From assembly GCA_904419495.1 (NCBI GenBank), contig CAJFRV010000002.1:27245-91244 (forward strand): 64,000 nucleotides of DNA, read 5' to 3'. Both the position numbers and the translations under genes were made by a program. This DNA is from an uncultured Clostridia bacterium. GTDB lineage: Bacteria > Bacillota > Clostridia > TANB77 > CAG-508. The notes beneath the pieces are model-generated. The model had not been told where the DNA came from. It worked only from the letters and a program-made list of their open reading frames with translations, and did not search any database. This document shows, one piece after another, positions 1-64,000 of this stretch (position 1 is the stretch's first letter; each line of letters starts with the position of its first letter).

Positions 1-243
1 AAAAAAATAGAAGAAAGTGAAAGATTACAGAATTTTGCCGCTTTAGGTTTATTTATATTTGTTGCCATTCCATTACCCGGAACAGGTGCATGGGTTGGTT
101 CACTAATTGCAAACTTTTTAGATTTACCACCAAAAAAGGCAATACCACCAATTGTTGCTGGTGTTTTTGCAGCAGGTATCATTGTACTTACTTTAACAGC
201 TATTGCAAATGGCGGTATACAATATTTATTACAAAGAGCTTAA
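1..243 (+). CDS. C-terminal part of a small integral membrane protein, COG2426-like 'small multidrug export' type; 5' end lies outside the window
   Basis: Frame 1 is open from base 1 to TAA at 241-243. It reads ...FAALGLFIFVAIPLPGTGAWVGSLIANFLDLPPKKAIPPIVAGVFAAGIIVLTLTAIANG... The PLPGTGAW-GS-IA motif between hydrophobic helices is what I recall for that family. The ORF track missed it because there is no start codon in the window; ORF 90..296 is an out-of-frame artefact. Confidence 0.55.
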   Translation, partial: KKIEESERLQNFAALGLFIFVAIPLPGTGAWVGSLIANFLDLPPKKAIPPIVAGVFAAGIIVLTLTAIANGGIQYLLQRA

Positions 244-535
244 TGTCCAATTGGGGACGTTTCCTTTTGGACATTCTTATGATTTTAGTTTTATAAAAAA
301 TATTATATAAGAAAAAATTATGAAATGACGAATGCTAATGAAATCATATTAGAAAAAATTAAAGTATCTAATAGGAGAATCTCAAAGTTAATTTTGAGAG
401 GTGCCTATTAGATACTTTTAATTTTTCTTTATGATGCAATGCCAGCCGAGGAATGTAATAATTTTTTCTTATATAGTATTTTTTTATTTATTAATATTTA
501 AAAATGTCCAAAAAGAAACGTCCCCAATTGAACAT
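242..535. repeat. ~290-bp imperfect palindrome filling the gap between two convergent genes; its two ends are inverted copies of the GGGGACGTTTC-loop hairpin unit
   Basis: 242-276 is AATGTCCAAttggggacgtttccttTTGGACATT. 501-535 is its reverse complement with about 3 changes. Inner arms also pair (295-321 with 458-485; 351-375 with 404-430), with the centre near 389. Copy A starts 1 nt after the TAA at 241-243. Copy B ends 6 nt before the stop of the minus-strand gene at 542. Confidence 0.85.
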
Positions 536-541
536 ACAATT

Positions 542-1684
542 TTAAATCATCTCTTTTGATAATTTCTTCTTCGTTTCTTTATATTTTATAAAATCATCTA
601 GTAATATTTTTATAACCGCAATGACTGGTACTGCTAAAAACATTCCTAATATGCCAAAATAAGCTCCTCCAAATGTCACAGCGAACAATACTAATAATGG
701 ACTAATTTTTAATGACTTTCCTACAATTCTTGGATTAATTATGTTTGCATCAATTTGTTGTAAAATGATAACAACAATTAACATCCAAATAGTTTGTGAC
801 AAACCTCCTGTTATTAAAGTAATAATTGCTGCTATAACTGTTGCAATAATTGCTCCAACATATGGTATCATGTTAAATAGCCCTATAAAAAATCCTAATA
901 ATGGTGCATATTTTACTCCCATAATTGTCATTGCAATAGATACTAATATTCCTACAACAATTGCGTCTACGAATTGACTCGCTATAAATTTGAAAAATAT
1001 TTCATTTGAATTATTAAAATATTTATCTATATTTTTATATATCCTTTCTTTAAAAACTGCACCTGCTAGTCTTTTAAAAAAAGTTAATATTTTTCTTCTA
1101 TCTACCAATATATATACTGATACAATGATTGCTATAAATATATCTACAATACTAAAAATAGCTCCAATTGCATTAACAAGATATCCTAATATTACTTCTA
1201 CATCTAAATATTGTTTAATGTCTATATTTTGTAGATTATGAATCTCATCTTGAACAATTTGGCTTTTAAATATTGAATCTTGTGGTAAATTATTATATGC
1301 ATTTATTACTTGTTCAACATAGTTTGGAATATTGCTAAAAAAGTCTGCTACACTATCAAAGACAATTGGCAATATTACTGAAAATAATATACAAATTGCT
1401 GCTATAATGATGATATATACTGTAATAACACTTAAAATCCTTGCTTTTTTTGCAATGAATTTTATTTTTGTTTTTGTATATAATTCTTCAAATTTTCTTG
1501 ATGGCATATATAATAAATAAGCAATAAATATACCGATTAAGAAGGGGCTAATCACTCCAAAAAAAGTATTTAGTACCCCCATTACATTTTCATAATTGTC
1601 TAAAATTTTATAGATACAGATTAATGCTAATCCTAAGAAAAAACAATATAACCATCTTTTCCAATTATGTTTTATTTCATTCAT
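542..1684 (-). CDS. AI-2E family transporter (PerM/UPF0118-type permease)
   Basis: 380 aa, multi-TM. The C-terminal block NMIPYVGAIIATVIAAI...QQIDANIINPRIVGKSLKISPLLVLFAVTFGGAYFGILGMFLAVP is typical of the family. AGGAGG lies 6 nt upstream of the ATG. Confidence 0.8.
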   Translation of the reverse strand: MNEIKHNWKRWLYCFFLGLALICIYKILDNYENVMGVLNTFFGVISPFLIGIFIAYLLYMPSRKFEELYTKTKIKFIAKKARILSVITVYIIIIAAICILFSVILPIVFDSVADFFSNIPNYVEQVINAYNNLPQDSIFKSQIVQDEIHNLQNIDIKQYLDVEVILGYLVNAIGAIFSIVDIFIAIIVSVYILVDRRKILTFFKRLAGAVFKERIYKNIDKYFNNSNEIFFKFIASQFVDAIVVGILVSIAMTIMGVKYAPLLGFFIGLFNMIPYVGAIIATVIAAIITLITGGLSQTIWMLIVVIILQQIDANIINPRIVGKSLKISPLLVLFAVTFGGAYFGILGMFLAVPVIAVIKILLDDFIKYKETKKKLSKEMI

Positions 1685-1747
1685 AAGCTTCCTCCTTTTA
1701 TACGTTTTCCTTTTTACACATATTGTGTATTTTTATTATTTATATTT

Positions 1748-2500
1748 TTAGTTAATAATTAATCCGACTGGACAATGGTCACTTCCCATAATTTCCGGAT
1801 AAATCATTGCGTCTTCGATTTTATCCTTTATATCTTTTGATACAATGAAATAATCAATTCTCCATCCTACATTTTTTTCTCTCGCTTTTCCCATATATGA
1901 CCACCAACTATAGCTATCAGTTTTATCTGGATATACATATCGAAAAGTATCTATAAATCCTGCTGACAATAACGCTGTCATTTTTTCTCTTTCTTCGTCA
2001 GTAAATCCAGCATTGCCTCTGTTAGATTTTGGATTCTTTAAATCTATTTCTTTATGTGCAACATTTAAATCTCCGCACATAATTACTGGTTTTTCCTGAT
2101 TCAATTTTAATAAATACTTTCTTATCTCATCTTCCCAAATCTGTCTATAATCTAATCTTTCTAATCCTCTTTTTGCATTTGGGGTATAAATATTTACCAT
2201 ATAAAAATCCTTAAATTCTAAAGTAATCACTCTTCCTTCTTTATCATGTTCGTCTATTCCAATTCCATAGGTCACACAAATAGGTTTTTGTTTTGTAAAG
2301 ATAGCTGTTCCAGAATATCCTTTTTTTTCTGCGCTATTCCAATAAGCATAATATCCATCAAATTCTAATTCAATTTGTTCTGGCTGACATTTTGTCTCTT
2401 GTATACAAAATATATCTGCATTGATTTTTTCAAAAAATTCTTTAAATCCTTTATTAACACATGCACGTATTCCATTAACATTCCATGATATCAGTTTCAT
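1748..2500 (-). CDS. xth: Exodeoxyribonuclease III (AP endonuclease, EEP fold)
   Basis: 250 aa. MKLISWNVNGIRA..., ...IFCIQETK..., ...GDLNVAH..., ...WRIDYF...SDHCPV are classic ExoIII/ExoA motifs. An AAGGAG RBS is present. Confidence 0.92.
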   Translation of the reverse strand: MKLISWNVNGIRACVNKGFKEFFEKINADIFCIQETKCQPEQIELEFDGYYAYWNSAEKKGYSGTAIFTKQKPICVTYGIGIDEHDKEGRVITLEFKDFYMVNIYTPNAKRGLERLDYRQIWEDEIRKYLLKLNQEKPVIMCGDLNVAHKEIDLKNPKSNRGNAGFTDEEREKMTALLSAGFIDTFRYVYPDKTDSYSWWSYMGKAREKNVGWRIDYFIVSKDIKDKIEDAMIYPEIMGSDHCPVGLIIN

Positions 2501-2619
2501 CTATTTTCTCCTTGTTTCAATATTGTTTTTATAATAACATTTCCATTTTTATTATGTAAAAATTTAACTTTTATATATATAGAAAAGTTAGAACAAAATA
2601 TATTTTTCTATATAGTAAA

Positions 2620-2646
2620 AATACTAGAGTTCTAAAACTCTAGTAA
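2620..2646 (-). terminator. Putative intrinsic terminator after the 3D-domain gene
   Basis: CTAGAGTTctaaAACTCTAG hairpin about 20 nt downstream of the stop at 2665. It is followed by a U-rich stretch on the minus strand. Confidence 0.45.
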
Positions 2647-2664
2647 ATTATACTATATATTCTC

Positions 2665-3597
2665 TTAATTTACAACATTTACATTTAGGTATCTTACACC
2701 CCATTGTAAAGCTTCTGCATGTGAATTAACAAATATATCAATTTTATTTCCGTTAATAGCTCCACCTCTATCTTCAACTGTATAAATGTGTCCACCTATG
2801 TTTAATTTTGTACCAAAAGCAAACTTACTAGAGGCTGCAACTGTTCTTCCTGCTGTTGCTTTCGTTCCTGATGCTGTTCTTCCATTTGTTTTACCACAAC
2901 ATTTGCTACATGGGCAATATGCGGTTATTTTATATACAGTTCCTCCTGTACTTGAAGTGCTTGATGTTCTTGGTAGTGTTGAACTTCTTGAAGTTGCCTT
3001 TTTTTGTACTTGAACGATTTTATTCACTGGTTCTTGTACAACAACTTCTGATATTACTGACTTTTCAATTTCTACATCATTTTGATATTTCACTTTATAG
3101 GTTACTTCTTTTAATCCATCTTTTCCCTCTTGAACAACTTTATTAGTTGTTTCTGTTGATGTTCCTGTTGTATTTTTTGTAATTGTTTCATAAGGTATAA
3201 CCACTTGTTCTACAACGATTTTTTCTGTTATTGGTGCATAATTTTCTAATAATTGATCTAATGAAGTTTCTATACCTTCTTCTGATATTTTAGCAATCTG
3301 TACTTCATTATATGATCTATCTGTTATCTTAATTGTATCTCCTGAAGATATTTCACTATCTAAATCAGGTATTGTTTTTTGATCTTCATTTAAGATAATA
3401 TTGTTTTCATTTAATATTTCTGATACTTTGTTTTTAGATGTCAAAGTAGTCATTTCATATCCATTTTGTAAAACAATCGTTATGTCTTTTAAGTCTGTGT
3501 TTACTGCCATTACACTAATTCCTGATATTAATATTAAAATTATGCTCACACAGATAATCTTCATTATAGAAATTGAAGCCTTCTCTTCTCTTTTCAT
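2665..3597 (-). CDS. Cell-wall associated DUF348 / G5 / 3D-domain protein (YabE-like)
   Basis: 310 aa with an N-terminal membrane anchor. It has a DUF348-like segment (ITIVLQNGYEMTTLTSKNKVSEIL...GDTIKITDRS) and a G5-like segment (VVQEGKDGLKEVTYKVKYQNDVEIEKSVISEVVVQEPVNKIV). The C-terminal 3D domain reads YKITAYCPCSKCCGKTNGRTASG...YTVEDRGGAINGNKIDIFV. Confidence 0.8.
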   Translation of the reverse strand: MKREEKASISIMKIICVSIILILISGISVMAVNTDLKDITIVLQNGYEMTTLTSKNKVSEILNENNIILNEDQKTIPDLDSEISSGDTIKITDRSYNEVQIAKISEEGIETSLDQLLENYAPITEKIVVEQVVIPYETITKNTTGTSTETTNKVVQEGKDGLKEVTYKVKYQNDVEIEKSVISEVVVQEPVNKIVQVQKKATSRSSTLPRTSSTSSTGGTVYKITAYCPCSKCCGKTNGRTASGTKATAGRTVAASSKFAFGTKLNIGGHIYTVEDRGGAINGNKIDIFVNSHAEALQWGVRYLNVNVVN

Positions 3598-3936
3598 AAA
3601 ATTAAATTACCTCCTTTTGGCAACACAAATATATTATACTATTTTTTTCATCAAAAGTCAAATTTTGGTATGTTTTTTCCTTACAACCCTTTATTCCCTA
3701 AGTATTTTCTTGTTTTTCATTTTTTATGTTTACATAATATTTTACTTAAAATCATTTATATTTGTCCATTTTTTGTCCATACTATATGATATGAAAATTT
3801 TTAAAAAATATGACTTTTATTTTAATTTTTTTATTTTTTTTTTAATATTTCATCTTTTGGTCATATTTATATTGTATAAATGATATGAATATGTTATGAT
3901 TATTTATATATAATAATATTAAGGAGGAATTCATAC

Positions 3937-4494
3937 ATGATTGGTTGGATTATATTAGCAGTTATCGTTGTTATTGTTATTGCTGTAATTGGTATGTATA
4001 ATAGTCTAGTTCAAGCAAGAATAAAAGTAGATAATGCATGGAGCCAAATTGATGTACAATTACAAAGAAGATTTGACTTAATTCCTAATTTTGTAGAAAC
4101 TGTTAAAGGATATATGACTCACGAATCTGAAACTTTTGAAAGAATTGCCGAATTAAGAACATCATGGGCTAATACAGAAAGTGTTGCTGAAAAAGCTTCA
4201 TTAGACAATGAATTATCTAATGCTTTAAAAACAATTATGGCTGTTTCTGAGGGTTATCCAGACTTAAAAGCAAATCAAAACTTTTCAGAATTGTCTGAAG
4301 AATTAAGAAATACAGAAAACAAAATCTCTTTTTCAAGACAATTCTATAATGATACTGTAACAATGTATAATACAAAACTTGAAGTTTTCCCATCTAACAT
4401 CATTGCTGGCATATTCAATTTTAAATCACGTGATTTATTTGAAGCTGAAAGTGCTGATGCTAGAAAAAATGTTAAAGTAGATTTTGGAAAATAA
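3937..4494 (+). CDS. lemA: LemA family protein
   Basis: 185 aa with an N-terminal TM. It reads YNSLVQARIKVDNAWSQIDVQLQRRFDLIPNFVETVKGY...FYNDTVTMYNTKLEVFPSNIIAGIF. An AAGGAGG RBS is present. Confidence 0.9.
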   Translation: MIGWIILAVIVVIVIAVIGMYNSLVQARIKVDNAWSQIDVQLQRRFDLIPNFVETVKGYMTHESETFERIAELRTSWANTESVAEKASLDNELSNALKTIMAVSEGYPDLKANQNFSELSEELRNTENKISFSRQFYNDTVTMYNTKLEVFPSNIIAGIFNFKSRDLFEAESADARKNVKVDFGK

Positions 4495-4505
4495 TATGAA
4501 TTTAA

Positions 4506-4541
4506 AAGAAGGGATGGGGATACCTTTTCCCTTCTTTTACT
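4506..4541 (+). terminator. Hairpin plus T-run between lemA and htpX (terminator or attenuator)
   Basis: AAGAAGGGA...TCCCTTCTT stem followed by TTTTAC, 12 nt after the lemA stop. Confidence 0.5.
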
Positions 4542-4559
4542 TTATTAGAGGAGAATATT

Positions 4560-5456
4560 ATGTTTGAAACAAGTAAAAAGAATAAATTAGAATCTGGCTT
4601 TATTATTGGAATATTTATTTTAGTGATTACCTTAATTGTTTACTATATTTGTCATGCCTTAGAATTAGGAACTATGTCAATTGTCATTGCTCTCATATTT
4701 TCTATCGGTTCTGCTTGGGCATCTTATTACTATAGTGATAAAATCGTATTATCTCTTAATAAAGCAAGACCAGCTACAAAAGAAGAAGATCAGAAATTAG
4801 TAAATATTTTGGATGCCTTAATGATTACTTCTGGGTTACCAAATAAACCTAGGCTTTATGTTGTTGATGATCTTCAACCAAATGCTTTTGCAACAGGAAG
4901 AAATCCTCAAAATGCTGTTATTTGTGTAACAACAGGTCTTTTAGAAAAGTTAGATTATTATGAATTAGAAGGTGTTATTGCTCACGAAATGAGTCATATT
5001 AAAAACTATGATATTCGTTTAAGTTGTGTCGTTTCTGTTATGGTAGGTTTTATTGTTATGTTATCTGATTTATTCTCTCGTGCTTTATTTTGGGGAGGCA
5101 TGAAAGATAGAGATAGTGATGGTAAAGCAAATGGAATCTTAATGTTAATCGGATTAGTATTTTTAATTTTAGCCCCTATATTTGGTTCTCTTATGCAACT
5201 TGCTTTATCTAGAAAAAGAGAATTTTTAGCAGATAGTACAGCTGTTGAATTTACACGTAATCCAGATGGATTAATCTCAGCCTTAGAAAAATTGGAAAAT
5301 GACTCTAATCAATTAAAAACAGCTAACAATGCAACTGCAAATATGTATATTGTAAATCCATTTAAGAAAAATGGTAAGAAAAAAACAACAAATATTTGGT
5401 CTACACATCCAAGTACAGAAGATAGAATTGAGGCTTTGAGAAATTTAAAGTATTAA
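4560..5456 (+). CDS. htpX: HtpX-like M48 zinc metalloprotease
   Basis: 298 aa. It has two N-terminal TM helices, HEMSHIKNYD (HExxH), two more TM helices, and SRKREFLADS...STHPSTEDRIEAL. Pairing with lemA is a conserved arrangement. Confidence 0.9.
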   Translation: MFETSKKNKLESGFIIGIFILVITLIVYYICHALELGTMSIVIALIFSIGSAWASYYYSDKIVLSLNKARPATKEEDQKLVNILDALMITSGLPNKPRLYVVDDLQPNAFATGRNPQNAVICVTTGLLEKLDYYELEGVIAHEMSHIKNYDIRLSCVVSVMVGFIVMLSDLFSRALFWGGMKDRDSDGKANGILMLIGLVFLILAPIFGSLMQLALSRKREFLADSTAVEFTRNPDGLISALEKLENDSNQLKTANNATANMYIVNPFKKNGKKKTTNIWSTHPSTEDRIEALRNLKY

Positions 5457-5466
5457 AATATATAAA

Positions 5467-5502
5467 ATCCCATTTCTTTTTATTATATTAAAGAAATGGG
5501 AT
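5467..5502. terminator. Bidirectional intrinsic terminator between convergent htpX and the LRR gene
   Basis: 13-bp perfect stem ATCCCATTTCTTT / AAAGAAATGGGAT, flanked by an A-run and a T-run. Confidence 0.75.
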
Positions 5503-5518
5503 TTTTATATATTTCTTT

Positions 5519-8503
5519 TTAATTATTTTTAATTTCTTCTACTCCTAAATATATCTTTCTTAGTTGCGATAAATCTGTTAAACTGATTTTTCCATCATTG
5601 TTTATGTCCCCTGATAAAAATAATTCATTCTCTAAATTTTCTATTCCTAAATTATATTTCCTTTCTATTGATATATCTGATAATGTTATTTTTCCATCTT
5701 TATTTAGATCTCCTATTACACTAATAACATATTCTTCTCCTAAATCTGTTACTATTTTACTTCCTGTTGTTACAAATGTTTGTCCTTCTATTTGTTCTTC
5801 TTTTGTATTAACCACTTTATATCCTATTTTGGTATCTATATTCTTTTGAAATTCATTTATTGTTGTTTCTGGTAGTACTGTTAAAATAAAGTAATTATGA
5901 TTATCAACTACATATTTTTCTGATTTTATATCTGTTATGACATATCCACAATGTTCTTCTTCTGCATAATTCGGAACTATAGAAGCAGATTTTATATATA
6001 ATAATGTATTTTTAGAAAAACATTGGACATCTATTTGTTCTACCTTTGGAGGTATAATTAAATTTGTTAAATTATTGCAAAGATAAAACGAATCAGACTC
6101 TATGGTTTTTAAGTTTTTCGGAAGTTTTACACTTTGCAAATTTTCACAAGAATAAAATGTCCTAGGTTTTATTTCTGATACTCCTTCTGGAATTGTTATA
6201 CTCGTTAAACTACTACATCCATTAAATGCATTTTCTTCTATGTTGGTTACTGTATCTGGAATTCGTATATTTGTTAAATTTGTACATCCAAAAAATGCAC
6301 GCATTTTTATGCTATTTACTTTTCCTAAACACTCAATATTTTTTAAATTTTTACAGTTCTCAAATGCATTCGCTTCTATTGCAACTATTTTTTCAGGAAT
6401 ACTATAATTTGTATCTTGTTTTTGTGCAGGATATTTTATTAGTTTCGTCTCTTCTTTATCAAATAAAATTCCATCTCTACTCATAAAATACATATTATTG
6501 CTATCTACTTCTATTTTTTCTAGATTATCACATCCTTCAAAAGATATACCTATTTGTTTTACTTTTTCTGGTATTCTAACACTTGTTAAACTTTCACAAT
6601 TCTCAAAAATCCCATCTCCTATTTTAATTAAATTATCAGGAAGTTTTACGCTTTCTAAATTTGTACAATTCTGTAATATGTAACTTTCTAATACTTCTAT
6701 TCCATTAGGAAATTCTATACTTGTTAAACTTTTACATCCCTCAAAAGCATATGGATCTATCATAGTTACATTTTCTGGTAAATTTATACTGATTAAACTA
6801 CTACATTCTGAAAATGTATAATAGTCTATTTTAGTTATCTTATCCGGTAATTCTAGATTTACTAAACTTCTACATTTTTCAAATGCCTCACGTCCTATAC
6901 TAGCTATACTTTCAGGCAATTCTACACTTACTAAATTACTACATCCTTCAAATGCTGAATTCCCAATATTAGATATCCCTTCACTAATAATAGCTTTTTG
7001 AATGACTCTATCATATTGCGTCTCATGCCAATCTTCCTTTTCATCGTCTCTTAGGTCTTTCATGTTACCTTTTCCAGATATGGTTAAAATTTTACTTTCC
7101 AATGTCCATGTTGCCAATATACTATTATTTCCTTCTTCTGAAATATCCCATGTCTTTTCTCTTTCTATTTTATAGGTAGTTTCTACTTTAGTTGCTTCTC
7201 CTTCTAAAACATATGGTATTTTGCTATCTTCTGCAAAGGCATGTGCACTACTATCTGCTTTAACATATAAAACTAAACGATCACAACCTTCAAAAATGAA
7301 AATTCCATTAAATTCTATTACACTTTCTGGTATTTCTAAATCTGTCAAATTACAGCATCCTCTAAATGCTTCTTCAGATATACTTTTCACATTATTTGGA
7401 ATCTCTATAGTTTCTAAACTTGTACAATCTTCAAAAGCGGACACTCTTATATTTTCTACTTTTTCTGGTATTTTGATATATGTTAAACTACTACAACCAT
7501 TAAATACATCTCTTTCTATACTAGTTATTTGCGTTGGAAGCTCTATATTTATTAAGTTACTACAATTAATAAATGCACCGCTTTCTATGTTCTTTACACT
7601 TTCTGGTATCTCTATATTCTTTAAATTACTACAATTTGAAAACGCTCCACTTTTTATTATTTCTACACTTTCTGGTATCTCTATATCTATCAAATTGACA
7701 CAATCGTTAAATGCATCTTCTCCTATCACTGTCACTCCATTAGGAATACGATAATTTGTGTTTTCTTTTTTAGCTGGATATATTAGAATATTAGTTTTTT
7801 CTTTATTAAATAAAATTCCATCTTCACTAATATAGTGAGTGTTGTCACTACTAACTTCTATGCTTTCTAGTTCTGAACATCCTGAAAAAATGCTATCACC
7901 TATGTTTGTTACATTTTTTGGAATATTGATTTTTGTAAACTTTTTACACTTTATAAATGCATTTGACTCTATTGTTTCTACACTTTCTGGTATTTCTATT
8001 GTTTCTAAATTTATACAATCTCTAAATGCAGATTCTCCTATAGTTTTTAATCCTTCTGGCATCTTAATACTTGTCATACTAGTAAATCCTTGAAATGCTT
8101 TTCTTCCTATTCCTGTTATTCCATCTGATATAACTACTTTTTGAATCAATGCTTGATATTTTGTCTGATTCCAACCATTATCATTACTTGTATCCCACCA
8201 ATCCTTCATCTTTCCAGTACCTGTAATTGTTAATGTCCTATCTTTTAACGTCCACTTTGCTATAATACTTCCATCACCATCTACAGAAATATCCCATATT
8301 TCCTCATCTTTCACTTCATATTCCGTGCTGACTTCTTCATTAGTTTGTTCTTCATCCGTCATTTCTTTCATATCTGCATTTTTCAAATCACCTTCTACTG
8401 CCCATACTTCTATTTGAAATATAGGTACGATTGATAATAATATTTGACAAATAATTGTTAATGTACATACAGTAGAAATTATTTTTCTAATCCCCTTACT
8501 CAT
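5519..8503 (-). CDS. Secreted BspA-type leucine-rich-repeat protein with an internal duplication and a C-terminal type I dockerin
   Basis: 994 aa with a signal or anchor helix. It contains two ~380-aa modules. Each opens with E..WDIS..G..SI.A.WTL....LTI.G.G.M.D and is followed by about 23-aa repeats of the IPESV..I...AF..C..L type. The C-terminus reads GDLNKDGKITLSDIS...GDINNDGKISLTDLSQLRKIYLG, a duplicated Ca-binding dockerin motif. Confidence 0.8.
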   Translation of the reverse strand: MSKGIRKIISTVCTLTIICQILLSIVPIFQIEVWAVEGDLKNADMKEMTDEEQTNEEVSTEYEVKDEEIWDISVDGDGSIIAKWTLKDRTLTITGTGKMKDWWDTSNDNGWNQTKYQALIQKVVISDGITGIGRKAFQGFTSMTSIKMPEGLKTIGESAFRDCINLETIEIPESVETIESNAFIKCKKFTKINIPKNVTNIGDSIFSGCSELESIEVSSDNTHYISEDGILFNKEKTNILIYPAKKENTNYRIPNGVTVIGEDAFNDCVNLIDIEIPESVEIIKSGAFSNCSNLKNIEIPESVKNIESGAFINCSNLINIELPTQITSIERDVFNGCSSLTYIKIPEKVENIRVSAFEDCTSLETIEIPNNVKSISEEAFRGCCNLTDLEIPESVIEFNGIFIFEGCDRLVLYVKADSSAHAFAEDSKIPYVLEGEATKVETTYKIEREKTWDISEEGNNSILATWTLESKILTISGKGNMKDLRDDEKEDWHETQYDRVIQKAIISEGISNIGNSAFEGCSNLVSVELPESIASIGREAFEKCRSLVNLELPDKITKIDYYTFSECSSLISINLPENVTMIDPYAFEGCKSLTSIEFPNGIEVLESYILQNCTNLESVKLPDNLIKIGDGIFENCESLTSVRIPEKVKQIGISFEGCDNLEKIEVDSNNMYFMSRDGILFDKEETKLIKYPAQKQDTNYSIPEKIVAIEANAFENCKNLKNIECLGKVNSIKMRAFFGCTNLTNIRIPDTVTNIEENAFNGCSSLTSITIPEGVSEIKPRTFYSCENLQSVKLPKNLKTIESDSFYLCNNLTNLIIPPKVEQIDVQCFSKNTLLYIKSASIVPNYAEEEHCGYVITDIKSEKYVVDNHNYFILTVLPETTINEFQKNIDTKIGYKVVNTKEEQIEGQTFVTTGSKIVTDLGEEYVISVIGDLNKDGKITLSDISIERKYNLGIENLENELFLSGDINNDGKISLTDLSQLRKIYLGVEEIKNN

Positions 8504-8735
8504 ATATAATACTCCTCTCTATCCGTCCAATGATTCTTATATTAAAGATATTTTTCCTACTTATACTATATATACTTTTCTATTCCTTGTAAATACTATA
8601 TTTATTTGCCAATACATAGCCTTCTCTTCAACACTTACGGATCTCATTTTTTCGTTTCTAATGTCTATATATTAAATTTTTATGACATTTTAATCACTAT
8701 TGTATTATATATCCCTCCCTACTCATTTTATATAT

Positions 8736-8766
8736 AAAAAAAAACAGACGTATTTGTTACGTCCGT
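8736..8766 (-). terminator. Intrinsic terminator after tatD
   Basis: The minus strand reads ACGGACGTAacaaaTACGTCTGT followed by a run of 9 T, about 35 nt after the stop at 8801. Confidence 0.6.
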
Positions 8767-8800
8767 AGTATTTTATACTTTATTATATGATATTTTTTGA

Positions 8801-9592
8801 CTATATATCAAAAATAGTTGTAGCATTTTTATATGTAATCTTTGCCACATCTTCTAATGATATTTTCTTTACTTCTGCCACTTTTTGTGCAATAAATTTA
8901 ACATTTCTTGGATCATTTCTTGTTCCTCTAACTGGTTCTGGCGCTAAATATGGACTATCTGTTTCAATTAACATTTTATCATTTGGAACCATTTCTATTA
9001 TTTCATTTGCATTTTTTGAATTTTTAAATGTTATCGTTCCTGCAAAAGATATATAGAATCCTAATTTCAAGGCTTCTTTTACCAATTCTCGATTTAATGG
9101 ACAACAATGAAAAACACCTTTTTTATCAACAGGATTTTTCTTTAAAATCTCAATTGTATCCATTACCGCTTCTCTTGTATGTATCACAATTGGCAAATCA
9201 AATTTATTTGCTATTTCTATTTGTCTCACAAATGCTTGCTTTTGCCAATCTCTTCTTTTCAAATCTTTTTCCCAATAATAATCTAAACCAATTTCTCCTA
9301 TTGCAACAATTTTGCTATCATCTATATTTTCTTTCACTAAAGTTTTAATCTCACCTATATCTTTCCACAATTCATCTTCTGTTTGTGGAATATCATTAGG
9401 AGAAATACCACAAGTTGTGTATATAAATTCATATTTTTTAGACAATGCTATCCCTGTTTTTGAAGCTTCTTTACTATATCCAGCAGACACAAACTTTGTA
9501 ATATCTGCTTTTCTTATTTCTTCAATTAATTTTTCTCTATCCACATCAAATCTTGCGTCATCTAAGTGACAATGACTATCTAAAAATTCCAT
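8801..9592 (-). CDS. tatD: TatD family metal-dependent hydrolase/DNase (YabD-like)
   Basis: 263 aa. MEFLDSHCHLDD..., ...GEIGLDYYW..., ...PIVIHTREA..., ...GVFHCC..., ...ISFAGTITFKN..., ...LIETDSPYLAP. Confidence 0.9.
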   Translation of the reverse strand: MEFLDSHCHLDDARFDVDREKLIEEIRKADITKFVSAGYSKEASKTGIALSKKYEFIYTTCGISPNDIPQTEDELWKDIGEIKTLVKENIDDSKIVAIGEIGLDYYWEKDLKRRDWQKQAFVRQIEIANKFDLPIVIHTREAVMDTIEILKKNPVDKKGVFHCCPLNRELVKEALKLGFYISFAGTITFKNSKNANEIIEMVPNDKMLIETDSPYLAPEPVRGTRNDPRNVKFIAQKVAEVKKISLEDVAKITYKNATTIFDI

Positions 9593-9638
9593 TTTTATCT
9601 ACCTCCTTTGATGATTTTGGGGACGGAGAAAAAAATCA

Positions 9639-10013
9639 TCATCCCCACATTACTACCACATTTGCTGTCGCATATTCCTTACAATGAGATATACTAATAT
9701 CAATTTCTTCTATTTCATTTATCTCTATATCTAAAAAATGAATATATGGCCTTCCATTTTCATCATTCACAACCTCTATGTTCTTCCATCCTATATCATA
9801 TTTGCTATGCAATTTACTAGATATTGCCTTAAAACCTGCTTCTTTTGCTGCAAATCTAGCTGCATAATGTTGATATTTCTGACTTTTCTTACTTTCACAA
9901 TATGCAATTTCTTTTTTTGTATAAACTCTTTCTAAAAATTTATCTCCTAGCTGTTCGATACTTTCTTTTATTCTTTTAATTTCTATAATATCTGTTCCAC
10001 AACTTAATTTCAT
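9639..10013 (-). CDS. acpS: Holo-[acyl-carrier-protein] synthase
   Basis: 124 aa. GTDIIEIKRI..., ...FAAKEAGFKA..., ...ISISHCKEYATANVV. Confidence 0.85.
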   Translation of the reverse strand: MKLSCGTDIIEIKRIKESIEQLGDKFLERVYTKKEIAYCESKKSQKYQHYAARFAAKEAGFKAISSKLHSKYDIGWKNIEVVNDENGRPYIHFLDIEINEIEEIDISISHCKEYATANVVVMWG

Positions 10014-10231
10014 ATTTCATTTTCCTCTTCTTTTTATAATAATATGCTAATATATAAGAAACCTAACCTTGTTATATACGGAAAAATCTTATATGTGGTC
10101 AAGATAAAAGTCGATTTTTCCTATACAATTAAAATGGGGGAAGATTTCTCTTCCCTTTTCATTTGTTAATTTTTTCTATAAAATTGTTTTTCCCATATTT
10201 TAATTACTTTCCAGATTTTAAAGTATTTTGA

Positions 10232-11464
10232 TTATCCTTTTGATAATAATATAAAATTTAGTATATTAAATATCAATGTAAGTACTAAAATAATGGCTAT
10301 CGTAATGTTTAAATTTTTATTCTTTTCTATATTTAACTCTTTATATAACACATCATATTCCGTTTTTACTTCATGATATAATTTTTCTATGCCTAACATT
10401 TCTTTTATTTTATGATCAAATATAATGCCTGTTTCATCTTCTGTTACCTCTTGAATCCATATATTTTTTGTGAATTCGATGAATTTTCTTCTTACATTTT
10501 TCACTCCTACTGTATGCTTAAATTCTAAACTCAATTTTTTTAAATATATCTTTTTATATAATTCATAAAGATACGTATATAGATATTGTTGCTCAAATTC
10601 ATTTGGTAAGATTGTATAATTATTGATATCTATTGAAGATGCAAATAGTGTTACCCCTTGACTTGTCATTCCCATTTTTGTATATTTCCATTTTGTTAAT
10701 AATGAAATACCATCTTCTTTCAAGCTCTCTGAATTATCTGCTGGTAACATTCTTGCAAATTTAATGAATTGATGTTCTACTTTATCAAAACTGTTTTCTG
10801 CGTTCCATGCTGACTGATCTACACATATATAAGAATATGTCAAAAATCTTTCTGTATCAATATCTAATTTAATTGCTTCTATATTAGAACCTGTTATATT
10901 TTTTATGAAGTCTGTTAATTTATCTATACTAGAAAAACTATCTGTTTGTATGTTAATTTTATCATAACTATTTAATGTTTGATTGTCTTGTTTGATATCT
11001 CTAAATTTGTAATTAAAGTTTAATACATCTGAAAATGTTGGCTCATCTTCAATATTTGTTTTTATACATAAAAAGCATATACCTGTATTAAAGCAAATCA
11101 ATTCCATTTTCTTTATTTTAAAGAAAATGCCTTTGCCATCTCCTGCCTTTCCTTGAATATCTTTTTTTATTGTATATTCAAATATAACACATGGATATTT
11201 TGTAAGTACTGCTGATTGTGTTTCTATTGGCATTTCTTTAAATTTAGCATATTTAGCATTTGTAAAACTAAAACTAGAGAAAAGAAAATCTCGCATTTTA
11301 GGTGTAAAATATTTATATAATCTTAAATCTTTTTCTTTTTCAAATCTTTTTAACTTGCATTTTTCATCTTTTAATAGTCTCAATATATATTTTTGATATT
11401 TCTTTTGTTTTACAACAAAAGGATGTATAAAGTATGTGTATTGATAGTTTATCTTTAGTTCCAT
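10232..11464 (-). CDS. Hypothetical protein with a single C-terminal TM anchor; last gene of the spoIIE operon
   Basis: The ORF track gives 10232..11473 with a GTG start. The ATG at 11464 has a better-placed AAAGGTGA RBS. About 410 aa, predicted soluble body followed by NITIAIILVLTLIFNILNFILL. I recognise no family. Confidence 0.55.
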   Translation of the reverse strand: MELKINYQYTYFIHPFVVKQKKYQKYILRLLKDEKCKLKRFEKEKDLRLYKYFTPKMRDFLFSSFSFTNAKYAKFKEMPIETQSAVLTKYPCVIFEYTIKKDIQGKAGDGKGIFFKIKKMELICFNTGICFLCIKTNIEDEPTFSDVLNFNYKFRDIKQDNQTLNSYDKINIQTDSFSSIDKLTDFIKNITGSNIEAIKLDIDTERFLTYSYICVDQSAWNAENSFDKVEHQFIKFARMLPADNSESLKEDGISLLTKWKYTKMGMTSQGVTLFASSIDINNYTILPNEFEQQYLYTYLYELYKKIYLKKLSLEFKHTVGVKNVRRKFIEFTKNIWIQEVTEDETGIIFDHKIKEMLGIEKLYHEVKTEYDVLYKELNIEKNKNLNITIAIILVLTLIFNILNFILLSKG

Positions 11465-11485
11465 TTTTATCACCTTTTTATTATT

Positions 11486-13006
11486 TTATTCTTGATTATA
11501 ATAGTTCATATTCATGTCTTTTCCTAAATGCCATTTTCCTATAAAATCAATGATTAGATAATCATCTAAGTTATAAGTTGGTTCCTGTACAACTTCTCCT
11601 TTATTGTTGATTGCTCCCCATTTTCCATCTTTTTTTACTGCTGCAAATCCATATTCATTTTGCTCTGTTGCATCATCATACATATATTCTACCACAACAT
11701 TTCCATTTTTGTCTATATATCCATACTGATTATCTTTTTTATCTAAATATAGTGTATGACTTGTTAAAATATCCTTCTTATTTTTTTCTTCGAATTTAAA
11801 ATTATAATATTTATATTCATCATTTTGTCTCAATACAAAATATCCAGAATCTGTATTGATTTCTATTAATATTCCTGTTTGTTTTACTTCAAACTGATTG
11901 TTCATTACTTGACTATTATAATTTTCATCTTCAGCCACATAAATATCTCCAATTTCATTATATGTAATTGTATTATAGTCAAATGGTAATTTCTCCTGAT
12001 TATCTATATCAATTATTCCTCGTTTATTATCTTTTGTTGCTATAAAAACATTAGCCTTTGCTTCCACTAAATTATCATATTGTGCTTCTATTTTTATTTC
12101 CCCTGTTAATGTCATAATACCATATTTTCCATTAGAAGTATAAATTACACCTGAATCTTTTGTTTTTAGTATATTTGTTATTTGGTCAAATCCTTCTGTT
12201 AAAACATCTTGCCCGTCTTTATTTACTATCTTTTGTTTTCCATTTTGTGATACAACATATAAATCATTTCCATATACTTTTTCTATTTCTTCATACTTGT
12301 TTTCTAATATTACATTTTTAGAAGCATCGACAATCCCATACAGTCCTTCATCATTTTTTACTATATATCCAGACCTATTGTCTTTTCCTAAATTCGTAAC
12401 TCCAGTATAAATTGGATCTAGGATAATTTTTCCCTCATTATCTGCCACTCCATATTTTCCTTCTTTTTCTATTAAAAGAGCATTTTTTATTCCTTGTACT
12501 GATTCTATACTATCATATTCTGTATTTAATAAAACCTTTCCATCATAATTAATTACTCCCCATTTTCCATCTTTTTGTACCTTTAATACATTGTCTTCAT
12601 ACCATAAAGTATCGTTTTCATCATGATTGTTAATTGCTTCTACCTTGTTATATTCTGTAAAAATCTCTTGATTTTTGCTGTTTAGAGCCTTTGTAGAATA
12701 GTCTCCTGTATCATAATTTACATCATATGTGCAAAGAAAGATGTCTGTTTTATTATTCGGAATAATCATCATCTCTTCATAAGAAGGTTCTATGATTATA
12801 TCTCCATTTTCATCAATAACACCCCATTTATTATCTTTAAATGCTGCAAAATATGTCTTACTTGTAATTCCTCCTGTTTTTTCTTCTTTTGAGAAAATTC
12901 CTTTTATAATAAAAATTGACATAATTACAACAACAATTGCTAATATTACGGCAAAAACTTTTTTCATATTTAGCTTTCGTTCTTCATATCTTCTTCCCCT
13001 ACTCAT
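11486..13006 (-). CDS. Membrane-anchored WG-repeat (KWG) protein
   Basis: N-terminal TM (VFAVILAIVVVIMSIFII) followed by at least 8 repeats of the KWGVID..G..I.EP.Y type. The start at ATG 13006 has AGGAGG 9 nt upstream. The longer ORF to 13063 would overlap spoIIE. Confidence 0.75.
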   Translation of the reverse strand: MSRGRRYEERKLNMKKVFAVILAIVVVIMSIFIIKGIFSKEEKTGGITSKTYFAAFKDNKWGVIDENGDIIIEPSYEEMMIIPNNKTDIFLCTYDVNYDTGDYSTKALNSKNQEIFTEYNKVEAINNHDENDTLWYEDNVLKVQKDGKWGVINYDGKVLLNTEYDSIESVQGIKNALLIEKEGKYGVADNEGKIILDPIYTGVTNLGKDNRSGYIVKNDEGLYGIVDASKNVILENKYEEIEKVYGNDLYVVSQNGKQKIVNKDGQDVLTEGFDQITNILKTKDSGVIYTSNGKYGIMTLTGEIKIEAQYDNLVEAKANVFIATKDNKRGIIDIDNQEKLPFDYNTITYNEIGDIYVAEDENYNSQVMNNQFEVKQTGILIEINTDSGYFVLRQNDEYKYYNFKFEEKNKKDILTSHTLYLDKKDNQYGYIDKNGNVVVEYMYDDATEQNEYGFAAVKKDGKWGAINNKGEVVQEPTYNLDDYLIIDFIGKWHLGKDMNMNYYNQE

Positions 13007-13025
13007 CGGTTTTTTCCTCCTAATT

Positions 13026-15440
13026 TTACATATCCTTTTGCATAAATTTACATACGATGACACTCATATCATCTTTTGTTTTTCCAAAATTATTATCAAT
13101 TGCTTCATTTAATATAATATCTGCTATTTTTTTTGTATTTTTTGTTTCTATATCTTCTAATAAGTATTTTATCCATAATTCTTTATTTTTATATTCTATA
13201 TTAGAATCTAAAACACCATCTGTACACATTAGCATAATTTGCTCGTTTTGTATATCTGTATCAAAAATTTGAATATTATCTTGATTAATCATTCCTGCTG
13301 GAAGCGAATTTGATTTTATAATTTGTACTCTTTTATTCTTCTTAATATATGTTGGACAAGCTCCACTTTTTATAAATTCAATTGTGCCTTTATATAAGTC
13401 TAAAATTGCTATATCTAATGTTGCAAATATTTCATCACTTTTATTTATTAAACTTGATGTAATTAATTCTATTGACGTATTTTTGTCAAATCCAGAACTT
13501 AATAAATTTTGTAGCATTGCTAAAGCTTGCATACTACTTTCATTGGCTTTCTTTCCTGTTCCTATGCCATCACTTAAAGCAATAATATATTTTCCATCCT
13601 TTAATCTTACATTAATAAAATTATCTCCAGAAATTTCACTTTGATTTTTGCTTGAATCTGCTGTTGCAAAACCAATGACATATTTATCATCAGACATATA
13701 TATTAAATTTGTTTCACTTGAATTTTCTTCATTTAATACTATTTTTTCTTTTAACACCTTTGTAAGAATATTTTCTACAACTGTATTATCTGGCATTTCT
13801 TTTGTATATATATTGATAATATATCTATCTTTTTTATGTATGGATACTTCTTTTACTTCAATTTCTTTTTGTTTTAATAGTTCAATAATTTCTATTTCTT
13901 GTTTCGTATATTTTTTATCTACTTCTACATTTTGTTCTATGTCTTTTGCAATTCCTGAAATGACTTTTGAAACACCTTTTAATTGTGTTTCCATATTTTT
14001 CTTGTTTTCATCTAACTTCTTCTGCCATACGAAATTGTTTTTGCTTACTTTATAAGAAATATTTACAATTCTTAAGATCTGTAATATGTTTTCATCTAGA
14101 TATTGACTTACTTCTTTGTCATCAAATCCTACAATATAACTATTACAATCTGCAAATATTTTTAACAAGTCTTCTCTTTCAATTTCTTGTTTTTCTAATA
14201 ACATACAAAATATTTTATCTACAATTTTCCCATCTACATTAGCAATGTCTTCATATAATAAATTGTCTTTATATGGTTCTAAATTGTTCAATAATTCATT
14301 GATGAATATTTGTTTATTTTCTTCTTTTTCCTCTAATGTATATGCTTCATTTTTTTGTTCTTTTGCATAAGTATTTGCCAGTCTTTTTATTGTTTCTGAA
14401 ACATGATTTAATTTTTCTGCTGTTTCTTTTTCTCTAGTCAAACTTCTTTCTCTTGATATTGGTAAAAATTTTGATCCTCCTACAAATTCTTCTATATCAA
14501 TATTTATATTTTTAGGAATTGCTAATAGGATAATAGAGGCTAACAAAATCTCTTTAAAATAAATTAGTTCTACTGTATATCCATTAGATGCGTAAGCCAA
14601 TATGATATTTCCTATACAGAAACCTACAATCACACCAATTTTTCCAAATCGGTTTAAAATACCTGCTACCATTCCAGAAATAGCATATGCTGCAATAATG
14701 ATTGGTTCTCCTCCTGTTATAATCCCTAATGTTACACCTATTGTAACTCCTGATGTAGCACCTACTAATACACCATTTTTCCATCCTAAAATTAGAACAA
14801 TTAATATACTAAATATATTTCTTATAGAAAATCCCAATATTGTCAAATCTGAAAAAGCACTTACGGCAATCGCTAATAGAAGACTTGTCCCAATTACCTC
14901 TTCAATTGAAAAAGCTTTTTTCTGTCCAAAATTTTCTATAACAGATATAGAATTTGCAAATATTTTGTAAAATGCCACCGCAATAATGCCATATGTAATA
15001 CTTAATAATACATCATAAAATGTAACTGTAGAAAACATTGCCTTTACTATCTGAAGAATAAAAACTGCAATAAAAATATTTTTTCCGACTTTTATTTTTT
15101 CGTTACGTTCTTCTTCATTATACTTTGGTTTGATAATAAAAATACTAATGAAAAAGATTAAACTGGTTAAAAAATACTCTAATCCCCCACTTGCACCAAA
15201 ACCTATTATATTTCCTATTAAAGTAACAATAACGATTCCTAAAAGAGGTACTGAAGATGAAAAACATGCTCCCAATATACTCATACTAAATAATGAAAAA
15301 TCTCCACCAATTCCAACTAGTGATAACATAAAAGAAAGAACACACATGATAATATTATTTTTTTGCAATATATCTGACCATTTATTTATGTTCTCTTTCT
15401 TTCTGTCCTGTATAACATATTCATTTATATTTTGAAACAT
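13026..15440 (-). CDS. spoIIE: Stage II sporulation protein E (polytopic membrane PP2C phosphatase)
   Basis: 804 aa. About 10 N-terminal TM helices, a central linker, and a C-terminal PP2C domain (SGDNF...ALSDGIGTGKKANESS...LMCTDGVLDS...DDMSVIVCKF). Confidence 0.88.
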   Translation of the reverse strand: MFQNINEYVIQDRKKENINKWSDILQKNNIIMCVLSFMLSLVGIGGDFSLFSMSILGACFSSSVPLLGIVIVTLIGNIIGFGASGGLEYFLTSLIFFISIFIIKPKYNEEERNEKIKVGKNIFIAVFILQIVKAMFSTVTFYDVLLSITYGIIAVAFYKIFANSISVIENFGQKKAFSIEEVIGTSLLLAIAVSAFSDLTILGFSIRNIFSILIVLILGWKNGVLVGATSGVTIGVTLGIITGGEPIIIAAYAISGMVAGILNRFGKIGVIVGFCIGNIILAYASNGYTVELIYFKEILLASIILLAIPKNINIDIEEFVGGSKFLPISRERSLTREKETAEKLNHVSETIKRLANTYAKEQKNEAYTLEEKEENKQIFINELLNNLEPYKDNLLYEDIANVDGKIVDKIFCMLLEKQEIEREDLLKIFADCNSYIVGFDDKEVSQYLDENILQILRIVNISYKVSKNNFVWQKKLDENKKNMETQLKGVSKVISGIAKDIEQNVEVDKKYTKQEIEIIELLKQKEIEVKEVSIHKKDRYIINIYTKEMPDNTVVENILTKVLKEKIVLNEENSSETNLIYMSDDKYVIGFATADSSKNQSEISGDNFINVRLKDGKYIIALSDGIGTGKKANESSMQALAMLQNLLSSGFDKNTSIELITSSLINKSDEIFATLDIAILDLYKGTIEFIKSGACPTYIKKNKRVQIIKSNSLPAGMINQDNIQIFDTDIQNEQIMLMCTDGVLDSNIEYKNKELWIKYLLEDIETKNTKKIADIILNEAIDNNFGKTKDDMSVIVCKFMQKDM

Positions 15441-15648
15441 ATTTACATACCACCTTTTTCCTAATATTAAGCTATATTTTACTACTTGTCTTTTGTGGTT
15501 TTTGTCTTTTTTAGTAAAAAACTTCTAAGAAGTTTTTTACATATTTTATCATTTTCCTTTTTTATATTTTTTTATAATTCTTTTTTTGGTTTTTTATGCT
15601 TTTTATTTTATTACAGAATGTCAAAAAAAGCAATATACATAAAAAAGT

Positions 15649-15840
15649 TTCTCTTATTTTAAACAAAGGCTAGGTAGATATCTTAAAAATATTAAATATC
15701 ATTAGATTGAAATGAAATATAGAATTTGTTTTTATAAAAAAAGAGGCTCATTTTTTATAATTACAAATTCTTATTGAATGGAATGATAAGATATTTAATA
15801 TTTTTAAGATATCTACCTAGCCTTTGTTGATAAGAGAAAA
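15649..15840. repeat. Long inverted repeat / hairpin element (39-bp perfect arms, extended to about 50 bp, 89-bp spacer)
   Basis: 15662-15700 (AACAAAGGCTAGGTAGATATCTTAAAAATATTAAATATC) pairs perfectly with 15790-15828. The flanks TTCTCTTAT / ATAAGAGAA extend the pairing. The spacer has its own dyad (GAATTTGT...ACAAATTC). Confidence 0.85.
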
Positions 15841-15842
15841 TA

Positions 15843-15873
15843 GAAAAAACCATTTCTATCCAGAAATGATTTT
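15843..15873 (-). terminator. Intrinsic terminator after the giant-protein operon
   Basis: The minus strand reads CATTTCTggatAGAAATG followed by GTTTTTTC, about 15 nt after the stop at 15887. Confidence 0.55.
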
Positions 15874-15886
15874 TCTATAATTTATT

Positions 15887-18800
15887 TTATTTTCTCAAGA
15901 CTTTTCTTTTAATGATAACAATTCCTACTCCAACAACTACTAAAATACCAATTCCTATTGCTCCATATAAAATATATTGTCTATCATCACCTGTAGGTCC
16001 TGTAATTGTTAACTCAACAGAATCATCATCTGGCTCATTAGGTGTATTTGTTGTTGGATCATAGTTTCCGGGGATTGAATCAATTGTTTTTCTTCCTTTT
16101 AATTTAATTACTTCAATGTCATTCTCATAAGTTAAATCATCTGATGAAACAGATAATTGTTTTGAAACTACCATAGTTGTATCTACTGCTTCTGAACCCG
16201 GTTCCATATTTTCAAATATAGGGTTTTTCAAATGAATTATATTTTGAAGATTTTTTACAACTTCATATGCATTATCTGCAAGCAATACTCCCTTCATGTC
16301 TGGTGTTATTTCTATTGATTCCCAGTTTCCATCTGTTGATTCTAATACTAATTCCTCTGGTAAATAGTCAAACATGTCTACGATTGTTGTAATTCTATAT
16401 TTATTTTCTTTGTCTGCTGGAACTGTACCATAAATATAGTAGTCCTCATCATTATAATCTATTTCACAATTCTTGTTGTCAACTGTTATTTCATAAGTTA
16501 TTCTTAATGTTGCACCTTGAATAACTTCATCATCTACTTCGATGCTTACATTACCATTTGGTAACATTTTTACACCAGATATATTTTGGCTTCTTGGGTC
16601 TCCATTCATTAAGGTTACACCATTAGATAATGTAATTTGGATATTTGATATTTCCTTATTAATTAATAGAGATTGTCTAGGTCTTTCTATAATACCAAAG
16701 TCTATATTATCAAATACAAATTTTAAGTCTGCTCCATATTCACTGATATTATCTAAATTAATATCATAGTCTAATTTTATATCAAATCTTCTTGTATCTG
16801 CTACAATTTCTGTTACATCTCTACTTTCAGTTGCTGTTGCATAATTAAATTCTTCTTCTGTAATTCTTTCATTAACATATTCATCATTGTCTTTTGCATC
16901 TGATAGCCTAATAGCACCTTCATGGCTAGTTTCGCCTCTGTACCAATAATCTGTCATGGCATTAACAGCTGATTTATTTCCTCCTCTGTATATTGTAGAT
17001 TTATAATTATCTGCATCTACATTTTTTATAACGTTACCATTTGTATCACAAATTACACTATTGTCACCATAAGTATATCGAATAATATATTTTCCCGGAA
17101 TAACGCCTACAAAACTATATTCACCTTTTCCTCCTGTAGTCGTTGTTGCGTCAACAACTGTATTATCTTTCTTATATAATTTACCTAATGCTACATTTCC
17201 TGAGTCATCTATTGTCATTAAATCAACTTTAACATTATTAACAATATTTTCTGCTGATTGATATTGTCCATCACCCATTCTATGTTTATCATATCCTGTT
17301 CCTTCTAGTAATTCCTCTATTGGTGCATCTTCCCAAACAGTACCTTCTATTATTCTTCCTTCTTTCAATGTAAGAATTAATGATGGTGCCCAGTTTGTAT
17401 CATCTTCATATGTATCTCTATTATTTGGTGTTGCTGTATCTGGAGCAGAGTCCACATCTATTCCTGCATAAGGAGTTGAGAAGCTATTATTCTGATATGT
17501 AGAATATGAGGTAATTTCAGTAATTGAATTTAATGTTGCATTTCCGTTCAATAATGCATTAATTGCATCATTACTTAATTGATAACGAACTGTTATTGTT
17601 TTTGAAGTTTGTGGTCCTAATGTTTGATTTACATTAATATTCATCTTTTTCAAACCATTTACATGGTAACTATTATCAATTTGATAATCAATTGCTTTTC
17701 CATTTTGATCTGTTATACTGATATTCTCATATCTATCATCATAATAATTTGCTATTGTTTTTACTGTACTATTTAAACTTGTTGCTTCATTTGTTAATTC
17801 AATTTTATAAGTCATATACATCTTTAATTTGCCTTCATTTCCAGCTTGGGCATTATATACAACATCTGATGTATAAATTTCTCTTGTATATGAACTATTG
17901 AAGTATTTACTAGCAAATCTAACAGCTATATTTGATACATCTCCTCCTGCAAAACCATTAGGGTCTGCAGATACTTGTCCATATTTATAGGTATGTGTAT
18001 AATTATTAAGTTGTATTTCTATCTTTTCAAGGTCTTGTTCTGATACGTTTAAGTCAGGCATTTCTCTTTCTTCTAGACCTAAATTGATTCCTGCTATTTC
18101 TTCTACACAATTTTTTCTTATGTCATTTGCTGTATATTGTGTACATAACGCTTTACCACTATTTTTATTAGTTGTAGCTGTTATCTCATATTGTGCATAT
18201 ACACCTGATATTGGATAACTTTGTCCATTATATCCATATTTTACAGAGTCTCCATAAACAACCTTACTCTTATAGTCACTGTATGTATATTTTATATTAT
18301 ATGTTTTTTGTCCACTTGTATTTTGAGATTGTCCTTTACTAATAGTTGCATAATTTTTATTAAAGTTATCTCTTAATGACGTATCTGTCGCACTATTCTT
18401 AACACCATTAATCTTGCTATTACTTAATGTGAAGCTTGAATTAATTGGTATTGATTGATAACTCATTCCATTATATTCAAATTCTATATAAGCACCTTGT
18501 AAATCATCTATTTTTATTTTAAGTGCACTAGAATCTGTATCATAATTTCCAAAGATATATGCTCCATTTGCGTCTGTTACTGCTGTATCTAATACTGTTC
18601 CATCTGCTTTCTTCAAGGTAACTGTTATATTTTGCAATCTTTTATCTTCTGTTCCTTGCTTCCATTCGTAGTCTTTATTACTTCCTTTTCCATCTGTCTT
18701 ATCTTCCCATGCATATCCATTTATTTTTATATATTCCCTTTTATTTTTCATGGTCAATGTATTAAATAAATTATCTGTTTGTCCTGCACTTGTACCAGTA

Positions 18801-21553
18801 TTGTTTGATGTTTGTCTATCTACTCTTATTTGTGCAGTATTTCTTGAGCCATTGCCTAGGTTACTTGTCCATGTTATATTAGCATCTGCTACTACATATC
18901 CAAAGTTATCACCAATTGATACCTCTGAAACACTATATGTTCCCACTAATAAATTATAAATTCTTATATTTCCACTGCTATCTGTAATGAATTGTGTCGC
19001 TTTATTGGTATCTGTAGTTGTTTGAATATTTCCTAAATGAATTGTTCCCGTTACTTTTGTTTGCGTAGCTCCACTTGTATCTACTGCAATGATATATCTT
19101 CCTTGACTATCTTTTATTTTAAATGATACACCTGGTAATGCATATTGATTATTATCTGCATCTGTTTTATGTATCTTCATATTTCCTGTTTGTTTTCTAT
19201 TTTTTATCGTTAATGTATTAAATAAATTATCTGTTTGTCCTGCACTTGTACCTGTATTGTTTGATACTTGTTTATCTACTCTTATTTGTGCAGTATTTCC
19301 TGAGCCATTGCCTAGATTGCTTACCCATGTTATATTAGCACCTGCTAATATATATCCATAATTATCTCCAATTGATACCTCTGAAACACTATATGTTCCC
19401 ACTAATAAATTATAAATTCTTATATTTCCACTGTTATCTGTAATAAATTGTGTTGCTTTATTGGTGTCTGTGGTTGTTTGAATACTTCCTAAATGAATTG
19501 TTCCTGTTACTTTGCTTTGTGTAACTCCGCTTGTATTTACTGCAATAATATATCTTCCTTGACTATCTTTTATTTTGAATGATACACCTGATAATGCATA
19601 TTGACTATTATCTGCATCTACTTTATGTATCTTCATATTTCCTGTTTGTTTTCTATTTTTTAACGTTATAGATGCTGTTTGCCCATTTGATATTGAAACT
19701 GATACATTATTTGCTAAAATCGTATATCCATAATTTGGATTTTTCTTTTCAATAATTTCATAATTACCAACATCTAAACCATTAACAACTATTTTTCCCG
19801 TTGTTGCGTTTGTTACAAAAGTTGTACCATTTGCTTCATTTGTTGTATATGCATTTAATGGATCTGTAATAGCATATGAACTACTTGATATTTTATTTGC
19901 TATTACATATCTGTTTGTATCTTTATTTCTAATCTTAAATTCTACATTTCCTAATTTGGTATTAAAATTATCTTCATCAACCTTTTCGATTGATAGGTTT
20001 CCTATTTTTCTATAGTCTTTAATTTTTATTTTTGTGATTACATTATTTTCACCTTTTAGTTGAACATTAATCGGTCCTGTTATATTATAATCTACATATA
20101 AATTTGATTCGCCAGTATATCCATATTCTACAGTTGCACTAACTATCTTTGTCTGGTAATTTGTAGCATCTGAATTGATTTCTTCTATATAATAACTATG
20201 CTCTACAGATATATTGTCTAATGTAACTGTTCCATTTGCTGATGTAAATATAGTAGTTGCATTTTCTGCACTTTCTGAATAAGATGTATTTCCGTCAAGT
20301 GTTATAGTTACTTGATCTCTAATTTCATTTACATTGTTTATTCTCATATATCGTCTTGTATTTCCTTCCAAGCGATATATTTTAAATCCTAAAGCATTTA
20401 CATTTTCATAACTCTGTATTCCTGTATATGTACCCTCTTTTTGAACAGTTAATTTTCCTAAACTATTTCTCGCTGAAAGTGTAATACTATCATTTGTTGT
20501 TTCTGTTATAATTTCACCATCACCTCTGAAAACAGCCGTTCCTTGTCCTCTATTAGAACCTATGAAAATAACTCTAGCTTTAATAAAGCCTGTTGTTTGT
20601 TCTCCTGTAACTGGATTTGTAATAATTCCTCCACCTGCTGTTCCTTGTGTATTGATTGTAACAGAAGGATATAAACTAGTTAATGTACTATTGGTAACAA
20701 TATAAAAATTATTTCCATTCATTGGTATACCCCAAATGCCTTGTATATCTCCTCCTATTGCATTAGAAAAACCTACTACAGCTGGCCAATTATATCCATC
20801 TTGTATACTAACACCACTAATTGTTCCACCTTCTGCATACATATTAAATGGTCCTATATAGCTATAACTTATTCCATAAGGATCTTGTGCTATTACTACA
20901 GAAGCATTACTATCATTTCCATATGTAATACGTGCACTAGACCCAACTACTTCACTATTTGCATATTGATCAGCATATGCCAATACAGTTGCACCTGAAC
21001 TTGCCGCAGTATCTAAGTAAGCATCTCCATCATTTTTTTTCAAACTAAAATTCCCAATTAAATATTGTAAATCTGTTGTTGTATAGAAATAATAAAATGC
21101 ATCTCTAGGTCCGTGTAAACGTGAACCTATTAACCCTGTTCCTGGATCTACTGTGGCAGCATATGCTAAATATGCTAATTTTTTTGCATTAAAATCATTA
21201 TCCTGGTTTGATACACCATCTTGATTATAAATAGATGTACTATACTTACCTTTTTCATCACGATTAATGTCAATAATACTCATAATTCTATTATAACCAC
21301 CTACACCTGTAACTCTTCTATCAGCAAGACATATCCATTGTGTTTTATCATTTGCTCCAGAATAGTCATTGATTCTATCATCTACTTGATAATTGTCCCA
21401 GAAGGCAGGGTCATTTGCAGCTGCTTGATCTGATATCTCTGAAGCTGTAAATACATTATAAGCATGAACTATACTTGTCAACATGAAAATTATAAAAAGT
21501 GCTATCACTATAATAGAAAGTTCTATAATTTGCCTTTTATGTATATTTTTCAT
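15887..21553 (-). CDS. Giant surface protein B2, paralog of the thioester-domain adhesin B1. It has a degenerate TED-like N-terminus, SpaA/Cna-B-type domains, SdrD-B-like and DUF11-like domains, and a [ST]xxTG-TM-basic tail
   Basis: About 1888 aa. The ATG at 21553 has AGGAGGGG upstream, 13 nt after the A2 stop; the ORF track starts at 21583. It has a signal/anchor helix. It is homologous to B1 over the N-terminal domain (FNAKKLAYLAY / YNAKLAHIL; AYLDTAASS...YADQYANSEVV / SYLDSQSSDYANEVAN). It contains repeated KNRKQTGNMKIHK.DADN..YAL.GVSFKIKD modules. The blocks GYAWEDKTDGKG..., DVDSAPDTATPNNRDTYEDDTNWAP and GTVWEDAP... match B1. The C-terminus is LTITGPTGDD + TM + KRKVLRK. Confidence 0.8.
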   Translation of the reverse strand: MKNIHKRQIIELSIIVIALFIIFMLTSIVHAYNVFTASEISDQAAANDPAFWDNYQVDDRINDYSGANDKTQWICLADRRVTGVGGYNRIMSIIDINRDEKGKYSTSIYNQDGVSNQDNDFNAKKLAYLAYAATVDPGTGLIGSRLHGPRDAFYYFYTTTDLQYLIGNFSLKKNDGDAYLDTAASSGATVLAYADQYANSEVVGSSARITYGNDSNASVVIAQDPYGISYSYIGPFNMYAEGGTISGVSIQDGYNWPAVVGFSNAIGGDIQGIWGIPMNGNNFYIVTNSTLTSLYPSVTINTQGTAGGGIITNPVTGEQTTGFIKARVIFIGSNRGQGTAVFRGDGEIITETTNDSITLSARNSLGKLTVQKEGTYTGIQSYENVNALGFKIYRLEGNTRRYMRINNVNEIRDQVTITLDGNTSYSESAENATTIFTSANGTVTLDNISVEHSYYIEEINSDATNYQTKIVSATVEYGYTGESNLYVDYNITGPINVQLKGENNVITKIKIKDYRKIGNLSIEKVDEDNFNTKLGNVEFKIRNKDTNRYVIANKISSSSYAITDPLNAYTTNEANGTTFVTNATTGKIVVNGLDVGNYEIIEKKNPNYGYTILANNVSVSISNGQTASITLKNRKQTGNMKIHKVDADNSQYALSGVSFKIKDSQGRYIIAVNTSGVTQSKVTGTIHLGSIQTTTDTNKATQFITDNSGNIRIYNLLVGTYSVSEVSIGDNYGYILAGANITWVSNLGNGSGNTAQIRVDKQVSNNTGTSAGQTDNLFNTLTIKNRKQTGNMKIHKTDADNNQYALPGVSFKIKDSQGRYIIAVDTSGATQTKVTGTIHLGNIQTTTDTNKATQFITDSSGNIRIYNLLVGTYSVSEVSIGDNFGYVVADANITWTSNLGNGSRNTAQIRVDRQTSNNTGTSAGQTDNLFNTLTMKNKREYIKINGYAWEDKTDGKGSNKDYEWKQGTEDKRLQNITVTLKKADGTVLDTAVTDANGAYIFGNYDTDSSALKIKIDDLQGAYIEFEYNGMSYQSIPINSSFTLSNSKINGVKNSATDTSLRDNFNKNYATISKGQSQNTSGQKTYNIKYTYSDYKSKVVYGDSVKYGYNGQSYPISGVYAQYEITATTNKNSGKALCTQYTANDIRKNCVEEIAGINLGLEEREMPDLNVSEQDLEKIEIQLNNYTHTYKYGQVSADPNGFAGGDVSNIAVRFASKYFNSSYTREIYTSDVVYNAQAGNEGKLKMYMTYKIELTNEATSLNSTVKTIANYYDDRYENISITDQNGKAIDYQIDNSYHVNGLKKMNINVNQTLGPQTSKTITVRYQLSNDAINALLNGNATLNSITEITSYSTYQNNSFSTPYAGIDVDSAPDTATPNNRDTYEDDTNWAPSLILTLKEGRIIEGTVWEDAPIEELLEGTGYDKHRMGDGQYQSAENIVNNVKVDLMTIDDSGNVALGKLYKKDNTVVDATTTTGGKGEYSFVGVIPGKYIIRYTYGDNSVICDTNGNVIKNVDADNYKSTIYRGGNKSAVNAMTDYWYRGETSHEGAIRLSDAKDNDEYVNERITEEEFNYATATESRDVTEIVADTRRFDIKLDYDINLDNISEYGADLKFVFDNIDFGIIERPRQSLLINKEISNIQITLSNGVTLMNGDPRSQNISGVKMLPNGNVSIEVDDEVIQGATLRITYEITVDNKNCEIDYNDEDYYIYGTVPADKENKYRITTIVDMFDYLPEELVLESTDGNWESIEITPDMKGVLLADNAYEVVKNLQNIIHLKNPIFENMEPGSEAVDTTMVVSKQLSVSSDDLTYENDIEVIKLKGRKTIDSIPGNYDPTTNTPNEPDDDSVELTITGPTGDDRQYILYGAIGIGILVVVGVGIVIIKRKVLRK
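18756..19667. repeat. In-frame tandem duplication, 2 x 456 bp (152 aa), inside B2
   Basis: AATGTATTAAATAAATTATCTGTTTGTCCTGCACTTGTACC... begins at 18756 and again at 19212. The encoded units differ at roughly one residue in nine by eye. Confidence 0.9.
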
Positions 21554-21566
21554 AATACCCCTCCTT

Positions 21567-24500
21567 CTATATTTTTCTTTCATTTGGTCTTAATATTTTT
21601 TTATTAATTATGAAAACTGTTACTGCTGTTACAATTAAAATTGTCATAATGATTGATATAAATATAATCATTCTACCTGTTCCTACAGTTATAATAACTT
21701 CTGCTCTTCCATAATCATCTTCTGAAGCATTATTATTTCCCGGTGTTGAATCTGTATCATTAATGCCTAAAGAATTTGATGCTTCTTCAATTTCCGCTGT
21801 ATTGATAATTGTTCCTGTATTATCACCTGTTACTGTTTTTGTTAATACTAATTCTACAGTCTGTGTTTGTCCCGGCTCTATAGCTATATTTGATAAACTA
21901 TTATTTTGTAGATTAGAATTTGCCTGATACCAATTTTTATTCAATTCTGAACTAAAACTTAAATCAGATGGCATATAATCTACTAAGTTTTGAACATATC
22001 CAGCTATTTCTCCTGTATTTTTTATTTGGACTATATATTTAATAATAACAGTTGCATTATTAATTTCCTTTGATGGTATTTCTACTTTTACTAAATTTTG
22101 ATTATTATATCCATATTTTGTTGTACTTTTATTTGTTTGTACAACAATCTCACTTACATATTTGTTTAATTCTAAATCAAATGTTGATACTTCCATTAAT
22201 CCTATATCTATGTTTTCTATATTTGAAGAATTTACATTAATTGTATCTGTAGCCCCTACTGTAATATTTGTACCATCAATTGTAATTGTTTTATTTATAA
22301 CATCTGAATTTTCATTTTCTTGAACACCTTGTTTTCTATATTCTGTAAGTCTATACATTTGCGTATTATATGTAAATACTAAAATATAACTTCCTTGTGT
22401 GACATGAATCTCATATTGTCCATTTTCTGAAGTAGTTGCATTTACTCCTTCTACATAATTTCCTGTATTTGCGTCTATTACACTAACACCAACACCAGAT
22501 AAGATTTCCTCTTGTGCATCTCTTCTGCCGTCTTTATTTGCATCTATCCATGCAGTACCACTAATTGTATAAGTTTTCTCTTCACTAGGGTTGTCTGGAT
22601 TATCTGGATTGTCTGGGTTATCTGGGTCTGGATTGTCCGGATTATCTGGATCTGGGTTGTCTGGATTATCTGGATCTGGGTCGTCTGGATTATCTGGATC
22701 TGGGTTGTCTGGATCCGGATCATCTGGGTTTGGATTGTCTGGATCTTCTGTTTTCACAACTTTGTACACAATATCATTAGATGTTATATCTCCTGCTATA
22801 GTAGAAACTGTTAAGTTATTTACTAATTCACCATTTTCTAATTCTGAAATATCCGCATGACCAGATATTTCTAAAATACTAGTAGCATTTCCTTCTATGG
22901 TATATCCTTCTACATATACATCTCCTGCCTCTAATGTTTTACCATCTAAAGTGACTGTATCAACATAAATACCTTTTGGAATATAGTCATATAAAGTTGT
23001 AACAATCGCATTTGCTCTCATATTTTTAATATAAAATGTATATATAATGTCTTGTCCATCTTCTATTGTTGTATTCGTTTCTGGATTTGCTACTTGCATA
23101 ATCTCTACCCATGCTGCTTCTTCTCTTTGTATTAAAAATTGCTTTTCGGATTGCACACCATATTTCCATTCATATGTATAACCACTATCTTCTTCCGCTA
23201 ATTTTCCATAAGTAACATCTACTATATTATTAACAGAATCTGTTGTAATCCATTCACTATCTATTTCTATAGTCATCGTAATTTCTATGCTTGATTGTCC
23301 AGATAATAATGTTTCTCCTGTTAATCTATTTTCATATATTTTAAATTCTATATCTTCATTGTCTTCTAAATTGTCCACTATTGGTATTTGTATTTCTTCA
23401 TTGCCAACAATTCCTTTTGCACTTTTAACTGTAAATCCTTTTGGTAATGTATCAAATACCCCAAAACTTAATTCTTCATCTTCATTATTATGAACCTTGA
23501 TTGTTAAATCAAAAGTATCCTCATCTTTTAACTTTACATCATCTGCTATATTAGCAACTTGTTCCACTGATATATTTCTTTTTTCATTTAATACTTTTAC
23601 AATGGCTGTATTAGAAACGTACGTATGATTTGTTGTCATTTCAAACATGAAAGCAAAATTTTCTTCTTTTTCTATGTGTTCATCTACTTGAACATATAGT
23701 TCTAATTCAGTTATTTCTCCTTTTTTCATACTTAGCATATCAAATGTAAGTTCATTATTTTCTTTATCATAAGCAAGATTTTCTAATTTTTCTCTACCTG
23801 CTGTTGAATCTTCTTCTCCATTAATTGTCGTTTGTGCCCAAATTAAGTCTGTTCCTGAATTACAATATATTTTATCTGGTAATTGAATTTTTCCTTTTAT
23901 ACGTTCTAAGTCCTCTCCTGAAATATTTTCAACTTTTATATTTAATTGCAATTTTTGTCCTAAATAAATTGTTTCTTCTTCATAATATGAATTGCTAATA
24001 GTTAATTTAAGTTCTGCTTGTTTGATATTATTTTTAATTGTTGAGAAATTTGCAGCCTCCATATCATCAGCTGTTATTTGAATATCTCCATATGTCTGCT
24101 TATCCTCTCCTTCTACTTCTGAAGCAACAATTTCATAAGAAATAATTGTGCTTTCTCCATTAGCTAAACTTTCTATTGTTGCAAAGTTATTTACATTTGT
24201 GTCTAACTCATCATAACGGTGATATATTTTTGTAAAATCTTCTCCTAATACAGGGTCAAATGCTTCTTCTCCAATTAATCCATAAATATTTCCATTCGTT
24301 TGTGTTGCTTTTACATGTATATTTTTTAAATCTTTTCCTGTGCTATTTGTTATTTTCATTGTATACAAAATCTTTTGACCCTCATATACAGAATCTCCAT
24401 CTCCTAGTTCTGCTCCTCCTGAAATTGTAGATAATTCTATATTTATACCATTTCCTACTTTTTCTTCTATAGTATTAGCTAGTGCTGAAATATTATTTGT

Positions 24501-27044
24501 TATTAAATTTTCTGATTTTGCTCCTATTTTTGATGTTTGTGTATTTACATTTCCTAAATATGTATACATTACATCTGTTAATGCGTACATTGTTTGACCA
24601 TATCCAACATTTTCTGGTATTTGAATTGTATATTGAATTGCAATTGCTTGACCTGGTGTCATTTTATCTAATTTAATCATATATGAACTTGCATTTGTAT
24701 AATCTTGTGTCCATGACGTATCATCTTTTGTTGCCGTACTACTTTGAGAATATAGAATTTCTACTCCGTTTAAATTTGCACGAATACTCTCTAATAATGT
24801 TGTATCAATTGTTCCGTCATATACACCTTTTTTAGGTATTCTTCCAATAATTGCAACATCATTAATTTCTACACCATAATTATTAATAATGGCTGTATTT
24901 ACAGTTGCCTCTCTAGATCCTTTCTCTAAATCCAATACACCTACAGGAATATTATTATCTATTGTATAAATAGATTCTCCTGTCTCGTTATATCCTACCA
25001 AATTACTATATATCATCATTCCTTGTTTAGATTGTATATTAATCTCTGTAGCTGTTTGATAAGATTTCTCGTTACCATTTTCATTTGTATAGGTCATTGT
25101 AATATTTGATTTTTGACTAGGTGTTAATAATGTAAATTCTATATCTGCGTTGATGACAATAGATAATTCATTTATTTGATTTACATAGTCTGTTTGCTCT
25201 CCTGATAATGCAATCTGCATAACTTTTTGTCCGTTAGCATTCTCTTCTACTTTTGTATATTTTATCTCGAATGCATCCGCATAGACTGTATTTACTGATT
25301 TCACATCAATATTTGAAATTCCATTTGGTAATGTAATTTCTATAACAGGATTTTTGAATAAATCATATTTTTCAGATGATGTTTTTAAAGTTATTGTAAA
25401 TTGTACATTTTCATTTTTTTGTAAAGTAGATAAATTTGTATTATTAATCTCTAATGTTGCTTCTGTTTTTGTATCTAATAAATGAATAGTTGCTTGTGTC
25501 TCTTCTGTTCCTAAATTCGTTTCTGCAACTTCATTTGTCGTAAATTGTGTTATTTCTTTTAATTGATTTCTTGTATATCCTGTATTTCCTTGTATATATT
25601 TTATATGATAAATTGTAAATTGTCCTTCTTCTACTGGTTTTGATGTTTCTATGACAATTCCTTTTTTAGGCTCTCCATATGTAATTTTTACATTTCCATT
25701 TTCATCGGTTTGTGAATCTTTATTTATTGTTTCAATTACATTTCCTGCCTCATCTTTTACATTGATATATCCATTTTCTCCAAATAGTTCTATAAATCGA
25801 TTCTTATTGATTTGTGTTTCTTTATATAAAGTAATTTGATTAGCATCATATTGTCTTTCTTGGCTACCTATGAAATAAGAGTTTGTTGTACTTGCCTTTA
25901 TGGTATCAATTAGTTCTGTATTTGATATTTCTATTACATTATTTTCTCTATATATTGTCTCATTTGCAGAATTTGCATATAAATATCCCTTATATACTTC
26001 TGGTGTTACTTGTTTATTAACACTTACAATGTTTCCTTTAAACTCTAAGTTTACTTCTTGTTCATCTGTTTTTTGTATAGTTTCTTTTGTAAATAATTTT
26101 GTATTCATTTCTATTTGTAAATTGATTGTATTTATGTCTTCTTTTGCTGCTTTATCATATATATAGATAACCTTATATTCATTTATATCACTATTCCATG
26201 TTGTATTTCCTTCTGCATCTGTGTTGCTTGGTTTTGTTATCGTTAATTGTCCATCTTCTTTATTGTATTGAATATTGCTATCTTCTAATTTCTTTCCGTT
26301 TGAAAGTACTTCCACTGCATTTGGTAAAAGATTATTCATTTTAGGTGCATTAATTTTTAATTGTTCTGTTTCTCTTGGTAAACTACTATTTTCAATTGTA
26401 GATGTTATTTGTTGTTGCATAAGTAGTCCGTTTTCACCTAAATCTATGAATTTTTCTACACTTTGAGAAATGACTACGTCTGTATTATCTGTCCAATCAA
26501 GCTTTATGATTTTACTTCCTTCTAATTGTTCTTCTTTTTCTTCCTCTTTATAAGTTCCTGTCAATAGAACGGTACTTTCTTTTGAAAAGTATTCCGCATT
26601 TATCGTATCTTTTTTATCAAATTCGATTGGAATTTCTAATTCTACATCATTATTATAAATAACTGAATTTAATTGTATTTCATTTGTTTGTTTATTTATA
26701 CTTTTTATATATGCATTAGAATAGTCATTATCTTTTATTTTAAAGTTTGCATTATCAATTTTTATTTTAGCATTATCTAAGCTACCTTTTTCTAAAACAC
26801 TAACTTGCACATATAAATATACTTGATTATCACTAATGTTTGCTTGTCTATAATGCATATTTCCACTATCTGTTTTAAAATAAGCATCAAAAGTAACATC
26901 AGCAATATTGGTATTGTTATTTTGTGTTTCTAACTCATCTGCCAATGCAATTACAATATGGTATCCTAAAAACAATACATTTAGTGATGTTAATGTTAAT
27001 ATTAGTGTAACAACTGTTACTATTTTCAAAATCTTTTCTTTCAT
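21567..27044 (-). CDS. Giant surface protein A2: signal peptide, many DUF11/Ig-like repeats, Pro-Asp-Asn linker, SdrD-B-like domain, terminal DUF11 domain, [ST]xxTG-TM-basic tail
   Basis: About 1825 aa. The ATG at 27044 has a GAGGGAG RBS; the ORF track uses TTG at 27050. Repeats are of the G..I.Y.I.V.N.G......V.V....P.G type. It also carries ISGTAWIDANKDGRRDAQEE... and NTAEIEEASNSLGINDTDSTPGNNNASEDDYGRAEVIITVGTGR + TM + NKKILRPNERKI. Confidence 0.8.
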   Translation of the reverse strand: MKEKILKIVTVVTLILTLTSLNVLFLGYHIVIALADELETQNNNTNIADVTFDAYFKTDSGNMHYRQANISDNQVYLYVQVSVLEKGSLDNAKIKIDNANFKIKDNDYSNAYIKSINKQTNEIQLNSVIYNNDVELEIPIEFDKKDTINAEYFSKESTVLLTGTYKEEEKEEQLEGSKIIKLDWTDNTDVVISQSVEKFIDLGENGLLMQQQITSTIENSSLPRETEQLKINAPKMNNLLPNAVEVLSNGKKLEDSNIQYNKEDGQLTITKPSNTDAEGNTTWNSDINEYKVIYIYDKAAKEDINTINLQIEMNTKLFTKETIQKTDEQEVNLEFKGNIVSVNKQVTPEVYKGYLYANSANETIYRENNVIEISNTELIDTIKASTTNSYFIGSQERQYDANQITLYKETQINKNRFIELFGENGYINVKDEAGNVIETINKDSQTDENGNVKITYGEPKKGIVIETSKPVEEGQFTIYHIKYIQGNTGYTRNQLKEITQFTTNEVAETNLGTEETQATIHLLDTKTEATLEINNTNLSTLQKNENVQFTITLKTSSEKYDLFKNPVIEITLPNGISNIDVKSVNTVYADAFEIKYTKVEENANGQKVMQIALSGEQTDYVNQINELSIVINADIEFTLLTPSQKSNITMTYTNENGNEKSYQTATEINIQSKQGMMIYSNLVGYNETGESIYTIDNNIPVGVLDLEKGSREATVNTAIINNYGVEINDVAIIGRIPKKGVYDGTIDTTLLESIRANLNGVEILYSQSSTATKDDTSWTQDYTNASSYMIKLDKMTPGQAIAIQYTIQIPENVGYGQTMYALTDVMYTYLGNVNTQTSKIGAKSENLITNNISALANTIEEKVGNGINIELSTISGGAELGDGDSVYEGQKILYTMKITNSTGKDLKNIHVKATQTNGNIYGLIGEEAFDPVLGEDFTKIYHRYDELDTNVNNFATIESLANGESTIISYEIVASEVEGEDKQTYGDIQITADDMEAANFSTIKNNIKQAELKLTISNSYYEEETIYLGQKLQLNIKVENISGEDLERIKGKIQLPDKIYCNSGTDLIWAQTTINGEEDSTAGREKLENLAYDKENNELTFDMLSMKKGEITELELYVQVDEHIEKEENFAFMFEMTTNHTYVSNTAIVKVLNEKRNISVEQVANIADDVKLKDEDTFDLTIKVHNNEDEELSFGVFDTLPKGFTVKSAKGIVGNEEIQIPIVDNLEDNEDIEFKIYENRLTGETLLSGQSSIEITMTIEIDSEWITTDSVNNIVDVTYGKLAEEDSGYTYEWKYGVQSEKQFLIQREEAAWVEIMQVANPETNTTIEDGQDIIYTFYIKNMRANAIVTTLYDYIPKGIYVDTVTLDGKTLEAGDVYVEGYTIEGNATSILEISGHADISELENGELVNNLTVSTIAGDITSNDIVYKVVKTEDPDNPNPDDPDPDNPDPDNPDDPDPDNPDNPDPDNPDNPDPDNPDNPDNPDNPSEEKTYTISGTAWIDANKDGRRDAQEEILSGVGVSVIDANTGNYVEGVNATTSENGQYEIHVTQGSYILVFTYNTQMYRLTEYRKQGVQENENSDVINKTITIDGTNITVGATDTINVNSSNIENIDIGLMEVSTFDLELNKYVSEIVVQTNKSTTKYGYNNQNLVKVEIPSKEINNATVIIKYIVQIKNTGEIAGYVQNLVDYMPSDLSFSSELNKNWYQANSNLQNNSLSNIAIEPGQTQTVELVLTKTVTGDNTGTIINTAEIEEASNSLGINDTDSTPGNNNASEDDYGRAEVIITVGTGRMIIFISIIMTILIVTAVTVFIINKKILRPNERKI
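22586..22750. repeat. Coding microsatellite-like tract for a (P-D-N/P-D-D)n linker in A2
   Basis: Iterated GGATTATCTGGATCTGGGTTGTCT units. They translate on the minus strand to EDPDNPNPDDPDPDNPDPDNPDDPDPDNPDNPDPDNPDNPDPDNPDNPDNPDNP. Confidence 0.9.
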
Positions 27045-27327
27045 AAACAACTACTCCCTCACACATATTTGATACTATTCTTATCCTATATTAGCTTTTA
27101 GGGATATAAAAATCAATATTAAATTTTTCCAATTACTTTTTTATTACAAAATTTTTCTTAGATACCCTTACGGATAGTATTTTCCCATTATCTTGGTTCC
27201 ATTGTTTTAAAATTTCTTTACATTTTTATTACATTTTTTATATTTTCTGATAAAAATATGCTTCTTTCGTTATTTGCGTATGTTTTTCGTTATTTTTTGC
27301 ACTTAATATCCATTTTTGGTGATACAT

Positions 27328-27365
27328 AAAAAAATGAGATTGCATTAATCAATCTCATTTTTTTG
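27328..27365. terminator. Bidirectional-type intrinsic terminator separating module 1 (A1-B1) from module 2 (A2-B2)
   Basis: A-run + AATGAGATTG cattaat CAATCTCATT + T-run, 16 nt after the B1 stop at 27381. Confidence 0.7.
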
Positions 27366-27380
27366 TATTTGATTTACCCA

Positions 27381-30300
27381 TTATTTGTTTAGTACTTTTT
27401 TCTTAATGAATACAATACCTGTTCCTATGATAACACATGCTGCTATACCAATGACTATTGGAATTATATAATTTAAGTTTTCACCTGTATTTGGTGTGAT
27501 AATAACTGTTTCTGCCATATCATCATCTGGTTCTACTGATGGTCCTGTACTTGGAATATAATTTCCCGGTGTTGATGTTAAGTCAGATCCACCTGTTTTA
27601 TCAACTTTTACAATTTCTGTCTCATTATTTAATTCAATGTCTTCTGATGCAGATAATAATTTTGAAACATTTAGCATAACTGTTGCATTTTGTGTAGGCT
27701 CTAAATTGTATCTACTTAAAGATTCTGTATATAATATTGTCTTTTCATTTATTGTAGAATTTTCATCATTATATACTACCTCTGCTAAATCGAGTCTACC
27801 ATCATCACTTTGTATTACTTCCCAATCTGGGTTATCTGTTGTACTAAAGCTCCAATCATTATCTAAGTAATCTACAATTGCTGATGGTGTGATAGTAACA
27901 ACACTACCTTCTATAATTCCATATTTATAATAGTTTTCAGATAAATAATCTAATTCACTATTATTATCTGTCCTGATTTCATAACTAATTTCTAGTCTTG
28001 CACCTTCAATTAACTCACTATCCATCTCTAATCTAATTAATCCATTTTGTGGTGATGAATTTTCTGAAGGTGGAATATATGTTATACTTGAAGTTTGTCC
28101 TTCTAATGTACCATCTTCTTTTACTTCGAAGTTTGTTAATACTATACCATTTGCTAAAGTAACCTTCATTGTTTTTACACGTTTATTTAAGGTTAAATCT
28201 TGTCTTGCTCTTTCTACAATACCAAAATCAATATTCTCAATTCTATATACATATCTATCTCCTGCTGATGCTGTATAGGTTGTTTCATATTCTACACCAA
28301 TTCCCATTGTTGGCGTTGTTGAATCCATTTTATCAATTGTTGTCTGTGTAGAATTTGTAATTTGTTTTAATTCATTATCAATATCTAATCTTGTTTGATA
28401 ATCATCTACTGCATCAGTCCATCTTGTATCTATGTCTGTTTTATACCATTCTTTATTTGCCATATTGGTATCATATCTGTCTTTACCATATACAGTTCCT
28501 TTATAATTTTGTACAGTATATGTTGTATCTCCCCAAGTATAAGTTATTGTATAATCTCCCGGTATAAAATCTGAAATATAGAAATCTCCATTTTCATCTG
28601 TTGTTGCTGTATATACTTTTCCACTTCCCGTGTTCTCCTTAAGAGTTACTGTAACACCTTGTATTCCTGTCTCTCCATCTTCATAAGCTCCACTACCTTG
28701 TCTAATTTGTCCTGTTAATAACTCTCCTGACGTAGAATCTAGGAATACTTTACCGGCTATTTCTCTTGCGTCAGCTACTTCTAATTTTAATGATGGGCTT
28801 GAATCTGTGTCATCTTCATATGTTGCTCTGTCCCCCGGTACTGCATTTCCCGGATTTGAATCCACATCTACACCTGCATAAGCATTTCCATTTTCATCAA
28901 ATGTTGAATATGAATTAATTTCTACAACATTGTCTAAGTTTTCTCCATCATTTAATATATTGATGACTGCTTCTCTACTTAATTCAAATTGCACATAAAT
29001 TTCAGTTTGTGTTTGTGCCTCTATTTTTGAATTTGTATAAATAATTGCTTTTGAATATGCATCATTATAACCTTCTTGTGCATAATCTATATTTCCTGTA
29101 ATCATACCTTCTTGATTAATTCCTGTTCCCACTGCTGTCATTGTATATCTACTATCAAAATAATCTACTAAATTATTTACTTGTGATGTTAAACTTGTTG
29201 ATTCATTTCTTACTGCAATTTTATATGTTATATATACTTTTAATTCTTTGCTCTTATCTTGTTCATTGATATATTCATAATCTGCTTTGTAAATTGCTCT
29301 TGTATAAGTTTGACTTGCATATTCACTTCCAAATTTAACACCTACATTAAATCCATCTCCATATTCTCCTTGATTTTGGAATCTTTGGTCATATTCATAT
29401 ATATGTTGATATCCATTAATAGCAAGTCTTACATTTTTCATATCTTTAATCAATGCTAAATCTGGTTGTTCTCTTTCATATAATCCTAAGTTGATATATG
29501 GTATTTCTTCCATTCCATATTCAAATTGGTCTTTTATGCTATAACCAGTTTCATCTGTATTTGCCGTTATTGGGTATTGACCAACTGGTAATCCTTCATT
29601 AACTAATGTTGAGGTATGTTGTTCTCTATCTTTTAAATATGTTAATTCGTGTACTCTATTTCCATTTTCATCTAAAGTAATACCTGTTGTTTCAGAAGTT
29701 CCTTCTATTGTGCTAAAATCTTTATTAAATTCACTTCTTGTTTCAGGATTTTCTGCTGCCTTAGAACCATTATCTACATCTATATGTGGAACAACATTTG
29801 TATAAGTTAGTCCATCATATTTAAATTCCATATAATAGTTTTGTAAATCTTCTATTCTAACATTTACAAATTGATAATATCTTAAGATTCCATCTCCTAA
29901 TTGAATTTCTTTTGTTTTAGCTCTAAATTCATTTCCGTCGTCATCTTTTACAACTTCTCCTGTTCTTCTATCAATTAGTCTAACAACAACATCTTCCATT
30001 AATATGTCTTCTGAATCATAATCATTATCTCTATATAAATCATTTCTCTCAGATTGTTTTGCATATTGTTTGTCTAGCCATACATATCCAGAAAGTTTTA
30101 CATAAACTTGTGTATTTTCTATCACAAATTCTTCTGTCTTATCTATTACAACAGTTCCTTCTATGCCTTCTGATATAATCTCATATCCATAATTTGGATT
30201 TTTAGTTTCATATGCTACATATGTACCTACAACTAAATTTTCAATAAAAATTTCACCATTTTCATCAGTAACAAATTCTGTTGCTTGGTTTTCTTCTACA

Positions 30301-31328
30301 TAAGTAATAGTTCCATCTGCTGCTTTATGTACATATTTTCCAGTATCTTTATTTTGAATTTTAAATCCAACACCTTGTAATTTGATTTCATGATTATCTT
30401 TATTTACTTTGATAACTTTTAAATTTCCTAGTAAATCTATATCATATTCAAAAGGTGTTTCATATTCATATGGTGTATCATATGGTTCTCTATATATCAT
30501 ATTCTGATAGTTGTACCCGCTTTGTGATTCTAAAAACCAAATTGTTACACCTTTTACAGATACACTTCCTTTGGCTGTAATTGTTGTTATTTTGTTAATT
30601 CCACTGCTAATTGGTATAGCTATATAGAAATCTTTTCCTGACTTTATGTCCCCAATACCAATTTCACTTTCTGTTGTCCCATTATATGTAGTAAATTTTA
30701 ATCCACTTACCAAATCTCCATTTTGATTTTTTACACCGATTTCACTTAAAGTTCCTGAAAAGTACCAATTAAATGGTCCTACTTTTATATAATTTCCATC
30801 AGATTTCACACTTAAATTTTCTTTTTTCGTATTATCTGATATTCCAAGATTTGCTACTTCATTTGCGTAATCAGATGATTGAGAATCTAAATAAGAATTA
30901 CTTCCAGACACATTGCTTGCAAATCCATCATATAAACCTGCATGATATTGACCTACATTTTTCATCCATGTATGCATATAATTCCATATAGCATTTTGCA
31001 CTGGTCCAGACTGTTTATATGCTCCATTATCTGCTGACAAAATATGTGCTAATTTTGCATTATACCAACTTTCTATACTTTTTCCTGTATGATCTGTTGA
31101 CGTATTTCCTCGTATATCCACTTGAGATATAACTTTATATGTTAATGTTCCACGCATTGACTGATGATGTTCTACACAAAATAGATTTGAATCTTCTAAA
31201 TAATCACTAAATGTTATAGTAACATCTTGTCCTACAGTATATGATGCTGCTTTTGATATATTGGTATATCCTATAACTGCTATTATTATCATTATTAGAG
31301 TAACTAGCATTTTTTTCATTTTATTCAT
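27381..31328 (-). CDS. Giant surface adhesin B1 with an N-terminal thioester (TQxA-type) domain, a SpaA/Cna-B-type domain, SdrD-B-like and DUF11-like domains, and a [ST]xxTG-TM-basic tail
   Basis: 1315 aa with a signal peptide. Cys51 sits in NLFCVEHH, matching [FY]C[ILV][EDQ]. Gln111 sits in GPVQNAIWNY, matching TQxA[IV]W. The Cna-B/SpaA-like block is GNLKVIKVNKDNHEIKLQGVGFKIQNKDTGKYV...LVVGTYVAYETKNPNYGYE. It also has DVDSNPGNAVPGDRATYEDDTDSSP. The C-terminus is VIITPNTGEN + TM + KKKVLNK. An AAGGAGGG RBS lies 18 nt after the A1 stop. Confidence 0.85.
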   Translation of the reverse strand: MNKMKKMLVTLIMIIIAVIGYTNISKAASYTVGQDVTITFSDYLEDSNLFCVEHHQSMRGTLTYKVISQVDIRGNTSTDHTGKSIESWYNAKLAHILSADNGAYKQSGPVQNAIWNYMHTWMKNVGQYHAGLYDGFASNVSGSNSYLDSQSSDYANEVANLGISDNTKKENLSVKSDGNYIKVGPFNWYFSGTLSEIGVKNQNGDLVSGLKFTTYNGTTESEIGIGDIKSGKDFYIAIPISSGINKITTITAKGSVSVKGVTIWFLESQSGYNYQNMIYREPYDTPYEYETPFEYDIDLLGNLKVIKVNKDNHEIKLQGVGFKIQNKDTGKYVHKAADGTITYVEENQATEFVTDENGEIFIENLVVGTYVAYETKNPNYGYEIISEGIEGTVVIDKTEEFVIENTQVYVKLSGYVWLDKQYAKQSERNDLYRDNDYDSEDILMEDVVVRLIDRRTGEVVKDDDGNEFRAKTKEIQLGDGILRYYQFVNVRIEDLQNYYMEFKYDGLTYTNVVPHIDVDNGSKAAENPETRSEFNKDFSTIEGTSETTGITLDENGNRVHELTYLKDREQHTSTLVNEGLPVGQYPITANTDETGYSIKDQFEYGMEEIPYINLGLYEREQPDLALIKDMKNVRLAINGYQHIYEYDQRFQNQGEYGDGFNVGVKFGSEYASQTYTRAIYKADYEYINEQDKSKELKVYITYKIAVRNESTSLTSQVNNLVDYFDSRYTMTAVGTGINQEGMITGNIDYAQEGYNDAYSKAIIYTNSKIEAQTQTEIYVQFELSREAVINILNDGENLDNVVEINSYSTFDENGNAYAGVDVDSNPGNAVPGDRATYEDDTDSSPSLKLEVADAREIAGKVFLDSTSGELLTGQIRQGSGAYEDGETGIQGVTVTLKENTGSGKVYTATTDENGDFYISDFIPGDYTITYTWGDTTYTVQNYKGTVYGKDRYDTNMANKEWYKTDIDTRWTDAVDDYQTRLDIDNELKQITNSTQTTIDKMDSTTPTMGIGVEYETTYTASAGDRYVYRIENIDFGIVERARQDLTLNKRVKTMKVTLANGIVLTNFEVKEDGTLEGQTSSITYIPPSENSSPQNGLIRLEMDSELIEGARLEISYEIRTDNNSELDYLSENYYKYGIIEGSVVTITPSAIVDYLDNDWSFSTTDNPDWEVIQSDDGRLDLAEVVYNDENSTINEKTILYTESLSRYNLEPTQNATVMLNVSKLLSASEDIELNNETEIVKVDKTGGSDLTSTPGNYIPSTGPSVEPDDDMAETVIITPNTGENLNYIIPIVIGIAACVIIGTGIVFIKKKVLNK

Positions 31329-31346
31329 TTCCTATTCCCTCCTTTC

Positions 31347-34300
31347 TTACTGTTCTTCTTTTGAATTTTTTCTTATTACAATGATTCCTGCTGTAATTCC
31401 TGCTACTACAACAATTGCTATAATGATTCCTATTGACATATATACAACTCCACCAGTTCTAATACTAATAATAACATCTGCTGCTCCTGTGTCATTCTCT
31501 CCAGCTACATTATTTCCCGGTGTTGAGTTTTCATCTTCAAATCCTAAATTATTATAGTCTTCATAAATTTCTGCATTATTTCTTGATACAACATTATCTT
31601 CTCCCATTTTCTTGGTTAATGTCAATGTTACGGTTTTTGATTCTCCCGGATTGATAATTTCATTTCCTAATGTTGTTGTATATAAAGAATTACCTTCTTC
31701 ATACCAGTCTTTATTTAATTCTGAACTAAATTCCAAATCACTTGGCATATAGTCTATAATACTTCTAGCATATCCTGCAACTTCTCCTACATTTGTCACC
31801 ACAATGCTATATTCAATAATAACATTTGAACCTTGTATTTGTTTTGCATCCAACTCAATTTTGGCTGTTGTTGTATTATTGTACTCTCTAACTGTTGTTC
31901 CCGCAGAGTTTTGAACTAATATTCTACTAACATATTTATCTAATTTCAAATCAAAATTTTGTAACTCAATCAATCCAATATTAATATCTGATATATTCTC
32001 ATTATCAATACTAATCATATCTGTTGATGCTACCTCTTGTCTTTCATCTCCTATTAGTAATTCATTTAACCTTACATCAGAATTTTCTGCATCGCTAATT
32101 CCTTCTGCTTTATATTTTGTTAATGTATATTGATCTCGATTATATTCAAATATAACAATATATTGTCCATTTGCTATATTATCTAATACATACATTCCAT
32201 TTTCATTTGTTGTCGTTGTTAATAAATCTCCTGAAGTATCTTTTACAAATTGATTTGTATCTACATTTAATAATTTTACAGTTACATTATCTAAAGTATT
32301 TTCTTCCTCGTCTTTCTTACCATTACCATTTGCATCATACCAAGCTAAACCACTAATCATTTGCTCTCCATCTGCGACATTTCCAGTATTATCTCCATTA
32401 TTATCAGTATCTCCGTTATTATCTCCTGAAGTATGATCTTCATCTACAACATCAGCTTCTATAATATGATTTAACTCAGATGTACTTGCAATTTCTTCTC
32501 CATATATGCTAGCAACTGCTCTATTAGTAATCGTTTCTGCTTCTGTTCTACCTTCTGAATAATTAACAACTGTTTCTATTACAATTGTCATAGTTTCATT
32601 TGCTGGTATTTCATTTTGTATTTCTACACTATTTGATGCTACTTGTACTTCTTCTCCATTTTTTGTTACTTTGTTAATTGTTAATTGAGAAGGAATTTCA
32701 TCTCTTATAACAAGTCCTGATGTTTGAGATGTACTGTTATTTCTTACAGTAATTGTATATTGAATCATATCTCCTGATTTTACATATTTGTTTTCTGTAT
32801 TTGTTTGCATTGTCATATCAATGTCAAAACTATTTACTTTATCTGTCCAAGAGTTTGATTGGTATTCTTTTTGTCCATCTGATGAAATTACTGAAAAATC
32901 AATTGTATCTACGGTATTGTCTGGCATCTTATTAATTATCATATTATAACTTAATACCTTTAATTCTCCCGGTGCCAATGTTCCAATATTAATTTCATCA
33001 CTATATTCTATAATTTCTGATTGTGTATCCTCATTAATTGCACTATCATTTCCTTCTTTTACATCTATCGTTTCTCCTGTTGATATTGGATATAATTCAT
33101 CATCATTAACTTCATTTTCACTCATTCCTGAAATTAATGTTAATCTTGCTACATCTAAATTTTCAGATTTATTTGTTTTTACAGTAACATTTTCAATTGT
33201 CTCAGATGATATATTTTTTATAATTGCAAAGTACTCTACCATACCAGCTTCATATAAATCAACTTTTCTGTCTGTTACTCTTTTTACCATTGTTCTTAAA
33301 TTTCCTGACTCTGATAATACTTTTAATTCATTAGTCTCTTGAGTAACATCCAAATAGTTAATTTCAACTGTATTTGCTATTGAAGTATTTTCAGCCGTAT
33401 TTGAACTTACCATAACCTCATATTCAACATATTTTACTTCTCCAACAGCTAAACTATCAATTGTTGCCTCAAATTTATCTGCATCAACACCTTTATAATA
33501 TGAAGCACCTGTATATTCATAATTATCTACTGGTTTTACTAATATAGTTCCTTCTGGTATCATTCCTGTTACTTTTACATTTGTCACATTTTCTGAACCA
33601 ACATTAGATACTTGTATTCTATATTTAATGACTTCACCATTTTTTATTGTATCTAAATTTGTTAATTCTTTACCTGCTAAAGTCGCTGTTAATTTACTTT
33701 CTAATTTTGGTCCAATACCTGTTCCCATCTCAATTGTAGTTGCTTTTACTGTATTTTCATTTTTTGCTTGCCCTTTTGTATATGTAACTTCATATCCTTC
33801 TTTTGCTACTTGATTATATTCTAGATTTTCTGGTATCTCTATCATATATGATCCATTAACAACTGTTCTTGAATCAATTTTGTCCATTACAATTAAATAT
33901 TTCTTTACTGTTTCTGGATTTGATATATTTTGACTCCATCCATTTTCTGTATTATTTATATCTGTTGTTGCATTTTCATTTTCTGTATAATATACTGTAC
34001 CATTATTTACATTAATACCATTTACAACTTTGATATTCATTGTGTTTTGTTCTGTCTTTGTTGGGAATGTTCCCATTACATTAACATTCTCTACATTTTC
34101 TTCATTGTTATTTATAATTTCAAAATCTACTTCAACTTGTCTACTCTCTGCTCCTCTTGCTAAACTTACATTTGCTGTTTCTTCTTCACCTACAGTTTCT
34201 ATATTTAAGGCTTTAATGCTGTTAATTGCTGTTACATCTTTTGGAGCAACAATTTCTAATTCTTTAGAAATTTTTCCTATTTCTTCATTATTTGCATACC

Positions 34301-36275
34301 CATTTGCTTTTTCGTTTGTATATGTCACATAAATATTTTCTGGTTTTGCAATAGATGTTCTATTAACATTTATTGTTGCATTGATAATTATATTTGCACC
34401 TTCTACTGATTGTGCTTTATATGCAGTTTGCTCGCCTTCCATTTGAATGGTTATATATCTACCATCTACTGAATAGTTTGCAATTTTCAATTCCTCTTCA
34501 TATAGTAAATCTATACTGTTAATTTGGATATTTTCTACTTGCTCTGGTAATTCTATTGTAAATGTTGGATTTCTATATAAATCTCTAGATTCCTCATCTG
34601 TTTTTAAAATTAATTTCATTTCTATATCGTTTGCTATAACTGTTGATAACGAACTTCTATTTAATTCTAATTTTGTCTCTGTTACTGACTCATCTAATTG
34701 TATTTTCATTTCTGTTTCGGCTTTTATACCCATTGTATATGTTTGTTCTTTTGCTTCTATATTTTTTTCGTTATAATTATTATATCCATATACAATTTTT
34801 GTAGAAATCATATTTGCTGCTCTTACAACATTTATATCAGAAGACCCTATTGTCTTTGTATGATTAAATTCTAAATTTCCTTCAGCAATTGGTTTAGAAG
34901 TTCTAATTTCTATTCCTTTTGGTTCTCTTCCTGTATAATCAATTACAAAATTTCCATTTTCATCTGTTTCCATATCGTTATTTATTGTAACCAATAGTTG
35001 ATTATTTTCATTATAAATTTCAATTTTTCCTTCTTCGCCAAAAATTTTATCGAAACTTTCTTTATTAATAGTTGTTGTATTATAATATATATTACCTTCT
35101 ATTTCTCCTTCAGGTAATATATATCTACTAGCTTCCTCTTTTATAGATACATATTCTTCGATGTTTGCAAGGTTAACATCTAATGTAGTCTTACTATTAT
35201 ATTTTCTATCTATTCCTGAATATAATTTTCCTTTATAAATATTTTTTTCTGCATTGTTTGCTTTTACTTCTATTGTAGAATCAACCTCTTTATTTGTTAA
35301 TGTGACTGCCCCTACATTCGAATTTAATTCTTTGTCATTATATAAAGTTAATGTTTCTTCAGAAAGGATTTTTACATTTTCTAAATTAACATCTGCATCA
35401 TAAATATATGTTAATATGACATTTTCATTTCCTTGTTTCTTCCATAATATTTGATTATCTTTTGATTTTTCATTTTTTAATGTTATTTCTACATAACCAT
35501 TTTCATATTTATATTCAGATGCTGACATTGTGTTTAAATGAATATCTCTTCTAATTTCTGGTAATTTCCCATCAATCTCTGGAACATTAATTTTAGTATA
35601 AATTTCTTTTACTGGATAATTTTCCTCTTTTAATCCCATATTAAATGATAATTGTAAAACTCTTTTATCTTCTCCAGATATTTTTATAACTTTATTTGTT
35701 ATAATTTGTATACTATTTTCAATATTATCATTTGTATTTGTTTCTACTAATTGCATAGAAACATTTCTTGTAGCTTTTATTTGGATGTCCTTTTCTGTAC
35801 TATCTCTATAAATACCTGTCAATGTTAATTCACTTTCACAATTTAACATATTTAAATCTATTGTTTCATCATTAACTGGTTTTATCTTTACTTCTATCTC
35901 TGCAGAAGTTCCTGCATTTATTTGATTTAAATATATTTTATTATCTGCTACATTACTTACAAAGTCACTTTCTGAACTTACCAGATTGAAATTTGCATTT
36001 GAAAGTGCAACTTCTCCCATAAAGAATCCTTCTTTATTTACATTTACAGATACATATAAAGAAGTTTCCTGCATATCTGCTGTTCTTTCTAGTGTAGTGG
36101 TCTTTTCTCCATCAGCATTTTTAAAATATGCACTAAATTCTATATTTTTATGGTTTGTTGACATATTATCTGATGCATAAGATATAAGACTTGAACCTAA
36201 AAATAAAAAATTAGTCATTGTTAGTGTCATTATTAATATAATAATTACACTCGTTTTTAAGATTTTGTTTCTCAT
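31347..36275 (-). CDS. Giant surface protein A1, paralog of A2: signal peptide, many DUF11/Ig-like repeats, SdrD-B-like domain, terminal DUF11 domain, [ST]xxTG-TM-basic tail
   Basis: 1642 aa. The N-terminus is colinear with A2 (EFSAYFKNADGEK / TFDAYFKTDSGN). DUF11 repeats include GEVIKYRIQVSNVGSENVTNVKVTGMIPEGTILV. It also carries ISGLAWYDANGNGKKDEEEN... and NNAEIYEDYNNLGFEDENSTPGNNVAGENDTGAADVIISIRTGG + TM + RKNSKEEQ. An AGAGGAGG RBS is present. Confidence 0.8.
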   Translation of the reverse strand: MRNKILKTSVIIILIMTLTMTNFLFLGSSLISYASDNMSTNHKNIEFSAYFKNADGEKTTTLERTADMQETSLYVSVNVNKEGFFMGEVALSNANFNLVSSESDFVSNVADNKIYLNQINAGTSAEIEVKIKPVNDETIDLNMLNCESELTLTGIYRDSTEKDIQIKATRNVSMQLVETNTNDNIENSIQIITNKVIKISGEDKRVLQLSFNMGLKEENYPVKEIYTKINVPEIDGKLPEIRRDIHLNTMSASEYKYENGYVEITLKNEKSKDNQILWKKQGNENVILTYIYDADVNLENVKILSEETLTLYNDKELNSNVGAVTLTNKEVDSTIEVKANNAEKNIYKGKLYSGIDRKYNSKTTLDVNLANIEEYVSIKEEASRYILPEGEIEGNIYYNTTTINKESFDKIFGEEGKIEIYNENNQLLVTINNDMETDENGNFVIDYTGREPKGIEIRTSKPIAEGNLEFNHTKTIGSSDINVVRAANMISTKIVYGYNNYNEKNIEAKEQTYTMGIKAETEMKIQLDESVTETKLELNRSSLSTVIANDIEMKLILKTDEESRDLYRNPTFTIELPEQVENIQINSIDLLYEEELKIANYSVDGRYITIQMEGEQTAYKAQSVEGANIIINATINVNRTSIAKPENIYVTYTNEKANGYANNEEIGKISKELEIVAPKDVTAINSIKALNIETVGEEETANVSLARGAESRQVEVDFEIINNNEENVENVNVMGTFPTKTEQNTMNIKVVNGINVNNGTVYYTENENATTDINNTENGWSQNISNPETVKKYLIVMDKIDSRTVVNGSYMIEIPENLEYNQVAKEGYEVTYTKGQAKNENTVKATTIEMGTGIGPKLESKLTATLAGKELTNLDTIKNGEVIKYRIQVSNVGSENVTNVKVTGMIPEGTILVKPVDNYEYTGASYYKGVDADKFEATIDSLAVGEVKYVEYEVMVSSNTAENTSIANTVEINYLDVTQETNELKVLSESGNLRTMVKRVTDRKVDLYEAGMVEYFAIIKNISSETIENVTVKTNKSENLDVARLTLISGMSENEVNDDELYPISTGETIDVKEGNDSAINEDTQSEIIEYSDEINIGTLAPGELKVLSYNMIINKMPDNTVDTIDFSVISSDGQKEYQSNSWTDKVNSFDIDMTMQTNTENKYVKSGDMIQYTITVRNNSTSQTSGLVIRDEIPSQLTINKVTKNGEEVQVASNSVEIQNEIPANETMTIVIETVVNYSEGRTEAETITNRAVASIYGEEIASTSELNHIIEADVVDEDHTSGDNNGDTDNNGDNTGNVADGEQMISGLAWYDANGNGKKDEEENTLDNVTVKLLNVDTNQFVKDTSGDLLTTTTNENGMYVLDNIANGQYIVIFEYNRDQYTLTKYKAEGISDAENSDVRLNELLIGDERQEVASTDMISIDNENISDINIGLIELQNFDLKLDKYVSRILVQNSAGTTVREYNNTTTAKIELDAKQIQGSNVIIEYSIVVTNVGEVAGYARSIIDYMPSDLEFSSELNKDWYEEGNSLYTTTLGNEIINPGESKTVTLTLTKKMGEDNVVSRNNAEIYEDYNNLGFEDENSTPGNNVAGENDTGAADVIISIRTGGVVYMSIGIIIAIVVVAGITAGIIVIRKNSKEEQ

Positions 36276-36358
36276 ATTTGTACCTCCTCTAAAAAACTAA
36301 ATTCTTGTTTTTAATCACAATTTCAGCATTTTAAATTTTACAATCATACCTAATATCA

Positions 36359-36387
36359 ATTATACCTTTTTTTTGTTGATTTTTCAA
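36359..36387 (-). promoter_or_regulatory. Candidate sigma-A promoter of the A1-B1 operon (TTGAAA-17-TATAAT)
   Basis: The minus strand reads TTGAAA (36387-36382), a 17-nt spacer containing a run of 8 A (8 T on the plus strand at 36367-36374), then TATAAT (36364-36359). This lies about 85 nt upstream of the ATG at 36275. AT-rich DNA makes chance matches likely. Confidence 0.45.
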
Positions 36388-36415
36388 GCTTTTCCATGGT
36401 TTTTTTGTGGTTTTT

Positions 36416-36442
36416 TTACATTTTTGTTACAATATAGTTACA
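36416..36442 (-). promoter_or_regulatory. Three TGTAA direct repeats at exact 11-bp phasing upstream of the A1 promoter; candidate response-regulator site
   Basis: The plus strand has TTACA at 36416, 36427 and 36438. The paralogous A2 upstream region keeps two of them (27218, 27229), also 11 bp apart. Confidence 0.3.
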
Positions 36443-36444
36443 AT

Positions 36445-36558
36445 TCAGTATTCCATTAGGCAAATACATGTATAATATATTTTAAGCGAGTTTCGTGGGG
36501 ACCGACACGATACTCGCTTAAAATATATTATACATGTATTAGCCTAATGGAATACTGA
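36445..36558. repeat. 114-nt near-perfect hairpin (46-bp arms with 1 mismatch, 22-nt loop) in the divergent promoter region
   Basis: TCAGTATTCCATTAGGCAAATACATGTATAATATATTTTAAGCGAG (36445-36490) pairs with 36513-36558. The loop TTTCGTGGGGACCGACACGATA has its own CGTG/CACG mini-stem. Confidence 0.9.
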
Positions 36559-36672
36559 GAAGCTCATATTTTTATATTTAATAAATGCTATCTTGTTACA
36601 GTTTTCTAAATCTTGCATATTATATTACATAGAAATTTATATTTTGAATATATATTTTATGAGGTGGTAAAT

Positions 36673-37128
36673 TTGGATAACTTTAATATTGATAAAAACA
36701 CAATGGATAAGTTAAATTCTATGTTAAAAAATGGAAATCTAAATGATATGATTTCACAAATTCCTCCAGATGCTATTAAGAATTTTTCAAATATGATGCA
36801 ATCTAATACAAACTCTACAGAATCTACCAGTCAAACACATAATGATAGTAAAAATACTGAAAAATCTGACAATTTAAATAGTTCTGCTAATTCAAATACT
36901 TTTGATTTTAGCAATATTGATATAAATACTATGATGAAAATAAAATCTGTAATGGAAAAAATGAATCATTCTTCTGATCCAAGGTCTAATTTATTGCAAT
37001 CTTTAAAGCCTTATTTAAGAGATGAAAAAAAAAGTAAGTTAGATCAATATTCTAAGTTGTTAGATATGACTACTTTAATGGAATTATTCAATCAAAATAA
37101 TAATAAGGAGAATACCAGTGATAAATAA
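36673..37128 (+). CDS. Hypothetical Asn/Ser-rich protein
   Basis: The likely start is TTG at 36673, 5 nt after GAGGTGG (36661-36667). The ORF track extends it to 36613. The centre is low complexity. The C-terminal part is more ordered (SDPRSNLLQSLKPYLRDEKKSKLDQYSKLLDMTTLMELF). I recognise no family. Confidence 0.5.
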   Translation: MDNFNIDKNTMDKLNSMLKNGNLNDMISQIPPDAIKNFSNMMQSNTNSTESTSQTHNDSKNTEKSDNLNSSANSNTFDFSNIDINTMMKIKSVMEKMNHSSDPRSNLLQSLKPYLRDEKKSKLDQYSKLLDMTTLMELFNQNNNKENTSDK

Positions 37129-37513
37129 TATTCCTTTTTTCAGATTTCCCTTTTATGGTCGTCCTCAATCTTATTCACAAAATATATATTATCCCTCTAA
37201 CAGCATAACAAAAAATCATCATGTACATCATCATAATTCCCAAAAGCCTACGGAAATAAGTAAAATCGAAAAATCTGAGCAGAATAATACCGAAAATCAA
37301 GAAGAAAAAAATTCACCTAAATATAGTTCTATTGGCCCTATTTTACTTAATATAAATGGTTTTTCTAACAAAGAAGAACCTTTACTAGTATTTTCTGGTT
37401 TAAAACTATATTTAGATGATATTATCATTTTAGCTTTATTATTTTTTCTATATAAGGAAGATGTCAAAGATGATATATTATTTATATTATTAATTTTACT
37501 ATTAATTACCTAG
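37118..37513 (+). CDS. Hypothetical protein with a C-terminal hydrophobic segment; overlaps the upstream ORF by 11 nt
   Basis: 131 aa with a His-rich stretch (HHVHHHN) and the C-terminus IIILALLFFLYKEDVKDDILFILLILLLIT. I recognise no family. Confidence 0.4.
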   Translation: MINNIPFFRFPFYGRPQSYSQNIYYPSNSITKNHHVHHHNSQKPTEISKIEKSEQNNTENQEEKNSPKYSSIGPILLNINGFSNKEEPLLVFSGLKLYLDDIIILALLFFLYKEDVKDDILFILLILLLIT

Positions 37514-37522
37514 ATTTTTTAT

Positions 37523-38134
37523 CTATTCTATTATAATATTATCATCTATAATACTAACATATGCTTGCTTATGTAATGGCTCCTCATCCCTATCTATTTC
37601 TTTTACAATATTTGCAATTCGAATTTGCACTGTATCTAATAAACCTGCTGAAATAATTGCCTGTTTATTTCCTTTTGCTCCCGCATGTGCTAATCCTCTT
37701 AATGCACCTAATACCACTATATTATCAGATGCCATCACTTCTGCACCAGAATTGACATCTCCAAGTATCACTAAACTTCCTTCTGATTCCATTTTTTGTC
37801 CTGAACGTAATGAACCTTTATGGAATTTTGTTTCAGAGATGGCAATCTCTTTATTAAAAGTTCTCGTTATACTTGACAGCCCTAGAGATTTTGGCATATC
37901 AAAATCAATTTCTACATCTATATTGCTTTTTATTAATTCTTGGATTTGATCAATTTCTTTATTTTTCAAGACTTTTCCTGTAACTTTAATTGGTGTCTTT
38001 TCATTTTTATACATTTTCTTAAGTTCAGAAATCTTTTTTCTTAAGTTATCCATGATTTCTTGCTGTTCAGCCTCATCACTAATTTTTATTAAAATTTCAT
38101 TTTTTCTTAAATTAATACTTACACAATTTTTCAT
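37523..38134 (-). CDS. minC: Septum site-determining protein MinC
   Basis: 203 aa. The C-terminal beta-helix signature is GSLVILGDVNSGAEVMASDNIVVLGALRGLAHAGAKGNKQAIISA. Confidence 0.85.
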   Translation of the reverse strand: MKNCVSINLRKNEILIKISDEAEQQEIMDNLRKKISELKKMYKNEKTPIKVTGKVLKNKEIDQIQELIKSNIDVEIDFDMPKSLGLSSITRTFNKEIAISETKFHKGSLRSGQKMESEGSLVILGDVNSGAEVMASDNIVVLGALRGLAHAGAKGNKQAIISAGLLDTVQIRIANIVKEIDRDEEPLHKQAYVSIIDDNIIIE

Positions 38135-38148
38135 TTTTACATCCTTCC

Positions 38149-40281
38149 TTATCTTAAAGATTGGTTATAATTTGTAGCACTCATATCTTCTTGAACTTCT
38201 TGTGTATTCATTCCAAAATATTCTTCCATAATATCTCTTACAACTTCTGCCGTATAATTTCCATGTCCTCCATTTTCAACCATAACTACTACTGCAATCT
38301 CAGGATCTTCGAATGGTGCAAATCCTGCAAACCATCCATGTACTACTTCTTGTTCATTTTCTCCTATAGCTTCAGCTGAACCTGTTTTTCCTCCAACAGA
38401 TATACCAAAGTCTTGAAACCTTACATAAGCAGTTCCTGTTGTATCACTTGTAACAGATTTCATTCCTTCCAATATAGCATTCAAATTTTCCTGATGAATT
38501 TCTAATTGTTCGGTCTGTTCTTCTTGTAATCCTAGTTTTTGATTTACAAAATTATTAATTTCTTCTGTAGATGCTTCTGTTCCATCCGGTTTAATAATAC
38601 TTTTTACAATTGATACATCAATATCATGCCCACCATTTGCTAGCATACTAATATATTTTGCCATTTGTAATGGACTAAAACTATCTAATCCTTGTCCGAT
38701 TGAAGCATTAATGGTTTGCCCTTTTGACCATAAGACATTTACTGTTTCTGCATATTCTGGAGTTGCCATTGCTCCTGATGTTTCACTTGGCAATTCGACC
38801 CCTGTCTTCACACCTAATCCAAAATACTTTGCATATTTTGCTAATGTTTCAATTCCCATTCTATCTCCTGTTTCATAAAAGAAATAGTTGCATGATCTTT
38901 CTATTGCCTGTGATACATTTAAATATCCATGACCTCTATGATAATCTGTATAATACCAACATGGCCATGTCTCTCCATATTTTGCATATATACCTGTATC
39001 ATTTATCTTTTCTGTTCTTGTAACTGCTCCTGATTCTAATCCTGCAATTGCTGTTACCATTTTGAAAATAGATCCGGGTGGATATGCATTTTGTACTGCC
39101 TTATTCATTAATGGCTTTGCAGGATCTGTATTATATTGATTCCATTTATCTGTACTAATACCATTTACAAAATCTGCTGGGTCATAATTTGGATAACTTG
39201 CCATTGCCAATATTTCACCTGTTTTTACATTCATAACAACACAACTACCAGCTTTTGTATCAAAAGTTTGTGAAAATCCTCCAGATGCTATTTTTTGAAT
39301 GTTAGCCTCTAAAGCCTGTTCTGTTACTTTTTGCAAATTAGAATCAATTGTTAGTACGATATCACTTCCTGCAACTGCCTCTTCTGAAGTGTACTCAGAA
39401 GTAATTGTTCCATCAACCGCCATGTCTATTTGTTTTGTACCATCTTGTCCTTTTAAATATTCTTCAAAAACATATTCTATTCCTGTTTTTCCTATAATGT
39501 CATTTTGATTATATGTATCTTTTCTCTTTTCATATTCCTCAGAACTAATGGTTGATGCATATCCTAAAATATGAGAAGCAAGTACTCCTGAAGTATATTC
39601 TCTTACAGGCTCTGTTACAATATTAATTCCCGGAAATTTATCACTACTTTCTGAAAATTCCGCTACAGCTTCTCTTGGAATGCCTTCTGCTATTGTTAAG
39701 GCTTTTGTACTACTATATCCTGTAGTTGTAATTTCATATCTAATAGCTATAATTTTTCTAATTTCTCCTATATCTGTATTTTCAATATCATATTTATCTT
39801 TGAATTTATAAAAAGCTTCTTCAGCTGATATATTCTCTTCCAAGTCATACGTTTTCTTCCAATTAGTTAATGTTTCATCACTAATTGTAAATTCAAACGG
39901 ATTTATTGATATTGGGAAAGAGTCTGCATACTTTATCTGATATTTCTCTAATAAATTTACAATATTTAATATAGAATCATTTAATTCTTTATCATCTATT
40001 TTTGTTTTATATAGCTCTACACTAAATTTCGTAGCATTTGTAACTAATGCTGTTCCTGTTCTATCTAATATTTCTCCTCTAGCTGCTTCTAAAGTAGTTT
40101 CCCTTGTTAATCTTGTATTAGATTCTTCCCTATATTCTGCCCCATGTACAATTTGTAAATTAAATAGTTGTATAATTAATACAATTCCAATCGCATATGT
40201 AAATACAGTCAAAATATTAAATCTTAAATTTAAATTGCTTCTTGATTTCTTGTTTTTTCTTTTAAAACTTAATCCCTTCAA
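38149..40281 (-). CDS. mrdA: Penicillin-binding protein 2 (elongation-type class B PBP; MrdA/SpoVD-like)
   Basis: 710 aa with an N-terminal TM. It has the SxxK (PPGSIFKMV), SxN (ERSCNYFF) and KTG (GGKTGSAE) motifs. A TTG start follows GAGGAAGGTGA. Confidence 0.85.
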   Translation of the reverse strand: MKGLSFKRKNKKSRSNLNLRFNILTVFTYAIGIVLIIQLFNLQIVHGAEYREESNTRLTRETTLEAARGEILDRTGTALVTNATKFSVELYKTKIDDKELNDSILNIVNLLEKYQIKYADSFPISINPFEFTISDETLTNWKKTYDLEENISAEEAFYKFKDKYDIENTDIGEIRKIIAIRYEITTTGYSSTKALTIAEGIPREAVAEFSESSDKFPGINIVTEPVREYTSGVLASHILGYASTISSEEYEKRKDTYNQNDIIGKTGIEYVFEEYLKGQDGTKQIDMAVDGTITSEYTSEEAVAGSDIVLTIDSNLQKVTEQALEANIQKIASGGFSQTFDTKAGSCVVMNVKTGEILAMASYPNYDPADFVNGISTDKWNQYNTDPAKPLMNKAVQNAYPPGSIFKMVTAIAGLESGAVTRTEKINDTGIYAKYGETWPCWYYTDYHRGHGYLNVSQAIERSCNYFFYETGDRMGIETLAKYAKYFGLGVKTGVELPSETSGAMATPEYAETVNVLWSKGQTINASIGQGLDSFSPLQMAKYISMLANGGHDIDVSIVKSIIKPDGTEASTEEINNFVNQKLGLQEEQTEQLEIHQENLNAILEGMKSVTSDTTGTAYVRFQDFGISVGGKTGSAEAIGENEQEVVHGWFAGFAPFEDPEIAVVVMVENGGHGNYTAEVVRDIMEEYFGMNTQEVQEDMSATNYNQSLR

Positions 40282-40328
40282 AGCTTCACCTTCCTCTATT
40301 TCGGTGTTATATCTTTTCTGCTTTTTAA

Positions 40329-40871
40329 TTAAAAGTACCTAGTTAAAATTTTATTACCTTTATATTCATTTTCAATACTATATCCAAATTTCTGAATTAA
40401 TGGATATAAAATAATAACAATAATTAAATTATATATAATTTCAATTGCTAATATTTTTATAAAATTAATTATCTCTATATTGGTAGAAAGTACAACATAA
40501 TTTAATATATAAACCAGTATTTCAAATATAAATGTTGTTCCTAATACCATGAACATAATTGTTGCTCTGCTATCTTTTGAAAAATTTTTATCAAATGTTG
40601 CTGCTAAAAATCCTATCACGCCTAGTCCTACTGCATTAATTCCAATCTGTGTTCCGATTGTTAGATCTAGAATTCCTCCTATAACAACACCATATACAAT
40701 TCCAGTTATTCTATTTGAAAACAGACCTATAAACAAGATAAATATGACAAATAGATTTGGCATAACACGTGAGATAGTGAACCAATTAAAAAAATTTGAC
40801 TGTAAGAAATATATAATAAAAGCAGTTAATATAAGACATATATTAATTGTTAATTTTTTCAATGTATTCAC
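40329..40871 (-). CDS. mreD: Rod shape-determining protein MreD
   Basis: 180 aa, five or more TM helices, positioned directly after mreC. Confidence 0.75.
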   Translation of the reverse strand: MNTLKKLTINICLILTAFIIYFLQSNFFNWFTISRVMPNLFVIFILFIGLFSNRITGIVYGVVIGGILDLTIGTQIGINAVGLGVIGFLAATFDKNFSKDSRATIMFMVLGTTFIFEILVYILNYVVLSTNIEIINFIKILAIEIIYNLIIVIILYPLIQKFGYSIENEYKGNKILTRYF

Positions 40872-40875
40872 CTCT

Positions 40876-41691
40876 CTAATTATTTGTTATAACTAATACT
40901 GTATCAAGTTTATCAAAATTTACAGCTGTCTCTACAATAGCATATCTATCAGTTGCATTTCGAGTATTTACGACTCTTTTAATACTTCCTACATGGATTC
41001 CTTTAGGATATATACCTCCTAATCCTGAAGTTTCCACACTATCTCCTTGTATAATTCCATCATCATCTGGGATATACATTGCTTTTAATGCTGATTCCTC
41101 TTCTAAAGTTCCTTTACATACTATACTTTCGTCAGTTGTACTTAATGAACAACTAACAGAACTAGAAGTATCTACAATTGTTCTTACTTTTGCAGTATTA
41201 TTCGTTACAGAAATAACATGTCCAACTAATCCTTGGTCAGCAATAACTGTCATATTTTCCTTAATGCCATCATCACTTCCTACATTAATAACTATTGTTT
41301 TTGAATAGTTACTAATATCTTTATTAATGATATATGCAGGTATTGTATTATATTCTCCATATTTTTCAGTCAAATCTAAATATTCTTTTAAAGTTTCATT
41401 TTCAGATTTTATGTTTTCTAGTTCTCTTAATGATTGTTCTAATTCACTATTCTTTTGTTTTAATTCTTCATTTTCTTCTTTTAGATTATTTATATCTGTA
41501 AAAAATGTACTATTTCCACTAATTTTATTTTTTAGATATGTTAAACCATTTTGCACTGGCATAACTAATTTGCTTGCCGCATTTTCTAAAAATGATATTT
41601 CGCTATCTGAATTTGAAAATACCACAATTAATATTAAAATAATAATCGTTATAACAATTCCTGCTATTTCCGCTTTTTTATTTTTATACAT
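40876..41691 (-). CDS. mreC: Rod shape-determining protein MreC
   Basis: 271 aa with an N-terminal TM, a coiled coil (ENEELKQKNSELEQSLRELENIKSENETLKE) and beta domains (VIADQGLVGHV..., GLGGIYPKGIHVG). Confidence 0.85.
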   Translation of the reverse strand: MYKNKKAEIAGIVITIIILILIVVFSNSDSEISFLENAASKLVMPVQNGLTYLKNKISGNSTFFTDINNLKEENEELKQKNSELEQSLRELENIKSENETLKEYLDLTEKYGEYNTIPAYIINKDISNYSKTIVINVGSDDGIKENMTVIADQGLVGHVISVTNNTAKVRTIVDTSSSVSCSLSTTDESIVCKGTLEEESALKAMYIPDDDGIIQGDSVETSGLGGIYPKGIHVGSIKRVVNTRNATDRYAIVETAVNFDKLDTVLVITNN

Positions 41692-41708
41692 TTTCTACTC
41701 CTAACATT

Positions 41709-42765
<1,057 letters not shown>

Positions 42766-43482
42766 TCATATTTCTCCATCTTTCGTTAATAATTTTGAAA
42801 TGATACTTGTAAAATTCATGTTGCCAATAACAATATGGTCTAATAGTTCTATATCAAATACTTGTGTCATTTTAAAAAGTTTTTTCGTCATTTCTATATC
42901 TGCTTTACTAGGTGTAGAATCACCACTAGGATGATTGTGTGCTAAAATAATTTTAGCCACTTGCATTTTTATGGGTTCTGCTAAAATGTCTTTATAAGAC
43001 ATATTCACAGAATTTATTCCACCTTGTGCAATTGTTTTTATTCTTACAATTTCATTCTTATTATTTAACATAATTAATTTTACAAGTTCTTGCTTTTCTA
43101 GTCTCATTTCTTCCATAAGTAAATTTGCAATATCTTCTGGTTTTTTTATCTTTACTTTTTGATAATTTAATGGTGTTGTCATTCTTTTGGCTAATTCACA
43201 TACTGCTTTTAATTGAATTGCTTTTACTTTTCCTATACCTTTTATATGCATCAATTCTGATAAAGTTATTTCTTTTAAAAAATCTAAATTATTATTCAAG
43301 TTTGGGTTTAAGTTTAATATTTTTTGTGCAATTGTTACTGACGATTCTTCTTTTGTTCCCGTTTTGATAATAATTGCTAATAGTTCTGCATTGGATAATA
43401 CCGTTTCTCCATATAATTCCATTTTTTCATATGGACGTTCTGTTTCTGGTAATTGTTTTATTTTTATAGACAAAATATTCAT
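42766..43482 (-). CDS. radC: RadC-family JAB-domain protein
   Basis: 238 aa. HhH region (LSELMHIKGIGKVKAIQLKAVCELAKR) and JAMM motif (ILAHNHPSGDSTPSKADIEMT). Confidence 0.88.
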   Translation of the reverse strand: MNILSIKIKQLPETERPYEKMELYGETVLSNAELLAIIIKTGTKEESSVTIAQKILNLNPNLNNNLDFLKEITLSELMHIKGIGKVKAIQLKAVCELAKRMTTPLNYQKVKIKKPEDIANLLMEEMRLEKQELVKLIMLNNKNEIVRIKTIAQGGINSVNMSYKDILAEPIKMQVAKIILAHNHPSGDSTPSKADIEMTKKLFKMTQVFDIELLDHIVIGNMNFTSIISKLLTKDGEI

Positions 43483-43672
43483 CCTTTCTTTATCAATATT
43501 TTGCCCCTTTTTTAATTTTCAACTTGATATATTAAATTTGATACTATATTCATATATTCTAAAAAAATTTTACAAATGTGATTCACATTTTCTTATTGTA
43601 TATTGTATACAATAGATAAGAAATATATAAATATAATATCAATTTACTACTACAAATTAAAAAATATTTTTC

Positions 43673-43930
43673 TTATATTTTCTTGTAAATTAAAATGGCA
43701 AGTAGCATTCCAATAATACTTGCTACACTAATTCTAAACATTAATGCAAATGTAATAGTTACCACACTTAAATCTAAAACAATTGGATCTTGTAATCCAA
43801 AAGTTTGACTATAAGAAAGCCACCATAACCAATCCACACTAGATGCTAATTGTCCTAATAATCCCCCTACTACTAATCCTGATAAAATAAATACAATTAA
43901 TATCCATATATTCTTATCTTTTGTTGCCAT
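43673..43930 (-). CDS. Small two-TM membrane protein (DUF4321-like)
   Basis: 85 aa. The size, topology and position next to radC in Clostridia fit my recollection of DUF4321. The family assignment is not verified. Confidence 0.5.
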   Translation of the reverse strand: MATKDKNIWILIVFILSGLVVGGLLGQLASSVDWLWWLSYSQTFGLQDPIVLDLSVVTITFALMFRISVASIIGMLLAILIYKKI

Positions 43931-44156
43931 TTTTATACCTCCAATTTAGCCCTTATTTCTTACGGCTATTTATTTTTCACATATTGGTATTATATATTGA
44001 TTTAACATTTTTTTCAAGTAAAAACCTTTACTTTTTTCATATTTATATGGTATATTGTTTAATATTCAATTTTTTATTACCAAAATTTATACATTTAAAT
44101 ATAATAATAATAGTGCTATAATATAATTAATAGATTTTAAGGAGGCTTATTTATAT

Positions 44157-44789
44157 ATGAAAATTGAGAAACTGACTGAGGATAAGATTCGTGTTATTGT
44201 TAATTCAGAAGATTTAAAAAATAACAATCTTGACTATCAAACAATTATGGAAAAACCAATAGAATCACAAAAGTTGTTTTTAGAAATGCTTTTAAAAGCT
44301 GAAAAAGAAGTTGGTTTTTATACAGAAGGTTGTAAACTCCTTGTAGAAGCCTTTTCTTCATCTGATGGTCTTTTTGTTTTTACCATTACAAAATATGTTG
44401 AAAAAACTTTACATTCTCCTAGCAAACCAAAAGTAACTCCTAAAAAGAAAATTAAAAACGTAAATCTTAAAAGTACAACTTCCATTTATAAATTTTGTAG
44501 TTTTGAAGAATTTTGTGAATTTTGTACTTGTATACATACAAAAACGAAATTTAATAGTAAACAATTATCTAAAAATATTTCTTTGTATTTATATCATGAT
44601 ATATATTATCTTGTATTATCCAATATAAATACAACATATGAACAAATTCGTACTTTTTATTCAACCATTTCAGAATTTGCAACTTTAACCTCTCATTCTG
44701 AAACTTTTAAAATGAAATTATTTGAACATGGAAAAATAATTATGAAAAAAAATGCCATTGAAACTGGTATAAAATATTTTTTAACTTAG
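44157..44789 (+). CDS. mecA: Adaptor protein MecA (ClpC adaptor)
   Basis: 210 aa. MKIEKLTEDKIRVIVNSEDLKNNNLDY...LFLEMLLKAEKEVGF...LLVEAF...GLFVFTITK resembles the MecA N-domain. An AAGGAGG RBS is present. Confidence 0.75.
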   Translation: MKIEKLTEDKIRVIVNSEDLKNNNLDYQTIMEKPIESQKLFLEMLLKAEKEVGFYTEGCKLLVEAFSSSDGLFVFTITKYVEKTLHSPSKPKVTPKKKIKNVNLKSTTSIYKFCSFEEFCEFCTCIHTKTKFNSKQLSKNISLYLYHDIYYLVLSNINTTYEQIRTFYSTISEFATLTSHSETFKMKLFEHGKIIMKKNAIETGIKYFLT

Positions 44790-44793
44790 CAGA

Positions 44794-44825
44794 AAATCCA
44801 CAGTTTATTAACAAACTGTGGATTT
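44794..44825. terminator. Bidirectional terminator between convergent mecA and the M23 peptidase gene
   Basis: AAATCCACAGTTT attaac AAACTGTGGATTT, a 13-bp perfect stem. Confidence 0.7.
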
Positions 44826-44831
44826 ATAATT

Positions 44832-45839
44832 TTAATATAAATAATTTTGTGGATTATAGGCAACACCATTTACTCTAATTTCTAAATGTAAATGTGGACC
44901 TGTTGAATTTCCTGTTGATCCTACGGCTGCAATTGTCTCCCCTTGAGAAACAGATTGTCCTACTGATGCATATAACTTGCTACAGTGAGCATAATATGTT
45001 TGAACACCATTTCCATGAGATACAACAATCATATATCCATATGAACCTTTCCATCCTGCAAAAGAAACTGTTCCTGAAGCTGCAGCCTTAATTGCTGTTC
45101 CCGTTGGAGCTGATATATCTAGTCCAGTATGAGCTGAACTTCTTATACTGCTTCTAACTCCAAATCTAGAGGTAATCGTTCCTGAAATTGGTCTTATAAG
45201 AGAAATTCCCAATGATGCTTTTCCACTTGACGTTGTTGTTTTCGTATTTACGTATCCAGATGCTTTAGAAGATGTTCCCTTAGCTACCTTTACATTTGTT
45301 TTCTTCTCTACATACAATTTAGAAACCACTTCGTCAACTGAAACCATATCCTTTATTCCTGTTTCATACTTCTCTAGAATCGAAATCTTATCTATATTTT
45401 CACTATTCTTATCTTTTAATGTATTAATAACATTTTCTGCTTCTTCAAATGAAGATACATAATACTTTTCTTCTTGGTTTTCCAATATGGCATAATATCG
45501 ATAGTAAGGAATGCCTTGTTCTGTCACCTTATTAAATATTTCCTCATCATTTGTTACAATATTTCTTTTTAATAAGCATAACTTATATTCTGGTAATTCA
45601 TTAACTTGCACAAAAGCTACATTTTCATTTGTTCCATCTCCATGATCCACATATTCATTAATTCTATGTTGTAATTCTGACTTATTTTCTGTATATCCTA
45701 CTTGTTCTCCATTTATAAACACACTATAAGTTGGTTTATATAAAAATGCAACCGTTCCTATTACTAAAAATATTGCAATCATAAAAAGAATTATAAGTTT
45801 AACTCCTCTCCTTGCATGAACCATTACCTTTTTAAACAT
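44832..45839 (-). CDS. M23 family (LytM-type) peptidoglycan metalloendopeptidase, membrane anchored
   Basis: 335 aa with an N-terminal TM. The C-terminal domain reads HTGLDISAPTGTAIKAAASGTV...GYMIVVSHGNGVQTYYAHCS...GSTGNSTGPHLHLEIRVNG. Confidence 0.88.
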   Translation of the reverse strand: MFKKVMVHARRGVKLIILFMIAIFLVIGTVAFLYKPTYSVFINGEQVGYTENKSELQHRINEYVDHGDGTNENVAFVQVNELPEYKLCLLKRNIVTNDEEIFNKVTEQGIPYYRYYAILENQEEKYYVSSFEEAENVINTLKDKNSENIDKISILEKYETGIKDMVSVDEVVSKLYVEKKTNVKVAKGTSSKASGYVNTKTTTSSGKASLGISLIRPISGTITSRFGVRSSIRSSAHTGLDISAPTGTAIKAAASGTVSFAGWKGSYGYMIVVSHGNGVQTYYAHCSKLYASVGQSVSQGETIAAVGSTGNSTGPHLHLEIRVNGVAYNPQNYLY

Positions 45840-46016
45840 TACACTATCTCCTTTGTATATGATAGTGTAATCATATTGTAATATTTATTTTTTTGCAATG
45901 ATATTAAAAGTCTAATTTCCGTAAGTTTTTTCACTTTTATTTATGAATACTTTAAATTTTTCATTTTTTCTCTTTTTTTCTTTTATCCAATTTTGTCCAA
46001 TCGTGTGTCCAATTGG

Positions 46017-46053
46017 GTGTCCAATTGGGGACGTTTCCTTTTGGGACATTTTT
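46017..46053 (+). repeat. GGGGACGTTTC-loop hairpin unit, copy C, preceded by degenerate half-repeats of its left stem
   Basis: GTGTCCAATTGGGGACGTTTCCTTTTGGGACATTTTT. Positions 45985-46016 contain ATCCAATT, TTGTCCAAT and GTGTCCAATTGG partial copies. Confidence 0.8.
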
Positions 46054-46209
46054 ATGTAAACATATTTAATAATTATTTTTATTACAAGAAAACCTTGATT
46101 TCTGATATCAAAAATAAAAGCACAAACTATATGATTTAATAATGCTTTTCATTTTAACATTTATAAAATCTTACAGCATGCACTTTTATATAAAAAAACC
46201 AATTAGAAA

Positions 46210-46452
46210 TTATTGCAATTCTGTTTTTACTGTATTTACTTCTGTAGTTGTTGCTTTTTGTGCTGGGATATAGTATCCCTTAGCTTGTGCTATTTTAAAT
46301 AATTCATATTGAAAGCTTTCATCATTATTCCTAATTTGTTGAAAAGTTTGTCTTAATTGCATATTTTCAGCTTCTGAAATTGCTGTTTGATATGCTGTTA
46401 AATCTGATTTAACACCAGCTAAAATATCATTTACCATTGTTTTTTCGTCCAT
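46210..46452 (-). CDS. Spore coat protein, CotF-like domain
   Basis: 80 aa. MVNDILAGVKSDLTAYQTAISEAENMQLRQTFQQIRNNDESFQYELFKIAQAKGYYIPA matches the small clostridial coat-F type proteins as I recall them. Confidence 0.7.
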   Translation of the reverse strand: MDEKTMVNDILAGVKSDLTAYQTAISEAENMQLRQTFQQIRNNDESFQYELFKIAQAKGYYIPAQKATTTEVNTVKTELQ

Positions 46453-46462
46453 AAAATCCTCC

Positions 46463-46651
46463 TTAATTATTTAAAAATGTCATTAATTTTTGTTTTGTAT
46501 TCAAAGCATCTTGAGCAGATTTTGTAAAAAGTTGTTTAATTTGTGGATCTACTGCTTGTGAAGAATATGTGTTTAATTTTTGATATGCCGTTTCATGTGC
46601 TCCAATTAGATGTCTTAAATGTTGTAATTCCATTTGGTTTAAGTCTGCCAT
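46463..46651 (-). CDS. Small spore coat-associated protein, partner of the CotF-like gene
   Basis: 62 aa. LNQMELQHLRHLIGAHETAYQKLNTYSSQAVDPQIKQLFTKSAQDALNTKQKLMTFL. This is the usual upstream partner of coat-F genes in Clostridia. Confidence 0.6.
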   Translation of the reverse strand: MADLNQMELQHLRHLIGAHETAYQKLNTYSSQAVDPQIKQLFTKSAQDALNTKQKLMTFLNN

Positions 46652-46845
46652 TTTTAATCATTCCTTTCTTTTTAATTTCTTTATTCATTATTTCCATTTT
46701 TATAAGTTTTATTCCCAAAGAAAAAATAACTTTTACAAAATTTTGTGTAAAAGTTATTTTTAATTTACATTTCAATATAAAAATAATTAACTATTATCTT
46801 ATAATTCTATATTATCTTACAATACTTTCTTTAGATGTATACATA

Positions 46846-46882
46846 AAAATGTCCCAAATAGAAACGTCCCCAATTGGACATT
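46846..46882 (-). repeat. GGGGACGTTTC-loop hairpin unit, copy D, 5 nt after the pcrA stop; inverted relative to copy C
   Basis: The minus strand reads AATGTCCAATTGGGGACGTTTCTATTTGGGACATTTT followed by TATGTATACAT. Copy C is followed by the similar TATGTAAACAT. Confidence 0.8.
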
Positions 46883-46887
46883 AAGCA

Positions 46888-64000: not shown

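Follow-up and report, generated by a model that had tools for sequence, protein, structure and literature searches.

Two tandem pairs of very long surface proteins in an uncultured gut Clostridia bacterium, each combining a headless stalk with a predicted thioester-type adhesin

Four adjacent genes in an approximately 20-kb locus of an uncultured gut Clostridia bacterium (spore-forming lineage) probably form two paralogous bicistronic operons. Each would encode two very long, cell-anchored fibrillar surface proteins, termed A and B here, that are coupled in function. Our best reading is that these A–B pairs represent a variant of the TIE adhesins that has not been described before. To our knowledge, TIE adhesins are the sole bacterial adhesins known to bind their targets covalently, and those we know of have been treated as single-gene, sortase-anchored proteins.

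Two tandem A–B modules encode four very long proteins

The window (the whole 64-kb stretch of DNA analysed) contains four long minus-strand open reading frames (ORFs) that make up two paralogous A–B modules, with products of 1642, 1315, 1825 and 1888 aa:

31347..36275, minus strand: A1 gene (1642 aa; ORF call), encoding a signal peptide, about eight Ig-like domains, CLIPPER/DUF11, SdrD_B, a terminal DUF11-like domain, and SIRTG with a transmembrane (TM) helix and basic tail
27381..31328, minus strand: B1 gene (1315 aa), encoding a signal peptide, a predicted Class II-like thioester domain, SpaA (CnaB-type), two SdrD_B + DUF11-like units and a TPNTG sorting signal
21567..27044, minus strand: A2 gene, paralogue of A1 (1825 aa from the likely ATG at 27044)
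15887..21553, minus strand: B2 gene (1888 aa from the likely ATG at 21553), encoding a diverged thioester-type head, an extra domain, three SpaA domains, two SdrD_B units and a TGPTG sorting signal

The tandem duplication of a two-gene module, proposed in an initial sequence-only reading, is borne out by these ORFs: A1 and A2 are colinear, with 28% identity across 1044 aa and a higher value, 42%, in the C-terminal 338 aa, and B1 and B2 are 31% identical over about 1100 aligned columns (BLASTP; the N-domains are not aligned). The complete A2 ORF spans 21567-27050 and opens with a TTG at 27050, and its 1825-aa version matches the ENA call. The complete B2 ORF spans 15887-21583; its likely ATG at 21553 is preceded by AAGGAGG, and the exact 1888-aa protein is present in a public collection. 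As that reading had also observed, each A–B junction is short, the A stop and the B ATG being 18 nt apart in module 1 and 13 nt apart in module 2, with a strong ribosome-binding site at each. Each of the four proteins starts with a signal peptide and ends in a TM helix followed by a basic tail.

A and B are invariably paired in related genomes

The idea that B is hard-wired to A is supported by a survey of other genomes. B lies directly after A in all 74 related species-level genomes recovered, and the more distant family members show the A–B arrangement likewise. Within module 2, the subtype of A predicts the subtype of B (7/7 and 7/7), and in about a third of the relatives (25/74) the second module is an in-frame A–B fusion with the topology A-TM-basic loop-signal helix-B, i.e., the two proteins are joined by a membrane hairpin. 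Module 1 occupies a fixed site in the relatives, flanked by mreCD-PBP2-minC on one side and spoIIE on the other. The module duplication is old and widespread. A mobile element or conjugation adhesin was considered and rejected, because the chromosomal site is the same in the relatives.

Since A and B always occur together and are sometimes fused, it is most likely that the two act jointly. One could instead regard them as independent adhesins that share an operon, their pairing reflecting co-regulation and block inheritance; clustering of adhesin genes is indeed common, and A and B each possess a full set of export and anchoring signals. We consider this unlikely, because order and spacing are kept throughout the 74 species-level genomes, module 2 diversifies as an A–B unit, and the recurrent in-frame fusions keep both topologies, which mere co-location does not predict.

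The B heads resemble Class II thioester domains

The following elements define the N-terminal heads of B1 and B2:

30441..31244, minus strand: B1 thioester-type head, aa 29-296 (AlphaFold pLDDT 87.9)
31176-31178, minus strand: codon of B1 Cys51, in FCVE
B1 aa 110-115: VQNAIW, on predicted helix 109-124
30504-30506, minus strand: codon of B1 Gln275, in YQNMI
20438..21448, minus strand: B2 diverged thioester-type head, aa 36-372 (hhalign against the B1-head family)
21329-21331, minus strand: codon of B2 Cys75, in WICLAD (Cys in 8/8 of the alignment)
20543-20545, minus strand: codon of B2 Gln337, in GQGTAVFRGD (Gln in 7/7 of the alignment)

The B1 head is predicted to be a Class II-type thioester domain, one that would probably form a covalent bond with its target. 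In the AlphaFold model, the Cys-bearing strand is followed by three helices (Q/W on helix 2), a seven-strand sandwich (163-239) and a long hairpin (246-298) tipped by Gln275, the same order of elements as in Class II thioester domains (PMC6194298). A Foldseek search of the PDB with this model returned only 6fwy and 6fwv at E<1e-3, both of them Class II thioester domains (TEDs), with a probability of 1.00 and TM-scores of just 0.31-0.33; at these scores the model fits the TED fold, in which an inserted β-sandwich separates helix 3 from the P-Q hairpin.

The residues expected to form the bond are well conserved, with Cys kept in 129 and Gln in 127 of 130 members of the B1-head family. The bond-forming Cys motif, [YFL]C-hydrophobic-hydrophilic, is matched by F-C51-V-E in B1 and loosely by W-I-C-L-A-D in B2, and the weak Gln motif hydrophobic-Q-hydrophilic-hydrophobic-hydrophobic, located towards the C-terminus of the domain, is matched by Y-Q275-N-M-I in B1. 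The helix-2 motif TQxx(hydrophobic)W reads V-Q-N-A-I-W in B1, and across the family 99/130 members have its Q and 130/130 have W or Y. This motif is lost in the B2-head family, which has RDAFYYF there; TQxxW has been reported to be non-essential for bond formation (PMC6194298).

The B2 head is, on profile–profile alignment, a diverged homologue of the B1 head: hhalign aligned it with the B1-head family at a probability of 97.9% (E 3.7e-13), with the Cys residues of the two heads in register and Gln337 opposite Q275. Profile–profile comparison was needed here because weaker methods did not suffice; BLASTP gave no alignment between the two heads, and the B1-head profile scored only 12.9 bits against the single B2 sequence.

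Pfam TED and NCBIfam TQXA matched neither head, whether whole proteins or isolated heads were scanned, even at E<=1. A PDB profile search with the head alignment yielded zero matches, and a PDB single-sequence search matched only the SpaA-type region and not the head. The TED-like N-domain originally proposed for B is therefore seen by no HMM library, but it is supported by the AlphaFold and Foldseek results and by the conserved Cys and Gln motifs. Clustered at 50% identity, the B1-head family comprises 343 clusters. In the 150 matches listed, the head occupies the N-terminus or a position close to it, and those of full length measure about 1000-2000 aa.

B carries an isopeptide-type stalk and A is a stalk without a recognisable head

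The stalk regions are mapped as follows:

30111..30428, minus strand: B1 SpaA/CnaB-type stalk domain (Pfam SpaA, 39.9 bits; PDB 4oq1 by sequence)
18674..20002, minus strand: B2 three-SpaA array (Pfam SpaA, 113.5 bits in 3 stretches; internal repeats in the B1–B2 comparison)
33696..36143, minus strand: A1 N-terminal Ig-like array, aa 45-860
32052..32348, minus strand: A1 SdrD_B (Pfam)
22236-22559, minus strand: A2 SdrD_B (Pfam)

Below the thioester-type head, the stalk of B consists of SpaA/CnaB, SdrD_B and DUF11-like domains. In agreement with the initial domain assignment, Pfam finds SpaA and SdrD_B in B1, and three SpaA and two SdrD_B domains in B2; the isopeptide-type stalk domains are SpaA by Pfam family match, judged at the domain level.

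A is an all-β stalk in which Ig-like domains are combined with CLIPPER/DUF11 and SdrD_B, as had been anticipated from its DUF11 and SdrD_B content. A1 matches Pfam DUF11 (58 bits in 3 stretches), Pfam SdrD_B (48 bits) and NCBIfam TIGR01451 (63.7 bits); A2 matches SdrD_B, and matches DUF11 (30 bits) only with the middle segment scanned alone. The AlphaFold model of A1 aa 1-860 (pLDDT 88.4) is all-β and drew only generic multi-Ig matches in Foldseek, and no adhesive head was recognisable on A by Pfam or Foldseek.

A and B end in different anchoring signals

The C-terminal signals of the four proteins are encoded at the following positions:

31350..31466, minus strand: A1 signal, SIRTG-G abutting the TM helix, then RKNSKEEQ
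21570-21689, minus strand: A2 signal, TVGTG + TM
27384..27497, minus strand: B1 sorting signal, TPNTG, 10-aa spacer, TM helix, KKKVLNK
15890-16003, minus strand: B2 sorting signal, TGPTG

A TP[ANSP]TG-type motif is present in 65 of 65 B relatives, 10 aa before the TM helix in 62 of them, and the LPXTG_anchor model TIGR01167 (cut-off 15.9 bits) is passed by B1 (21-21.5 bits) and narrowly missed by B2 (15.1 bits). In A, the motif [SG][IVL][RK]TG stands 0-4 aa before the TM helix in 88 of 93 relatives, and the tails of A1 and A2 match no NCBIfam sorting-signal model. The T-G pair is kept in 65/65 B relatives and in 88/93 A relatives. The lack of a nearby sortase, pointed out at the outset, extends beyond this genome: the sortase motif is absent from every frame of the window and no sortase lies within 10 kb of the locus in the 74 relatives, the motif searches giving only spurious antisense matches. 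Because B has a tripartite TPxTG sorting signal, which in B1 passes the LPXTG-anchor model, its sequence indicates that the local absence of a sortase should not be read as sortase independence.

Pili offer one framework for two co-encoded proteins of this kind. In Streptococcus pyogenes, Cpa, FctA and FctB are co-transcribed surface proteins with differing non-canonical xxxTG motifs, one of them with a thioester head, and Cpa sits on the FctA shaft, so that a thioester adhesin forms the pilus tip. A and B likewise bear differing non-canonical xxxTG motifs, in two distinct and separately conserved classes as in pilus subunits, and one of the two has a thioester-type head. By analogy, A and B could be covalently joined in a two-subunit or polymeric pilus-like fibre, with A as the wall- or membrane-anchored base, B as the thioester tip, and a sortase linking the Thr of the B TPxTG motif to a lysine of A. 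The candidate is Lys348, in the following motif:

35226-35240, minus strand: A1 IYKGK motif, with Lys348

Lys348-Gly349 is invariant across 68 A homologues, with no invariant Asn/Asp partner among the conserved columns of the same alignment segment; this, together with the strict pairing, the subtype co-variation and the fusions, speaks for such a fibre. However, pilus-type sortases are normally clustered with pilin genes, whereas no pilus-type (class C) sortase is adjacent in the window or in the 74 relatives; the 1300-1900-aa subunits far exceed known pilins and are 5-10 times larger than those of the Cpa-FctA-FctB pili; many module-2 A proteins lack the YKG motif; IYKGK is not a YPKN motif, nor was a pilin motif of that type seen; and nothing points to polymerisation. 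We therefore judge the pilus-like arrangement to be quite unlikely.

A physically joined two-component A–B fibre is in itself plausible. That A and B are the halves of an obligate covalent hetero-fibre of an undescribed assembly type, joined at a conserved A lysine such as Lys348, seems to us decidedly unlikely; the join would be made either by sortase transfer of the B TPxTG threonine or by B's own thioester. If this were true, the A-TM-loop-signal-B fusions would be a way of bringing both halves to one membrane site.

The two modules share an operator-like repeat

Sites that may control transcription were located at both ends of each module:

36359..36387, minus strand: module 1 promoter, TTGAAA-17-TATAAT (11/12 consensus match)
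27088..27116, minus strand: module 2 promoter-like site, TTGATT-17-TAATAT (read by eye; the promoter scan did not flag it)
36415..36442, minus strand: three TGTAAx hexamers with 11-nt spacing upstream of the A1 promoter (TGTWAH-N5-TGTWAH twice, overlapping)
27217..27233, minus strand: TGTAATAAAAATGTAAA, direct repeat upstream of A2
27326..27366, strand not assigned: terminator-like hairpin after B1 (15-17-bp stem, A and T runs on the flanks)
15842..15872, minus strand: weak terminator-like hairpin and T-run directly 3' of the B2 stop (read by eye)

In line with the module 1 promoter, TTGAAAAAT is kept upstream of A1 in 42 of 59 relatives, and TGTAATAAAAATGTAAA has an exact same-strand match in 32 of 54 relatives, the background frequency being 0.057 per kb. 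The regulatory DNA of the two modules had been described as paralogous; since alignment reveals no overall similarity between the A1 and A2 upstream regions, this description narrows to one common 17-nt operator-like repeat, TGTWAH-N5-TGTWAH. The terminators suspected after each module are represented by hairpins 3' of B1 and 3' of B2, the latter with too few G-C pairs for the terminator scan. An Rfam scan of the window for elements such as the c-di-GMP riboswitches that control clostridial adhesins gave zero matches. A 114-bp palindrome upstream of A1 was also considered as a repeated or conserved element and dismissed, being found in this genome only.

The shared repeat corresponds to the consensus for WalR in B. 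subtilis (PMC9210968). Such an operator motif of the WalR cell-envelope type upstream of both modules, and the position of module 1 as a conserved core pair at a fixed chromosomal site in all relatives, would suit a role of A and B as structural envelope parts (sheath or coat), in which the B thioester locks onto self, e.g., A or the cell wall. Nevertheless, a thioester head on a long stalk with a C-terminal anchor is the plan of host-binding TIE adhesins (PMC6194298, PMC4450167), and the hypervariable module 2 fits diversifying contact with external targets, making an envelope role very unlikely.

Comparison with known adhesins

Class II TIE adhesins (BaTIE of Bacillus anthracis, EfmTIE86 and SaTIE; 6fwv, 6fwy) share with B an N-terminal signal peptide, a head with Cys in [YFL]C-hydrophobic-hydrophilic, a Q/W motif on helix 2 (seen in B1), an inserted sandwich of seven strands and a long Gln-bearing hairpin, a CnaB/SpaA-type stalk, and a C-terminal xPxTG with TM helix and basic tail (PMC6194298). 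Yet they deviate from B in several respects. The B head escapes the Pfam and NCBIfam thioester models and has about 10-13% identity to the solved structures; B is 1315-1888 aa long rather than about 560-800, with a stalk mostly of SdrD_B and DUF11-like units; its motif is TPxTG and not LPxTG; and its gene is always 3' of, or fused to, an A-type partner gene.

A resembles the fibrillar adhesins with CLIPPER (DUF11) stalks in its signal peptide, tandem CnaA-like CLIPPER/DUF11 and Ig-like domains, SdrD_B and C-terminal anchor (PMC12617251; PMC9210967). Unlike them, it has no recognisable head, its S-I-R/K-T-G abutting the TM helix fits no curated sorting-signal model, and it is the obligate partner of a thioester-type protein. 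TIEpLS20 of the Bacillus subtilis plasmid pLS20 is, like B, a Class II-type thioester adhesin without dependence on a local sortase; however, it lacks a sorting signal and is plasmid-borne in a conjugation operon, whereas B has a sorting signal and a conserved chromosomal site (PMC8092201).

A working model and its implications

In the coupled-pair reading that we prefer, a single transcript would yield A and B in similar amounts, and Sec would export both. A sortase whose gene lies elsewhere would then cut B at TPxT|G and attach it to the wall, and A would be kept membrane-anchored or be processed at the variant S-I-R/K-T-G motif. The predicted Cys-Gln thioester of B would covalently capture a nucleophile on a ligand of host, dietary or microbial origin; covalent capture by a Cys-Gln thioester has been shown for SfbI and Cpa. 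A would act with B at a common surface site, e.g., as a co-anchored partner stalk, and module 1 would serve as the conserved core and module 2 as a diversifying cassette that alters target range or antigenicity.

The B1-head family is a large thioester-type family (343 clusters) hidden from Pfam and NCBIfam, so surveys built on these libraries probably undercount thioester adhesins in gut commensals. Its constant pairing with a headless stalk, together with the many membrane-hairpin fusions, points to a two-protein functional unit. Divergent domains of the thioester and isopeptide types also offer starting material for the design of protein-ligation tools. The uncultured gut Clostridia that carry the A–B unit come from metagenomes of chicken, rabbit, human and other origin. 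With one conserved and one hypervariable copy in these bacteria, it is a good candidate for a determinant of colonisation and host range in organisms that are not yet cultivable.

Organization of the two A–B modules

Four very long open reading frames (ORFs), located on the minus strand by the sequence-only reading, are found exactly at its coordinates in an AT-rich window (G+C ~27%), where they form two paralogous units, each pairing a stalk-like surface protein (A) with an adhesin (B):

31347-36275, minus strand: A1, ORF of 1642 aa (module 1)
27381-31328, minus strand: B1, ORF of 1315 aa (module 1)
21567-27050, minus strand: A2, likely start ATG 27044, giving 1825 aa (module 2)
15887-21583, minus strand: B2, likely start ATG 21553, giving 1888 aa (module 2)
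36387-36359, minus strand: module 1 promoter, near-consensus TTGAAA-17-TATAAT, kept upstream of A1 in relatives
27326-27366: hairpin after B1

The 1825-aa length of A2 is that called in a public assembly, the exact 1888-aa B2 protein is present in a public collection, and the same proteins recur across many gut metagenome assemblies. The neighbours are housekeeping genes, with mreC, mreD, a PBP2-type transpeptidase and minC on one side and spoIIE on the other. Alignments bear out the proposed paralogy of the modules: A1 aligns colinearly with A2 (28% identity across 1044 aa, rising to 42% in the C-terminal 338 aa), B1 and B2 share 31% identity across about 1100 aligned columns in BLASTP, and the C-terminal module is homologous between the A and B proteins. 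The gap from A stop to B start, claimed to be 13-18 nt with a strong RBS on B, measures 18 nt in module 1 and 13 nt in module 2, with GAAAGGAGGG or AAGGAGG preceding the B start. Module 2 has a promoter-like site of its own, read from sequence, and the claimed terminators correspond to the hairpin after B1 and another 3' of B2.

A Pfam scan of all four proteins recovers the claimed domains: DUF11 in three stretches (58 bits) and SdrD_B in A1; SdrD_B in A2, with DUF11 too once its middle segment is scanned alone; SpaA and SdrD_B in B1; and three SpaA and two SdrD_B in B2. DUF11, recently renamed CLIPPER, has been shown to form a CnaA-like stalk domain with an isopeptide bond in fibrillar adhesins (PMC12617251). 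Pfam matches nothing in the first 860 aa of A1; AlphaFold (68 homologues, pLDDT 88.4) models them as an all-beta string of about eight sandwich domains. Since Foldseek returns only generic multi-Ig matches for this model (PrgB Ig-like, integrin alpha legs, macroglobulin domains), the A protein is predicted to be a stalk with no recognisable head. Just before SdrD_B, A2 carries a low-complexity linker rich in proline, aspartate and asparagine (PDNPDPDNPD..., about 22575-22760, aa ~1430-1490); its A1 counterpart, at the same place, is shorter and G/D/N/T-rich.

Thioester-type heads of the B proteins

The sequence-only reading gave B a thioester fold and named failure of HMM or structure searches as evidence against it. 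The HMM part did fail: none of the libraries recognises a thioester domain in either B protein, even with the isolated heads scanned at E<=1, and PDB sequence searches find none either. Structure and conservation, however, support the fold. For the B1 head model (12 sequences, pLDDT 87.9, pTM 0.79), the only PDB matches at E<1e-3 in Foldseek are two Class II thioester domains, 6fwy (EfmTIE86) and 6fwv (BaTIE), with probability 1.00, the next matches lying at E>6e-3. The TM-scores to both are low (0.31-0.33), which we tentatively attribute to the two-lobed domain and the included signal helix. The AlphaFold model has the same order of structural elements as a Class II domain (PMC6194298): the Cys51 strand; three helices, the second bearing Q111 and W115; a seven-strand sandwich (163-239) following helix 3; and a long hairpin (246-298) tipped by Gln275.

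Used in a full HMMER search, the B1-head profile yields 343 clusters at 50% identity; among the 150 matches listed, the thioester-type domain lies at or near the N-terminus, and full-length proteins have about 1000-2000 aa. Cys51 is conserved in 129/130 and Gln275 in 127/130 family members, whose local motifs, [YFL]C[VIL][QE], xQxA[ILV][WY] and [YWF]QN[L][I], are the three published Class II motifs, of which only the bonding Cys and Gln are universal (PMC6194298). The B2 head has no BLASTP similarity to B1, and the Q/W helix motif, reported dispensable (PMC6194298), is gone from it. Eight aligned B2-type heads of relatives nevertheless share an invariant Cys (W[ILM]C) and an invariant Gln (GQ[GA]T..FRGD), and hhalign matches them to the B1 head family (probability 97.9%, E 3.7e-13), aligning the Cys and Gln residues of the two families with each other. 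Based on the structural match, the Cys/Gln conservation and the hhalign result, we conclude that both B proteins bear thioester-type heads of a family missed by current sequence models, and we infer that thioester bonds form in them.

In B2-type heads, the F-R-G-D following the conserved Gln is almost invariant (window 20528-20548, B2 aa 336-347; related loci L003, L004, L011, L014 and L065), RGD being present in 6/7 sequences covering the site. This could be a structural feature only, or an integrin-type motif adjoining the reactive site.

Pairing and fusion of A and B in related genomes

Searching the B1 head alignment against GTDB representatives (one genome per species) gave 74 loci, nearly all from uncultured Clostridia-type metagenome-assembled genomes (chicken, rabbit, human and other metagenomes). 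The proposed A–B linkage extends to all of them: an A1-like gene lies directly upstream of the B gene in 74/74, and most loci continue, about 300 nt past B, with a further A-like gene and then a B-like one. Three distant family members were examined by contig: one shows A-B-A-B order, in another B is preceded by a truncated gene and followed by spoIIE, and the third lies on a contig too short to show its neighbourhood. In the distant relative L076 (20535-24021), the second A-like and B-like genes are about 3.5 kb apart with no called gene between, which may reflect a decayed gene or an insertion.

Across the 74 loci, module 1 is well conserved and module 2 highly variable in length and sequence. 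Module-2 subtypes co-vary: A2-like genes are followed by B2-type heads (7/7), and genes of another A subtype by a weak B1-type head (7/7). In 25/74 loci module 2 is one continuous reading frame, with the junction checked by re-translation, running from an A part ending in xTG and a TM helix, through a short K/R-rich loop and a second, hydrophobic, signal-peptide-like helix ending in AxA, to a Cys-containing B head and then SpaA domains. Such a fusion requires a cytoplasmic location for both the A C-terminus and the B N-terminus, which fits the predicted topologies. Gene fusion of this type is classically taken as evidence of two proteins working together.

The fused heads are shorter and very diverse, keeping a Cys and GPF and FYL/I motifs (loci L006, L010, L012, L013, L015-L017, L020, L024, L028, L030, L033, L034, L036, L043, L044, L048, L049, L058, L059, L063, L066, L067 and L070-L072); given this diversity, the thioester-type head seems to evolve faster than the rest of the system.

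C-terminal signals and the proposed one-fibre model

In agreement with the claimed absence of a local sortase, the window contains no sortase signature (TLxTC, or looser) in any frame, and neither does any genuine ORF of the 74 loci. The C-terminal ends are nonetheless conserved to a striking degree. That of the B proteins consists of T-P-[A/N/S/P]-T-G (T-G in 65/65), a 10-residue spacer, a TM helix and a KKK-type tail. The B1 tail passes the NCBIfam LPXTG-anchor model (21-21.5 bits; cut-off 15.9), and B2 falls just below (15.1). Because this signal is conserved and the anchor model is passed, B looks like a sortase substrate whose enzyme would be encoded elsewhere. Class II thioester adhesins known so far are sortase-anchored, except TIEpLS20 (PMC8092201). 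A proteins carry [S/G]-[I/V/L]-[R/K]-T-G-G (88/93) directly abutting the TM helix, and their tails match no NCBIfam sorting-signal model; A may stay membrane-anchored or be processed at this variant motif.

These two motif classes, together with the A–B fusions and a conserved lysine in A (IYKGK, Lys348, invariant in 68 homologues), are compatible with the stronger idea of the sequence-only reading, that A and B form one physical fibre. However, no pilus-type sortase lies close by, the subunits far exceed known pilins in size, and the lysine motif is missing in many module-2 A proteins.

Upstream DNA and flanking elements

The upstream DNA, also described as paralogous, shows no overall alignment between A1 and A2, and what stands of that claim is one direct repeat common to both, TGTAA[C/T]AAAAATGTAAA. 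TGTWAH-N5-TGTWAH, which PMC9210968 quotes as the consensus of Bacillus subtilis WalR, matches four times in the window versus 1.8 expected, with three of the matches upstream of module genes:

36415-36442, minus strand: two overlapping repeats upstream of A1
27217-27233, minus strand: one repeat upstream of A2

Among relatives, the second A gene has an exact match upstream in 32/54 loci, and A1 in 10/59 (background 0.057 per kb). As a lead rather than a result, the repeats suggest that a WalR-like cell-envelope regulator could control both modules. An Rfam scan of the window gave no match.

Several other elements flank the modules. A 114-bp palindrome (36445-36558; 53-nt arms, 96% complementary, 8-nt loop) lies between the A1 promoter and two small ORFs transcribed divergently from A1. 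It is present once in the window and in none of the 74 related loci, which makes it a strain-specific insertion. The small ORFs (36613-37128 and 37118-37513, plus strand) share a common intergenic region with the module 1 promoter, have no Pfam match and are kept at the same position in 58 and 54 related loci, respectively; the second is hydrophobic at its C-terminal end. An imperfect 177-bp palindrome (15657-15833; 83-nt arms, 75% complementary), located between the B2 terminator and spoIIE and with the outer ~32 nt of its arms nearly perfect and flanking about 90 bp, is reminiscent of an invertible segment or small mobile element. The organism may also have a cohesin-dockerin surface system, as hinted at by a 994-aa protein (5519-8503, minus strand) that combines six regions of BspA-type leucine-rich repeats with a type I dockerin at its C-terminus.

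Discussion

The best-supported reading is that the locus encodes two co-expressed, functionally coupled pairs of fibrillar surface proteins, in which B is a covalent adhesin of the thioester-isopeptide-ester (TIE) type and A its headless partner stalk, one pair being conserved and the other diversifying. TIE adhesins are abundant in Gram-positive bacteria, and each domain type found here is already known. Four features are new. The thioester family goes undetected by Pfam and NCBIfam; it is always paired, and often fused, with a stalk protein; TPxTG occurs alongside S-I-R/K-T-G with no sortase encoded locally; and in this uncultured gut lineage one conserved module and one hypervariable module together occupy a constant chromosomal position.
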